Below, piece after piece: positions 1 to 64,000 of a stretch of DNA of 64,000 nt (positions within the stretch are counted from its first letter, which is position 1; each line of letters begins with the position of its first letter). The notes beneath the pieces are model-generated. The model was not told where the DNA came from. It saw nothing but the letters and a program-made list of their open reading frames with translations, and did not search any database. Position numbers and translations under genes: made by a program. The DNA comes from an uncultured Nitrososphaeraceae archaeon. Its GTDB lineage: Archaea; Thermoproteota; Nitrososphaeria; Nitrososphaerales; Nitrososphaeraceae. The stretch covers positions 69,152-133,151 of the forward strand of contig CAVXZB010000041.1 of NCBI GenBank assembly GCA_963765895.1. The letters are read 5' to 3'.

Positions 1-543
1 TGTAATTTGCATTTACTTTTTCTACAAGGAAAATAATCATCAAAACCTTCCGTCCTATCTTTGATATATTGTACTGTCCTTTCTATGACCCTTTTCTCAT
101 ATGGAGAATGGATGTGGTGGTGCAGTCCCAAGAATCTGCAAGCCTGTGGATACCGTGTATCACCATCAGTTGAAACAGGATGTTCCCCGTATCTTTTTAC
201 AAGATTTAATATAAAACGTTCTGCTACAAACATATTTCTTTCTTTTGATATTCTTATTTGAAGGATTTCTCAGTTATCATTTTCAATGGCTATCCATAAC
301 CGTATATATTCAGAACCAACCTTAATGATAGTTTCATCAATTATAAATGTGGTAATACGCATCTTTCTGGAACTTCATCTCTGGCTTGTATTTTTAAATC
401 CAGTCTCTGATGGCAGTATGACTTCTTTTTACAAACCTAGACACAGCTTTGGAAGTACTTCTCAGTGAAAGACCTAGGAAATAAAGATACAGAGAATATG
501 CTATATCCTCGTGTTCTGTTCTTTTTCTTAATTGACACAACAT
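1..543 (-). pseudogene. IS6-family DDE transposase, disrupted; runs off the window edge
   Basis: Manual translation: YLYFLGLSLRSTSKAV...SHTAIRDW / FIIDETIIKVGSEYIRLWIAIE / VSTDG / IERTVQYIKDRTEGFDDYFPC; frameshift and internal stop. Confidence 0.8.
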
Positions 544-872
544 AACATATATCTGAGTCATAAAACTATAGATTTTTCCTTAACTTTACAGAGCCATACG
601 AAACGATGTTGGATCTGTGTATAAGGTTTTTGAATAGTTTTGCATCCATGAAACTAGGATTTGAAGGATCCATCACACCATCTAATACGATTGATCAGAT
701 AATCATGCCTGACTAAAAAAATACGGTTGGAAAGACGAACCAACACCAATTTTTCTTTAATTAACAATCAAAATAGTATTATGGACGACTAACTAAATTT
801 TGGCACTATATGGTACAAGCATATCTTGTGACGCTTTTGAATTCTATCTGTTGCAATTACAATATTACTAAT

Positions 873-1877
873 TGTTGTACTTCCTAAAGTAGGTGACATT
901 ATAGCTTGCAGATATGGGTTACACTTCCGCTGTAAGGAAGTGTAACCCATATAGAAATCAATAGAAGGTTTAATCTAATACATGAAAAAGAATGACCGGC
1001 GATACCATATCTAATACTTGCAAGAGGTAAGGTACCTCCAGAAAGAGTTACTATAAGTGGAAGAACAGGTACAAGCAGAAGGGGATATTCGTATTATCAG
1101 ATCTCTCTAAAAGGCCTCATAATATCAAGTACAGGAAAGTAACATTTGAAATACAAGAGACAATACTTGATCTACGATTAACCAAAAGGTTTGAATGTAA
1201 TAGGATCAAGTTTCGATTAAAAAGGACTATGGATTGTCATTAAGTACCAAAACTATATACAAGATACTAAAGAGGCATGATCTTAACATCCTCAAGTGTC
1301 AATCTAGAACCAGAAAATACAAACGGTACAGATGGACATCCTTGGTCCATTTTATCTCAGCAATTCCAGTCAAAGGAATTACATCATTAGCTGCCTAGAC
1401 GATTGTTCCAGAAAAGTAGATAGCAAGTGGTCTGAAAGAAAGAGGCCAGATGATATTCTTAACGTACTAGGATGGGATAATGTCTAATGATAAATCCAGG
1501 AAGATAATGCACGATTCTGGAAATTTCTTTACATCCAGAATATTCAGACATTTCCCAGTACATAACGAAATAAAGGATAAGATAATACCAATTTCCTATC
1601 TACAGTTACTAGGGAAAATAAAGCCATATAACAAGATAGTGAAAAATGAGTTACTAGCAGTTAAGGACATACCAAATAGAGATGACGGTAAAATAAGATA
1701 TGATGATATGCGTGTAAAAGCGCATAATGAAACTAGAGAACATGGAGACATAAATGGAGTTACTCCATCAGAGGTGTTTTTGCAAAGTAATTATATGTAC
1801 AGTATGGACTATAACAAGCAGCAAAGTGTAGCCCATATTGGTAATCGAAGATGTAGCCTATCTGTGTAAGTACGACA
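873..1877 (+). mobile_element. IS481-family insertion sequence with decayed transposase
   Basis: TGT...ACA ends with imperfect IRs (TGTTGTACTT..ATATGGGTTACACTT vs reverse complement TGTCGTACTT..ATATGGGCTACACTT); 6-bp target duplication ACTAAT at 867-872 and 1878-1883; integrase-core fragment 1480-1869 (MHDSG..FTS, HNETREH..INGVTP). Confidence 0.85.
912..952. repeat. Perfect 17-bp inverted repeat inside the IS481 left end
   Basis: ATATGGGTTACACTTCC-gctgtaa-GGAAGTGTAACCCATAT. Confidence 0.9.
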
Positions 1878-1981
1878 ACTAATATACCAGACCCATCATA
1901 GTTTCATGTTTGGTGATGACAATGTTTGTTCTTATTTCAAAATATTGTCCTTAAATGAGGTTTATCAATATATTTTCATAA

Positions 1982-1999
1982 TTTTTCGGGGCCGAAAAA
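1982..1999. promoter_or_regulatory. Palindromic motif copy 1 (TTTTTCGGGGCCGAAAAA)
   Basis: One mismatch to TTTTTCGGCGCCGAAAAA; no credible gene overlaps it. Confidence 0.7.
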
Positions 2000-2232
2000 T
2001 TGAACCCATCATTGAACGCTACTCTTCGCATACTCATATTGGTTGTCAGCATAAGTGTATGAGAATTGTCAACATGATGCACTCAATTGCAGGATAGAAA
2101 ATGTTATTGGCGCTATCACTACTTAGCTACTCTCATAAGTAAAGTTTCTCATCTGAAGATATAAAACACTTTTTGCGTAATTCTTGTACGTAATAAGGAT
2201 TAAATTCTATTCTATCCTTATGACGGTATTTT

Positions 2233-2936
2233 ATGTCTCATAACAACAAACAGACAAGTGTTCCTAAATCTTTAAAGGATTTCAAATCCACCTCACCACA
2301 CTTTGGCAATCATATGTCATACTTCGAACTCAATCCAGCTATTCGTAATATAGGATTTTTCAATTTTTTTGAGAAACTGGCAACAACAAAAGAATTGAAA
2401 CACCTGATCAGTAGTGCAATCGGATTAGGAGAAAAATGAAGGAGCTATACAGTAAATGGCCTTCTGCATATGAGCTGATGCCTGATGACTTTTATCTAGA
2501 TAATAGGCTTATGATATATAGTAATGGTCAGCCCCTACATGGTACTAATGAAACATATCTGAAGAATGAATGGAGTTTGCCTAAAAGTATGCATCCTAAT
2601 TTCAGTAAAGCAATGGAATTTAAAAAAACTCTTGGAGAAAAACTACCTGAAAACGACGATGATATACTTGTGATTTATGCTAATACTGAGACTCTCGATA
2701 CAATAGGCCATTCATCTACTTGTATACTATAGATGGGAATATTTCATTTCAGCCCACCTTTTGATTTTAACCAGCATGGAGATACTCTTGTCGTTACAAA
2801 AGTGCAATGGGTTCTATGTCGGACTCGTTTGCTTATAAGAACTCCAAGTCCATATCAAATACACATACAGTGTTACCCAATGATAAAGCCACTATCGAAG
2901 AAATTAAGAAATTTCTTAATCCTTAATTCTTATTAA
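2233..2936 (+). pseudogene. C-terminal part of an LCAT/PGAP1-like alpha/beta hydrolase, fragmented
   Basis: Motifs in order across frames: TSPHFG, WPSAYELMP, GDTLV, HTVLPND..IEEIKKFL; GxSxG part is missing. Confidence 0.5.
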
Positions 2937-3281
2937 TACCTAGATGGTATCTTTCCTTCTCTTATCTATTAAATAATAACAAATTCAAGATCAATTACTA
3001 CGATTAGGGCTTCAATTGTTTTACATAGAGGCAAGTTATTCACGATCTTTGGTACTAGTTCAAATGCGGACCAAAGCAAACCATACAACTCTCTTAAACA
3101 GATCAAATGCGGCTGACTCAAATGAACCACGGATACTATCTATATTGGAGGATGATCTTTAGGAAATGTTAATTAAGTCTACACTTGAACCCCTTTATGT
3201 ACAGGAACTAACCCCTTTGGATCCAAATCAATCTTGTTCATTTAATTAGGCCCACCATCATAATACAATTAGAAAACTAGA

Positions 3282-3475
3282 GTGGCTGTTACAGAAGAAC
3301 AGGACCATTTATCTCAGTTTATGTATAGCCTCAAGGCCCCTGTGACAAAGAAGCAGTGGCCACGAAGACTTAAAGTGTTGTTTGACTTCTTAAAAATCGA
3401 TGGAACTTTAGATGATCAGGCAAGACATTTTTGTACTCCAAGCAAGGCAGGATCCCCGTTGGGCCCAGTCCAGGT
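3282..3475 (+). pseudogene. N-terminal relic of a tyrosine integrase
   Basis: FMYSLKAPVTKKQWPRRLKVLFDFL resembles the N-terminus of thaumarchaeal integrases, including 21715-23022; no catalytic domain follows. Confidence 0.55.
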
Positions 3476-3545
3476 CGGTTTATGTACCGATATGTGTGGT
3501 CAGATATTTATGACGCTCTATAAGTGTAATATTGTCAACGTAATA

Positions 3546-4580
3546 TTAGGAAGAAAATAAACCTCTCCATACGAACGGACCTCGCAACTTTTGTTTTGCA
3601 ATCGATTCCATTTGCATTGGTGCAAGTTCTGAATCATATATGTAACCTATTGAGTGATGATCAATGACACTTGCGGGAGTAGTCATTCCTTTCCATGGTT
3701 CCATTGGATCATTAATATTGTGTCCTTGTGGCCCACCTATGTTAGGTACATAGCCTTCAGTAGGATGTTGTTGTTGCCATTGAGCCCACAGACGATCGAT
3801 ATTACAGTGATGTAGAAAGAAAACTGGGTCATTAGGAGAAGTGCTCCAGAACATACTTCCTGCATCGTTAAACTCTTGTGGCGTGCCACCTGAAACCCAC
3901 AGGTGTACACGATTATGAATATTTCCATCTCCATACCATCCCTCTAATCTGTTACGAAAGCTTGGTTGGGGAACAACAGGATCAGCATCAGTATTAGTCA
4001 TCCATGGAGGACTATCATAAGGAACGACTTTGAGAGCATCCGTAACCTGTTCAGTAGTTGGTAATGTTGGAACCAACTTCGCAAGCCCTCTTCTTAAATA
4101 TGGCTGTGGATTGGGTTCGTCAACATCATTTATGTTAAGGTTCCATTTTCCAGTATCGTATGCGAAAGGTCCAGTCATCACCTTATTATTATCAGAGGTA
4201 CCGCTTCCTCCCATGAAGTCATTATCCCAAATAGATGAATCAATTTCATTATCAACAGTCCAGTCCCAATAAGGTAAAGTTACACGCTGATCAATTGATT
4301 GCAAGTCTTTCTCGAATCTGCGAATGAATTCTCGGTGCCATGGAAGAAAGGCTGGTCCCTGGTGAGCGGACATTGGGCTTGTCGATATCATCAACATTCT
4401 TGCGGAATGAATTACTACATAATCATCGTACTTGTTATTTGATGGAGGATAGAGTTGGCTTGGGCTTTGTTTTAATGCAAGTACCGCATTGGTGAACGCT
4501 TTCCTCTCGCCAGGAGATAATTTTGCCTGATCTCTTCTAATTATTAATCCATTTTTGCTATCGCCCATTTGCATTTGCAT
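3546..4580 (-). CDS. Tyrosinase (type-3 copper protein)
   Basis: CuA: H..AHQGPAFLPWHR; LPYWDW; CuB: HNRVH..SPNDPVFFLHHCNIDRLW. Confidence 0.93.
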   Translation of the reverse strand: MQMQMGDSKNGLIIRRDQAKLSPGERKAFTNAVLALKQSPSQLYPPSNNKYDDYVVIHSARMLMISTSPMSAHQGPAFLPWHREFIRRFEKDLQSIDQRVTLPYWDWTVDNEIDSSIWDNDFMGGSGTSDNNKVMTGPFAYDTGKWNLNINDVDEPNPQPYLRRGLAKLVPTLPTTEQVTDALKVVPYDSPPWMTNTDADPVVPQPSFRNRLEGWYGDGNIHNRVHLWVSGGTPQEFNDAGSMFWSTSPNDPVFFLHHCNIDRLWAQWQQQHPTEGYVPNIGGPQGHNINDPMEPWKGMTTPASVIDHHSIGYIYDSELAPMQMESIAKQKLRGPFVWRGLFSS

Positions 4581-4668
4581 ATTCTATACTTCTTCTATGA
4601 CAGGGTGTTAATAAAGAAGTTGTTTTTAGCTGTGTTTTTCTAATTCGATAATCTATCTTATCCACGAA

Positions 4669-4686
4669 TTTTTCGACGCCGAAAAG
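4669..4686. promoter_or_regulatory. Palindromic motif copy 2 (TTTTTCGACGCCGAAAAG)
   Basis: About 90 bp upstream of the tyrosinase start. Confidence 0.65.
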
Positions 4687-4994
4687 AGTATAGTCTGGGT
4701 ATAGTAACGTGGTACTATAATCTTTTATTGCATTTAAGCAACACAACATAATCATTTTTTGAAAGCATACAGTTTTCTCTTGTTTTAAGTACCTGTTATG
4801 ATCAGATTTATGACGTACTATAAGGCATCTTATTGACATATACCTTCATGATTGAGAATTGAAGGTGATCATAAGTGTATAATGAAAAAAATCTCTAGAT
4901 TAGTGCGTTATCAATCAATTAGCCTAACGATTGGACATTTATTAAATCAATATAGTACTTGATTTCAAATTATAACAAAATCGCGATCTCATAT

Positions 4995-5860
4995 CTACTT
5001 GATAACTGTAAATTGTTCTAGAATTTGTCCATTAGCTGACTTGGCATAGACATCTGCCCTTTTGCCTTGAATTACAAAAAGGTAATAACCATACCCTTTA
5101 TCGTATGCAAAAGCGGTCCATTTATTTTTAGATTCTTCAAAGCTATACAGCATTCTTCCACCAGCACCACTTATAATATATAGATCTGTCCACGATCCTG
5201 ACGAAAATCTAAACCTGAAGAGGTTATTATGGGTTCCTGATCCAAGCCGCTGTACTTGATAGGAAGTGTCCTCTGCATATTATGGGAGTGGCCTTGAATT
5301 ACAAAATCAATTTGACCACTATCAAATAACGGCTGGTATGCGTCTCTTGCCTTCCTTTCTGGTCTGTGTCCGCCTTTCAATGTATAAAGAGGTTTATGGA
5401 CCATCACCAGAATCCAATCTACTTTATGTTCATTGTCCCTCAATCTGACTGCTTCTTCTAATTTGGACTTGAACCAGATAAACTGGTCCAATTTTAAGTC
5501 CCAATCTGGATCCTGACTATTCATACATATAAAGTAAATATTGTCTATTTGTTTTGCTGTCATCCACTCTGTTATATCAAAATATTTTTCAAGTTGTTCC
5601 TTAACATTATCACTTTCGTTTTCTTTGTCATCATGGTTTCCTATGGAAAAGATTGTCTTTTCTTTCAACCCAAAGGATCTAAATATATCAATAAAACAAG
5701 TCGCATCAAGTTCATAGGATGAATCACCCAAGAATAGATTCGCATCAGGCTTTTCATTGACTATATTTTGAAATGTTTTCTTCGCATCATCGCTACAAGT
5801 CGTATCTCCTACCGCAGTAATTAAAACCTTTTTGTGCGTATTATCAGACTGGTTCATCAT
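4995..5860 (-). pseudogene. Calcineurin-like metallophosphoesterase (purple acid phosphatase-like), frameshifted near 5171
   Basis: GD, LGDSSY, IGNHD, VHKP, QGHSH motifs; C-terminus continues in another frame as SGAGGR..GYGY..EQFTVIK*. Confidence 0.8.
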
Positions 5861-5890
5861 CTATTAATTGACCGTTATTGCTGACCATCT

Positions 5891-6838
5891 GGCTGTGTAG
5901 AAACCATCTCATACAGTCAAAGCTTTGTAAGAGTATAATACCAATAGTCTATTGAAAGAATCAATGTACGTCAGACTTGCAGGTACTATGTTCCGTGTTT
6001 TGAAGCATGCAAGGATTCCTCTATTTTCTAACAGGAAAAGTAATCACATATTTACAATATGGCAGCACATAGTTCTAGTTGCTATACGACAGTATGAAGG
6101 TAAGAGTTATAGAATGTTTGTCGAGTGGTTAATTGAAGCCTATTACCTAAGGTCATTTCTACGGTTGTCACGTATTCCTCATTTTACAACATTGCAAAAG
6201 TTTACAGATAGAATCAATAATTCATTGCTTGAAAAGATAATTTCGTCATTCATTGTAATTAGTGGTACCAAGCATATCTTTGCAGGAATAGATTCAACAG
6301 GATTTAAGATAACTCATGCATCACAATATTATACTGATCGAACAGAATTGAGAAGAAAATATGCGAAATTATCTATTGGAGTAGATGTATTACAACAAAT
6401 CATATGTACAATTAAGATAAGACGAGCTCCAACAAGGCATGATAATGTAGATTTCAGGCCAATTATAACAAGGACATCAAATATTCTTCCATTATCTGTA
6501 GTTACAGCTGATAAGGGTTACGATAGTGAAGATAATCACCTTCTCGTAAGAGAGGACTTACATGCATTCAGTATTATTCCTGCTCGATATGAACATGTAC
6601 CGATGTGGAGAACACATGGTAAGTACAGAAAGCAGATGAAGCGTGGTTACTCCAAATTGCTGTACAATCAACGAAACAAAGATGAAACCATAATATCAGT
6701 TATAAAACGACTATTTGGAGAGAATCTTATGTCTAGATTGACTAGAATGCAGAACAGAGAGTTATCATTTAGATGTATCACCTACAATATGCATAGACTG
6801 ACTAATCTTGTAATATTGATGATGTTTTCTACATAGCC
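5891..6838 (+). mobile_element. IS5-family element, apparently intact
   Basis: TIRs GGCTGTGTAGAAACCATC / GGCTATGTAGAAAACATC; 8-bp target duplication GACCATCT (5883-5890, 6839-6846). Confidence 0.92.
5952..6836 (+). CDS. IS5-family DDE transposase
   Basis: PHFTTL, IDSTGF, ADKGYDSE, YNQRNKDET..SVIKR motifs. Confidence 0.92.
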   Translation: MKESMYVRLAGTMFRVLKHARIPLFSNRKSNHIFTIWQHIVLVAIRQYEGKSYRMFVEWLIEAYYLRSFLRLSRIPHFTTLQKFTDRINNSLLEKIISSFIVISGTKHIFAGIDSTGFKITHASQYYTDRTELRRKYAKLSIGVDVLQQIICTIKIRRAPTRHDNVDFRPIITRTSNILPLSVVTADKGYDSEDNHLLVREDLHAFSIIPARYEHVPMWRTHGKYRKQMKRGYSKLLYNQRNKDETIISVIKRLFGENLMSRLTRMQNRELSFRCITYNMHRLTNLVILMMFST

Positions 6839-7497
6839 GACCATCTACATGATTTAAATATTTTCAAAATCAGCAGATCTGCAATTGTCTATTAAACAAT
6901 GAGATTGAAATTATGAATGTGTATATGGAATGTGTGTATGGATAGTAAAGCAAAACACAGGATGTATTGATAAACAAGTTCATGATATCAAAAGTTATTG
7001 GCTAAAATACAAACTTGATGACTTTGGTGCTTATATTCATACAATGTTTGACGTCATATGAAACCTTTGAGATTTCAAGCTGAGACCATCGTTGGACTTT
7101 ATAATCCAACTCAACAAATGCTCAAATCTGAACCAGGTTCTAAACGGCATGCAACCAGCTAGACGCTTTGATTAGGTTATTTTCCAATAGTGCAAACTAA
7201 CTAAACCTCTCAAAGGAATAAGAATATTCCACACACTACAAGCTTAAAATTTCGGATTCATGTTTGCGGCCCCAGAACGTCACACGTAGAGTAAATATCG
7301 ATATTATCATTATTCAGTAGAATTGAACATTATTTGTACAATAATAAAAATTAGACGACTGCATCTATTCTCCAATACGATTCAAACTACTGTTTGGCCT
7401 ATCTTTATTGCTGCACCCATATTCATGTCTCACACACCGTGTTTGGACATGATCTGTTGCTGTAATTGAGCTATTTTGCTATCCATATCTTGAAAAT

Positions 7498-8107
7498 TCA
7501 AATTAACCAACCTTTTCGTGGTTCATCTAGCAACTTTTCTTCAATTGGTTTATTGTAATTTGGGTCGTTAGTTTGTTGTGGTTCTCTTCCTTCTTTAATT
7601 AGTTCGACTAAGATGGCAGCAGCCAGTCCTACATGCCTATCTATCTGAAACCACTTATCTTTGTTGTCATCTAGTTCCAACAGAACTACTGCCCGTATAA
7701 AAGCATGCCAAACGACATATCCTTCTACCTTGCTATCCATCATGTGGATCTTGTCACCAACTGGTCTTCTAGGTTGACCCTTATCATCTACGCCATTATC
7801 AAAGAGAAGGCCTTGAGCAAATAATTCAAAAGCCTTTTGTTGTAATTCTATGTTGCTGTCAAAATATTTCTGGATTATTCTCGTAATATTAGATGATAAT
7901 AGCCTGACTAATTCTTTGCATGGAATTTTTAAATTCAGTATCCACACTACCTTTTCGAGCACAAAAATAAAAAAGATCAAGCATCTTACCATATGGATCT
8001 ACTTTAAGCATAGCCTCCGTAATGTCATCGGGAGAGCTAAACAAAAAGAAATTATCGTATTCATACCAAAAATCCATTGCATTTTTCTCTTCAGAACTAT
8101 TCATCAT
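7498..8107 (-). pseudogene. Hypothetical protein split by a frameshift (7889-8107 + 7498-7992)
   Basis: Overlapping same-strand ORFs join into one protein; motifs FAQGLLFD, KIHMMD, WHAFIRA. Confidence 0.55.
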
Positions 8108-9234
8108 GTTACCCTATTGTGAATTTCTATTCTTAATAAGGATTTAGGCGATCAATGATACTGCGATCATATTAATAAAATACAATAATGAATACAAAAC
8201 TGAAAAAATATAGTAGTATGGATTAATTCTGAATGAATAAATAAATAAATATTAATGAGATAGATTGATATCTAAAGTCGAAACGTAATGCGAATAAATC
8301 ATTACAAAATATATTGACCGAAGGCTTTAGATTTCTCGGATTATTGAATCTTGCTTAATTTATTACATACGTATTCTTCAAATATTTCATGGAATTTTGA
8401 GGAGATAATAAACATGGAAATTATTAGAAAATCACTAGTTCAGTTCTATTTGATATTCTCCAATAATTCCATGACAGTATTGTACGGTTTGCGCCGTGTG
8501 TTATTATTGGGTGTACACGTTCATTTTCTAGCAAACGATTTCAATAGATGTATAGTGTTATACGATAATGACTGAAGGTAAATAATGTCATTAGTTCTTT
8601 TATAAACTGTGTTGTTGGACAAGACATGATCCAAAAGTCAAGCATATACGTGTATCATTTGTGACATCCATTATTGACAATTTTCTGCTATCATATTAAA
8701 ATCCATATCTGATCTTTTATTTGTTGAATATAAAGCCATGGTATAAAGGTCCGATTGTAGAGACATAATAAGTGACTTTGTGATTAGGAATCTAACAAAA
8801 TGAGTCATCAGAGGATCTAATTATACAAATATAAGATTTCTGTTCTAAGAATATAGACCAATTTCTATTTCTATTATCTGTTCTAAGGTAGCTACTTTAT
8901 TACATGGATTGCAAGCTAAATTTAGCTGTTATACATTCAACGGATTTACCTCGTATTAATGTCTGGAAAATGTCAGAAAAGTTGTGCCAGCTAAAATGTC
9001 ATATGCTATACGCTATTGCAATGTTCTCGTTTCATCGAAATGTCATCCAAGCTGAAAATTACTCGATCTAGGCAAAAGAATCAGACTAACGATACCACAT
9101 GAGTAACGTGTGCACGTAAAGTGGTACATTTATTAGACTAGTCTAGATTGATGTTTAGGATTCTTGCTAGATGTAGAGGAAGATTCCTTTGCTCATACGC
9201 TACGACCTTTGGCCACAGATTGATCACAATATCT

Positions 9235-10919
9235 TCATTTTTTTCTATTTTTCTTAGTATCTCCACTTTTTCGGCTCTCTTCCTCTTCCTCTTCCTCGTC
9301 TTTTTCGAATTTCGGCTCTCTGACTGGTTCTTCTAGCTTAAACAGCAAAGAAATTCTGCGTACACTATTCTGTAATCTTTTTATCTCTCCTCTGAGTTCA
9401 ATTATTTCAGGATCTGGTACCAGATCTTCTGTACAACATGAATCCTCGCATTCTGATTTGCAACATGTTTCAGATTCATGCCTGATTCTGGAATCACAAT
9501 CACATGGTCTTTTCGGTCTATGATGACAGAAACTTATGCAATGCGAACTGATACCATTGGTTATAACACAAAGATCATAATGTCCGTAGGGAATATTTGA
9601 GGTATTAAACCTAGCCGATTGTAAAGAAGCTCCTGTGGCAACGCCCATAGTACTAAAGTTATAAGTCCGTGCGAAATAGACCTTGTTGGTACTAGTATTC
9701 TGTAGTCTAACTATAGGATAATTTGTGGCAGGATAACAGTCATCGCCGTAGGTGTTTGCTTGGGATAAACCATTTAACTGCGTGCCCTTTAATATATAAT
9801 AATCAGTCATATAGGGGGTACCATGTCGTACTACAGCTGAGATCGTTGGTCTCCATCCCTCTTCTGGACCAAGGTCTGGAGTATAGCATTGAATATTATT
9901 TGTACCTCGGGCTAAAAAGTACCTGACCTGTAGGTAGCAACATCAGACGACTCCAGAACAATTGTTGCTTATTATTCAAAGGTGTCGATACTTGGGAAAT
10001 AGTATTACTGAGGGGATCATATTCGAAAAAGAAGATAGGCGTCCCCCACGTATTAGGCTTGTAAAATGACGCGGTAAAAAAGACTTTACCATTTGGCAGC
10101 AAGCATGCCGGACAATCATTACATACAATCGTTTGGTTTTCTATTTTTGGTATATTGGGTCCGGCAGTCCAAGTCCCTGTGCCAGTGGGGGTAGGAGGAG
10201 GGGTATAGACAGCTGTTTTGCCAAAACCTCTATCGTCAGCTGCGCCGAAGAATACAGCCTTACCATTATACATTAGCATGGCCGGTCCTATTTCATGCAT
10301 ATCCGGATCAATCAATGTAACTGGTATTATCCCTTCATTTTTCCAAGTATTAGACGAAATAATATACTTTTCACTTTGATAAGGATTAAAGCATTGTGGC
10401 GCTATAATGGTATTGTCAGGTAGCAGGATCCATGTTTCTTCATTCGATCTAATTGCTTTACTGGCTGCTGGTGACCATGAATTAGTCGAGGGATCATATA
10501 TATCGCATGCAGGAGATAGCAGAGCCCCGATCATAATCCTTCCATCTGGAAGTATACAGGATGCTCGCATCTCCCACCTCTGACCATCCAGGTGGAGTAG
10601 GAATTGAGGTCCATGTATCTAAAACATGGTCATAGATTTCACCTTTATTGGTATCAGGAATATCTCCACTTTGCTCTCCACCAATGATTATAACGCGCCC
10701 ATCTTTAAGAACTCCAGATGCATAGTATCGTCTCATGAAGCTCATATCGGCTAAGGTTGACCACGTTCCATTGATGTAGCTTCCGTTACTATCCGGTGTT
10801 AAAGCATGCCAATGAGGAGTGTCTTCTTCCTGTACCATTACTCTACCATCAGTTAGCAGTATCATTGTACTGGTGTAAAATGTAGGTTGATTGACTAATC
10901 CTTGCCAAGTGCCTGCCAT
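9235..10919 (-). pseudogene. Kelch/galactose-oxidase-like beta-propeller with Ig-like C-terminus and Cys-rich/charged tail; split over three frames
   Basis: Repeated blades LLTDGRV, LKDGRVIIIGG, LPDGRI, LLPNGKV, LLPTGQVL; YDP..W motifs. Confidence 0.8.
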
Positions 10920-11374
10920 TGTTTTTTACTATTTTACTACATATAGATAAACATAATCCAGTTTGATAAAAAATAACGGAGTTCTTTCTTTCACAGTGGT
11001 AAGCCTGAGACTGTTATACACTATTTTAAATTGTAATATGTATTTATTTGTGAGGGGCACTATGAATTCGGTACCTCGACTTCAAATTAAACTGAGTTTA
11101 TGTACCATTGCGCAATATAAGATCATATCCCAAACAAGTTTGGAAAATACCCCAAAAACTTCTACTAACTCATTCTAGCCGACAATTATTAGAACTATAC
11201 CAGTACAGCTTCGAAAGTATCGAGTATAATCAATGGGTCATGAATCACATAATGAAAAACTGCAGAGTAGGGTATTAGAAATACAATCACAGCAGAATAC
11301 AATTTATCATACCATCTATAGTTATTAATGAATAACTTTGTAAAAGATATACTTCCAAAGAGATTTTAACTGAG

Positions 11375-11392
11375 TTTTTCGGCGCCGAAAAA
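11375..11392. promoter_or_regulatory. Palindromic motif copy 3 (perfect TTTTTCGGCGCCGAAAAA)
   Basis: In the divergent intergenic region between the Kelch gene and 11601. Confidence 0.8.
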
Positions 11393-11600
11393 TTGAATTA
11401 GTACTATAGCTATCATACTACGCATTATTGCACCGAAGTAACGTGATATGTTTATTATGACTGGATATGTTAAATTACGGATTATAGTATTCCATTATGG
11501 AACATTATCTCACTATGTTTTGCATTGTAGTTTTAAGACGTGGTTCAACTCAATCACAGAATTTCTTAAATAGCATATAGTTAAAAGACGATTATGTCAA

Positions 11601-12428
11601 ATGATCAAACAAGTATGCCGGTTGCTGCCATTCAACGAAAGTACTGTAGTAAAAGACGATGAAGTTGAGAAAGCAGTGAATGCATTGCAGAAACAGGTTA
11701 ATAATGATTTGTCGAAATACTGGGGAAAAAGTGCGAAGCTTACATTTGTACCAAAAGGTCAAAAAATACCCCGTGATCAATGCTGGATGGCGATAATGGA
11801 TAATACAGACCAAGCTGGGGCAGGTGGCTACCACGATCTTACTGACCAAGGCTTACCTATGGCTAAAGTATTTGCTAAGACAGAAATGGATCATGGTAAT
11901 GAATGGACAACTGCTGCTTCTCACGAACTCTGTGAGATGACTATAGATCCATGGATAAATCTAGCCGCTATTATAGAAAACGAAGATCATGGTATGAGAT
12001 TATGGGCTTACGAAGTAAGTGATCCCTGTGAGATAGATGCACAAGGATACAAAATAGACGGAGTTTTAGTATCTGATTTTATCACCCCACAATGGTATGA
12101 ACCTGGAGCAATAAATTATCGAAATGTCAAGTTTGACCATATGGGCCATCTAAAACAACCATTTGAAATATTGGAAGGTGGCTATGGACAAGTATTTGAT
12201 ATACTCAAAGGCAATGGATGGCAACAAATAACAGCCAAGAAACCAGGCCCATCAGATTTGCAGCTTTTAGAAAGTAAAGGATCCGCGGAGTCAAGAAGAA
12301 CGTATATTGTATCTGCAATGGACGCAAATTATTATGAGTATAGACAAAGACCTTATCTAGGTAGTAGAAGAGAGAGAAGAAGATCACCACGCCATATGTG
12401 GCTAAGGAGTCAGATCCGGAATCGTTAA
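11601..12428 (+). CDS. Hypothetical protein with Phi-1/EXORDIUM-like metal-binding motifs
   Basis: GGYH..., ASHELCEMTIDP, YEVSDPCE, VSDF. Confidence 0.65.
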   Translation: MIKQVCRLLPFNESTVVKDDEVEKAVNALQKQVNNDLSKYWGKSAKLTFVPKGQKIPRDQCWMAIMDNTDQAGAGGYHDLTDQGLPMAKVFAKTEMDHGNEWTTAASHELCEMTIDPWINLAAIIENEDHGMRLWAYEVSDPCEIDAQGYKIDGVLVSDFITPQWYEPGAINYRNVKFDHMGHLKQPFEILEGGYGQVFDILKGNGWQQITAKKPGPSDLQLLESKGSAESRRTYIVSAMDANYYEYRQRPYLGSRRERRRSPRHMWLRSQIRNR

Positions 12429-12555
12429 AGAACAAAGATATAGCCATTCTTTTTCTGTTTTGTCGATTATCTTATTCTTTTACTATCTTATTTATTTTAA
12501 TCAACAATACTGCATTTTAGTTACATTACATAATTTTAATGAGAAATATTAAGAC

Positions 12556-13098
12556 TTATTTCGCTAAGATATTCAACATGAATGGCTGTTTGATAATAAA
12601 GTTAGCTTGGTCATAAGAATACAATAATTGTAGTAGAACAGTAAGTTTTCCGGGGTTTATTGCTAAATATTGTGTTTCCCCATCAAACCTCTGAATAGTA
12701 CCAATAGATAATGTAGTTGATTTTCCAGGAGACAGTGCAATATTATAATAATTCTTGACGGTGCAAAACCCGTGGTGTACAATATCTATATTCTTTTCAA
12801 AGGTGGCAGTTAACGGGTGTGTACATCCAATAGAAGAAAGTGTTACACTTTTAGGCGAATTATTTGATACAGTAACAATTATTTTGAAAATATCTTCTAC
12901 ATGTACTGGTGAGGGTACAGTATGAATGTGAACGAGCATTACTGCGTTAGAGGATGATAAACTTCTGGAAGAGGCAGATGAAGCAAGCGCAGGTACAACA
13001 TTATCGCTGATTATACTTTGCATTTCTGGAGCCAAAACTATTATGGATAGCGCAATAGTTATCATCAAATATTCTGTTCTCCACTGGGAAGATCTCAT
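12556..13098 (-). CDS. Secreted or membrane-anchored protein with an Ig-like beta domain
   Basis: N-terminal hydrophobic stretch, Ser linker, PSPVHV..FKIIVTVSNNS..LSPGKSTT. Confidence 0.6.
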   Translation of the reverse strand: MRSSQWRTEYLMITIALSIIVLAPEMQSIISDNVVPALASSASSRSLSSSNAVMLVHIHTVPSPVHVEDIFKIIVTVSNNSPKSVTLSSIGCTHPLTATFEKNIDIVHHGFCTVKNYYNIALSPGKSTTLSIGTIQRFDGETQYLAINPGKLTVLLQLLYSYDQANFIIKQPFMLNILAK

Positions 13099-13373
13099 TG
13101 ATAATCGACTCCAGTACCGGTCGTAACATTAAGTATTGTCATAACACAAGTTAACGACTTATTGTCTTTAATTGTGAATTTAATTGAGAATATATAAACA
13201 TACATAGACTAGAGTCATATATGTGATATGTTCCGAATCCCTACCTTTATCATCATTTGCGTTTTTGATAATAATCTATATCAGTGAATTATGGGTAAGC
13301 AAACACAAAATACTCGACATAGAGAAGACCGATCTATAACTAAGGACTGATAGGAGTTCAATTAATTGAGATA

Positions 13374-13391
13374 TTTTTCGGCGCCGAAAAA
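13374..13391. promoter_or_regulatory. Palindromic motif copy 4 (perfect; extends to ATTTTTCGGCGCCGAAAAAT)
   Basis: Intergenic, about 275 bp upstream of 13098(-) and about 930 bp from parB. Confidence 0.8.
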
Positions 13392-13764
13392 TTAGGCTCA
13401 ACCTGGGAAAATTACAAAAAATAATGGTAATAACAGCAAATTTGTTCTTATTGATTCACATTTAACCAGAATAATTACGAAGTATCGTCTAATACTTTCA
13501 CGATTATTTACACCATTAACATCAATAGAGGATCTGCGTAACGAGTTGGGAAACTAGGTATTTTGGTACTGCCGCGTCTAACGAATATTTAGCTTTTTTC
13601 CTTCTTTCCAGCAAAACTGCAATTATAGATACTCCTCTTTGTTTATCTATTCATCTGCAGAATAGCATCCATCAGGTATTATTTGGTAATAGCAATGCCA
13701 CAAATATGGTGTCAGTTGATTATAGTACTAGACGAATGTGATTATATTTATTTCAGGCAAGCTA

Positions 13765-14187
13765 TTAATCCTTGCTAATAATTTCTGCCATCACATGCTT
13801 TATCAAGTCTTCACTCGAAACTGGTTTTTTTATGAAGCATTTTACATCGAGCTTAGGAAATTGCTCCTTTAGAGAATCATAGTACTCCTCAAATGCAGTT
13901 ATGAAGCAGACCTTTATATCAGAATCCTTTTTCCTAATCTTTTCGTATAATTCAAAGCCATTAATTTTAGGCAATCGAATATCAATAATTACGAGATCAT
14001 AATACTGTGGCTGGAAGGTGGACAGGGCTTTAAATGGGTCACTATAAAATGTCACATGAAATCCTTGATCTTCTAAACAAGTTTTAAAAAATAAACTAAC
14101 ATCTTGTTCATCATCAATAACCAATATTCTTGGAATATACTTATCTTTTATCAAGAGATCAGCTGCTAGGTATGGTTTATCCTTCAT
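13765..14187 (-). CDS. Stand-alone response regulator receiver protein
   Basis: ILVIDDE, DLVIIDIRLPKINGFEL, ITA, IKKPV. Confidence 0.92.
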   Translation of the reverse strand: MKDKPYLAADLLIKDKYIPRILVIDDEQDVSLFFKTCLEDQGFHVTFYSDPFKALSTFQPQYYDLVIIDIRLPKINGFELYEKIRKKDSDIKVCFITAFEEYYDSLKEQFPKLDVKCFIKKPVSSEDLIKHVMAEIISKD

Positions 14188-14316
14188 AATTATATATACA
14201 AGTCATATATGTCCTTTTAATATTATAATCCTTGACTATCACGTTTTCAATATAATCTAATATTTTTTCCAAAATACGGCAAAATGGTTATATATAACCA
14301 GACAACGTAACTAATA

Positions 14317-15207
14317 TTGTCAAAGGAACTGACGACCTCTAACACAACAAGGGGATTGTTAGCAGATATCGATATTTATCAAATTAGACACCCACCTACT
14401 TTTTATAGATCTACTAAAACTAATCTAATGTTAGGGACCAAACAGCTAGCTGAACTTTCCAAATCCATTGTACGACAGGGCCTTTTGCAACCAATCGTTG
14501 TCAGAGCAAAGGCAAGAACAAATCACTTTGAAATAGTTTCGGGAAACCGCAGATATGAGGCGTGTAAAGCATTAGGTTGGCGAAAGATGGTTTGTCATGT
14601 TCTAGAACTAGATGATAGAAATGCATTTGAGGTAACATTAATTGAAAATATTCAAAGGGAAAATCTTGATCCAATAGAAGAAGCTCGTGCATTTAAAATT
14701 TACGTAGAAGAGTATGGATGGGGTGGAATATCTGACTTGGCATCGAGATTGGGTAAGAGTGCTAGCTATGTAGATAAACGTATAAAGCTTTTGGACTCAC
14801 CTGCCGAGATAATCGAAAGCTTATCTAATCATTCAATTAGTCCTAGTATTGTTGAAGAATTAAGCCCCATCAATGATCAGAAAGTAGTAAGTGATCTTGT
14901 TGAGATGATAAATAAAAAAGGACTGTCTTCTAGGAAGGTACGAAAGCTAGTAAAGGAATACAAGAAAGAATCCTCTCTAGAGATCTATAATTTTCATGAC
15001 ACCGAGGACAAAATCGTAGATATCGATAGAATGGTCCAAAATTCTTTTGATAAATCGATAGTTGCATTGAGAATCGCCGCCAGCAGAGTAGCTACAATAG
15101 TAGAGAGTATGGAAGACAACTGGATTATACATGAAATCTTAATGCAGCATAAAATGATGTTGCATTCGCAGATAGATGTGTTAATAAAAGAAAAGAAAAA
15201 GCTTTGA
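14317..15207 (+). CDS. parB: ParB/RepB/Spo0J-family protein
   Basis: GLLQPIVVR, EIVSGNRRYEA (CTPase motif), IENIQRENLDPIEEARA, HTH (ISDLASRLGKSASYV). Confidence 0.88.
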   Translation: MSKELTTSNTTRGLLADIDIYQIRHPPTFYRSTKTNLMLGTKQLAELSKSIVRQGLLQPIVVRAKARTNHFEIVSGNRRYEACKALGWRKMVCHVLELDDRNAFEVTLIENIQRENLDPIEEARAFKIYVEEYGWGGISDLASRLGKSASYVDKRIKLLDSPAEIIESLSNHSISPSIVEELSPINDQKVVSDLVEMINKKGLSSRKVRKLVKEYKKESSLEIYNFHDTEDKIVDIDRMVQNSFDKSIVALRIAASRVATIVESMEDNWIIHEILMQHKMMLHSQIDVLIKEKKKL

Positions 15208-15249
15208 ACATATTATCTGGTCACATGTTGGAACAAATTATAAGGTGTT

Positions 15250-16150
15250 TGAATTCATCTTCTTCTTCCTTTGTTACTATTTTGTGCCAAGCATCTGTGA
15301 ATCCATCAGAATATGCAACATTTCCTGGTGAAACAGGAATTGGCGTTTGATATTATAAAAATCATGAAATTCCAATCCTCTTCCACATCGGTAATAATTT
15401 CAGATATTCTATTCATAGCAATCCTTAAGGCATTGATAGTCTTATCAAATGCTCTTTTACCTATCAAAATATGTCTATTATAAATCTGATTAGCATATAT
15501 CTCAGTGCTGACATCTCTGTAAAGGCGTAAGAAATTACGAGTTTTCCTTAAAGACATCTGTCTATTAATTATGAGTGAAGCGAGCCTTGACTATTCAGAA
15601 TTATCCCTTACTGAAAGCAATTCCTCTGCAATACTTGTTGACAATTCCTTATTTGTTAGAGCTTCAAGAACTTCTGCTGGAAGATCAAGTAATTTGATGC
15701 GCTTGGAAATATAACTTATACTTTTACCAATTCGACACGATAAATCTGATATCCCTCCCCAACCAAAATTTGAGGTATACATTTTGAAGGCCACCCTTCA
15801 TCCATTGGATTATAGATTCTTTTGTATATTTTCTAAAAAACTAATCTCAAATGCATTTCTGTCGTCACATTCTACAATATGACAAGATATCTTTTTTGAA
15901 ACCCAAGGTTTTATATGCCATAAACCTCCTGTTACCCGCAACAAGTTCAAAATCGGAATCCATGGGCCTAACCAAAATTGGTTGTAGTAATCCCTTTTGC
16001 ATAATTGAAGCCGAGAGATCTTCAATATTTGTCACATTTCTATGAATATTTTGCGACTGCCTAAGTTTTGAAGATCTATGTCTTCAAAAAAAAACTAGAG
16101 GAGACTAGGGAAGATATCTGGCGTACGTTTTTGGCATCTCGATTCCCACA
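15250..16150 (-). pseudogene. Second ParB/Spo0J paralogue, convergent, multiply frameshifted
   Basis: Fragments KGLLQPILVR, ELVAGNRRF, AFEISFLENIQ, GWGGISDLSCRIGKS, AFDKTINALRIA are colinear with 14317-15207. Confidence 0.85.
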
Positions 16151-16335
16151 TATGGGATTTAATATATACTGTTTCCTATACTAATCACTTTATTAGTTAA
16201 ACTCCAATATTAGCAAATCGTATATTTAATCTATCACAACCTGTGACACACCATGATATGATAGAATCCTAATATGGCGTTCGACTGAAGCGGCGACGAT
16301 ATGGAGGATGGTATCTGGACTCGCTGATTCGGCCC

Positions 16336-17901
16336 TCAGTGCTGCCTGCTTGCTAGCTTGAGGGTAAGGGAAGCAACATGAGCTGATATCCCGTCGTAAA
16401 ATGCAGCCAAGTGCTCCTTCATTTTTGTCCTCGACTTCGGTTTAGACAAATTGTCCAGATAAATCATATGCCCAGACTCATAATTGTGAAATTCAAGGTT
16501 ATCGAGGCTCGTTGGGTTGCCTATAGGCATATTTTTTAAATCCAACTTAGTTTGGAAGAACGGTGTCACAGCGTCATAATATCCATTTGCACAAAAGACT
16601 TTGAGGTATGGGTTTATCTCCATAGACGCTGCTAGATCGCCGGCTGTGTATAGAGGTTCTAGTCCGCTCTTTTTGGCTCCGGTTGGATCGGTGTGTTCAA
16701 AATTCCATATTTCAGCGACAAGAGGGTTAAGGGCTATGAACGGAGATGTTGATATATACTTGAGCTCTTCATTTAGGTACACGTTCCACATGGCGGTATA
16801 AACTCCACCCACAGCAGTTATGGTGGGATCATTTCCCCCAGACTTTGGATCCACAGACCCGGCGATTCCTGTATCATTTGAATTGACACGGCCATCGTAC
16901 TGACCCAATACTCTATCCTGCAAAAGGCTTTTCAGAAAAATTGTGTTGCCCTCTATGGCAGGATCGAGATTCCAATCCTCAAGTACCTCGGATGGGATCC
17001 CGATAAACTGGCTCAGAGATTGAACTGTGGCTGGATCTCCCTTTGTATAGGTTGCCTTCGCGGCAGCAAACGGCCCGGTCGCGAAGTCCTCGACCTGCTT
17101 CATAAAACTGTCCAGGTCGGTTGGAAGTGGCGACACTGTCACCTTACCGTAGAACAATGCATCAGCTGCAAAAGTTGGAAGTAGACCAATAGGATTGGAT
17201 ATTTGAGAAAAGTCCAGAATTGAAGACTGCAATATTATTCCGTTCAGATCCACACCATCTTCATGAAGCAACCAAGTTAACACACAGGTTCGCGGTGTCC
17301 CATATGATTCTCCGAATAGGAATTTTGGTGAATTCCAGCGACCATAGCTAGTTAGATAACGCTTTATAAATTGCTTAATTGATTGTGCGTCTGTATCTAC
17401 ACCCCAGAAATCCTGGTTTTTCGCAGGAGCGATCGCTGCAGAGTATCCGGTTCCCACAGGGTTTATGAAGACAAGGTCGGTGCGGTCGAGCAGACTATCG
17501 GCATTGTCTTCCAACGCGTAAGGCGGAGGGGTAAACTCAGGCAGGTTCGTCTTAATGCATCGTGGTCCAAATGACCCTAGCAATAGAAACACAGAAGATG
17601 ATCCCGGACCCCCGTTATAAAAGAAAGTCACAGGACGGCTAGACGCGGCGACATCGTTGGCAGTGAATGATACATAAAAGATCTTGGCATAAGGTAGCGC
17701 GGTATCTTGATCGTATACCACGAGATGACCAGCGCTGGCAGCATATGATATAGTAGTCCCATTGATCGTGATATTATGCTGTGTAACTACAGCTTTCTCG
17801 ATAGTATCACTTATTGAATCTTTTGGGCCTGGCCCGTATGCTGTATTATCGACAAGCGGTTGGTCTGACGACTTAGCTTGGACTAGAACTGATTCATCCA
17901 T
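16336..17901 (-). CDS. Peptidase S10 serine carboxypeptidase
   Basis: YNGGPGSSS, NPVGTGYS, GESYG (Ser), GYYDAVTP (Asp), SGHMIY (His); start moved to ATG 17901, which follows a GGAGG. Confidence 0.9.
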   Translation of the reverse strand: MDESVLVQAKSSDQPLVDNTAYGPGPKDSISDTIEKAVVTQHNITINGTTISYAASAGHLVVYDQDTALPYAKIFYVSFTANDVAASSRPVTFFYNGGPGSSSVFLLLGSFGPRCIKTNLPEFTPPPYALEDNADSLLDRTDLVFINPVGTGYSAAIAPAKNQDFWGVDTDAQSIKQFIKRYLTSYGRWNSPKFLFGESYGTPRTCVLTWLLHEDGVDLNGIILQSSILDFSQISNPIGLLPTFAADALFYGKVTVSPLPTDLDSFMKQVEDFATGPFAAAKATYTKGDPATVQSLSQFIGIPSEVLEDWNLDPAIEGNTIFLKSLLQDRVLGQYDGRVNSNDTGIAGSVDPKSGGNDPTITAVGGVYTAMWNVYLNEELKYISTSPFIALNPLVAEIWNFEHTDPTGAKKSGLEPLYTAGDLAASMEINPYLKVFCANGYYDAVTPFFQTKLDLKNMPIGNPTSLDNLEFHNYESGHMIYLDNLSKPKSRTKMKEHLAAFYDGISAHVASLTLKLASRQH

Positions 17902-18157
17902 GTTGGGCTCTTCCTCCCCAAAGGTATCTGGCAGCCCTGATTCTCCAGATGCCAACCAAACGACATGCACCATCAGACTTCTCTTGACTGGCTTCATTCC
18001 ATCCCCTCACACTACCTTCGAGAATTGAATGTGTTTGAAGATTATTCATATCTAATTAGAATCTTAATAAAGTGCCTCATAAGTTTTTTGCATAGGGAAA
18101 ATCGAATTAGTTCGAACGATAGGAACGCAGATTAATTCGTTGAGTAAAGTGTAACAA

Positions 18158-18175
18158 TTTTTCGGTGCCGAAATA
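18158..18175. promoter_or_regulatory. Palindromic motif copy 5 (TTTTTCGGTGCCGAAATA)
   Basis: About 255 bp upstream of the S10 peptidase. Confidence 0.65.
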
Positions 18176-18569
18176 ATTTTTGTTTCCAACAGCTAGATAA
18201 CATTTATAGATTCACTTTTACCTCCACCATTTTTGACATAATAATGTGATTGAAAACTGATCCTCAGTCGAAGACAGTATTGAATGCAAAGATTATTAAG
18301 GATAAGGAAAAATGTGGTATATAAAATAGGCACAGTTTCCAGAATTATTTTCCGTATTTGAAATAATAGCTAATTATATTTTGGCTAATTTGAAAAATTA
18401 ACAAATCTTTATATTCACAATAAACTTGAGTAATTCCAAAAGCTATCTCTCGTGCAGAACTATTCAAATATATAATATTAGGGGTTTGCCACTAGGTATA
18501 AGGGGGCTTTTTATCTTTTTGTTTGTCAAGAGCTGCGTGCTGTCTAAAAATACTACATGTTATCTGTCA

Positions 18570-19230
18570 GTGTTGAGTTAACCTTGAAGGGATACTTTTC
18601 TAGCGACAACAACCTCATTTCCCTCCAGACCAATTATTTTAAGCATTTTTGATCCAGTAGTCGGTTTGGCAATGCTTAGGTTATTGATGCCGTCAGTGAC
18701 ATCTTGGTAAAGAATTGGTCCGCCATCTATATAAAGATCGATTCTAGATATCCAAGAATAGCCAATGGAATTTCCAAAGAACCATCCTGATTAGATATTG
18801 CAGCCTCAAGCCGCTGTACTGGCTTTGTTGCAAGGATCTAGATGCCCCTTTATCAAAATCCACGTTGTCGTTGGGCAAATTCGTACAGGTCCTATTGTAT
18901 ACGATATCTGGCTTTATTCCTGGGTTTTCTACTAATGTTCTAGCATGCTTTAAGGGTGTAGAAATAATCCTTGGAATGGTATCCCAATTCAACGGATTTT
19001 AGGCATTAATGGTAACAGTTCGTAGAAATGTCCTGGTCCTATGAATGTCTCTGGAATGCGTAGTTCAAAGTTTGGAGGGAGATAATTTTTTAGCTTATCT
19101 GATGATATGACATCTGTCACCATAAATAATCTCTCAGTACTTGGTTGCTTACTATTATTTGTAACTACCAACTGTATACGGAACGGAAGTATGGCTATAC
19201 AATTTGAAAATGATTCGGGTAAGAGATAAC
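18570..19230 (-). pseudogene. Fragmented hypothetical gene
   Basis: Abutting short ORFs 18989-19171 and 18744-18992; no family recognised. Confidence 0.3.
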
Positions 19231-19756
19231 GTGTATGAAGATCTCGTAATGAAGCAAAAATGTTAGCATTTTATCATGAAAACTTAATTCCTGGTCTGAA
19301 TTGTTTGCGCTACTTTCTTCAAGTTTTACTCAGGAGAACCTTCAGTCATTCTACAGGATTGACTGCATACATTGCAATTATCAAAGATGTACGTATACTT
19401 CAAACATTTCAATTGCCATTTCTACAATCACTTTCTAAACGTCAAGTGTTAAACCTTTTGTAGTAGAACGGAACTCTTTAAGTGTTTGGACTGCACTTAT
19501 CTCGTTTGTATTTTTAAACATATTAATTCATCCCATTACGGTCTTTACGAAATAAATAGATAGGTAAAAACGATCTTGAATTTTCATATGTATTGTCTAA
19601 AGATGACATAGTCAATTGACTATAAAGCTTGTATTCTTATTATCATTGTCATATCCGTATCTGTTTGATGCAGAGTTAATACCGTCAGATATCATTGCCT
19701 CATAGAATATAATGAATTAGAGATGGATAACTCATCAAAAGCCTCATTAGCATATA

Positions 19757-20353
19757 TTGAACATTATTGAAAATACAGATATGAATAAAGAAAATATATA
19801 TTCTGCAATTGAGAAAAAAGTAAATGAAGAATATTTTACTGGGCAAGTTACTTTACGAGAGATCTTTAGCGAACAAGTACATAATGAACAAGAAATTTAT
19901 CATGTAACATTTCATAACGGAGCAAGAACCACATTACATTATCATGAATCGGATCAAATACTTGTTGCCACGAGTGGAAAAGGAGTAGTTGGTTTAATCA
20001 AAGGAACAAGGGTTAGCAATTTTGAAATTGATGAAAAGGATATAATATTTTTTGAAGAAGAGGGAGATACTGTTTACATACCGGCAAACAGATTACATTT
20101 TCATGGTGCAATTAATGGATCAAGTGGTAAAGGAGATTTTTCACATTTGGCCATAAGAAAAATGTATTTAAATAATATAACACTGGCCGTCAAGGCAAAA
20201 AATGAATGGGAATATGATCTAATCGCAAAAGAAATAGGAAATAAGGATCCTATAATCATAAAGCAAATCGCAAAAAATATTTCAGAGAAGATTCAAGCAG
20301 ATATATTAATGAGATTAGAACGAGGAAAAAATAAACCTAATAGTTTATCATAA
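19757..20353 (+). CDS. Cupin-domain protein
   Basis: VTFHNGARTTLHYHESDQIL..G; GDTVYIPANRLHFHGA. Confidence 0.85.
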   Translation: MNIIENTDMNKENIYSAIEKKVNEEYFTGQVTLREIFSEQVHNEQEIYHVTFHNGARTTLHYHESDQILVATSGKGVVGLIKGTRVSNFEIDEKDIIFFEEEGDTVYIPANRLHFHGAINGSSGKGDFSHLAIRKMYLNNITLAVKAKNEWEYDLIAKEIGNKDPIIIKQIAKNISEKIQADILMRLERGKNKPNSLS

Positions 20354-20498
20354 TTAGTATTATTTCCCTCTTGGATCGCATGATATTATCTTAACGACCC
20401 TATTGAAGTACCTTTGATATTCTTCATCCTATTTCCAAGTCTACTAAATTAGAAAAATAAGTGGATTACAGAATAAAGTTAATAGTTGACAATTATAC

Positions 20499-21406
20499 TT
20501 ACCGACGCTCCAATGCATGTCGATCCCATTTTGCATTCGTCGCAGCTGCTTCATATGTGCTCTGCAGGAATGAGAGCAAGATATCATCAGGTGACTTTGC
20601 GGTACGGACCACATTATAAGATAAGACAAACTCTCTCATAGTAGTGTGATAGAATGCCTCTGGTGGTTGTAGTTGGTATCCGAAGCCCTTAGGCTCTGGA
20701 TAAGCATATGAGTAGAAGATTGGTTCATCAATAGGGCCTCCGCCTGGCCAGAAACCGCAACTACTCACCTCGTGAGAGTAAGCTTCTACAGTTACAAATC
20801 TAGCCAAGTTTGGCGCACCCGGATGAGCAGGCGCGGGACGTCCTGAAAAGCGTGTGACAGCCAGATCAAAAGCTCCCCAGAAAAAATGGACTGGACTAAC
20901 TTTGCCGGTAAACCTACAACGAAACTCTGTAAACACCCTGCTAGCCTGAGCTAGAATACGCCAGAATCGCTGGGCATAGTTGGTATCATATGCAGAGTGT
21001 TTTTGATCCTTCTCAAATGGAATTCGATCTGACACTTCCACAGGTGTGGTCCAAATGGTTAATGGCATTCCTAGCGATCCTAGGGCTGCCATTACTTCTT
21101 TATAAAAATCGGCTACTGAGCGAGGCCTGAGAACGATTATTTTGGTAGACCCATCAGCAGTTTCGATTATTATAAGTGATCGATGAAATCAAAGTTTATT
21201 TGAAATAATCGACTGTTGTAAGACATAGCTGATGTCGTGAGTCCCCTAGGTGATAAATACAGGGTAGAATTCCACCAATGATTTTCTAGATGAGTTAGCG
21301 CTAGTCTGATCTTGCCGACTATTTGGGTCCAAATGTGCAATGTTTCATAGGTGTCTTTCCATTCTGCTAGCGGCAATTCTGGCCACAGATTTGTTGTAGT
21401 TGTCAT
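20499..21406 (-). pseudogene. DUF5996 (Ava_C0101-like) protein, frameshifted near 21170
   Basis: WPELPLAEWKDTYETLH.WTQIVGKIRL, NHWW, SPVHFFWGAFDLAVTRFSGR, EAYSHEVSSCGFWPG. Confidence 0.85.
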
Positions 21407-21714
21407 TTCGTTAATTCCCTATTATACCGAACTGAAACGCCTTGCGATAAAAAACAATAGCTCTCAATCCAGAGAGTTTCGTTATGAACTGAAATAAGTT
21501 TTGTTAGTCGAGGTTCAGGGACAGGTTTCATATTAATATATTACAGAATAAGATATATAATAGCTTGACTCGAAATAAATCTTATATATAGGCATGAGTA
21601 AATAGAGATACGCCTGAAAAACCAACCACTAACAACCATCTATCATACTATACAATTCATACCATTCCTTCGTTTGTAAATAACGTAAAGAAATTTACAA
21701 GAAATGAAAAGCGG

Positions 21715-23022
21715 TTGTTTCTAAATTATGATAGATATATGATAGGAAGATCTTATCAACTATTTAAAGGCGCTCTCCACTCGGACAAAACATTTCAGTT
21801 ATATAAGCAATATTTATGGCATTTTTGTAATTTCATTGGGTTGACAACTGAGGAGATTGTTTCAAAATATACGGCGGATAATATCAAAGAAGTGATACGA
21901 TTACAACGTATAGCCGAAGATTATGTCTTGTTCTTACAAGCCAAAATAAGTAACGGAGAGATTACTGCAGGAACTGGTCATAGCATGATCCCTCCTGTAA
22001 AGTTGTTTTGCGAAATGAACGACATTATACTTAATTGGAAAAAAATAAACAAACTCTTACCGCATGGTAATGGTAATGTAGCCGATGAGGCATACACAAA
22101 GGAACAGATAAAGAAGATGCTAGAACATTCAGACCTGAGAGCCAAGATTCCTATACTTTTTATGGCATCAAGTGGAATGCGATTGGGCGGTTTTGTTGGT
22201 CTTAGGGATGGTGATATACACCCTATCTATGATGAAGTGACAGGCAAAAAAGTAGTTGCGGCTCATGTAGTTGTTTACAAGGGAACAGATGATGAATATG
22301 ATACGTTCATCTCGCCTGAGGCTTTCTCTATATACCAAGAATATCGAAACCTTCGCGTAAAATTTGGCGAAGTAATAACCAAAAAGAGTCCAATACTATT
22401 AAGACGATTTGACATCAGTCCTGATGGCAAGACAGCAAGATTAGATAATACAAAGCCTGTAGCGTTATCGACTGTAACAGGTATAATAAGAAATGTGGCT
22501 TACAAAGCTGGTATCAGGGAAATTTCAGAAAATTATAAAGATAGGTATAACATCAAAATTGCTCATGGTTTTAGAAAGTTTTTCAATACCACTTTAAGCA
22601 GTATTAGAACCAAGGACGGAAGACTAGCAATTGACTTTATCAGAAAGGAAATGATGATGGGTCATGCTTTAATGAATATACATGCATTGGAACAAAATTA
22701 CAATAGGGCGGATAGACCAAAGATGCTACTTGAGGATTATCTGAAGGCAGTATCAGAGCTAACAATATCAGATGAGGAACGTATGAAAGTAGAAGTAAAG
22801 AAATTGCAGACTGACATATCCAGTATGAAATCAGTAGAGATAGAATTATCAGAAAAAGATAAAGAGATTCAATCTATGAAACAAAAATATGAGGAAATGA
22901 GTGTTACACTTCAAAACATTCTAAATGCTATCGGGAGTGTAGAGCAGCCTAGTAAGAACAAAATAGCCAAGCAGCTAATTATGAAAGGAGAATACAAACC
23001 AGATCCCAAATTAATTGTTTAG
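21715..23022 (+). CDS. Site-specific tyrosine integrase/recombinase with C-terminal coiled coil
   Basis: SSGMRLG (R), VYKG (K), HGFRK (HxxR), MMGH, NY (Y). Confidence 0.9.
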   Translation: MFLNYDRYMIGRSYQLFKGALHSDKTFQLYKQYLWHFCNFIGLTTEEIVSKYTADNIKEVIRLQRIAEDYVLFLQAKISNGEITAGTGHSMIPPVKLFCEMNDIILNWKKINKLLPHGNGNVADEAYTKEQIKKMLEHSDLRAKIPILFMASSGMRLGGFVGLRDGDIHPIYDEVTGKKVVAAHVVVYKGTDDEYDTFISPEAFSIYQEYRNLRVKFGEVITKKSPILLRRFDISPDGKTARLDNTKPVALSTVTGIIRNVAYKAGIREISENYKDRYNIKIAHGFRKFFNTTLSSIRTKDGRLAIDFIRKEMMMGHALMNIHALEQNYNRADRPKMLLEDYLKAVSELTISDEERMKVEVKKLQTDISSMKSVEIELSEKDKEIQSMKQKYEEMSVTLQNILNAIGSVEQPSKNKIAKQLIMKGEYKPDPKLIV

Positions 23023-23610
23023 CAATCAAATGGAAAGGAATCAAACCAACTAGAGACCGTGATAAAATGGAAGATGATGCTATTTCACACTTGTCAGATC
23101 AACTTGTGACTATAACCGGAAGATTACAAGAACTTGAAAGAAGACAAGTAACAATATAGACAACTTTACTCGTCTATTCCATTATCGTCTGAGGTCTCAC
23201 CATTCCGCACTAAAAATCGTAATGCTATATCTATTATGCCCACACTATCATCTTTGATTTTGTTTCAATGCATGCGTTGTTGTCTAATCCTACTGTTTTC
23301 TAGCATAAATCACACCACAAAACAACATAAGCACCCTCTCTGCTATCAGTGATACATTCACATAGATTCTTAGGTTATTGCCAAGAAGATCAGTTTATAG
23401 GATTTGTAGAGGAGGCTGGCGCAGAAGAGATTAGGGCTTAGCAAAGGATTGAGGGTATGCGATTGAGGACTGTGGTTGTTACTTCTATGCTGTTTATAAA
23501 TAGATATCAATAGTAAAGGTGGCCACGAAGTAATGTCTACTAGAACAATCATATCGATAATATCCCCAATATTATTATCGGTAACTGGGTCCTAAAGAGA
23601 TTAGTTTGGA

Positions 23611-24387
23611 ATGAAAGCAATAGTAAATGTTCTGTTTGTCGTAGTGTTGGCAGTTATGATGGTAACCGCATCGGCTTTGTTTACTGCGGGTTATACATCT
23701 ATATCAGTGTTAGCAAAGAAAAAGGCAGATTCAGGTAAGAGTAAGAGTAGCGATAGCGGTAGTGGCGGCAATGACGGCAGTGATAAAGGCGTATCTTCTG
23801 ATCAACCTAAGCCAAAACATGAAGAGCCACAGCAGACGGATACTCCGTCAGATATTGGAACACAGCCACCAACAGGCGACCAACAAACCGATAAGCCAAC
23901 GGACCAGCAACCAATAGTTACAGATAAACCAATTGCACCAGCGAATGACAAACCACAGTGTATGATAGAAAGTTGTGGCCCAATACCAGACAAGGGATGT
24001 GCGTTTCACCCTAATTCAGATAGTTGTAAACCAGACTTCGAGGGTAACTGCCCTTCAGGGTTTGCACATAATGATAAAGGAAATTGTTTTCCAGAAGGGC
24101 CATGCCCCCAAGGCTCTAGCAGACATGACGACGACGAGAGCGGCACATGTTTTCCAATCAATAGGCCGATTCATTGTCCACCAGGGTTCTTTCCAAGAAA
24201 TGGTGTTTGCAACAAAGACATTTTTATAATTATCCATAACACGATCCATAGCAGTAGCAGCGGATCAACTCATGGTTTGAGTAAGGGTTGCTTTGATGCA
24301 ATAAAGATTGCATGGTTAGGTAAGGTTCACAGAGGACAGAATAGTGAGGTTGACAACTTCATAGACAACTGTTTAGGAGCTAAGTAA
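23611..24387 (+). CDS. Secreted or surface protein with S/G and P/T/Q linkers and Cys-rich repeats
   Basis: N-terminal hydrophobic signal; three CPxG..C repeats. Confidence 0.7.
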   Translation: MKAIVNVLFVVVLAVMMVTASALFTAGYTSISVLAKKKADSGKSKSSDSGSGGNDGSDKGVSSDQPKPKHEEPQQTDTPSDIGTQPPTGDQQTDKPTDQQPIVTDKPIAPANDKPQCMIESCGPIPDKGCAFHPNSDSCKPDFEGNCPSGFAHNDKGNCFPEGPCPQGSSRHDDDESGTCFPINRPIHCPPGFFPRNGVCNKDIFIIIHNTIHSSSSGSTHGLSKGCFDAIKIAWLGKVHRGQNSEVDNFIDNCLGAK

Positions 24388-24562
24388 GTGAGTAAATAAT
24401 TCGATAAGGCAAGATTTGTCGCGGCTACTGTAGCAGTAACGATAATAGTAGCAGTATTGGTAATGGTCATTGCAGTATTGTTCCTGCAGTTCTATAGTGA
24501 TAAGATAAGACAAATAATCATGTTAGCGAAGGATTATTTGAATAGAAGGCATATACCAATGA

Positions 24563-24708
24563 CGCTGTGGCCTTTGACAACTAAGCCACTTTTGTAATCG
24601 CCTGCCAGGTTTTACATCTGGCTTAGTAATCCACAGCGACAAGTAAGCAAGTTAGTTATCGTATGCATGCACCGGTTAGGGACAACTGATGTCAAAGGCA
24701 TCGCATAC
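24563..24708. ncRNA. Candidate structured RNA: two hairpins with complementary bulges
   Basis: Stems CGCTGTGG/CCACAGCG, ACTAAGCCA/TGGCTTAGT, TGTAA/TTACA, GTATGC/GCATAC, ATGC/GCAT; bulges CTTTGAC (24572-78) and GTCAAAG (24691-97) pair. Confidence 0.5.
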
Positions 24709-24812
24709 ATCGACCTATTATTGCAAGAACTTTACTTTGCTATTATTCCAACTAAGAATAACTCGTATCAATATTTCTAAATGCAGATATCAATAATCGA
24801 TACATACGTGAC

Positions 24813-25283
24813 ATGACCGAGTTGAGTCTTGAAGGCCTGTTTGGGATAGGTGAAGCGATAGGAATTATTGCCACTCTGTTTGTTATATTATACTTTTCAA
24901 GAAAGCAAATGCAGAGTCTCTCAGTAGACATCCAAACAAAGGTTCTCAATGACTTGGATGAGAAGGTTCACAAGATGGCAGAAATCATAATTGAAAAACC
25001 ATCGATGCAAAATGTCATATATAAACTTGAAAAGCCGTCAGAAGAGTTAGCATTTGCGTATTATATCTTGTTTATTTGTTCTCATGCATATTCGATGCGT
25101 CAAAGAAAAGTGCTTAATGAAGATGAATGGACAGGATGGTTGCAGTGGATGAGAAATTGCTTTAAGTATGGAACTTTGAGTGAACAATGGAAACTAATCC
25201 AATCAGAGAGATGGTTCAATCCTGATTTTGAGAATTTCATAAACAAAGAGGTAGAGCCAAAACCAGAGTCTAAATCGATATAA
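24813..25283 (+). CDS. Hypothetical protein with an N-terminal TM helix
   Basis: Clean 156-aa ORF; IGIIATLFVILYFS; Trp-rich C-terminus. Confidence 0.7.
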   Translation: MTELSLEGLFGIGEAIGIIATLFVILYFSRKQMQSLSVDIQTKVLNDLDEKVHKMAEIIIEKPSMQNVIYKLEKPSEELAFAYYILFICSHAYSMRQRKVLNEDEWTGWLQWMRNCFKYGTLSEQWKLIQSERWFNPDFENFINKEVEPKPESKSI

Positions 25284-25543
25284 TCTATTTATTAGTTCTT
25301 TGAGAATACGAACTTATGAAAGTCTTGACTAGCAATGACTAGTAAAAGATAGAGGAGTTGTCGATTAATTACTATAAAAGCTTATAATCTTTATCCAAAA
25401 CTATAGTGTTTGATACACATCATCATACTTGCAATACCATATCTGCTGCTCTGAATGGAGTTATAATCTTCATCCAGTAGGTAGGACAATGTGTAGTTAC
25501 CACCGATATAGGCCCAAAATCAAGTTAGGATTATTGATCTCGC

Positions 25544-26039
25544 TTACCTAATATGCATAAATTCTATAGGAAATATGCATCTGACTATTTTACCAAAGCA
25601 TTCCAAAATAATTGATTCTGGGATAGGAATGTCTTTGTTGATTAATTGTTGAATTCCTATAGCCCTTTTTAGTCCGTCTACTATAAGCCTTCTATTCGAG
25701 TTGTTATCATAGGCAGTAGTAATCTGTACCTGATGGCGCAACAGTGAGGATATGGTTTGCACTAGTCATTTCTGGGTAGTTTGGTTGGATGCAATATTCT
25801 TGTAAAGTAAATATTTCCGCATCCTCGTCTCCAGGCTGTCTACCTTGTTTATATCTAGGAATAATAGAATTGTGCATCAATGATTTCCATCTGCCAGAGG
25901 AGTTTACATTACATTTTCTTGATTTGGAATAGATCAGAAGGTCTGGGATCCAGATCACAGTTATATGATTCTCCACGCCTTGTCCAGATTTGAGGAATTC
26001 GCTATTTGAAACGTCGGCCCATGAACAATCTAAGCTCAT
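25544..26039 (-). pseudogene. Hypothetical protein, frameshifted; weak ParB/Srx-like motif
   Basis: Two overlapping ORFs join; LIVDGLKRAI resembles IxDGxHR. Confidence 0.35.
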
Positions 26040-26207
26040 GTAGTTATGCTTACTTGCCGCTTAGGATTATATATGTCACCAAAGAGAGCACTGAATCCAA
26101 ATCAGAATATTTTATAAAGTTCTGTAAGAGATCCACATATGCTTTTCTATGCTATCTTTTGAAAAGAAAAATTGAAAGTAAAAGGTCAAACAGTGAAATG
26201 AAAACGG

Positions 26208-26999
26208 CTAATAAAACCTTAATTCTTCCAATTTTATCTTGTCTTTAATATTCATAAAATAATCCACGATTTTATCCCTATTGTTTCGTTGTAATTTTTC
26301 AAACTTGGCCACATCATCAAATGTCTCTTTATCGGATAATACATAATCAAGTCCTTGTTCCAGTATCATGTTTAACATTTCTCGATTTGTTAACGCTTCA
26401 TAAAGGTCTTGCTTATTTTTTATTTGAACAGATGAAATATCTTTTCTAGCCACGGCTAAGGAAATTTCTACTGTAAAAGCCATATTAGCCAATTCATATA
26501 AATCTTCAACATTAAACCTTGCATCAGATTTCTTTCCTTTCTCATAAGGACATTCAAATCTGTTTACTACACAGCAAGGATATTGTATAGGAGTATTTTT
26601 ATTATCGTCCTCATCCTTTTCTAATCCTTTGGTGACTAATCTATTGATCCCGATAAATATTGGGTCGTCTTCATCAGGACTCAACAAGCAATGAAAACAC
26701 TTTGTCCTACCATAATTGGGGTTTCTTCTAACTTCCATCAAGTCCAAATAATCAGAATACCATTTCCTTGTTCGGTTATCGCCATCTTTTAGTTCACTTT
26801 CTGTTGGAGAGGTCTGAAATCTATCAAAATCATCAGGAAAATATTCTAGTGCATAAGGTGTTCCTCTGAGTTGTATCCATTCATTTAATGGAATTATTTC
26901 TTTGCCTCTCCAGCGGTTTGAGTCGTTACCGTCACCATTAAAAGAATCAAATCTTTCGAACCTTTTGGATAGGTTACTGATTGATCTTTCTAGATTCAA
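26208..26999 (-). CDS. Hypothetical protein with Cys motifs, coupled to the HTH gene
   Basis: 263-aa ORF; CFHC and YPCC..FECP; overlaps the upstream gene by 26 nt. Confidence 0.7.
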   Translation of the reverse strand: MNLERSISNLSKRFERFDSFNGDGNDSNRWRGKEIIPLNEWIQLRGTPYALEYFPDDFDRFQTSPTESELKDGDNRTRKWYSDYLDLMEVRRNPNYGRTKCFHCLLSPDEDDPIFIGINRLVTKGLEKDEDDNKNTPIQYPCCVVNRFECPYEKGKKSDARFNVEDLYELANMAFTVEISLAVARKDISSVQIKNKQDLYEALTNREMLNMILEQGLDYVLSDKETFDDVAKFEKLQRNNRDKIVDYFMNIKDKIKLEELRFY

Positions 27000-27411
27000 T
27001 ATTTTCTAGTCTCTCCTCTAATGACTTTATGTGCATAATTGATGGGCCTTCCTTAAACAGAGCAAACTTGGCTTCATTACATTCCCTAATTACTTTCAAA
27101 GCTAAAAGCTTGTCTTTTGGTGTTAGGTTGCTATTATTGTTGTTCTGTCCTTTGAATATCTCCCAGCCTTTCCTTCTGACTTCTTCAATTCCATCAATAC
27201 ACTGTTTGTAGTAATATGTCAAATCAGACTTTGCTAGATCAAATACAAATCTCTGCGATAACAGTTTCAGTGCTTTAATATCTCTGCTAATGGTGGAACG
27301 ATCTACTCTTAATTTATCTGCTATCTCCTGCTCAGTCATTGATTGGGCAAGTAGAGAAGCTACTTGTCTTCTTCTTTCTTCAAGATGAAATTTCTTTGTG
27401 TGCATGGTCAT
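26974..27411 (-). CDS. HTH protein, terminase-small-subunit-like
   Basis: EERRRQVASLLAQSMTEQEIADKLRVDRSTISRDIK followed by a helical region. Confidence 0.7.
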   Translation of the reverse strand: MTMHTKKFHLEERRRQVASLLAQSMTEQEIADKLRVDRSTISRDIKALKLLSQRFVFDLAKSDLTYYYKQCIDGIEEVRRKGWEIFKGQNNNNSNLTPKDKLLALKVIRECNEAKFALFKEGPSIMHIKSLEERLENIESRKINQ

Positions 27412-27787
27412 GCGTAAATCGTGTATTAATTATTATAGAATTGGATCTTCTTAAGGATATGGAGATATGACTGGGCTAGTAGCGTTGTGACCTTTCTGCG
27501 TCTATCTTCAATTTTGAAATTGTGCGTTACCAAGATTATTATATGCATTACTCTTTAGTGAAGGTTATGTTTATGCATTTTGTGAAAGCGATGCAATATG
27601 TTGGGGATCTACATGATACAAGCCTCGGGATCCTTCCATGTTGATAGCGGCTAGTGGCTGTATCATTCTGATATGTTAATGATGAGTGATTGAGAAATAG
27701 TCCCCCATAATCCTCTATGACGTAGTTATTTAATTCCAATATTATTCACTTAATTGCAATGTAGTGTCATGAGGTTAAAATAATGCT

Positions 27788-28215
27788 TTAAGCTTGATGA
27801 GTTTGATAGCAATATCTTTGGTTAGGTCCTATCACTGTATACATTTGCGCATTACGATAAGTATCATCTTTCAAACATAACCAAGTCATCAACCTAAGAA
27901 AGAATTCTGTAACGCCTAGGCCAGTTGCCTTTTTAATCCACAGGTGCTTGTGCTTGAAATCACGCTTAGAATTGTCGTTTTTTTGAATCAAGCAGATTTT
28001 CATAAATAAATTTTGATAATAAATATCGGTTTTTCAATCATTTCCTTTCGCGGTAGCCCAATGAGATGATTGAAACAACAATCTCCATTAGTTTCAATAT
28101 CTATCTTGCGTTGCTGCTGATCCCATATCCAAAATGGTTTATTTTTTAATCTCTCATCAGGTAAATTCTGGCTTGTTGTTTTCAGGTAGACCATTTTAAG
28201 ATCTTTGAAAGTTAC
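27788..28215 (-). pseudogene. N-terminal relic of a terminase-large-subunit-like ATPase
   Basis: KPFWIWD..CCFNHLIGLP / HLWIKKATGLGVTEFFLR (degenerate Walker A) ..GPNQ; truncated. Confidence 0.5.
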
Positions 28216-28357
28216 GCTCTATTACTTATTGTGAGACTATGGATTTAGGATTTACTACAAATCTGAATGAACTAATTCAAGATTATGAGCCTCTTTTAAA
28301 GTTCGGATTCAAAGGAAATTCTGAACCAAAACGAAAACTTATTGAAATAACATTAAT

Positions 28358-28763
28358 TTATTCAGGCAGTTTTGACACAGACAAAATATCCTCAACAATC
28401 TCTTCATTTGGTATTCTTTGTAGTAATTTTCTTTTCAATTCCTTTTTATTTCTTATTTTTTCAGGGACGCTTTTTGTGAAACGTAGTATAAAATCAATAA
28501 ATTTAGGATCGTCAATTATAGCATTACTAAATATAGTATTTGCGTTAACTAATGAATCATCATAATAAACTGGATTGATGATGACTGAATTAGATAGATC
28601 GGCCATTCTTAGATCAGCCTCGCTAAGATCAGCCTCGCTAAGATCAGCCTCGCTAAGATTAGCCTCGCTAAGATTAGCCTCGCTAAGAATGGTTCTACTA
28701 AGATTAGCCCTACTAAGAAAAGCCGACCCAAGACCACTAGCATTAGTGACAGGCTGCGTGCAT
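28358..28763 (-). pseudogene. C-terminal fragment of a pentapeptide-repeat protein
   Basis: A(N/D)LSE repeats encoded by 15-bp tandem units at about 28611-28690; the nominal N-terminus lies inside an IS5 end. Confidence 0.8.
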
Positions 28764-28986
28764 GGCCCTGTAGAAACCATATTTTGAATACCGTTAGAGC
28801 TTTGTAGGAGCATAATACAATATGGACGTTGAAAGAATCAACATATGTTATGCTAACAAATACTATGTACAGTGTCTTAAGAAATTCAAGGATACTTTTG
28901 TTTCTTCACCGAAAGAGTAACCATGTCTTCACGATGTGGCAACGTTTAGTATTGTTCATAATAAGATCGTACTAAGGTAAGAGTCA
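28764..28986 (+). mobile_element. Truncated IS5 left end with decayed transposase 5' part
   Basis: GGCCCTGTAGAAACCAT..GAATACCGTTAGAGCTTT..TTGAAAGAATCA closely matches the left end of the 55699-56653 copy. Confidence 0.85.
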
Positions 28987-29052
28987 GGGATCTGTATGCG
29001 TGAAAAGTATCCATAGTCGCAAGATATATCAGTTGCCATATACAATAAGATA

Positions 29053-29343
29053 TTGCATAACAAAATGCAAGCAACATTAATGCTACTACTAATTTTGACT
29101 ATTTGTAGTTCTGCTGCTTTATTTTATAGTACTAATGATATGTTAATGGTATTTGCGAGTAATAATACCTTCAAACATACTAACGTTTCCGATAACACTA
29201 CAGCCAATATTAATTGTGCTAATTTTCAGTACAATGTTAGCTGCAGATCTGTATGCAAACCACCGCAGCAAGCCTGTCCTTCACAAGCAAGCCCTAATGA
29301 CACTTCGGCATACAACACGCTTAAACAGCTTCAAAAACGCTAG
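29053..29343 (+). CDS. Small secreted hypothetical protein (possibly truncated)
   Basis: Signal-like N-terminus; Cys residues; N-x-S/T sequons. Confidence 0.4.
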   Translation: MHNKMQATLMLLLILTICSSAALFYSTNDMLMVFASNNTFKHTNVSDNTTANINCANFQYNVSCRSVCKPPQQACPSQASPNDTSAYNTLKQLQKR

Positions 29344-29397
29344 TTAAAAAACAGAATCAAAAACCAATTAGAGAAAAATAAAATTTTAGAATCTAGG

Positions 29398-29613
29398 TTA
29401 TTTACTTCTATAATTGTCTTTATTGCTATCCCTTGATGTCCTGATAATATCGAAACAAGATATCGTTATAGCAAGAATCAGAGCTGGAACGACTATGGCT
29501 TTGGCCTCTACTTCGGGCAAAAGCTCTGCAGTCAATGCAATGGCTGATAATACAATCACAACCGTACGAAATATATTCCAATGCTTCTTTGTTAATATTA
29601 GTTGAAGATTCAC
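29398..29613 (-). CDS. Small two-TM membrane protein
   Basis: Two hydrophobic helices. Confidence 0.5.
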   Translation of the reverse strand: MNLQLILTKKHWNIFRTVVIVLSAIALTAELLPEVEAKAIVVPALILAITISCFDIIRTSRDSNKDNYRSK

Positions 29614-29654
29614 TAGGATAACAATATTATCATATACTATTTAAGGGACACGGG

Positions 29655-29670
29655 AAACTCTTAATTACCT
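29655..29670 (+). promoter_or_regulatory. BRE/TATA-like promoter
   Basis: AAACTCTTAATTACCT about 30 bp before ATG 29693; near-identical AAATCCTTAATTACCT lies before 32907. Confidence 0.5.
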
Positions 29671-29692
29671 TAACAAGGAAATAAAACACCGA

Positions 29693-31969
29693 ATGATCGA
29701 CAAGGGAACCCAAAAGAAGAAAGCTGAGCCTCCTAAAGATGATCCTTTATTACGTAGCAAACGAGCCATTATTGATAAAATTATCGGAAGTGAAGGACAA
29801 CAATTAGCAGAAAAACGTCTTGCTGCAGTTAAGCAAGCTCGTGAAATGGCAGGTGCCTCAGAGTCGCAAGATTCGGAAGAAGATACTATTACCAGTAGTG
29901 ACGAATCATCGTCATCCTCAACACTAACTTCTCAATCCACGCCTTCTAGTCCAAATAAATGGAAACAATTAGGACCCACAGTAATTCCTAACGGTCAAAC
30001 TTATTCTGATAAACGAGTAAATGTAACAGGTAGAATTACTGCTATAGCAATACATCCAAAGAATCCAAGTACGATATATACTGGAGCTGCTCAAGGTGGA
30101 ATTTGGAAAACCACAGACGGCGGTAATCAATGGATTCCGACATCAGACAATGTGCTCTCGCTTGCGATAGGTGCCTTAGCCATCGATGCAAGTAATCCTG
30201 AAGTTCTTTATGCAGGAACTGGCGAAGGAAATTTCGGTGGCGATAGTCAGTATGGACTTGGTATCATTAAAACAACAAATGGAGGCCAAACATGGGAATT
30301 AAAAGGAATGAATACATTTATTTCGTCTCGCTTTTGCCGTATTGCTGTTAATCCTAAAAACTCAAACCACATTTTTGCCGCGGCAACTTCTCCTGCCTCT
30401 GGTATATATAGAAGCACGGATGCAGGAGAAAGCTGGTCAAGATTAACTAATGGATTACCTTCTTCAGATGCAACGGATATTGTCTTGGATCCAAGTAATC
30501 CGGATACAGCATATGCCGCATTTTGGGGTGAAGGAATTTTCAAAACAACTAATGCAAATACAACAAACCCAACATGGAATAAGCTTAGCGGAGGATTTGC
30601 AACTGGTAACTTTACACGTATTGTTCTTGGTATTTCACAATCTTCGCCTAGTACACTATATGCCCTTATGGCTGACGACAACTATGAAATAAACATGTTT
30701 TATCAGACCAGTGATGCTGGAAATACTTGGAGTCAAATACAACTGGTTAATGCAGATCTGGGTCAACAAGGCTTTTATGATATAAATCTGGCTGTCCATC
30801 CACAAAATGAGAATATTGTATACTTAAGTGGCATATCTTTGTGGAAGGCAACTCGTAATACACATACAAATCATTGGAAGTTCTCTGACATTGGTAAAGA
30901 ATTTCACCCTGATAATCATGCCTTTGCTTTTGACCCAGTCAACCCTGAAATAATTTATGCCGGAAGCGATGGTGGGATATATAAATCCATGGATGGAGGA
31001 AACAAATGGAATGATGGTATCAATCAGGGATTGTGTATAACTCAATTTGAATTTATGGAACAGGATCCAAATAACGAGAAAAGAATAATCGCAGGCACCC
31101 AAGACAATGGAACTGAAAGGTATGATGGGAATTCCCAATTTTATCATTCAGACGATGGTGATGGTGGATTTGTATGCATAGATCCAAACCAGCCACAGAA
31201 CGTTTGGCATACTTATTACAGCCTCAGCCCAGCCTTCTCGTCCCAAGGAGGAGACTTTGGAAGTTGGCAATCACTAGACGGATCAATTTCTGGGGATCCT
31301 TCAAACTTTTATCCTCCAATTGCACTGGATAAGACAAATTCAAATAATATCGCAATAGGAGGCCAAATACTATATTTAGATCACTCAAAAGGAACTGGGG
31401 GCTGGTCTGAACGTATTAATCTAAATCTTCCTCAGAGCGATCTTATATCAGCGATTAATTTTGTTAATACAAAGCTTATCTTTGTGGGAACAAATGAGGG
31501 GCGTGTCTATCGCATAACTAAAAATGGAAATAATTGGACAGTTCATGCTATCCATGCAAGTCCATTTCCTACTGACCGCTATATTTGGGATATTGGTACT
31601 TTGCCTGATGATGAAACAAAGATCATAGTCATTGTGTCTGGATTTGATACACCACATGTATTTCGTGGTGATGTTTCACCGGGTAATAACTCAGCAACAT
31701 GGACGGACATAAGTGGAACTGGAAATGCAAGACTTCCGAATATTCCTGTAAATGCATTAGTAATAGATGAGAACAAGGCAACTACCATGTATGTTGGTAC
31801 TGATGTAGGTGTTTTCCGCACAGCAGATAGTGGCAAAACATGGAAGTGGTTCAGCGAAGGTCTGCCAAATTGTCAAGTATATGATCTGCGCCTAAACAAT
31901 TCCAAAGGCCTTCTTCGTGCGGCTACACACGGTAGGGGTATGTGGGAGAGAATAGTCAAAGACATTTAA
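29693..31969 (+). CDS. BNR/Asp-box (VPS10/sortilin-like) double beta-propeller protein
   Basis: Many Asp boxes: KTTDGGNQW, KTTNGGQTW, RSTDAGESW, KSMDGGNKW, RTADSGKTW; C-terminal ATHGRGMW. Confidence 0.88.
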   Translation: MIDKGTQKKKAEPPKDDPLLRSKRAIIDKIIGSEGQQLAEKRLAAVKQAREMAGASESQDSEEDTITSSDESSSSSTLTSQSTPSSPNKWKQLGPTVIPNGQTYSDKRVNVTGRITAIAIHPKNPSTIYTGAAQGGIWKTTDGGNQWIPTSDNVLSLAIGALAIDASNPEVLYAGTGEGNFGGDSQYGLGIIKTTNGGQTWELKGMNTFISSRFCRIAVNPKNSNHIFAAATSPASGIYRSTDAGESWSRLTNGLPSSDATDIVLDPSNPDTAYAAFWGEGIFKTTNANTTNPTWNKLSGGFATGNFTRIVLGISQSSPSTLYALMADDNYEINMFYQTSDAGNTWSQIQLVNADLGQQGFYDINLAVHPQNENIVYLSGISLWKATRNTHTNHWKFSDIGKEFHPDNHAFAFDPVNPEIIYAGSDGGIYKSMDGGNKWNDGINQGLCITQFEFMEQDPNNEKRIIAGTQDNGTERYDGNSQFYHSDDGDGGFVCIDPNQPQNVWHTYYSLSPAFSSQGGDFGSWQSLDGSISGDPSNFYPPIALDKTNSNNIAIGGQILYLDHSKGTGGWSERINLNLPQSDLISAINFVNTKLIFVGTNEGRVYRITKNGNNWTVHAIHASPFPTDRYIWDIGTLPDDETKIIVIVSGFDTPHVFRGDVSPGNNSATWTDISGTGNARLPNIPVNALVIDENKATTMYVGTDVGVFRTADSGKTWKWFSEGLPNCQVYDLRLNNSKGLLRAATHGRGMWERIVKDI

Positions 31970-32262
31970 TCTTCGTATAATGGTGGTGATGAAATATTAA
32001 TACCACAGGAAGCATCACTCACAAGTAAAATAGGCTCGCCTTTACCAAAGGTTTTGTATACAATATCAATATCAATATCTTCTACGTGAAATTTTTTATT
32101 ACCTATCCATATCAGTTTGAAAGTTTTGCCTATGCGTTGCTTGCACTGCGAAATGAAATGATCGGCCTTTAGTTCATTCGCTATTTCAGTTTCTGTCATT
32201 GATTGGGCTAGTAGAGTTGCAACTTTTCGTCTTCTTTCTTCGATCTCGTATTTATGCAACAC
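31966..32262 (-). pseudogene. Chimeric relic: HTH N-terminus joined to an alpha/beta-hydrolase N-terminal fragment
   Basis: EERRRKVATLLAQSMTETEIANEL (paralogue of 26974-27411), then DIDIVYKTFGKGEPILLVS. Confidence 0.6.
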
Positions 32263-32806
32263 TTATCTCAATATTGCATTAGTCTCCTCTTAAAGTTTAG
32301 CTCTATGCATTTTCAAACACTCATGTATTGATATTACGAGAGGATTTGACAAGTATAACAGGAACTAGAACATATTCATCAAATTCATTTATGATAAATA
32401 AGTTATTATCTGATCGTAAGTAGCTTTACGGATATATTCTTTTGAGCGTATCTAACAGATATGTCTTTCTCCTCACTTGATTCGGTTATAATTCTATTTT
32501 AATTCTGTTTAGTTGCATTAAATATAACAAATACAAACTTAATTATTAAATATAAAATTGGTTAGACATCTGACGCCTTTCGATAGTAACATCTACAAAT
32601 TATAGTTCAGTCTTATTGCCAAAGTTAATTCTGATAAACTTGTATAACATAGATCTTACATCATTTTAGGAGTTCTGTATTCTCAGAGATCACTTCTCAT
32701 GTATAAACAGAATTTTCAGTATTAACGCACTATTATATGCGTATACAAAAGATTGCGGGAGTTATGCTGAACTCATTTCATAATCCTTGGTTGTTGTAAT
32801 AAGAAT

Positions 32807-32824
32807 ATTTTCGGCGCCGAAAGA
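32807..32824. promoter_or_regulatory. Palindromic motif copy 6 (ATTTTCGGCGCCGAAAGA)
   Basis: About 50 bp upstream of the TATA-like box of 32907. Confidence 0.7.
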
Positions 32825-32906
32825 TTTCATATATTCATGATGAACCACTATACTACAGTCTAATTTAAGAAAATCCTTAATTACCTCACTCATAATACAT
32901 GCAGTA

Positions 32907-33809
32907 ATGTCAATTGGCAAGGTTTGGACTATGACAATTACTTTTACTATTTTATCAACACTTTTTCTGTCTCTGCATCCAACTTATTTTACTAGTGTCG
33001 AAGCTCAGCAAGCTCAGTTTACCGTTTATGATTATAAAAATGATCGTTCATGGTCAGTTAGCCAACCAATTGACCTTGAAGCCTATAATAACATGAAAGC
33101 CGATCCCGTTTCCAACACGCCAGCTTGTATTCATTGTATAGTAGATGGCGCGCTTGTGTCTGGAGCTGATCCTGATCCCAAAGTAAATGAAGCTCGTATG
33201 CAAATAGGATTAGAAAAAGCACTAGGAACTTGGCCAATGCTAAAGCCACTGGCAGACCAGTTACGAGAAATATCTGGTTCCGATGATGAACTGTTCGCCA
33301 ACTTGGCTCTACAAGTAGTACATCAAATAAACTATAAATCGACGAATAACATCCAGTACCCGATGGTTACGATTCGTGATGGCGAAGGCGATTGTGATAA
33401 CGTAGCAACTCTTGCTCCTGCTCTTATGAAGGCAGGAGGACTTGACTCAGTAGTGACAGTAGGTGTCGTTTCTGCAGGGAATTGCCTTGACACAGCGCGT
33501 CATGCAATGGCTGGTGTTCACCTTTCTGAACCACCAGATGACCGATCTGGCTTTCAGAACTTGAACTCTGATCCTAGATATCCAGAGTATTTAGATTATC
33601 ATCTCGAGAGATATTATCTGGCAGAAGCGACATATAGTCATGATATGCCTCCCCCTACTAGAGATGATTATGCTGGATATGCTGCTTCGGGTAGAGGTTT
33701 TGTAGGGGAAAACCCGTTACATATGGAGCAACATACGGATGTAGTTAAAGCCCCCGATATACAGCGCCAGGAAGTACCTAATAATATGAGGGTGGCTTAT
33801 ATTTCATAA
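32907..33809 (+). CDS. Secreted transglutaminase-like cysteine protease domain protein
   Basis: Signal peptide ending VEA; GEGDCDN (Cys), RHAMAGV (His), YYLAEAT (acid). Confidence 0.75.
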   Translation: MSIGKVWTMTITFTILSTLFLSLHPTYFTSVEAQQAQFTVYDYKNDRSWSVSQPIDLEAYNNMKADPVSNTPACIHCIVDGALVSGADPDPKVNEARMQIGLEKALGTWPMLKPLADQLREISGSDDELFANLALQVVHQINYKSTNNIQYPMVTIRDGEGDCDNVATLAPALMKAGGLDSVVTVGVVSAGNCLDTARHAMAGVHLSEPPDDRSGFQNLNSDPRYPEYLDYHLERYYLAEATYSHDMPPPTRDDYAGYAASGRGFVGENPLHMEQHTDVVKAPDIQRQEVPNNMRVAYIS

Positions 33810-34786
33810 TACAGAAAAAGTTGAAAGGGTTTTTACATCACAATATATAGTAACCGGAATATATTTTCGGTCCTCTGTTTGAATATAAATTCTACTTAAG
33901 AATATATGAACACATTGTTTGCACATCATCACTTCTATGATGAGATAATATGTCTTTCAAACTCTAGAATCCATCATTACCAGCGATATTATTCTAGTAT
34001 CTCGATGTACTATTCTTATTCTTACCAAATTAGTCTCTACCTTTATAACTGGTTCAAATCCATCATGCTCCTACATTCTTACTATTCGTAACAGACTCAG
34101 CTGACATGTCAGTACTGACAACTTCTATTATCTGAACTTCTATTATCTGGACTTCTGAACTTCCTTGCCACTTTGGCTTTATCACATGAATTAGTTGTGA
34201 TTAATTTATACTATGTTTGCTGGTTATATTCGTACAAATTTCTCTATTATTAAGATTTATTTTAAATGCCCTATTTGCGCCTTTTGAAAGATGAGTTGCC
34301 GGATGTCAAATTAGTAATTATGTGGAAAGCTGAGTAAGAACCTTTAGCTTTGATTTCAAAAAGAGTTTCCGTCATATTTAGTCTATATGATTTTGGATCC
34401 TAGCATATCCAAATACAGGATGCGATGGAGTGGCCTGGAAAGCCGAAATAGAGGGGTAATTCTCAAATGTAGAACAAGTAATAAAATTGTATTGTATTTT
34501 GATTAGTTCATTTTAATAGGATCAAAAAGATTGGTTGTGTATCAACTGTTGCGTTACCGGTTGACAAGGTATTTTCTATTATTCTAGGTAAGTCTGAGAG
34601 TCATTGCATTTCTTGGTTTGCCGTTTCCTAACCTTGTACAATCAGGATTTTATAGTGACCCACAAAGACCAACATATCCACAATCTCTCCATATATTAAT
34701 AAACAAAGGTATGATTTTCTATTGAAGCTATCTCTACCTAACTTTCAATTGCTGTCCTCCTCATCTCGGAGGCACATTGAAAAGGA

Positions 34787-35575
34787 TTATTTAAATGCAG
34801 TAATCGGCAATTTAAAGATGAGTTTTATCAGATTATTTTTATGGTCTTCTATATCATGAAATAGGATAGAAGTACTTCTGCTAATTTCATTTTGATCATT
34901 TTGGTTAGTTTGGTTCCAATAAAAAAGTGCATTCCAGTTCACAGCCTTATTGTCTCTTACAAGAAAGTATTTTTGATCCTTTGTCCATGCTGTAAGATTC
35001 TGTGGATTCAATATAAAAAGAAAAATCCGATTGCAGTGGTATTTGGTCAGAATGTTTCGGTTTATATTAATAGGATTGTTTTGTGGATAAGATGTATACA
35101 GTTTCAATACATGTGCTAATCTATTGCATACATCGTAATAATAGTGTCCAGCAGGTTGGCTATAGTCTTGTTGTGGAAAAGGAATATTCAACATATGGTA
35201 CGAAAATTCTTCCACAGCGGATGACAAGTTATTCCAATTGTGTGTAAGTCCGTCATCGGAAAAATATGCTTCAATTTTGGAGCCAATCATTTCCTTATCT
35301 ATTAGCCAGTTTCTGAATGAATCTGATCCACCAGTTTCTCCTCTTGCTGTCGCCATAGAATCAGATATAGCTTTATTAATTTCATCGGCTAAATCAGTTT
35401 TAAGCTCAAGCTGTTTTTGATTATCTTGCCATTGATGAGTAAAATATGGAACAAGTAGCCCAGAAATTATTGCGCCAACAACTAGTATTAGAAAAGGATG
35501 CGATATTACTTTCTTAAAGCGATCCTTATTAAGATATCTATCTTTAAATAACATGAGTTTGAATTTAATATCCAT
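34787..35575 (-). CDS. Hypothetical protein with an N-terminal TM anchor
   Basis: HPFLILVVGAIISGLLVPYFT; 262-aa ORF. Confidence 0.7.
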   Translation of the reverse strand: MDIKFKLMLFKDRYLNKDRFKKVISHPFLILVVGAIISGLLVPYFTHQWQDNQKQLELKTDLADEINKAISDSMATARGETGGSDSFRNWLIDKEMIGSKIEAYFSDDGLTHNWNNLSSAVEEFSYHMLNIPFPQQDYSQPAGHYYYDVCNRLAHVLKLYTSYPQNNPININRNILTKYHCNRIFLFILNPQNLTAWTKDQKYFLVRDNKAVNWNALFYWNQTNQNDQNEISRSTSILFHDIEDHKNNLIKLIFKLPITAFK

Positions 35576-36052
35576 ACCTATTCCGATATGACTAATAGGA
35601 CAGGGATAGATTAATCTTATCCTTCATCTATGGAAAAATTAACACCAATAACATATTTAACATCAAATAGTACATAACCTATTAGTAGGTTTAGATTTTC
35701 GGTTAGAAGTCTGCATGTCAATCTTAGCATATAGAATGATGTATCAACTAAGGTGAATGAGAACACAAATAGCATGAATATTGACACTAGGCGCCCTGAA
35801 GATCTCAATAGAAGATAGATGTGTGTTAGAGCCAAATGAGTAGGAATTAATTTCTAAATGTTCGTCAATTAAAAACATGTGCGGACCTTTGATGTAAAAA
35901 GAATTAGAGCGACTTAATCAATAAAAGATCGTAATAAGAAGGATGACCATATAATACACTTATCCGATCTCCTGAAACAGTTATGGATATTAATCTTTTT
36001 TTCATCATTTCTCTATCATCATTTGGATTATAGGCTACCGTTCGACTGTCCT

Positions 36053-37097
36053 TCATCTGATTTCCTTTAGTGCATTTACCAAATAAATAAAATTTATGCC
36101 AGGCTTTATCTGATAGTTTACTACTTCAGCTAAATTAAAGGCCGGGATCGATTGGTCATGTATATAGGACCACCTCCACATTGCCCATCCACACGTTCTA
36201 AATTTTTTTAATCTTTTTACATAGTCTAGGACTTGACTTTGTGTAAGAGTGGTCCCAGTCTTATATCCTGAACTAAACTCTCCCATGTAAACCAAATCTT
36301 TTTTTCTTGCCATCAAAATAGATATTAATCGAAAGTAAATCATCCTAATAAAAGTGGGAGGATATGAGTGCCCATCATAGATGATTCTATCGTCATGACT
36401 GTCTGGGGAGGTCATAGCCTGTAATATAGGATTATCAAATGACACATGTGGTAGAACCCAACAGAATAAAAGTGGCTTGTGGGTTATATTCCTCAATGCA
36501 TTAATCATGAAGTTATTAAACGATCTAATCTTTTTGTAATGCGAGAAATCAAACACTTCTGGTTCATTTAATATCTCAAAGCCAAATGTAGATTTGCGAT
36601 TATTTAAAAATTCGATAACATCTCCAAGATAGTTAAGCTGTGCATCCCAACCATCCTTGTCGTCTACTGTTTTAACATCGCGGCTCCACCACCTGTTCCA
36701 AAAGTCCCTTTTTTTCTCGTAGTATTTCTTATCTAGTTTATCATTTTCTTTGCATGTTTGCCTTTCATAATATCTTGACATGATCGAGTTTGGCATGCCT
36801 ATTCCGCATCCAATCCATGATGAACATTCCCATTGATGGTTATCATAAATACACATTATTCCATATTTGTCAGCTGCATCTGCTATATCTTTCAAATCAA
36901 CTAGGAATTGATTTCTATCTAATTCCCAAGATTCCCAATAGAAAGTAACTCTAACACAAGTAATCCCGCTATTTGCAAATATTCTGAAGGAATCATCAAT
37001 ATAGTTCTTTGGAGGATTTACATTAGGCCCATTTTGATATAAAGCAGATCCATATCCATGAAAATTTATGCCTATGAGTGAATATATTTTAGCTCAA
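36053..37097 (-). CDS. Glycoside hydrolase family 5-like (clan GH-A); start region abnormal
   Basis: The frame stays open upstream of 36895 (IGINFHGY..CVRVTFYWESWE); FEILNEP acid/base, DGHSY, YMGEF nucleophile. Confidence 0.75.
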
Positions 37098-37141
37098 ATC
37101 CTTTTTTCCCGCTGACAGGCGAATTATCGATCTCAATTAAG

Positions 37142-38198
37142 TTAAAAATGGGATACTAGAATTGGTATAATAATGGCAGCGGCAATGCCAATAATAGCCG
37201 TAGCCATTACCAATTTGATAATGAAATCACTTTTAAAGTTAATTTTGAATGTGGGTGTCGTATTCAGTTCGGATGGCGTAATTTTATATTTGCTCCAGTT
37301 GATTTTCTGATATAATTCTTTTGCAGAATCAAGAAATCTCCTATTGAGATCTATTACTTTATAGTCATTATTTAGGTTAGGTTCTGATTTTACTTTCTCA
37401 ATAGCACGATCATGTCTTAGCATATCAGAAAAGAAACGTTCTATAAATTTACTATCTTCACACTCAATTTCTTGTGCTATTTTGTTACCCATCAAAACCC
37501 AGATATAGCTGCCTATACTTTCCCCCCTGAATATTACCGGACTTGGGCTTATACGACCAAAATAACTCTTGGCTGCACAAGTTGGTTGATAATATGTCAA
37601 TTATTTCTTGCATATCAAATGCCAATTTAATTAGAAAGTTACATGTTAATACTGGAAGGCGTTTGTTCAATTCACGGTAAAGTAATGGAATAGTGAAAAT
37701 AGATACTCCAGCGATAGTAAGCACGACATACAATAGCAACAAATTATTTTTGATCCAATTCTGGTTTCCAGACGGTCTAGACGCGCTACCCTGATCGTAG
37801 GTAACATAAATGTTTAATGGTTTAAATAACGTAGTGATCGAAAGAGTTGAACCATCACCAGGAGGAAGCCTTGGAAGACTTATTTGGAATAATCCTGCGG
37901 TCAGATTTGTCTTACTGGATGTTGATACATTATTTGTGCTAGAAATATTAACTGGGTTGGATATTGATGAAGTTGACTTTATTGTTATCAATAGATTAGT
38001 AGCCGTTGTTATTCCGCTATTGGTTATATTAGTCGTATAGTGGCTTTGCATACTGGTAGGTTCAGTAACTTCAAGATGTGGAATTCTAATTACGTCATTA
38101 TAAATAGAAGTAATAATGAAAATGAAAAAACTGCTCCCTACTATATAGCTCAATATTTGTTGTATAGTAGCCATAATAATTGAAATATAAATCACCAA
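37142..38198 (-). pseudogene. Membrane protein split into two overlapping ORFs
   Basis: 37485-38198 (TM, Ig-like, TM) + 37142-37600 (C-terminal TM). Confidence 0.5.
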
Positions 38199-38828
38199 GT
38201 TTAAAACTTTGGTAAGTTTCTATAGTAAAAAGTCTTGTAAGTTGCTTATGCTCGCCTTCTACTTTTATTTTAGTGCTTATTTGAAATTTTTAATTTAACA
38301 TAAATTCGATATAATTCATTGCACAGTCATATTTTTGGAAATGACGTACGTATCTGTTAGCTGGCATAACAATTAAAATTTGAATTTGCTCGATCCTATC
38401 CAAAATTTACACTATCCCATTAAAAATATTTAGGCCACAATTAACCTGCAAAATATTTGGGCAGGAGGTTATTGACGCTACTTTAGATGCTAAACTAATA
38501 CCAAATAGATTCTCTGCAGCAATTCTAGGTTTATTTCCCAACCTTAGCATTAATGAATCTTAGATTCCAGACCATGATCGCAATTATGAGACTTTAAAGA
38601 GTTCAGAAAATCAGTAGAAGAGAATAAATCAAAGTTTATCTAAAATTCTGTGTGTCCATATCCAATTGTTCAACTGTTAAATAGTATTATCATCCATCCT
38701 CCTCTACTTTTCATCTCATTTTTTATTGTTATACATACTTTATTTGGATCATATTGTCAAAAAATCATTATGTGACAACAAGTCATTATACTGTTTCATC
38801 AGCGAAATTCGAGCCGTTCAATAATTCT

Positions 38829-40586
38829 TTAGTTCTCACGATTGAGAACTGAGAACCCTCTTTTTGCCAGTTTCCTTTTTAATTCTTCTTTATCTGTCAA
38901 TGCCGAGGGTATATTTTTTGCCTTATTTTTAGTTAAGAATTCTGTCAAGAGAGGGTCATTTAGGATTGCGTCTTTAAAATCGGCATTTTCACAGAACAGA
39001 CCTTCACGATATCCTTCGCACCATATTAACATTGAATAACTTAGACCGGTATCAGAGAGGTCGGCATCTGAGAGATCAGCTTCTGATAGTTTAGCACGTG
39101 AGAGATCAGCGTGTGAGCGGTCGGGAGAAAAAGGGATGATCTGTTTGTCGCGCAACTTATTAAATTGTTTAATTTCACCTTCACGTAATAATTTAATGAC
39201 CTCATCTCTGCCATATCTTTTTTCTTCAATTTGCGGAGGAAGTTTTGTAGTATCTAATGCTCTTCGATGTTCCTCCATTTTATTTATACCTTCCAATATA
39301 TTCTGCGCCCCAGCGTCAAGGAAGTCTCTAAGCGAATTACCTTGCCTAACTAACTCCCTGTAAATATCTATGACATCCCTCAGCAATGGATGATTATTCT
39401 CAGATATTTGTTCGACAAATTTGTCAAGTTCTACTTCAGTAGTTATAATTTTGCCCTCCTCTTGCATCTTCTTATATTCATTGAAAAAGGTCCTCCTCCT
39501 TTCATCGTTAGGTGCAATTAAATCTAAGAACTTCCACCATTCTTGACGAAAGTTCAGGGCTTGGACAGCTATTAATTCATCTACCGGTTTACCGAAGACT
39601 GACTCTGCTAAAATAATATTGTTAATGAATCTCTTTACCTGTCTAGGATTCAACTCAATGGCTTTTACAATCAGACTTGTTTTATTTTTAAATTCATCGG
39701 CAAGCTTAGAACCCTCTAGACCCTTTGATATAATTTTGGTTATGGTATTGGATATGTCTGTTTCTTTCCAAGTAGGAATATGAAATGGTAACTGAACAAT
39801 CTTCTGCAAATAATCTAGCCCTTTAACAGCATATTCCTCACCATATTTTTTTTAACCAATGAATTTATAGTCTCCGAGTCCATTGCCTATAACATACACA
39901 AGCCCTTCGATGTCAAAGAAACTCTTTATTGATTCTAGGACCTCTAAAGCTCTATCTGGACTGCATCTATCTAAATCATCTATAAAGACCACAATTCTAT
40001 ATTTCGGATCCTCTTCTCTAAGATCTCTAATGCTTTCTCAAGAAATTGTGTTACATAATAGTAGATAATACCACTATCATCACCTACAGAACCATCTCCT
40101 TTTAAAGAATCAGCAACTCGTCCAAAATCAGTCTCTGCAGATACAACATCTTTTATACCATATGTGATCTTGGTAGACGTAAGAAATCCGGCAGCGCTTC
40201 GTGTTATGCTATTCTTGAGCCCTTGCCATTTTTTTCCTTTTGGCTTTTCAGATGCATCTAGTGTTAGTTTAATAGTTCTTAGAAAGGGAATCACTGCTAA
40301 ATTTTGTTCCCTTTCGTATCTCCAAGCATCGAACCAGACAGTTACAATCTCAGGGATAGGATCAAGAATTTTCTTTGTCATGAGCATCAAGGATGTTTTT
40401 CCTGTTCCCCATCCTCCAAATATTCCGATGGCAAATCGTGGTGTAGAATTTGTTATTATATTTGCAAGGTTGTGACTGTAATTATTAAAGTCAAGGACGT
40501 ACATCTTGGGTTGGTTAATCAGTAATTATCTTGGTTACGCTCGGTTTAGAGCTTCTATCAATATCGGACAACATAACGACTACCAT
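38829..40586 (-). pseudogene. KAP-family P-loop NTPase with C-terminal pentapeptide repeats, frameshifted
   Basis: GGWGTGKT, WFDAWRYE, VVFIDDLDRC (unannotated frame near 39970), YLQKIVQLPF, NPRQVKRF, ADLS repeats. Confidence 0.88.
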
Positions 40587-41551
40587 CTGCTAAATGTAAA
40601 AGTGGTTTTATAAATTAGAGACCCTTAATTTTGCTTCTACTTACAATAGTATCAGACAGAGAGACTAGAATCATCTTCAACAGTTCTATTTTGATAAAGA
40701 AAGGTCTACAATTTATCTCTGAATCTGTTCTGACATAGCTCGGTCTGTGTAGTTTGATAATATATCAAGCATCTTGATCGTTGAGAGTCTGTTATGTTGT
40801 GTCAGAGTTGTATCTACTTTATATGAACTATATTTTCTTATTTACCACCACCTAGTCTTTCAATTCTTAGCTAAGGATAATGCTTTTGTCGAATCTAACA
40901 AAGTTAATTTTAAAAACTTTTGATCTTATAGTATCATCTATTTGCATTCCATAATACAAATCCATTATCTTTAATTAATGACTAAATATTTTCATTTTCT
41001 TTACTTTCTAATAATCTATTTTAAATCTATTCTGTCATTGGCTACAAAGTATTGGCCTCTAATCTGAAATTATTACTATTATTCTTACCATGTCATTCTT
41101 TTTTCTTGATACAAAAAATCATTTTAATTACTAGAGGATATATGTAGAATAACTAACCAAAGATTCCAAACTACTTGTTAAAACCGTCTTCCACCGCATA
41201 ACTAGTGATTCAATTGAAAAAAGATGTACCTTTAGAATTAACTGCAGCTGTGTGTATTTGAAGTAAGACTCTAACATCTTGATGAATAACATCTTCTCGC
41301 AAGCTATCTACAAAACTTTCCCATGATTCTATTTCTTAAGTAAGGATATCATTTGTATTTAGAAATAGACTCGTACTGCTCAAACTATAAGTAGTCATTG
41401 ATTATGCCAGTACAGATGCTACTTTCTGCGTTTATCTTATTTTTCATGTATTCATATTGACTTATACTTCATTTTAAATAGGTTTAGATAAGCAGATGAA
41501 TCTATGTGCTGCTAATATCCATATAACCTTCTGAAGGAACTATCAATATTT

Positions 41552-42651
41552 TTATTCAGTCTTCAATGTCTTTTTAATTATATCATACAAGTCTTTGTTT
41601 TCTTCCTTTAGCTTATCCAGGCTTATTGGATAATATCCTTTACTTGCACCTTTAAGGCCATCCTTTATCTTTAACTTGGGACTAAAGGTCAGTGTTTCTA
41701 TTTTATTGCATTTATCCAGCCAGTCTTTTATTACAGAATAAGATTCTTCTATTGGCAATTTTCTTACATTCAGTAGATATGGTGAGAGTATTCTCCAGAT
41801 GATGTATTTCCTATGATCAGGTAATAGGTTTTGGAGTATTCCACTTTCTATCCATTTTATCTTATTAATTCGATTTTTAGAAGTTTGATCATGTGATATA
41901 ACAATCTTAAATCTACTCTGTTTTTTCTCTTGCTTTCTTAACTCTTCAATGTCGTCAATTCTCTTTTGGATAAGCCATCTCCTAAAGTCTCGTAGTAAAG
42001 GTTGTATAGATGGTCTTTTCTCGTCCCATTTCTGTATTATTTTAACCCCTCCGTCCTGTCCTTTGTCTATACACTTTGAGTTCAAACTTCCAGGAACTCT
42101 TAGCAAGCATGACTTTACAGTGGGATGATGCAGACAATAGCTGCATAATCTGTAAAATATTCCTCAGCAAATTGAATGAATAGACTAGTCAAGTCTTTAT
42201 CTAAATACTTTGTAAATTCATAGAAGGTTTCATATTCTTCCAAGATAAATCCATTGACTGGTTGGTATATGTGATATCCATTACCAGTCCACAGAACTGT
42301 TGGATTTCCACCAATGCTTTCTTTACTAATTTTTAGAGTTTTATTTAATGCTCTTTTCAATAGTTTTTCTTTTGTAGAAAAGTCCTTCAAATCTAAATCT
42401 ACTACCAGAAAACTTATTGGTGTTCTGTTAATTCCCTGATATTCCGTATAAGAAGGATAAGCATTTACTCTGCAGTCTTCATATCTTGAACTTTTAAAAT
42501 AACCTAATGCTTCCTGTTTATTGAATATCTCGACTTGATGACCCAAATCCAATGTCATGATTTTTCTTGGGAATGTTGGCTCTTGGAAGTGATTTAGGAT
42601 AAAATCTAAACCTTTTTCTACACTAAATTTATGATTACTCTCAAAGGCCAT
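41552..42651 (-). pseudogene. Archaeo-eukaryotic primase fused to a PriX-like domain (copy 1), single frameshift near 42115
   Basis: VDLD (motif I), TGNGYHIY (motif II), LRVPGSLNSK; C-terminal DHRK..ILSPYLLNVRKL..IKDWLDKC. Confidence 0.75.
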
Positions 42652-42811
42652 GTTATCATATTATCAATTGTGTAATAAGATACAATCCAAATATTTCTTT
42701 GTATATCAAGTCATATCTATCACGACAATACTACGACTTCAAAATGACTGCTTTGTCATTACTTATTACGTTAATTATTCTTTTTCATGATTATTCCTTT
42801 TTAGGATCAAC

Positions 42812-42952
42812 CCCCGCAATCTCCGCGATCCCCGCAAGGTTCTAGGATATGTTATGTTAATAAGTATTATCGCATAAATGTGTAAAATGGGTGATAATAT
42901 ATAAAATAATTACAACTTATTTTGTAATTATTTTGCGGGGATCGACTGCTGG
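42812..42952. repeat. Candidate replication origin 1: three 9-bp iterons, AT hairpin, inverted iteron
   Basis: CCCCGCAAT CTCCGCGAT CCCCGCAAG ... AAAATAATTACAA-N6-TTGTAATTATTTT GCGGGGATCGACTGCTGG. Confidence 0.6.
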
Positions 42953-44009
42953 TATTATCTCTTGAAATTTTATATCAAATAACAATACAAAACTCATTCT
43001 GTGGGCCCATTGTTACTATTGTTGATGGTTAATTCATAATTATTATTACAATTGTAATTGTGTGATACTTTGAATGTAGACAAAATCTCTATGACAATAA
43101 CAATTCCTTCAGGATTTGGGATGCGATTTACAAGCAAAGGTTTCCCTATCACGGCCTCAAGAATCATGGAGTTACCTCAACCCAAAGAATAGATTATTTT
43201 GAGCTTGATATAAAGACACACAAATTAATTAAAAGTACACTCTCAAGATAATGATATTGAGAATACATTACTATTAGATGTAAAATCCAACATAGGTGAA
43301 TTAGAGCAACCGCTACGAGTAACGGTTGCTTAAGAAATGATAAAGATCTTGACTGTAAAAGGAGATCCAACTTAATCTAACTGACCTATATGACTGATAT
43401 GTACTGGTTGTAATGTATACATTTCCAAAGCAAATGATATATTCCATTTCAGTAAATGATAATATAGTGTGTGTGTAAAAATTCTCGATTCATAGAATCC
43501 GTCGATTTACGTTGAGAAATAAACGAACTAGTCATAGCACTGCTGCCAAGATAGGGCTATGGGTAAACGAATAACTGTACTTTATAGCAATCTCATAACT
43601 AACATAACTGAATCGTCACAATTAACTGGAAGATGATATAATGACAATGATTTAGCGCAAAATCAATAAGAAGCAGGAGGAAATCGATCCGTATAAAGAC
43701 TGTGATGAAAGATGAAGTCCATCCAGCCGTATTAGAAACGCTGCAATATACTCTGAGTATGAATATAAATGAGGAATATCGGTAGAAATAGTTGTCGGAA
43801 CTTGCCCTCGTCCATAAGTAAGCGAGCGCGGCTAAAGCAATCTCATTGCAGACTATTTGTTAGGCTTGACTTCTTCTAGTCTTTCTTGTAATACAAGTTG
43901 ATCGTGAATACACTTTATTATCTTAATTAGTTCGAATGGTAATTCAATTGGTAAATGAATAGAAGAAGTTAGATGACGCTTTATTTTAAGAACGTGTTTA
44001 ACCCACCAA

Positions 44010-44495
44010 TCAGAGCTTTTCGCTATCATTCTGATTGATAGGCGTAGGAGGATGTTTCTTGGCATAGTCAAGAATTTGTTCTAACGAAGCAACTATGTTG
44101 TCATAGAATTCTGCATGTTTTGCAGATCCTATGGGGCATCTGGTAAAGCCAGTTTGGTCCTGTGTCTCTTTGTGTACTGGATTATGACAATGTCCGTGTT
44201 CACACTTTAACTTAACATTGGTCAGGAGCCAGCTCATAGATATCAATGATATCATCCACATTTGATACTCAAACATGAAAATGTCGTATCGTGTATAACT
44301 CAGAGAGTCCGGAGGAAGATGTGGTGGATTTTTCTGCAGACATGTTTTCTCTTCAATAGGTTCTAGAAATCTCGTACCTTGGATAATGGCCAGATCACGG
44401 AATTTACCTAGAAACCTTACGTCCACTATGGAGTTAGGAGGCAATGATTGTATTGCATTATAAAGTTCTTCGACCTTTAGATCTTGTTTAAGCAT
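44010..44495 (-). CDS. Hypothetical protein with Cys/His cluster
   Basis: 161-aa ORF; CEHGHCH..RCP..H. Confidence 0.55.
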   Translation of the reverse strand: MLKQDLKVEELYNAIQSLPPNSIVDVRFLGKFRDLAIIQGTRFLEPIEEKTCLQKNPPHLPPDSLSYTRYDIFMFEYQMWMISLISMSWLLTNVKLKCEHGHCHNPVHKETQDQTGFTRCPIGSAKHAEFYDNIVASLEQILDYAKKHPPTPINQNDSEKL

Positions 44496-44695
44496 TATAC
44501 AATTCTTACTGATTGTATGCTAAATATGAATCTCTTTTCCTTTTACTTGATAAATTAACTTCTAAACCCACTACTATGGAATAACTTTGTAGTGGTTTTT
44601 CTTAACTACTAAGATATCGCAGGTCTTAGGGCACAATTTTTAATCGAATAGTGTATCGAGATGTAGAACTTGCTAGTTAAGTCTTGGGTCGGACC

Positions 44696-45675
44696 TTACT
44701 CCGACGGTAATGAGGGTTGTAAACTGCTAACTTCGTATTTGCTAAGAATCTCATCTACCAAATTCTTGGCTAGCGTATCATATACTTTCGCAACACTATT
44801 CACTAGTATGGACTCAGATGCAATTGTCAAATCATTGATGTTATCTGGATAGGCTGATAGATTGTAATTAGATGATGAAAAACTATCGTAGGTTAACGAG
44901 ACAGACTGTTTTGGGTTCATTTTTATCGATTGAAGCACGCAATAAACTGCGAGTTTTAGTAGCATCATTCCATTAGATAAAACAGAATTTACTTTTTCCT
45001 CAACAACTTTTCCAATCCTGGGACAACCTTTATCATTATTTTCTAAATAACTTACAAGTGTTTCTGCCTTCATTCTTTTTCTCTGTAGATCTGTCAACTT
45101 GAGTTCTTCTTCTGTACACAATCGGCAATAGTTATCAAAGGATCTGCCTAATACACCTACCTGATTTTCATATTCATGCATAATTCTAATTAAATTCTCT
45201 TTCTTTGCCTCAAGAGACCGTACTTGTGATTTAAGATTGTAACACCTACCTTCTAGGCGTAACAAATCATCATCTGCTATCTTGAGAATCCTCACTACAT
45301 GTTCCGCACTCAAACCTGCCGCTCTACTGAGGTTATATAATTTCACAAAAGGTCCCAGATCTCCTTTTGTCTCCAAATATATAGAGTTAAGATCGTACAG
45401 CTGCTTCAGAATCCAACTTTCTCTGTACAATTGAGTCACCTCTGGCTCTCGCATACCTAAAGTAATAGTACATCTATTGGGGATTTGCCTTCGGAAAACA
45501 TTTGGTAGGCTTGAGAAGATTTTGATAAATCTTGTACTCCATTTGCTTTATCCAATATTCCTTTAATGTCACGAAGCGAAATTCTAGCTTCTTTAGCTAT
45601 TTCATGGTAACTCTTTCCGTTCTCATATAATTCTACAACGAATTTTTCCTTTTCTCTTCTGTTTAGACCAATCAA
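44696..45675 (-). pseudogene. HTH plus coiled-coil protein, split near 45455
   Basis: ELYENGKSYHEIAKEARISLRDI HTH; continuation 44696-45454 is coiled-coil-like. Confidence 0.65.
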
Positions 45676-46360
45676 ATTCTGTATCTATTACATTTATCGA
45701 AAATTTCTCCTTTAAGCCCTTATTACCGCATGTTTTCTTCTAATTGTCATTGTTATCATAGCGTACTTTGCTATGTTATCTGATGTTTCCCTTGTTACCA
45801 GAAAAACATTGTAATGAACTCAAATTAGGAGTCTAGAATTTGCGAAAGAGGATGCTCTTTTCATATAGATACGAACCTTACAAACTTTGACTGAAAAAAA
45901 TGTATTAAATTTCCGAACTACTCAACTTTGAATACAAAGATGGCTCTATGGCTCCATTATAACGATTTAATTGAAAAATCCCTAAGGCATAATTTTATTT
46001 ACTCGAGGCAAAAAGATCGACTTATATCATTTCTTCTGAGCCCGAGTCTTCAATACATTTCTGACTATTCCTGCTTTTCCTTTCTTTAGTCTACTAACGT
46101 GTTCAATGCTAGTGATCAATTAGAAAATATGCGCTATTATGAGTGGATAGTGACTTCATAAAAATCATCTAGAAAAATTAAGAATGATAGAGTGCTTATT
46201 TTGGTGGTTTAATGAATTGGACGTATCTCTAAATTAACTCATCAATCTGAATGCTTTATAATATGATCGAACATTGGTATTGAAGAATCAGGGTATGTTA
46301 GGTTAAAAAATACTTATGTAATTATCGCCACCTCATGTCAAACCCGTTATGTGCTGGAAC

Positions 46361-46438
46361 TTACCTCCGGTACGTCCGTGCCTCCGGTAGTATAGAATAC
46401 GGAGTGCAATTCCGGAGGTTCGGAGGCTCTGGAGGTAA
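46361..46438. repeat. Iteron-like array: three direct plus three inverted CCTCCG units
   Basis: TTACCTCCGGT ACGTCCGT GCCTCCGGT ... CCGGAGGT TCGGAGGC TCTGGAGGTAA. Confidence 0.75.
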
Positions 46439-47120
46439 TATCCACTGTCCTGGTGCTGATTATGTAAATTTGGATTAATATTTTTTGGACAACTTGTAGT
46501 AAACTATACCTTAGGCTGCAGCCAATGTCAAATACAAGCTAGAATTAATAAATTAACAACTTTGATTGCACTTGACTCCAATAGTCTCTGTAGCATGCAC
46601 CGATTCTATTCAAGCCTCACAAGAATGGTATCATTGATCTGGTGATATTGACGCTGTACCTCATACAAATAAAGAAACCTACCTCCGCAACATCAGGCCC
46701 TCCGATGTTATAGGCGTTTTCAACTCTCTTTATTAATCGACAGATATAATTGTTAGTTAAGAGGCGAAGGAGGCATATTCAAAATGCTTATTGTAGAGTT
46801 TTTGGATTAATCTAGATTCTTGCTCTATATCCCCTAGACAAAATCTTTTTTAGGTCTTTAAATGTCAATGCTTTAACCAATTGTGTATTACATTGGCTGC
46901 ATTAGAAACTTTCGACTTTCGTTCTAGCGATGTAATGCTATTACATACATTCTAACGTGCGATAAAGGCTCAGTAGAGTGACATACTCATCGCTCATTCA
47001 TATCTGTTTTAGCAAATATGATTTTCGATAATCTTCAACTCTAGAATTGTTGCTGGTATGAACAGCGTACCATTAGGAGATTCGATACTAAGGTTAGAAT
47101 CTATTTGCTGCTTTAGTCGA

Positions 47121-49480
47121 TTACAAGCCATATAAGCCGGCTATCTCTATGATATCCTTGGCCTCTAGACGACTTTCGACCCCTTTTCCGGTAATAACAT
47201 TAATGATTCCTTGGTTCCAAAATAGCTTTTTTAACCTATCTGGAATATCTTTATTATCTTGTATTTCTTGTCTTTTTTTATTAATATATTCAATTGATTC
47301 TGGATTTTCTTTTAGATACTCTGCAAGGTCTGGCCATCTATACCAAAGAATGGTCCAAAGAGCCAATTTCTCTCTCTCAATTGTGCCACCCATGTATAGG
47401 TCTGTTGCTTTTACAACCTGATACATGTTCACGAAACGCTTCATAGAACGTGGATTCGGATTCAATAATGATGCAAATGGTTTTAGCATATGCTCAATTT
47501 GGATTTGGACTTCTGGTGTAGCTAATTTTTCAATTGCTTTTTCACGTAAACGTTGCTGATATATAGGATTTTGGTTACCTAGCTTAATCTCATTAAACAA
47601 CTCATCTATATTGGTTGATGAGCCTTTTTTTCTGCATTCTCTATTTCTTTATCATTCTTGTCGGAAGGACTCGAAATTAGATAGTTCCAGTATGCTTCGT
47701 TTAGTACTTTTGAGGGACTTGGCATAAATATTGATAACTGAAAGATTTTTTGCAAGAAGACATGACCGAAGGGAAAACCCGGTTGATCCAAATACGGTTT
47801 AAAGGTCTCATACGATTTTTCGTAGCTGGAATAAATCCATCGTTTATCAGTCCGCTATTATATAGATTACGTTTACTTTCCTAAACAAGGTTTGAATACC
47901 CTCCAAGAATTCAACAGTGTAATTATCCCCACATCTATCTAAATCATCAATGAATATGATAATTGGATCCTTAATTTTGGATATGAGCTTGCTGAAATGA
48001 AATTTGATTCGGTTCATGGGATCGTTGGATAGCTCCATAAATTCTTTGGGAGCCTGAGATGAACCTGGCACAAGTGAGGTCTTTATCATACCAAAAAAAC
48101 TAAACGCAGCCACGATAAATGCAATGATCCCTGTAAACTTGAAATTGACAAAGGAACCTAGATTTTTTCCTATCGGGTTTTCAGCCTGTGTATGTGTAGT
48201 ATTTCCTAAAGAATTAATTGCTTCATTTGGAGTCAGTGATGGAACTTCAATAGTGCCTATTAAAATCAAGAAACCTATAATAGCAGATGTCACAGTAATC
48301 GACAAGAGAAAGTTAGAATGTTTCGTCCTTAAACGCCACTGAGTTTCCCATAGAAACAACTTGAAAGAGCGTAGTTTTGATTTTCTAGCAATAGCTCTTC
48401 TAGATTGTGTATACACTATATCCATTAGAGACCACCAAGGGGGTCCTGTTCTCTGGTTTTGCCAAGCATTAAATTCTACTATTATCCATTCGGTTGGCTT
48501 TTCTTTTCGATATTTTTTCAGAGCATCGCGTATAGAATAATTGGAGTTTTTTCGGAATTTTCTTTTTGAGCTTTTAATTGTAGAGCCTCACGTATTAAAG
48601 TAAGAGAAGTTTTTGAATTTTCTTTTTGAGCTTTTAATTGTAGAGCCTCACGTATTAAAGTAAGAAATGAACTCTTTTGAGTCTTTTTACCAGAGCATCG
48701 CGTATAGAATAATTGGAGCTTTTTTGGGAATTTTCTTTTTGAGCTTTTTCCTCTAGGGCCTTTCGTATGAAAAGAAAAGCGAGCTCTTCCGGATCCCCAC
48801 GCTCCATCAATATGAAGTATGAACGCATCCTTCTCTGCCATATTATTTCTGACCTGGTATAACAGATTAACTAAAAACTTTGCAATAGAAATCCTACCTA
48901 ATCTGTCAATACTTGTGGGAGCATCTTTATGAGTTGAAACCTCGTCTTCATAAATATTAAATAAATGGCGCCAAGGTTTGCGATAATTTTCTGTCAGAAG
49001 ATCACGATAGATATTCTCTTTAACTTCATCTCTTATCAGATCTAAGAGTTTGTTTGAACGTAGCATATCCCCAGTATTTTTGTCGATGAGGCAAAGACCA
49101 ATAATAAACAATTTTGCATGCAATAGTGTGACTTTGTCATGATCATATACGGCTGTTACTTGATGTATCCATTCTTTAATTGATCTTTTTTCTCCAACGG
49201 GAATGAGATCGTTGTCAACGTCTATTTCTTCTTCTGCACCTCCATCCCAATGGATTGACTGATGAAATAAATTCTTAGGTTCATTTTTGGTAAATTCTGT
49301 ATGTATATTAATAATTTCTCTAATAATCTCCATCGCTGAAGGTCTGATCTCATTCTCCTGTATTCTTGGTCTTATACTAAGGTTAAGATTATTGAATGCC
49401 TGTATTACTGATCCAGATAATGCAATATCGGTCGTTATCCTGCTACCCATAATCTCATATTCATAGTAGTCTTCCTCCAC
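47121..49480 (-). pseudogene. KAP-family P-loop NTPase with two TM helices and an N-terminal extension, in at least four fragments
   Basis: DGAWGSG(K)S, FNAWQN, TM pair, IIFIDDLDRC, FLQKIFQL, NPRSMKRF. Confidence 0.88.
48519..48750. repeat. A-B-B-A array of about 60-bp units inside the KAP gene
   Basis: CAGAGCATCGCGTATAGAATAATTGGAG twice; GAATTTTCTTTTTGAGCTTTTAATTGTAGAGCCTCACGTATTAAAGTAAGA twice at 60-bp spacing. Confidence 0.9.
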
Positions 49481-49768
49481 TAACAGAAATTGAATGAACC
49501 TGCTAATAAAATAATCTGATATCCAAATGATCTGGAGGAGGAGAGCTCAATTTCTATGAGACAACTCCAAAACTTTTCTCTACGCCGTTCAAAAGCACCA
49601 AATATCTATGAGTATATAAAAATATACTTCCCGCGCAACATTAGCTTGATATTGAGTATATTTTTTTAGTCTCACTTATCTGTGAAAACCTTGTGGGTTC
49701 TTATCTAGAACCCTGTAGATAATAGGGTTCACCCTATCGATACATTGTATCATTATAATATATTCACG

Positions 49769-50835
49769 TTATATTTTGGATCGACGCAATAGATCATACA
49801 ATTCCTGATTCTTATATCTCAATGTCTCTTCAAATTTCGATGGTTTTATTCCAGTCTCTCTCACTCTTTTAATAGCTTTATTAATCAATTCATCAAAGTA
49901 GTCCACGGAGAGATCTAGTTCCTTAACCTCATCACATCTCAAAATCCATTCTTTTATCCTATCAAAAGAATCTGAATCAGAGAGATTTTGCACATTCACA
50001 AAATATTGCGCTAGCATTAGTGATTGCGTTCTTGCGATAATCTTTCAGCGACATTTGAAGGAGTAGTTCTATATGTTGAATCCTATTATTGGCAGGAAAT
50101 TGGCTTTTCTTCTCTTCCTGAATCTCTGCTTTCAACTTTCGGTCAATAAATAAGGTCTGAAATTCAACTAGTAAATTATCTATATTTGGTAATGGCTTAG
50201 TTGTCAAACCTCTGAATTATTCTGACTTCTGAATCCTCTTTTCCCTCACCAGTGCATTTGGAGTTAAATGTATAGGGAATTCTAAGGAGACATGATTTGA
50301 ATCCAGGATTGTTTGAAGGATCTGCTTTGTTTAATGGTAAGTGTCTCTGCGAATTGTAAAAAGGCTTTTGATGGCTCGTTAACATAGGAAGTACATTCTT
50401 CATAGTTTTCTAGGGCTTCTTTAGCATTAACTGGGATTATTATATGATAACCACGACCCGACCAAATTATCCATGGTTTGACGTCGTAAAGCAAAGTCGC
50501 AATATTTATACATATTTGTTTTAACATTGGCTGTGAAATTATGTCAGATCTGAAATCTTCATACACGTCACCAACCACAGTATATCCTAGATACAAATAT
50601 ATCCAGATTTTACCTTTTTGTATTCCTGTTCTTCTGGCAGCTGATACAAGTACAGGATAAGCAATAGTCTAGTCTTTGTGTGCTGAACCCCTGAAATAAT
50701 TCAAGTCTTGATGCCCAGTGAATATTTATATACGATGACCTAACTTTCTTATGATAATTTTCTAGGAATCATAGGATCTTGTAAAGTGTGTTATGAAATC
50801 AAGCATATTTTTTATCCTGTTGCTGTATCCACCAT
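49769..50835 (-). pseudogene. AEP-PriX primase (copy 2), heavily fragmented
   Basis: WSGRGYHIIIP, FKSCLLRIPYTFNSK, DYRK..LAQYFVNV..IKEWILRC are colinear with copy 1. Confidence 0.75.
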
Positions 50836-50887
50836 CTTCTGGATTAGTCTGTAGTCAATATTATTAGTCAGAAATATTAGCCAGAAG

Positions 50888-51145
50888 TTATTTGGGCGAA
50901 AATCCCAATTTCATTCTATCTTGTTTACTGATATGCTTGATCATAGTGGCTACTTTGTTGCCTTCTTTTATGGCATATTCAATCCTTCTATCAATCGAAC
51001 TTTTTCCAATCGGTAAGTGTACTAGCTCTTGTCTATGTTTTTCATAAAGGTGTAATTCTAAGTCAAATTCAATATCTACCATACATTTGCAGAATATGCA
51101 CAGAGTTGATACTCTATCATTAAACTCATTACTAATCGTGTCCAT
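50888..51145 (-). CDS. Small C2H2 zinc-finger protein
   Basis: CIFC-x12-HLYEKH. Confidence 0.6.
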   Translation of the reverse strand: MDTISNEFNDRVSTLCIFCKCMVDIEFDLELHLYEKHRQELVHLPIGKSSIDRRIEYAIKEGNKVATMIKHISKQDRMKLGFSPK

Positions 51146-51157
51146 AACTCGATCTTA

Positions 51158-51300
51158 CCCTGCTATCCCCGCAATCCCCGCGACAGACTGAGATCTATAA
51201 TTAAGCGATGATCGTAACAATAATTAGCATGGTTTCTGAAATGTTTATTGGAAAAATTATGATATAGAGTATAATTTTTTTGCGGGGTTTGACAGCGGGT
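51158..51300. repeat. Candidate replication origin 2, same layout as 42812-42952
   Basis: CCCTGCTAT CCCCGCAAT CCCCGCGAC ... AAAAATTAT-N10-ATAATTTTT TTGCGGGGTTTGACAGCGGG. Confidence 0.6.
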
Positions 51301-51347
51301 TTTAGGATATTCTGCTAAAGAATGAGAACACAGGAAAATGCAATTTA

Positions 51348-53328
51348 TCAATCAGATTTATTATCCTCATCTGCTAGGGTGTCGCTGTTATCGCTACTGT
51401 CTGTAAAGTTAGCTTGGTAATTGTTATTTGAGATTATAATGTTGTTACTCTTGCTATGCCGGTCATATTCCTTGTGAATGACAATACCAATTTCATTTAG
51501 ATTGGGTATTATCTCATTGAGTCGGTTGCTTAATGCATGTGCGGTTTTTGGCCATTCCTTACTATTCACAAGTCCTGACAGTTCTTTTCTTTGGGATATT
51601 AATTCGTTTAGAGTCACTCTCAATTCTTCAGCTTTTCCAGACCAAGTGGTCTGCGATGTCAACAAAGCCGTAACTGCAGTAGGTATCGGATTAGCTTCGA
51701 TTGCTTCCTCATTGGTAAACCCAATATTCCGATTGTATGCCTCTGTGAACTTACCCTCATCATATCCCAAGCATCTTGAGATTAATTCCCCTATCTCAGC
51801 AAAGTCAGCCATTCGCGGTAATTCTTCTAAATGAACCTCTCCTAATCTGTCCAATACTTTTACTAATGTATCGAAAATGTATCCAAGAATATAGGGCAAA
51901 ATCTTTTGAAACTCCTTATGAAGATAACTAAGTTTTTTCCTTTCTTTCCTGTGAATTGGCCTCAGATGAATTTGGAGTATTCTATCAAGTAAATCTGCTT
52001 TTGTAGCCGTAATGTTTATTCCATTGTACCCTACGGCTCTTTTCATATTATAAATAACATCCTTATCATTTTCGTAAAGGACTCTCTTTACGAAACCACT
52101 GCCGGTAACTGCACGGCAGAGTTGATCTGAAGTTATGTCTGATATCTCAGAAACGTTGTCAAAATAAGTAAGATAACAATGAGATAATGCTTGTACCAAA
52201 TCAGCCAGATTTTTTGGAAAGGCTGTTGTAAGAGCAGGAGCCGGATTTACTATCAATTTATTAAATTCCTGGAATGTTGATTTACCTGAGCCATGGATCC
52301 CGTGTGAAATTAGCATGGGTTTGGGCAAATTTCCAAGAACAAATAGAGATAGCAAATAGACCTTTGCGAGAAGTTTGTTATCCTCATCATTGTATACATT
52401 TGTTAATTTCATGAATTGTTCCAATATGTCCGGTGGATAATCTCTTAGAGGATACACTTGCGGATTTGCAATAGGAAAACGCTTAAACAAGATTTCCCTT
52501 GAATTTTTTTCAATGCTCCATCCATTCCTAGTTATTTTAATGAATTCCCAGATAGAATTGCAAAGATCATAGTAGATGACATTCGAATCCTTGCCTGTAC
52601 TAACGACATCCGGGTCAACAAATGAGGCTATACGTATGAAAAGTGTTCTTATTTTTTGATTTTTCTCTGAGTTGTCAATATTGCCACTAACTTCAAAACG
52701 AAATATGCTCTTGATTTTTGAGATTTCCAGTGTTGAAAGAACTCAGTTACGTGTTGCTCCATTTTCCTTTTTAGAATAATAGTACAGTGCCCCTGCAAAA
52801 TCTTCAAACCTTTGATCATCTATCGGTATTGTTTCTATATGCTCGTTTACCCTTACGGCAACATAGGGTTCCTTTACTTCATCAAGGAATAACTCGACAA
52901 CTTTTTCTTTTATTAATTCTATTGCCTCTGTTTCATCATCTACACTGCTATCATCATCCAGACAAGTTATAACATTATTATAATTTTCATCAATGATCTC
53001 AGTCAGCATTGATATATCTTCGTCACGAATGCCTTTATTTTTTGCTCTTTTTACAAATGTATCAATTGTCTTGGTCCAATCAGAATATACTGTAGAGATA
53101 ATCACCTTTTCGTTATAGGAATGATTAAGTTTTACTTCAACACTTTTGGTTTTGCATTTTACAATAAAATGCGAAATTATATCTTTGTGATCTGAAGCTA
53201 CCTATGCTTAAGGGAATTATGTCAATACTTGAATTTTGATTTTTATTTGTATCTTTATTTTCCGATAACTCTTTCTCATTCTCCTCACTTTTATTTGTAT
53301 TTTCAGGTTGCGAGTTATCATCATTCAT
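51348..53328 (-). pseudogene. Primase-associated SF3-like helicase/ATPase; 5' part frameshifted
   Basis: GIHGSGKST (Walker A), YFDNVS (Walker B), YNGI, DLLDR, PRMADFA, WPKT; upstream fragments 52743-53105 and 53137-53328. Confidence 0.75.
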
Positions 53329-53518
53329 TATGATATACCTGCTAGCCCTGAAATCTGATGCAAAGTTAAATGAACTTCGGATTGACCACAAAACATTACT
53401 CTTCTACTTGACAGACTTTTTGTATCGTTGTATTTACCTGCTATGTAAATCTCCTTATCTGACTCGACAGGAATTTGCCTTGGAATTCCGAAATATTTAA
53501 GTGAATAAGTCTGTGTAA

Positions 53519-53740
53519 TTAATAATTGCCAAACTGATTTTTCATCTCTTGGGGCATGGAATGAAGAGTTGTGTTAGTTACAGGTTGTGGAGCCTCTAAC
53601 ACTCTCCCTACATGTCTACAGTTACACTTACACAATATGATGTGATTGATATTCCTGTTGTGCCAAATTCTTGGGCAGGTTTCACAGTCTTCAGGACAGA
53701 TACTAATAATTAAATCAGGAATTTTAATTGTAATGGTCAA
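53519..53740 (-). CDS. Small Cys-rich protein
   Basis: CPEDCETC..CKCNCRH at the head of the replication operon. Confidence 0.5.
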   Translation of the reverse strand: MTITIKIPDLIISICPEDCETCPRIWHNRNINHIILCKCNCRHVGRVLEAPQPVTNTTLHSMPQEMKNQFGNY

Positions 53741-53947
53741 GTACTGTATCGCCTCGTTTCTTTTTTACTTTATAATCATATGCTTCTTCGAGAAGACGTA
53801 TACGTATCTGCTTCGCGGTATATCCCCTCATTGCTTATCGATTTGCTGTATTATACTTACCGGCAGCGATATACCTGTTGCAATAACTTTTTTCAATATT
53901 GTAATGTTACAATACTAATAAATATTATTATTTGGTAGTCCCTACCA

Positions 53948-55130
53948 TTGCTGTATAAATACAGAATTGATATCTTTAATTCGATAGCAGATAGTCTACT
54001 ACAGTCAGAGACTAACCTTACTTACTCTGCACTATACCAGAAGACGTTAACCAAATTAGATTACCCTTTGTCTCATAGAGATTTTGCAAATTGTTTGCAA
54101 GCTATGGTTAGTGAGACCACGTTGTCCAAATTTGATGAGACTGGCAAGAGAGGCTCAAAGGTATATTACTCTTTAAGTGAAACTGCTAAACAGCAACAAC
54201 AATTAAAGATACTTGATATCGATGATAATTATTGGAAGAGAAGAAGCCTATATCAAATACTACTTTATTTTCATAGTTTTAAAAGAGGGGTATTACTCTC
54301 AGAAAAACAGCTCAAGTATAACCTAAGAAAGATTGGTCTACGATTTGAAGAATTGCGAGAACTAAATATAGATAGAGGCCTTCTAAGAAATGTAAATCAG
54401 ACGAATCATAACCTGAAAATTAAGTATACCCAGACTGGTACATTTAACAATTCCTTCTAGAAGTTTAGAAATTGTAAAATATACCCAGAATCCAAATAGT
54501 CATATAGAAAGAAATAATATTAAATATTATTTCTATTCACATGGATTTACTGTTGAGGAATTCAAGATATATATAAAAAAACTGAAAAAGATGAAAGAAC
54601 CACGTCCATTTTCGAGCGGTCCATTATTAGTTCCTTATATCTATTACACAGACTATAATGATTCAGAAATAGAAGAATCTATACAATTATTTTATCAGGC
54701 TAGATTAATTAAAATTATTCCTCCTGTCATCGGAGACGAAATACGATATCATATCTCTGATAGTTCATTGGTAGATCTAATTACGACAATTAGAAAGATT
54801 CAAGAGGCTATGTATTACAAAATCATTGCTAAACTTGCTTATACCGAAAAGCCTGATGAAAACGATAGACAGATTCTTGAATTGTACTTTGGTAAAAAGG
54901 TCACCGATCTTACTATCGCCAAGGCTAATCAATTTAGAAAGGACTCAAGAAAGAAGCCCCAGATTCAAACTGAAAATAGAAGAATGATGCAGGAATATGA
55001 TAAAGAAATAAGCAAGTGGAAAGATATCTTGTATAAAATCCACGGAGGTAAATTCAACAAAAATGAGTTTTTAACTGATTTACTTGTTGGCTTCCCTCTA
55101 AAGCGAGCTAAGAACCACAAAAGCCGGTAG
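53948..55130 (+). pseudogene. Winged-helix DNA-binding protein divergent from the replication operon, split
   Basis: LTYSALY..LSHRDFANCLQAMV..RGSKVYYSLSE; continuation 54591-55130. Confidence 0.55.
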
Positions 55131-55214
55131 AAGGTAAATCGGATGATTGCATGTGTATCACTTTATATTCTAGAAGAAATACTATTGCCATAGGCATATT
55201 ACATGGCAGTATAT

Positions 55215-56792
55215 ATGAAATATTCTTTCGCTTTTCCGACTACATCATAAGAAATATAATAACAATGGCAGTAATGAATTCTTCTACCTGTTTGATGGAC
55301 TAAGTATGGATACCTGGCATATGGCCAGTCCAGGTGAATTTGTATTGTTGAATACGACAAATCATTGCGATCAGAAGGGGGAATGGGATTACTATGGTAT
55401 GCTGAAAAGAAGTAGAAGGATTTGTACTAAAGGTTGATTGGAAAGCCAGTAGTATAAATGACAATTCAGGAGTAATTTGTCAGATTTTCAAATCCAGACA
55501 ATGATCCTATGATAGCTGTCAATACAGGGTATGAGATACAAATTGATGATCTGGCGGCACCTGATGGCAATCCTCTTCATAAAACAGGTGCAATATACAA
55601 CTTTGCCTCTACCTCAAACGCAGCAGTATCAAAACCAAGGCCAATGGAATACCTTTGAGATAGAAGTAACAAATCAAAAATATAGTGTATGTTAAATGGG
55701 CCATGTAGAAATCATCACAAAAATGACAATATTCATTAGCCTGTGCATGTTATAGGCTATGCATCTGAATGATAGTTCCCTGTTCTGTGTTTTTACTAGC
55801 CTTGAAGAAATATATTCTCCAAATAGTCGTTTTATGACAGACATTATGGTCTCATCCTTGTTTCGTTGATTGTACAATAGTTCGTTATATCCACGTTTCA
55901 TCTGCTTTCTATATCTGCCATGTGTTCTCCATATCGGTACATGTTCATATCGAGCTGGAATAACACTGAATGCATGCAAGGTTTCTCTTACCAACTGATG
56001 ATTATCTTCATTATCATATCCCTTATCAGCTTAACTACGGATAATGGTAGAATTTCGGCTATTCTTGTTATGATTGGCTTGAAATCTACATTATCATGTC
56101 TTGTAGGAGCTCGTCTTATCCTTATGTTGCAGATAATCTGTTGTAGTACGTCAGCTCCAATAGATAATTTCGCATATTTTCTTCTTGCTTCTATTCGTTA
56201 ATCATAATACTGTGAAGCATGAGTTATTTTAAATCCTGTTGAATCTATTCCTACAAAGATATGCTTCGTACAGCTAATTACAATGAATGACGAAATTATC
56301 TTCTCAAGCAGTGAATTGCTAATTCTGTCTGTCTGTAAACTTTTGCAATGTTGTAAAATGAGGAATACGTGACAATCGTAGGTACAATCTAAGGTAATAT
56401 GCCTCGACTAACCACTCGACAAACATCCTATAACTCTTACCTTGGTACTGTCTTATTGTAAGTAATACTAAATGCTGCCATATCATAAATGCATGATTGC
56501 TCTTTCTGTGAAGAAACAATGGTATCCTTGAATTTCTCAAGACACGGTACATAGTATTAGCCAGCCTAACATATCTTGATTCTTTCAACATCCATATTGG
56601 ATCATACGTCTAGAAAGCTCTAACGGTATTCAGAACATGGTTTCTACAGAGCCGTTAAATGGTAAAAAAGTAATACCAGAGTTTACAGGCAACAGACTCA
56701 CTGTAGGATATATTGGAATCCAAAATCATCATGCAGGTTCCCATGTTTCATTTAAGAATATTAGGATAAAGGAGAAGAAAATGTTAACATGA
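55215..56792 (+). pseudogene. DUF1080 (3-keto-disaccharide hydrolase-like) gene interrupted by IS5
   Basis: LFDG..W, GGMGLLWY, NSG, GYEIQIDD, TGAIY, WNTFEIEV before the IS; GYIGIQNH..VSFKNIRIKE after it. Confidence 0.8.
55699..56653 (-). mobile_element. IS5-family element, transposase frameshifted
   Basis: TIRs GGCCATGTAGAAA / GGCTCTGTAGAAA; 8-bp target duplication GTTAAATG (55691-98, 56654-61); paralogue of 5891-6838. Confidence 0.92.
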
Positions 56793-57630
56793 CCTTTGAC
56801 GCACTTGATTTTTGGCAGCTACAGTAAATAGTTACCCTGAGAATACATAATTAGATATTTCACAGATAAATTTATGAATTAAATAATATTCGTGTTTTTA
56901 TGAATAACTGCTTTGAATGGCCTCGAAATAACTGTATTTGGTATTTAAAACTGGCAGTATTCTTTTCAAGATCTTGATATGGCTTAACTTGCGTCCATTA
57001 TTTTTAATCCTCTAAAATCTAGGATAACAGATGTTGCAAGAACATGTTGATCAAAATAAAGGCTGATTCAAATATATTATTCTCTTATAAGCAATTGGAC
57101 AACTTCCCATACTTGATAATAGAAAAATTTGGCTGTTCCTTCTATCAAACCGTTTAGTTTCACCAAACTTTTGATACGGACTATAGCTTAGATACTTTGC
57201 CAGTGGGAGTTTCAATGTTCGTTGCAAACAATCCACAAGCATCGAAAGACGTTCTCCCACTCGTCACGGCCTTGTAAGTTTTTCTGTCAGTGTAGTTACC
57301 GTGATATATAGATCACAGGCTCTTGCAGGATTTCGAATTATTTGTTTCTAGAAGAAATTGTTGTGCCAAAATAATGGCAATTATAAAATAGGAATTAGGA
57401 ATACTGATGATCTATAGATTAAATTATCTCAATTCTACTTCATGTTCAGAATTTATCAAACCCTTTATTCTTTGGCATAGCTTTGAGCGGTAGGAGTTAG
57501 TAATATTATTTTAATCAATAATTGAAGCGAATAAAATGTGTATTCTATTTATTCGGTATTACTCGATATCCAAATGATTATAAATACTTATATACTATTA
57601 ATTAGCATACTATTAATTAGATATCATAAC

Positions 57631-58221
57631 ATGCAAAAATATGATTATAAAAATAATATAGGATTTATAGTTAACAGGACAGCAAAGGCCTTCGCCAAGG
57701 CATTTGATACAGAATTACGTGACAAAGTAGGTGTAACTTTTAGTCAATGGAAGGTAATTGTAATGCTTGTAGATCAAAATGGTTTAACTCAAAAAGAGAT
57801 TGCCGATAGGCTAGGATTAGAAGGTCCGACACTCATTCCGATTATAGATAAAATGGAAAAGGTGAGGCTAGTAATAAGAAAAGTAGATGCAGATGATAGA
57901 AGGAATAATAGAATTTATCGTACAGAAAAAGCAGATGCATTATGGGATAAGATGCTAGAATGTTCGTTTAGAATAAGGCAAATTTCTGTCAGAGATATAT
58001 CAGAACAAAATATCGCCATCATGCGGGATGTTTTAGACAAGATATGGCTAAATCTAAGAACTGAATTTGACGATGTTGATTGTGCTATTGTTGATAATAA
58101 TAGCAATAATACAGTAACAGTCCAAGATTCAACTTCCAATACTCCTAAAAATATTGCCGTCGCTACAACAACTAGTGCATTAACATCCTCAACAACAATT
58201 AGAACAAATAAGAAAAATTAG
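57631..58221 (+). CDS. MarR-family transcriptional regulator
   Basis: GVTFSQWKVI..LTQKEIADRL..IIDKMEK..DDRRNNRIYRT; likely start MQKYDY. Confidence 0.9.
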   Translation: MQKYDYKNNIGFIVNRTAKAFAKAFDTELRDKVGVTFSQWKVIVMLVDQNGLTQKEIADRLGLEGPTLIPIIDKMEKVRLVIRKVDADDRRNNRIYRTEKADALWDKMLECSFRIRQISVRDISEQNIAIMRDVLDKIWLNLRTEFDDVDCAIVDNNSNNTVTVQDSTSNTPKNIAVATTTSALTSSTTIRTNKKN

Positions 58222-58242
58222 TAAAATAAAGGTTTTTTTAAA

Positions 58243-59972
58243 ATGAAGCCATCGTCCGACAAAAATAGGAACGACATTAATACTAAGAATTATAACGATA
58301 ATAGGAACAACGGTAATTCATCTTCTAATTTATATGCATCTTCCCAAACTAATAATGTAAAGATTCCTGCTTCCGCATGGAAAGTATTAGCTTTACTAAG
58401 CTGCATTGCAACTATGGTAATGTATGCAGAAACTATGTTGATACCTGCTATTCCAGATCTTATCAAAGACTTTCATGTATCCTACAGTATGTCTTCCTGG
58501 ATCCTTACAGCATATCTTGTTGCAGGTGCGGTTATGACACCGATAGCTGGTAAGTTATCAGATATCTACGGAAGAAAGAAAATGCTATTGATTATAATGG
58601 TAATTTATGCTGTTGGAGTTTCATTATCGGCGTTTGCCACAAACATATACTTTATGATAGTGGCTAGGGCAATTCAGGGAATAGGAATGTCGATGTTTCC
58701 TATTGCTTTTGGTATAGTAAGAGACGTATTTCCAAGAGAAAAAATTTCTATTGGTCAGGGAGTGATCACTTCTATGTTTGCATCTGGCGCAGTCATTGGA
58801 TTAGCTGTAGGAGGGATAATAATTCAAAACTATGGATGGAGAAGTACGTTCTTTACAATCATACCCATTGCAATTGCCCTACTCTTGATAATAAGGCGAT
58901 TTATTAATGTGGATGATGGAGAACAACAACTACAAGAACAAGAAGAACAAGAAGGGCACTTACAGAAACAATCCAAAATTGTAGAAAATAATAGACACAA
59001 TAACAATAGCAGTAATAATATTAAAGATAGAATAACTAACAAAAATTACGAGAGCAATAGTAAAAGAGTCACAAATCAAATTGACGTAAAAGGTGCTGTT
59101 ACTTTAGCTCCTACAATAACCTTATTTCTATTAGTATTAACGTTCATCGAAACATCAGGTGGTGGTAGTGCAACTGCTACTAACATGAATAATAGTAATA
59201 GTAGCAGTAATTCTTCTAATTCTTCAACCACACTACTGCCCTTCCTTATCACCGGAGGAATTATTTCATTCATACTGTTTATAGTTGTTGAAAGACGCTC
59301 TAAATATCCATTAGTAGATTTTAGATTAATGCTCAACAAGTCGATCCTTCCTGCAAATTTGATCATTATGCTAGTTGGACTATCCATGTTTATGGTCTTT
59401 CAGACAATACCAATTCTAGTAAGAAATCCTGAACCAGTTGGATTTGGAGAAGATGCAATCAGTATGGAAAAGTACAGCTGCCTTTTGCCATAGTGCTATT
59501 AATATTTGGTCCAACTTCTGGGTATATAGTATCAAAATTAGGCTCATTAAAACCAATAATATTTGGCACTTGTATAACTGCTGCAGGTTTTATTGGTCTA
59601 CTTATGTTCCATTCTACAGAGTTATTAGTTTCAACTAATCTCGCTATATTATCAACAGGATTATCTTTGACTAGTGTTGGGGCTATGAACGTAATTATCT
59701 TGTCAACCCCAAAACAATTTAGTGGCATATCTTTGGGTATGAGTACTCTTATGAGAATCATTGGTGCTGCGATAGGTCCAGCGTTAGCAGGAATGTTTAT
59801 GCAGACACATCAGTCATTATTAAATATCCATGGAATTGCACAATATTTCCCTTCAGCAGATTCATTTAATCTAATATTTCTCTCTGCAGTAATACTCTCA
59901 GTAGTCTCAATAGTGTTAGCAATAATATTAAGGCGAAGCGTCGTAAAAATGGCCATACCGAATTTGGCATAG
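58243..59972 (+). pseudogene. MFS drug:H+ antiporter-like transporter, one frameshift near 59465
   Basis: GKLSDIYGRKK (motif A), RAIQGIG, GWRSTF; second half 59493-59972. Confidence 0.85.
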
Positions 59973-60002
59973 GAGAGCCGAACGTCAACAATAACATGAT
60001 CT

Positions 60003-61080
60003 ATGTGCCTGGTGATGGAGTTGGGCATTAAAGAAGATACACTTAAAAATGAGGATAAAGCGATATATCACTTACAGAAAAACCACTGGTACTTGAGTTT
60101 CTACCCTTGTAAGAAAAGTTCCTTTCGAAAGTACCTTTCTATATTGAATGAAAATGAGTCATATCGATCTTGCTTTAAACAGGGCGCTGATTTGATGCCT
60201 CGCCAAGCCGTAATAGTAGACATTTTGGGGAACAAGAAAGTAAAGGTACTAGTCTTCAGGCGCCTGAAGTTGAAAAGGCTAATCCTAACAATAAATGGAG
60301 TACCGATCTCAAAGGCAGCATTGAATCTAAATTTGTTTTTACTACGCTCAAATCAGATATAGTTCTACCATTCACAGCAGGTCAATATTCCTATGTATCT
60401 CTTCCAGTAGAAAAGAGCCAGGAAGGAAAGTATAGGATAGTGGGTCAAAAGGAGTTACTACTAAATAATTACACATTGGCCATAAAGTGGTTCAAGTAGG
60501 TCAATAAGCAACTATTATCCAAGACAAAGAAGGAATTGGATAGTTGGCCTAAACGTAGGAACAAGCTTATTGATCAACCTTCTAGTGGGGCCCGGTAATT
60601 TGGTTCTCTTTGGAGCAGGCGGCAAAATATCTCTGCAACCGTAGTATCTATACGAAGACCTCCTAGCTAGAACCGGCGAGCATTCAAAGTTTTTGGGTCA
60701 ACACTTTACACCTTCCCATATAGCTGAATTAACATTATGTGGACTTTGTGGTACTTCTAACCTCAATCCTAGATCCAATGGCAGGACATGGGGGTTTCTT
60801 GGAGCAATCTATGAAACGTTATCCATATGCTAACATCGTCGGCGTAGAAATAGATCCATTCCGCTACATGCAGCAAAGTTGATAACGGATGGTAAAATAA
60901 CTCTCATATCCGCGGACGTTTTTACTTGGGCTAAAGAACGTGTGAAAGATAATCCATCCTGTAACTTCTATGCCATAGTTGGAAATTCCAGCATATGTGA
61001 GCTATCAAAATTTACACAAAGTTAAACAGCTTAATGTTCGTAATAAAGAGACACATGATTATAGAACCTATCCACTTCGA
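60003..61080 (+). pseudogene. N6-adenine DNA methyltransferase / type IIG R-M relic
   Basis: Manual reading 60660-61020: LGQHFTPSHIA, LDPMAGHGGFL (motif I), GVEIDP, ADVF, IVGN(P)AY (motif IV); upstream FKQGADLMPR fragment. Confidence 0.7.
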
Positions 61081-62139
61081 ACATTAGAGGAGATAGCCAT
61101 TGCGAAGGGAGTTATACTTGACGTAGCGTGCATATTTAAAGAGTGGTCATTGCCGGCAAAAAGAAGCTGCAAGCATCCCGGCGGTATGAGAGGACAAAGT
61201 GCACATAGATGCCCGGATAACGAATCCGCAGTACTCAACGGCCAACAACAGTTCTTTATCCTAGTTTGGTTTAGCTGAATTTGCGTATAAGATATTTTGC
61301 CGACCAAACCCATGACTAAGGTTCATTACCTTTTCTAGCTTATAGTGATAGGCATAAACATCATCACTAATGAATCGATATGGATATGGCTCCAGGCACT
61401 GGTAGGCGGTAGTTCGAGCGATGACTTCTCTGACAATCTTGATCTCCTTATTTATCTCACCGTTTTCTGAAACCTCAGACACCTTCTTTCTTGTTTAGTC
61501 AGATTAGATTAAAATCCGGAAGCGTGAATCAGCCATAATATTCGATATGATGCCCATAAAATCCAAGTAACCGACGATCACACTAGTTGATACTCTGTTC
61601 ACTATCTTTACTATCTTGAACTAGTTTTGGCAGAATAGTCTGAATTCATATCCATAGATTGCACTTTGCAAAAAATTTCGTTATTGTAGTGAGATATTTC
61701 GCAGGCAGTTTTGTAAATCAGGAAGATATAGCTGTAGTCTGATAGTATTAACTTGTTTGCAGTCGATGTAACACATTGAATGCGCTAGTCATAGTAAGAA
61801 TGGAAATGTAAAGTTCTTCAATGTGTTGATTATGTTTTGTGATAGCAAACCATTAGCGAACACTAATGCTCCACAGGTATTACATAAGCATTATCCGTCC
61901 AGTCTTTGTGGGCTTTAGCGTAGCCATTGAATTGCAGAATAGACAATGCACAGTTCGTTCCCATGGATCGATAATAGACAAGTTACTGTAGTATAATACA
62001 TCATATCTAAGCTATATATAGCACCTATCGAGAGCAATTAGAATACAACATTCAATATCCAAGGATCCGACATACAATAGTTATTCTTCAAGCCGATCTA
62101 GCATACTAGAACTACGTCTTGCATAATAGTATCTGTAGA

Positions 62140-62391
62140 ATGGCTTTTTGGAAAGTGAAAAAGGATCATACATCAATTAGGCGTATAGATTATGGAACGG
62201 TGTTTGCCGGCATTGGGGGGCCTGCTAATATGTCACATATAGATGGTGGTGCTTACGATAGAGTAAGATATGATGTTTATGGAAAAACCACCTTTAATGT
62301 AGACGTGATTGGTGAGAGCGATAATGGCTATGGTGTGTATGATTTGAGCAAAAGCCGCGATGGTGTGGTTGGGTTCAGTCCTCACGGTTAA
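62140..62391 (+). CDS. Small hypothetical protein
   Basis: Gly/Asp/Tyr-rich ORF with ATG start. Confidence 0.4.
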   Translation: MAFWKVKKDHTSIRRIDYGTVFAGIGGPANMSHIDGGAYDRVRYDVYGKTTFNVDVIGESDNGYGVYDLSKSRDGVVGFSPHG

Positions 62392-62971
62392 GATGTACAT
62401 AGCCAGAGTATCGATTGCCACGGTATGCTTGGAACTAGCAGCAGATTTGGTATGCACGGCGTTAGCATTCAGGATGCTGATGTGGTTGGCATTGATCGTA
62501 ATGGTGGCGCCGGATTGCTTACACCATAGAAGGTGTGCCCCAACCTCGCATATCATGAAAAACTAACCTGGTCTAGCCAGCGTCTTTCCTCACTATTACA
62601 TGCGTCTGCCATATTACCCCTCCATGGATAGAAATCCTTTCATAATCCTATCTCGTATGCAGTGCCAAAAGGATTGAATGTATCACCTTGATTAAATGGA
62701 TGATTTTTACCACCGACTGTTCCTTGCACGAAACAATCATTATGTCCTTTCCTGCATTGATGCTGTTCGCCGGCGAACTAAGTAATGATCCTAGTATAGA
62801 TATCATTATAATGACTGGCAATTATTCCCTCAGTTCTTGGTCGTCTGTAATCACACTCAGAGAACATTGTACTGCTCCTAATACGGATAGGAGCCTGGAA
62901 GATGATGATATACCAAACATAGATGATAGTAAACAAAGATGTGACATGTTTGCATATCAGTAGATAATAAA

Positions 62972-63289
62972 GTGAAAAAACAGCAAAAAACGAAAAGAAA
63001 ATCTGATACCGTAGTAGATATGTCTACAGGTATAGTAGATATTGAAGACACTCCTGACGTTGCTACTTGGAATAAGAAAATTCACACGAAAGTTGATTCT
63101 GCAGGCATAATAGATGATAGATTCCTTAATGCAGAAAAAATACAAACACCGCTAACTATTGGTATTGGCCTCAGACATAGGGAACCATCTAAAAAAGATT
63201 TGATTGTAGATCCAGCTAATAAAAAAGAGATAGAGGAGGCAATTGAGTCTGGATCTACATTAACAGATGAAGCCACAGATTTGTCCTAA
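62972..63289 (+). CDS. Hypothetical protein
   Basis: 105-aa charged ORF. Confidence 0.45.
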   Translation: MKKQQKTKRKSDTVVDMSTGIVDIEDTPDVATWNKKIHTKVDSAGIIDDRFLNAEKIQTPLTIGIGLRHREPSKKDLIVDPANKKEIEEAIESGSTLTDEATDLS

Positions 63290-64000
63290 TAATGAATAAC
63301 CACAGCATATGGCTCAGCTTCATATAATATGAAAGGTGTATACAACAAGCAGTTCCTAAAGTAGTATCGGCGAAGGATGAGACATATTTCGATAAACTTG
63401 TAGAATCGTTGCAAAGAACCAGGATATTATAGGAAGAATTGATTGAAATTGGCAGAGTTATGGATGCTACTCTGTTCAATCCAAGGTATGCGGCTGAACG
63501 TAGAAAAATTAAGGTTGTTAATAAAGAGGCAAATGCGTGGTCACTCCTGCTAAGGACTTACGATTTTGTCAATGTAAGAAATCAAATCGTTCCAAACAAA
63601 AAGCGTCTCTTTTGTAATTGTATCGATAGATCTCGCAGTACTCGTCCCTTATCAAGTAGCACGGTCACCAACTATTGTTGTTTTTCTCTTGCTTCTTGAG
63701 CTTGTGTCAAAGTGACAAAACTTCGATGCCTATCAGGCATCAAATATGTAATTGTATCAAAGATGATCTGCTGGAAATGCATTGTCTCCTGAGTGTACGA
63801 TATAAACGGTCAGCATAATTAGATGATAGATCTTTTAGTAATCAGAATTATCTTTCACTCTAGTAAGGAATTAATTTGCTTATAGCCATACACCCATTAC
63901 AGGTTAAGACTTCAACGATCTTCATACCTAAAAAGATATTAATAAATAGAGGTATTCTATACATAATTCCAGTAATATAGATATAGATAAGTAATAACTA

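Follow-up and report, generated by a model that had tools for sequence, protein, structure and literature searches.

What a short palindrome does among the accessory genes of an archaeon is the question raised by this locus. The window, i.e., the whole stretch of DNA analysed, comprises 64,000 nucleotides at positions 69152-133151 of contig C41 from a Nitrososphaeraceae genome (assembly of 4.9 Mb). An earlier note had reported six 18-bp copies in it, two of them perfect, with none in the 33-64 kb part, and had read them as binding sites of a dimeric protein that define a regulon, or as nucleoid-organising or recombination sites. A scan allowing up to three mismatches bore out the six copies and their absence from 33-64 kb:

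1982..1999, no strand: palindromic site, 1 mismatch; bridged by soil-metagenome contigs
4669..4686, no strand: palindromic site, 2 mismatches; the tyrosinase start follows after 88 bp
11375..11392, no strand: palindromic site, perfect
13374..13391, no strand: palindromic site, perfect; left edge of a site-receiver-parB module
18158..18175, no strand: palindromic site, 2 mismatches
32807..32824, no strand: palindromic site, 2 mismatches; final site of an 11-site cluster

In shuffled sequence the mean was 0.01 matches, and none of 100 shuffles reached six. The consensus site is formed by two 7-bp arms and a 4-bp centre. As DNA hairpins the sites have modest energies, from -2.7 to -6.5 kcal/mol, and a cruciform role was set aside on that ground. 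The window sites represent about half of the C41 cluster, which begins before the window and extends over 67 kb, from 34,766 to 101,958. Genome-wide, the palindrome was counted 3, 5, 7, 0 and 18 times at 0, 1, 2, 3 and 4 mismatches, respectively; four further sites lie outside the C41 cluster, three of them inside one duplication of 2-3 kb. The 67-kb stretch, which is 1.4% of the genome, holds 11 of the 13 independent sites and three of the five genomic ParB loci; gene-poor DNA comparable to it is found in 143 of 201 windows of 20 kb. A single exact match in a viral collection was taken as chance, as it falls in coding sequence of an unrelated phage and its surroundings have nothing in common with the loci studied here.

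The palindrome could be an ordinary operator, bound by a transcription factor that controls the accessory genes downstream as a regulon, as was first suggested from its position about 80-280 bp upstream of them. The distances hold, since each of the six window sites stands 82-275 bp ahead of a named start (the relic ORF after site 1982 starts at 2233, 233 bp away). The gene labels hold in part: tyrosinase, Kelch, S10 peptidase and transglutaminase were confirmed by Pfam, whereas LCAT, Phi-1-like and Ig had no matching Pfam hit at E<=0.1. In agreement with an operator, the sites avoid ORFs (72 of 76 lie outside them) and a receiver gene adjoins parB in 22 of 80 related loci. Nevertheless, their orientation and distance to gene starts are those of random intergenic points, their split among tandem, divergent and convergent gene pairs equals the null, and among the 69 sites that could be classified 10 are flanked by convergent genes. 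A slight upstream lean in this genome, where five of nine sites fall within 300 bp upstream (null 0.40), is not repeated in relatives, with 15 of 40 (null 0.37) and 6 of 20 (null 0.41). Spacing to genes is not fixed, TATA-like words occur near only two of the six window sites, and the neighbouring genes are functionally unrelated. Being intergenic but free of promoter bias, the sites do not support a classic operator regulon, and we regard this explanation as very unlikely. Multiple sites at variable gene distances, as seen here, are a characteristic of KorB/VirB-type systems.

A better candidate for the binder is encoded among the sites, in the following arrangement (window coordinates):

13765..14187, minus strand: single-domain response-regulator receiver gene, divergent from parB
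14317..15207, plus strand: intact ParB/Noc-family gene of 296 residues, with ParB_N, HTH_ParB and a C-terminal helical hairpin; proposed cognate binder
15372..16101, minus strand: second parB copy, broken by stops and a frameshift, convergent with the intact parB

The C41 cluster includes this one intact parB-like gene and two broken paralogues. The intact protein is above the Pfam cut-off for both ParB_N and HTH_ParB, and scores 116.9 on TIGR00180, with a cut-off of 58.45. All three motifs, GLLQP of Box I, GxRR of Box II and EN of Box III, are conserved across 19 ParB sequences; the catalytic glutamate of the bacterial GERR motif is replaced by N, T or H in this group, so that hydrolysis is uncertain. 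In the structural model the DNA-binding domain superposes on that of Noc at 1.0 A over 104 columns, residues 1-11 are of low confidence, and residues 228-295 form a confident helical hairpin that had no match among the listed Foldseek hits. From these sequence and model features, the product of 14317-15207 is assigned to the ParB/Spo0J/Noc family, with a predicted ParB_N CTPase fold carrying Boxes I-III followed by the HTH.

Comparison with related genomes links this protein to the palindrome. ParB matches are patchy, from 1 to 9 per genome, and where the palindrome accompanies ParB it lies directly after the stop codon, upstream, or within the parB codons. Outside a genus here called g12, 15 of the 44 genomes that have a close ParB carried at least two sites, against none of the 168 that lack it, and for at least one site the counts were 27 of 44 versus 14 of 168; in g12 itself, sites were found in 25 of 25 genomes and a close ParB was recovered in 20 of them. 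The exact arm pattern occurs within 4 kb of parB in 47 of 80 loci, the same loci from which it was derived, the reversed pattern in 0 of 80, and the remaining 33 have no exact site within the available flank; in a widespread second ParB clade the pattern is found in 0 of 13. In a deep clade, taken from a quick tree, the palindrome overlaps the parB codons for IR[QR]RI, and the five inner pairs are kept in 14 of 14 of these in-gene sites, when under even codon use the chance for each would be 1 in 9. As far as sequence can tell, the palindrome thus appears to be tied to parB, one of the traits that define ParABS systems.

The second line of evidence is that residue 154 of the recognition helix (K or R) switches along with base 5 of both site arms. 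This residue is the counterpart of N178 of Caulobacter ParB, described as a DNA-contacting residue (PMC7383237). A G at base 5 of both arms accompanies 5 of 7 proteins with R154 and 2 of 63 with other residues, for a Fisher value of 3.5e-5 that overstates significance, given that kin are not independent; position 154 was the best of 14 columns in this test. The five R154/G5 proteins are placed on separate branches, according to a quick tree of 51 of 70 rows, made after thinning near-identical K/T rows; locus L277, identical in sequence to L080, was excluded as an independent case. The exceptions are L106 (K with G) and L116 and L310 (R with T). In the same genome as the window, the paralogue on contig C73 carries R154 and has its own variant site 144 bp past its stop.

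Considered together, the linkage across relatives and the residue-base covariation indicate that the palindrome is most likely the parS-like site at which an orphan archaeal ParB clamp loads, the clamp being predicted to be the product of 14317-15207 and to organise the accessory block; we give this reading a probability of about 0.62. What was observed are the sites themselves, the way they cluster around three copies of parB, the association with the ParB family in relatives, and the covariation. The ParB dimer would bind the palindrome, close on CTP and then slide, coating and organising the 70-kb block of accessory genes as a single domain instead of switching individual promoters. Of these steps, direct binding is very probable, and a CTP clamp that spreads is likely on the basis of the conserved Boxes I-III; that the system serves to organise or regulate accessory DNA over long range in the manner of KorB or VirB, with a two-component system possibly controlling it, has about even odds. 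The initial proposal of a dimeric-protein binding site is therefore upheld, now with a likely binder, and that of a nucleoid-organising site fits.

The palindrome might still be the end of a MITE or other non-coding repeat, a case that the earlier note had reckoned with. A subset of the g12 sites heads a dispersed repeat of 520 bp; nonetheless, this repeat has no second perfect end in five of six copies, nine of the 11 C41 sites have flanks unrelated to those of any other site, and such an origin fails to account for sites written into parB codons. This possibility is hardly credible, and for this genome the flanks speak directly against it.

A more serious alternative is a true centromere, at which ParB loads and passes the region on to SMC or a ParA/MinD-like ATPase, to segregate the chromosome or a former plasmid or island. 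Bacterial ParB (Spo0J)-parS (PMC7022226, PMC7383237; PDB 1vz0, 6sdk, 7bnk) resembles our system in having a ParB_N and HTH protein with Boxes I-III, and an A/T-armed palindrome of similar size in about 10 clustered sites beside or inside parB. The spread of about 10 sites over tens of kb and the in-gene sites recall the parS sets of B. subtilis and C. glutamicum, each with 10 sites in the table of PMC7022226, where S. pneumoniae is also listed as an organism in which ParB works without ParA. The genome encodes SMC and a MinD/ParA-like ATPase, and in g12, where the sites are spread over several contigs, a MinD/ParA-like gene immediately precedes parB within an operon of the order kinase-receiver-ATPase-parB-site, the only type in which an ATPase is found beside parB (17 of 80 loci). 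Two sites of genome G017 are 64-71 kb away from cdc6.

On the other hand, the ParA-binding motif LG[K/R]GL is absent from the intact ParB, there is no parA beside parB or elsewhere on C41, and the ParA/MinD-like genes of this genome are found only on contig C19. The ATPase family is present in 23 of 24 genomes of the family, with or without sites, and in none of 16 genomes from other families, the ParB-site pair being present in some of these. The cdc6 gene is on a different contig here (C48); it lies 470 kb from the nearest site (up to one mismatch) in G230, is distant from the single site in G094, and is also far in G019. The sites thus do not appear to be origin-clustered in most testable assemblies, and many high-completeness genomes have none. 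Compared with the bacterial systems, the host here is archaeal, ParB is patchy with a helical-hairpin C-terminus, and the 18-bp site differs in arms and centre from the 16-bp parS consensus given in PMC7022226. A centromere is possible but doubtful; even so, the function is weakly constrained, since the mere 0-4 sites with which single-contig genomes manage, the ATPase and dispersal in g12, and the proximity to cdc6 in G017 would also suit partition.

The sites have a further property, that homology between related loci breaks at them about 6-14 times more often than expected from a breakpoint-rate control. Among disjoint locus pairs that have one flank in common as far as the site, homology ends there in 20.3 of 40.9 (expected 3.5), and in the strictest set in 6.5 of 17.6 (expected 0.47). 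In the window, a 92% homology to contig C225 of G004 begins at base 13374, the first base of a site; the C41 sites 50505 and 61017 start a 220-bp duplication, and the g12 unit of 520 bp runs from one site to another, second or degenerate, site. These observations could indicate a site-specific recombination site, integron- or pdif-like, that captures or shuffles accessory genes with parB as a passenger or accessory factor. Homology breakpoints at the site are what such systems display, and the window has an intact, divergent tyrosine integrase at 21715-23022, although a Pfam integrase search of C41 gave no match at E<=0.001. However, no dedicated recombinase is linked to the sites: none clusters beside parB in 80 loci, and integrase matches appear in one of the 80 parB loci and in two of the 135 loci with sites, in a genome with 91 integrase-like places. 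The window integrase was rejected as the partner on these counts and because its relatives in five site-rich genomes are distant, matching at only 26-41% over long stretches. Short arms and a symmetric, conserved centre are a poor fit to tyrosine-recombinase sites. Pairs of empty and filled sites were not found, and both the in-gene sites and the covariation with the HTH favour ParB.

C41 has no tRNA (three are on C64), so that no att-bounded element could be drawn, and aligning the contig with itself brought up only IS copies, paralogues of parB and old duplicates of genes. In four soil contig sets of low depth, none of the matches listed contained a joint at a site; since contigs drop rare variants, this counts neither for nor against recombination. 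Recombination as the primary role is unlikely, and the original suggestion of a recombination site is borne out in part, by homology breaks far above expectation but with no linked recombinase. As for the predicted loading site, it sits where accessory DNA differs between related soil archaea, and for this reason the sites probably double as gene-swapping points. We infer that the breaks arise via recombination between identical sites of 18-24 bp, possibly brought together by ParB. More tentatively, ParB and the palindrome might constitute an integrase-free gene-accretion device, in which ParB gathers site-bearing DNA in a single condensed domain and recombination between the identical sites captures and shuffles accessory genes, building the islands of soil ammonia oxidisers under two-component control.

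Among known systems, KorB-OB of the IncP plasmid RK2 (PMC11790492) and VirB-virS of Shigella (PMC10770331) share with this one a ParB-family CTP clamp (here predicted), about a dozen sites at variable gene distances, and a location in mobile or accessory DNA. The ParB described here has a weak KorB-domain match and a structural match to 8qa8/8qa9. It differs in residing in a chromosomal archaeal island where no conjugation genes were seen and no KorA-like, clamp-locking partner was found; its sites also mark homology breakpoints, and a repressor role would be by analogy. Noc-NBS, an orphan ParB paralogue (PDB 7ng0, 6y93; PMC7383237), is the top sequence match among solved structures (E 1e-24), and likewise lacks the ParA motif and has many dispersed sites (here in g12); however, its specificity residues are described as Q/K/K/R, and equivalent helix positions here include A149 and R155. 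The score of our ParB is 146.3, below the Noc equivalog cut-off of 315 bits. Noc has an N-terminal membrane-binding helix. In this genome the sites form a local cluster, with no sign of membrane binding or division control. The ParB-like genes of thaumarchaeal ICEs (PMC6563490) are also on accessory DNA in the same archaeal class, but they follow a TFIIB gene within conjugation modules, and the accessible text of that work describes no binding site. No TFIIB family clusters beside parB in the 80 loci and no conjugation family was matched among the ORFs scanned on C41 (from 10 kb onwards, save several short ones); accordingly, the ICE arrangement of TFIIB directly upstream and VirB4/VirD4 nearby was not seen in the loci and ORFs covered.

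A 2025 survey reported that ParB proteins of the canonical HTH type have a scattered distribution among archaea and seldom come with ParA, and considered a part in chromosome segregation unlikely; its available text gives neither a DNA site nor a role for them, and states that nucleotide specificity in the ParB family is not predictable from sequence (10.1101/2025.10.10.680097). Likewise, the main-text literature searched contained no published site for this protein family and no statement linking parS-like sites to rearrangement hotspots. The present analysis provides a predicted site, natural variants and a code that links residue 154 (K/R) to base 5 (T/G), with which binding, CTP use and spreading become testable together in vitro or in E. 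coli, an approach with precedent in ParB/Noc work (PMC7383237). These findings raise the question of how accessory DNA is organised in the Nitrososphaeraceae, which are key nitrifiers of soil and have large accessory genomes; and if it is true that parS-like sites are also rearrangement hotspots, a partition-type clamp would be connected with genome evolution in a new way.

The 18-bp GC-core palindrome occurs six times in the window (1982, 4669, 11375, 13374, 18158 and 32807), with two perfect copies and none past 33 kb, just as the earlier note described; the shuffled-sequence mean is 0.01 copies. The whole genome (4.9 Mb in 88 contigs) holds 15 copies with at most two mismatches, none with three and 18 with four, so the set of sites is sharply bounded. 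Eleven sites are found on the contig of the window, C41 (the window being C41:69152-133151), from 34,766 to 101,958, while three others lie within one duplicated segment and one on contig C12; independent sites were counted as 13. The C41 cluster thus gathers 11 of the 13 within 1.4% of the genome, far beyond chance, and since similarly gene-poor DNA is found in 143 of 201 20-kb windows, gene poverty alone does not explain it. Many window genes are broken (Kelch, KAP NTPase, the relic at 2233-2936), and a DDE transposon (5891-6838) recurs at about 50 further places, with dozens of near-identical genomic copies. Just past the last site lies a PriX-domain gene (41552-42106, minus strand); approximately 16 PriX-like places in the genome suggest relics of plasmid-like elements.

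It had been proposed that the palindrome is an upstream operator defining a regulon. In this genome and its relatives, 72 of 76 sites lie outside ORFs of at least 80 aa, where the expected coding share is 54-62%. However, the tandem, divergent and convergent placements (39/20/10 of 69) match those of random intergenic points, and sites lying no more than 300 bp before a start are as frequent as at random (5/9, 15/40 and 6/20, versus nulls of 0.40, 0.37 and 0.41), so the operator proposal was not borne out; adding the relic ORF and tyrosinase of the earlier note gives 7/11 in this genome (P ~0.10, hand-computed). This independence of position fits sliding clamps, because KorB is described as working from 4 bp to more than 1 kb (PMC11790492).

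The proposed cognate binder is a ParB-family protein, and three of the five ParB loci of the genome fall inside the site cluster:

Window 14317-15207, plus strand: parB-like gene, 296 aa, with ParB_N and HTH_ParB domains
Window 15372-16101, convergent with the intact parB: broken parB copy
Ending ~25 bp from the first site of the C41 cluster: third parB copy, frameshifted

The nearest solved structures to the intact protein are Noc and Spo0J/ParB (E 1e-24). These are also matched by its predicted structure (mean pLDDT 75.6, pTM 0.38), in which the DNA-binding domain superposes on Noc (1.0 A, 104 columns) and a C-terminal helical hairpin has no counterpart among the structural matches listed. 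Box I (GLLQP), Box II (GxRR) and Box III (EN) are kept across 19 homologues, where the glutamate of the bacterial GERR is replaced by N, T or H; the ParA motif LG[K/R]GL, as defined in 10.1101/2025.10.10.680097, is absent from the cluster protein. A second ParB clade, approximately 35-40% identical and with a distinct recognition helix, is found in most family genomes; its loci L024-L032 and L059-L062 have no such palindrome nearby, and its copy in this genome (contig C24, 41387-42236) appears frameshifted.

Site and ParB are linked across genomes. The 16-bp core with at most one mismatch is present in 67 of 238 family genomes, versus 5 for the reversed control. Leaving out this genome and g12, a site-rich related genus, at least two sites are found in 15/44 genomes that encode a close ParB (E < 1e-64) and in 0/168 without, and at least one site in 27/44 and 14/168, respectively; the 168 include six genomes flagged as unpublished (G110-G113, G234, G235), which all lack a site and enter no further claim. 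All 25 g12 genomes carry 2-32 sites, and most g12 loci have one site 10-121 bp past the parB stop. A generalised arm pattern occurs exactly at 47 of 80 parB loci, and as it was derived from those same loci its weight rests on the controls, the reversed pattern (0/80) and the second clade (0/13). Another genus, in genomes that are single-contig or near-complete, has one or two variant sites immediately adjoining parB copies. A deep clade encodes the site within parB, at IR[QR]RI codons; palindromic codons are used in 14/14 such peptides (chance 1 in 9 each, assuming even codon use), although eight of these share one variant, most of those eight being close kin.

The strongest support for ParB reading the palindrome is comparative, a covariation between residue 154 of the recognition helix and base 5 of each site arm. 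The covariation was scored over 70 distinct ParB sequences that have a site nearby, from 118 examined: G occupies base 5 in both arms for 5 of the 7 with R154, versus 2 of the 63 with other residues (Fisher 3.5e-5; exceptions L106, L116 and L310). Position 154 ranks best of 14 recognition-helix columns, and the five R154/G5 proteins occupy separate tree branches, with three or more of them placed in different supported groups. Residue 154 aligns to N178 of Caulobacter ParB, which is described as contacting parS and neighbouring the specificity residue 179 (PMC7383237). Likewise, a paralogue on contig C73 of this genome carries R154, and its single site, of the G5 type, lies 144 bp past its stop. 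This paralogue and its private site immediately precede a cluster that, judged from ORF sequences, resembles a contractile tail-like particle locus with apparent sheath, tube and baseplate genes (whole region C73, 69185-79800).

An essential origin centromere is an unlikely role for the sites. Two sites of G017 lie 64-71 kb from cdc6, but in G094 and G019 the sites are far from this gene, and on a 1.8-Mb contig of G230 those with at most one mismatch are at least 470 kb away; moreover, 52 of 251 genomes sampled from the order have any palindrome match. In the present genome SMC (C88), cdc6 (C48) and a MinD/ParA-like ATPase (C19) are all absent from C41. The g12 gene order is kinase, receiver, ATPase, parB and site; nevertheless, this ATPase family is present in 23/24 Nitrososphaeraceae genomes irrespective of sites, and the query used found it in 0/16 genomes from other families, among which the ParB-site pair is again present. 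The sites may still act in partition on a formerly mobile element. The ATPase (L178, 6798-7946; L068, 10518-11384) has 1-7 matches in each Nitrososphaeraceae genome that carries it, with a receiver gene adjacent in the loci read. The first part of C48 (2300-7500) is very GC-rich for a 35% GC genome and probably foreign or mis-binned.

Homology often breaks at the sites. Between the window and G004, 92% homology over 1.9 kb (receiver and parB) begins with the first nucleotide of site 13374, and no relation remains in the 95 nt on its other side; C41 sites 50505 and 61017 begin a 220-bp duplication. Over 222 sites, homology is lost at the site in 20.3 of 40.9 disjoint pairs sharing one flank, versus 3.5 expected, and in a strict subset (at least 85% identity, parB-adjacent sites and the g12 repeat excluded) in 6.5 of 17.6, versus 0.47. 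Counts are means of 300 random pairings; the expectation comes from the breakpoint rate along flanks, pooling coding and non-coding DNA, and could be ~2x higher for intergenic DNA, an increase that the excess survives. Eight pairs chosen from these lists, as illustration, lose homology 0-17 bp from the site edge. The earlier suggestion of a recombination site is upheld in part, by the breaks, but no recombinase is linked to the sites: none is among the neighbour families of 80 parB loci, and integrase matches are scarce (1/80 parB loci, 2/135 site loci). Recombination between identical sites of 18-24 bp would account for the breaks most simply, and we hypothesise that ParB bridging aids it. 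The window carries an intact 435-aa tyrosine integrase (21715-23022, plus strand) with visible R, HxxR, H and Y motifs and a marginal Pfam score (E 0.027); it has no close counterpart in five site-rich genomes and was rejected as the partner of the sites, and neither a tRNA on C41 nor an att repeat for it was found. On C78 (61936-62028), next to an integrase-like gene, ARAGORN predicts a tRNA whose anticodon is CTA and labels it Pyl. In g12, a dispersed 520-bp unit (L187, L188, L189, L193, L206, L184, ~4000-4540) runs from one palindrome to another or to a degenerate one. Within it are a long hairpin and, on the minus strand, a conserved hydrophobic ORF of ~34 aa ending CRWC, which by appearance only is a small membrane peptide of the type I toxin-antitoxin kind.

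No published report of the palindrome was found in the openly accessible literature on archaeal and thaumarchaeal ParB-parS and parS recombination hotspots. What this analysis adds is a local cluster that lacks an ATPase, the site-ParB linkage across the order, the in-gene site form, the residue-base code and the excess of homology junctions.

Sites, cluster, linkage, covariation and junctions are the demonstrated part of the model proposed here. A ParB dimer would bind the 7-bp arms and then, upon CTP binding, close and slide, a mode of action like that of ParB-parS and KorB-OB, although by membership tests the system belongs neither to chromosomal ParABS nor to Noc. Receiver (22/80) and kinase (16/80) genes often adjoin parB, which suggests signal control. 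With 11 sites spaced 2-15 kb apart, ParB could cover the island, rich in secreted proteins, peptidases, oxidases and IS relics, almost continuously, and this coverage would organise or regulate the accessory island as a single domain.
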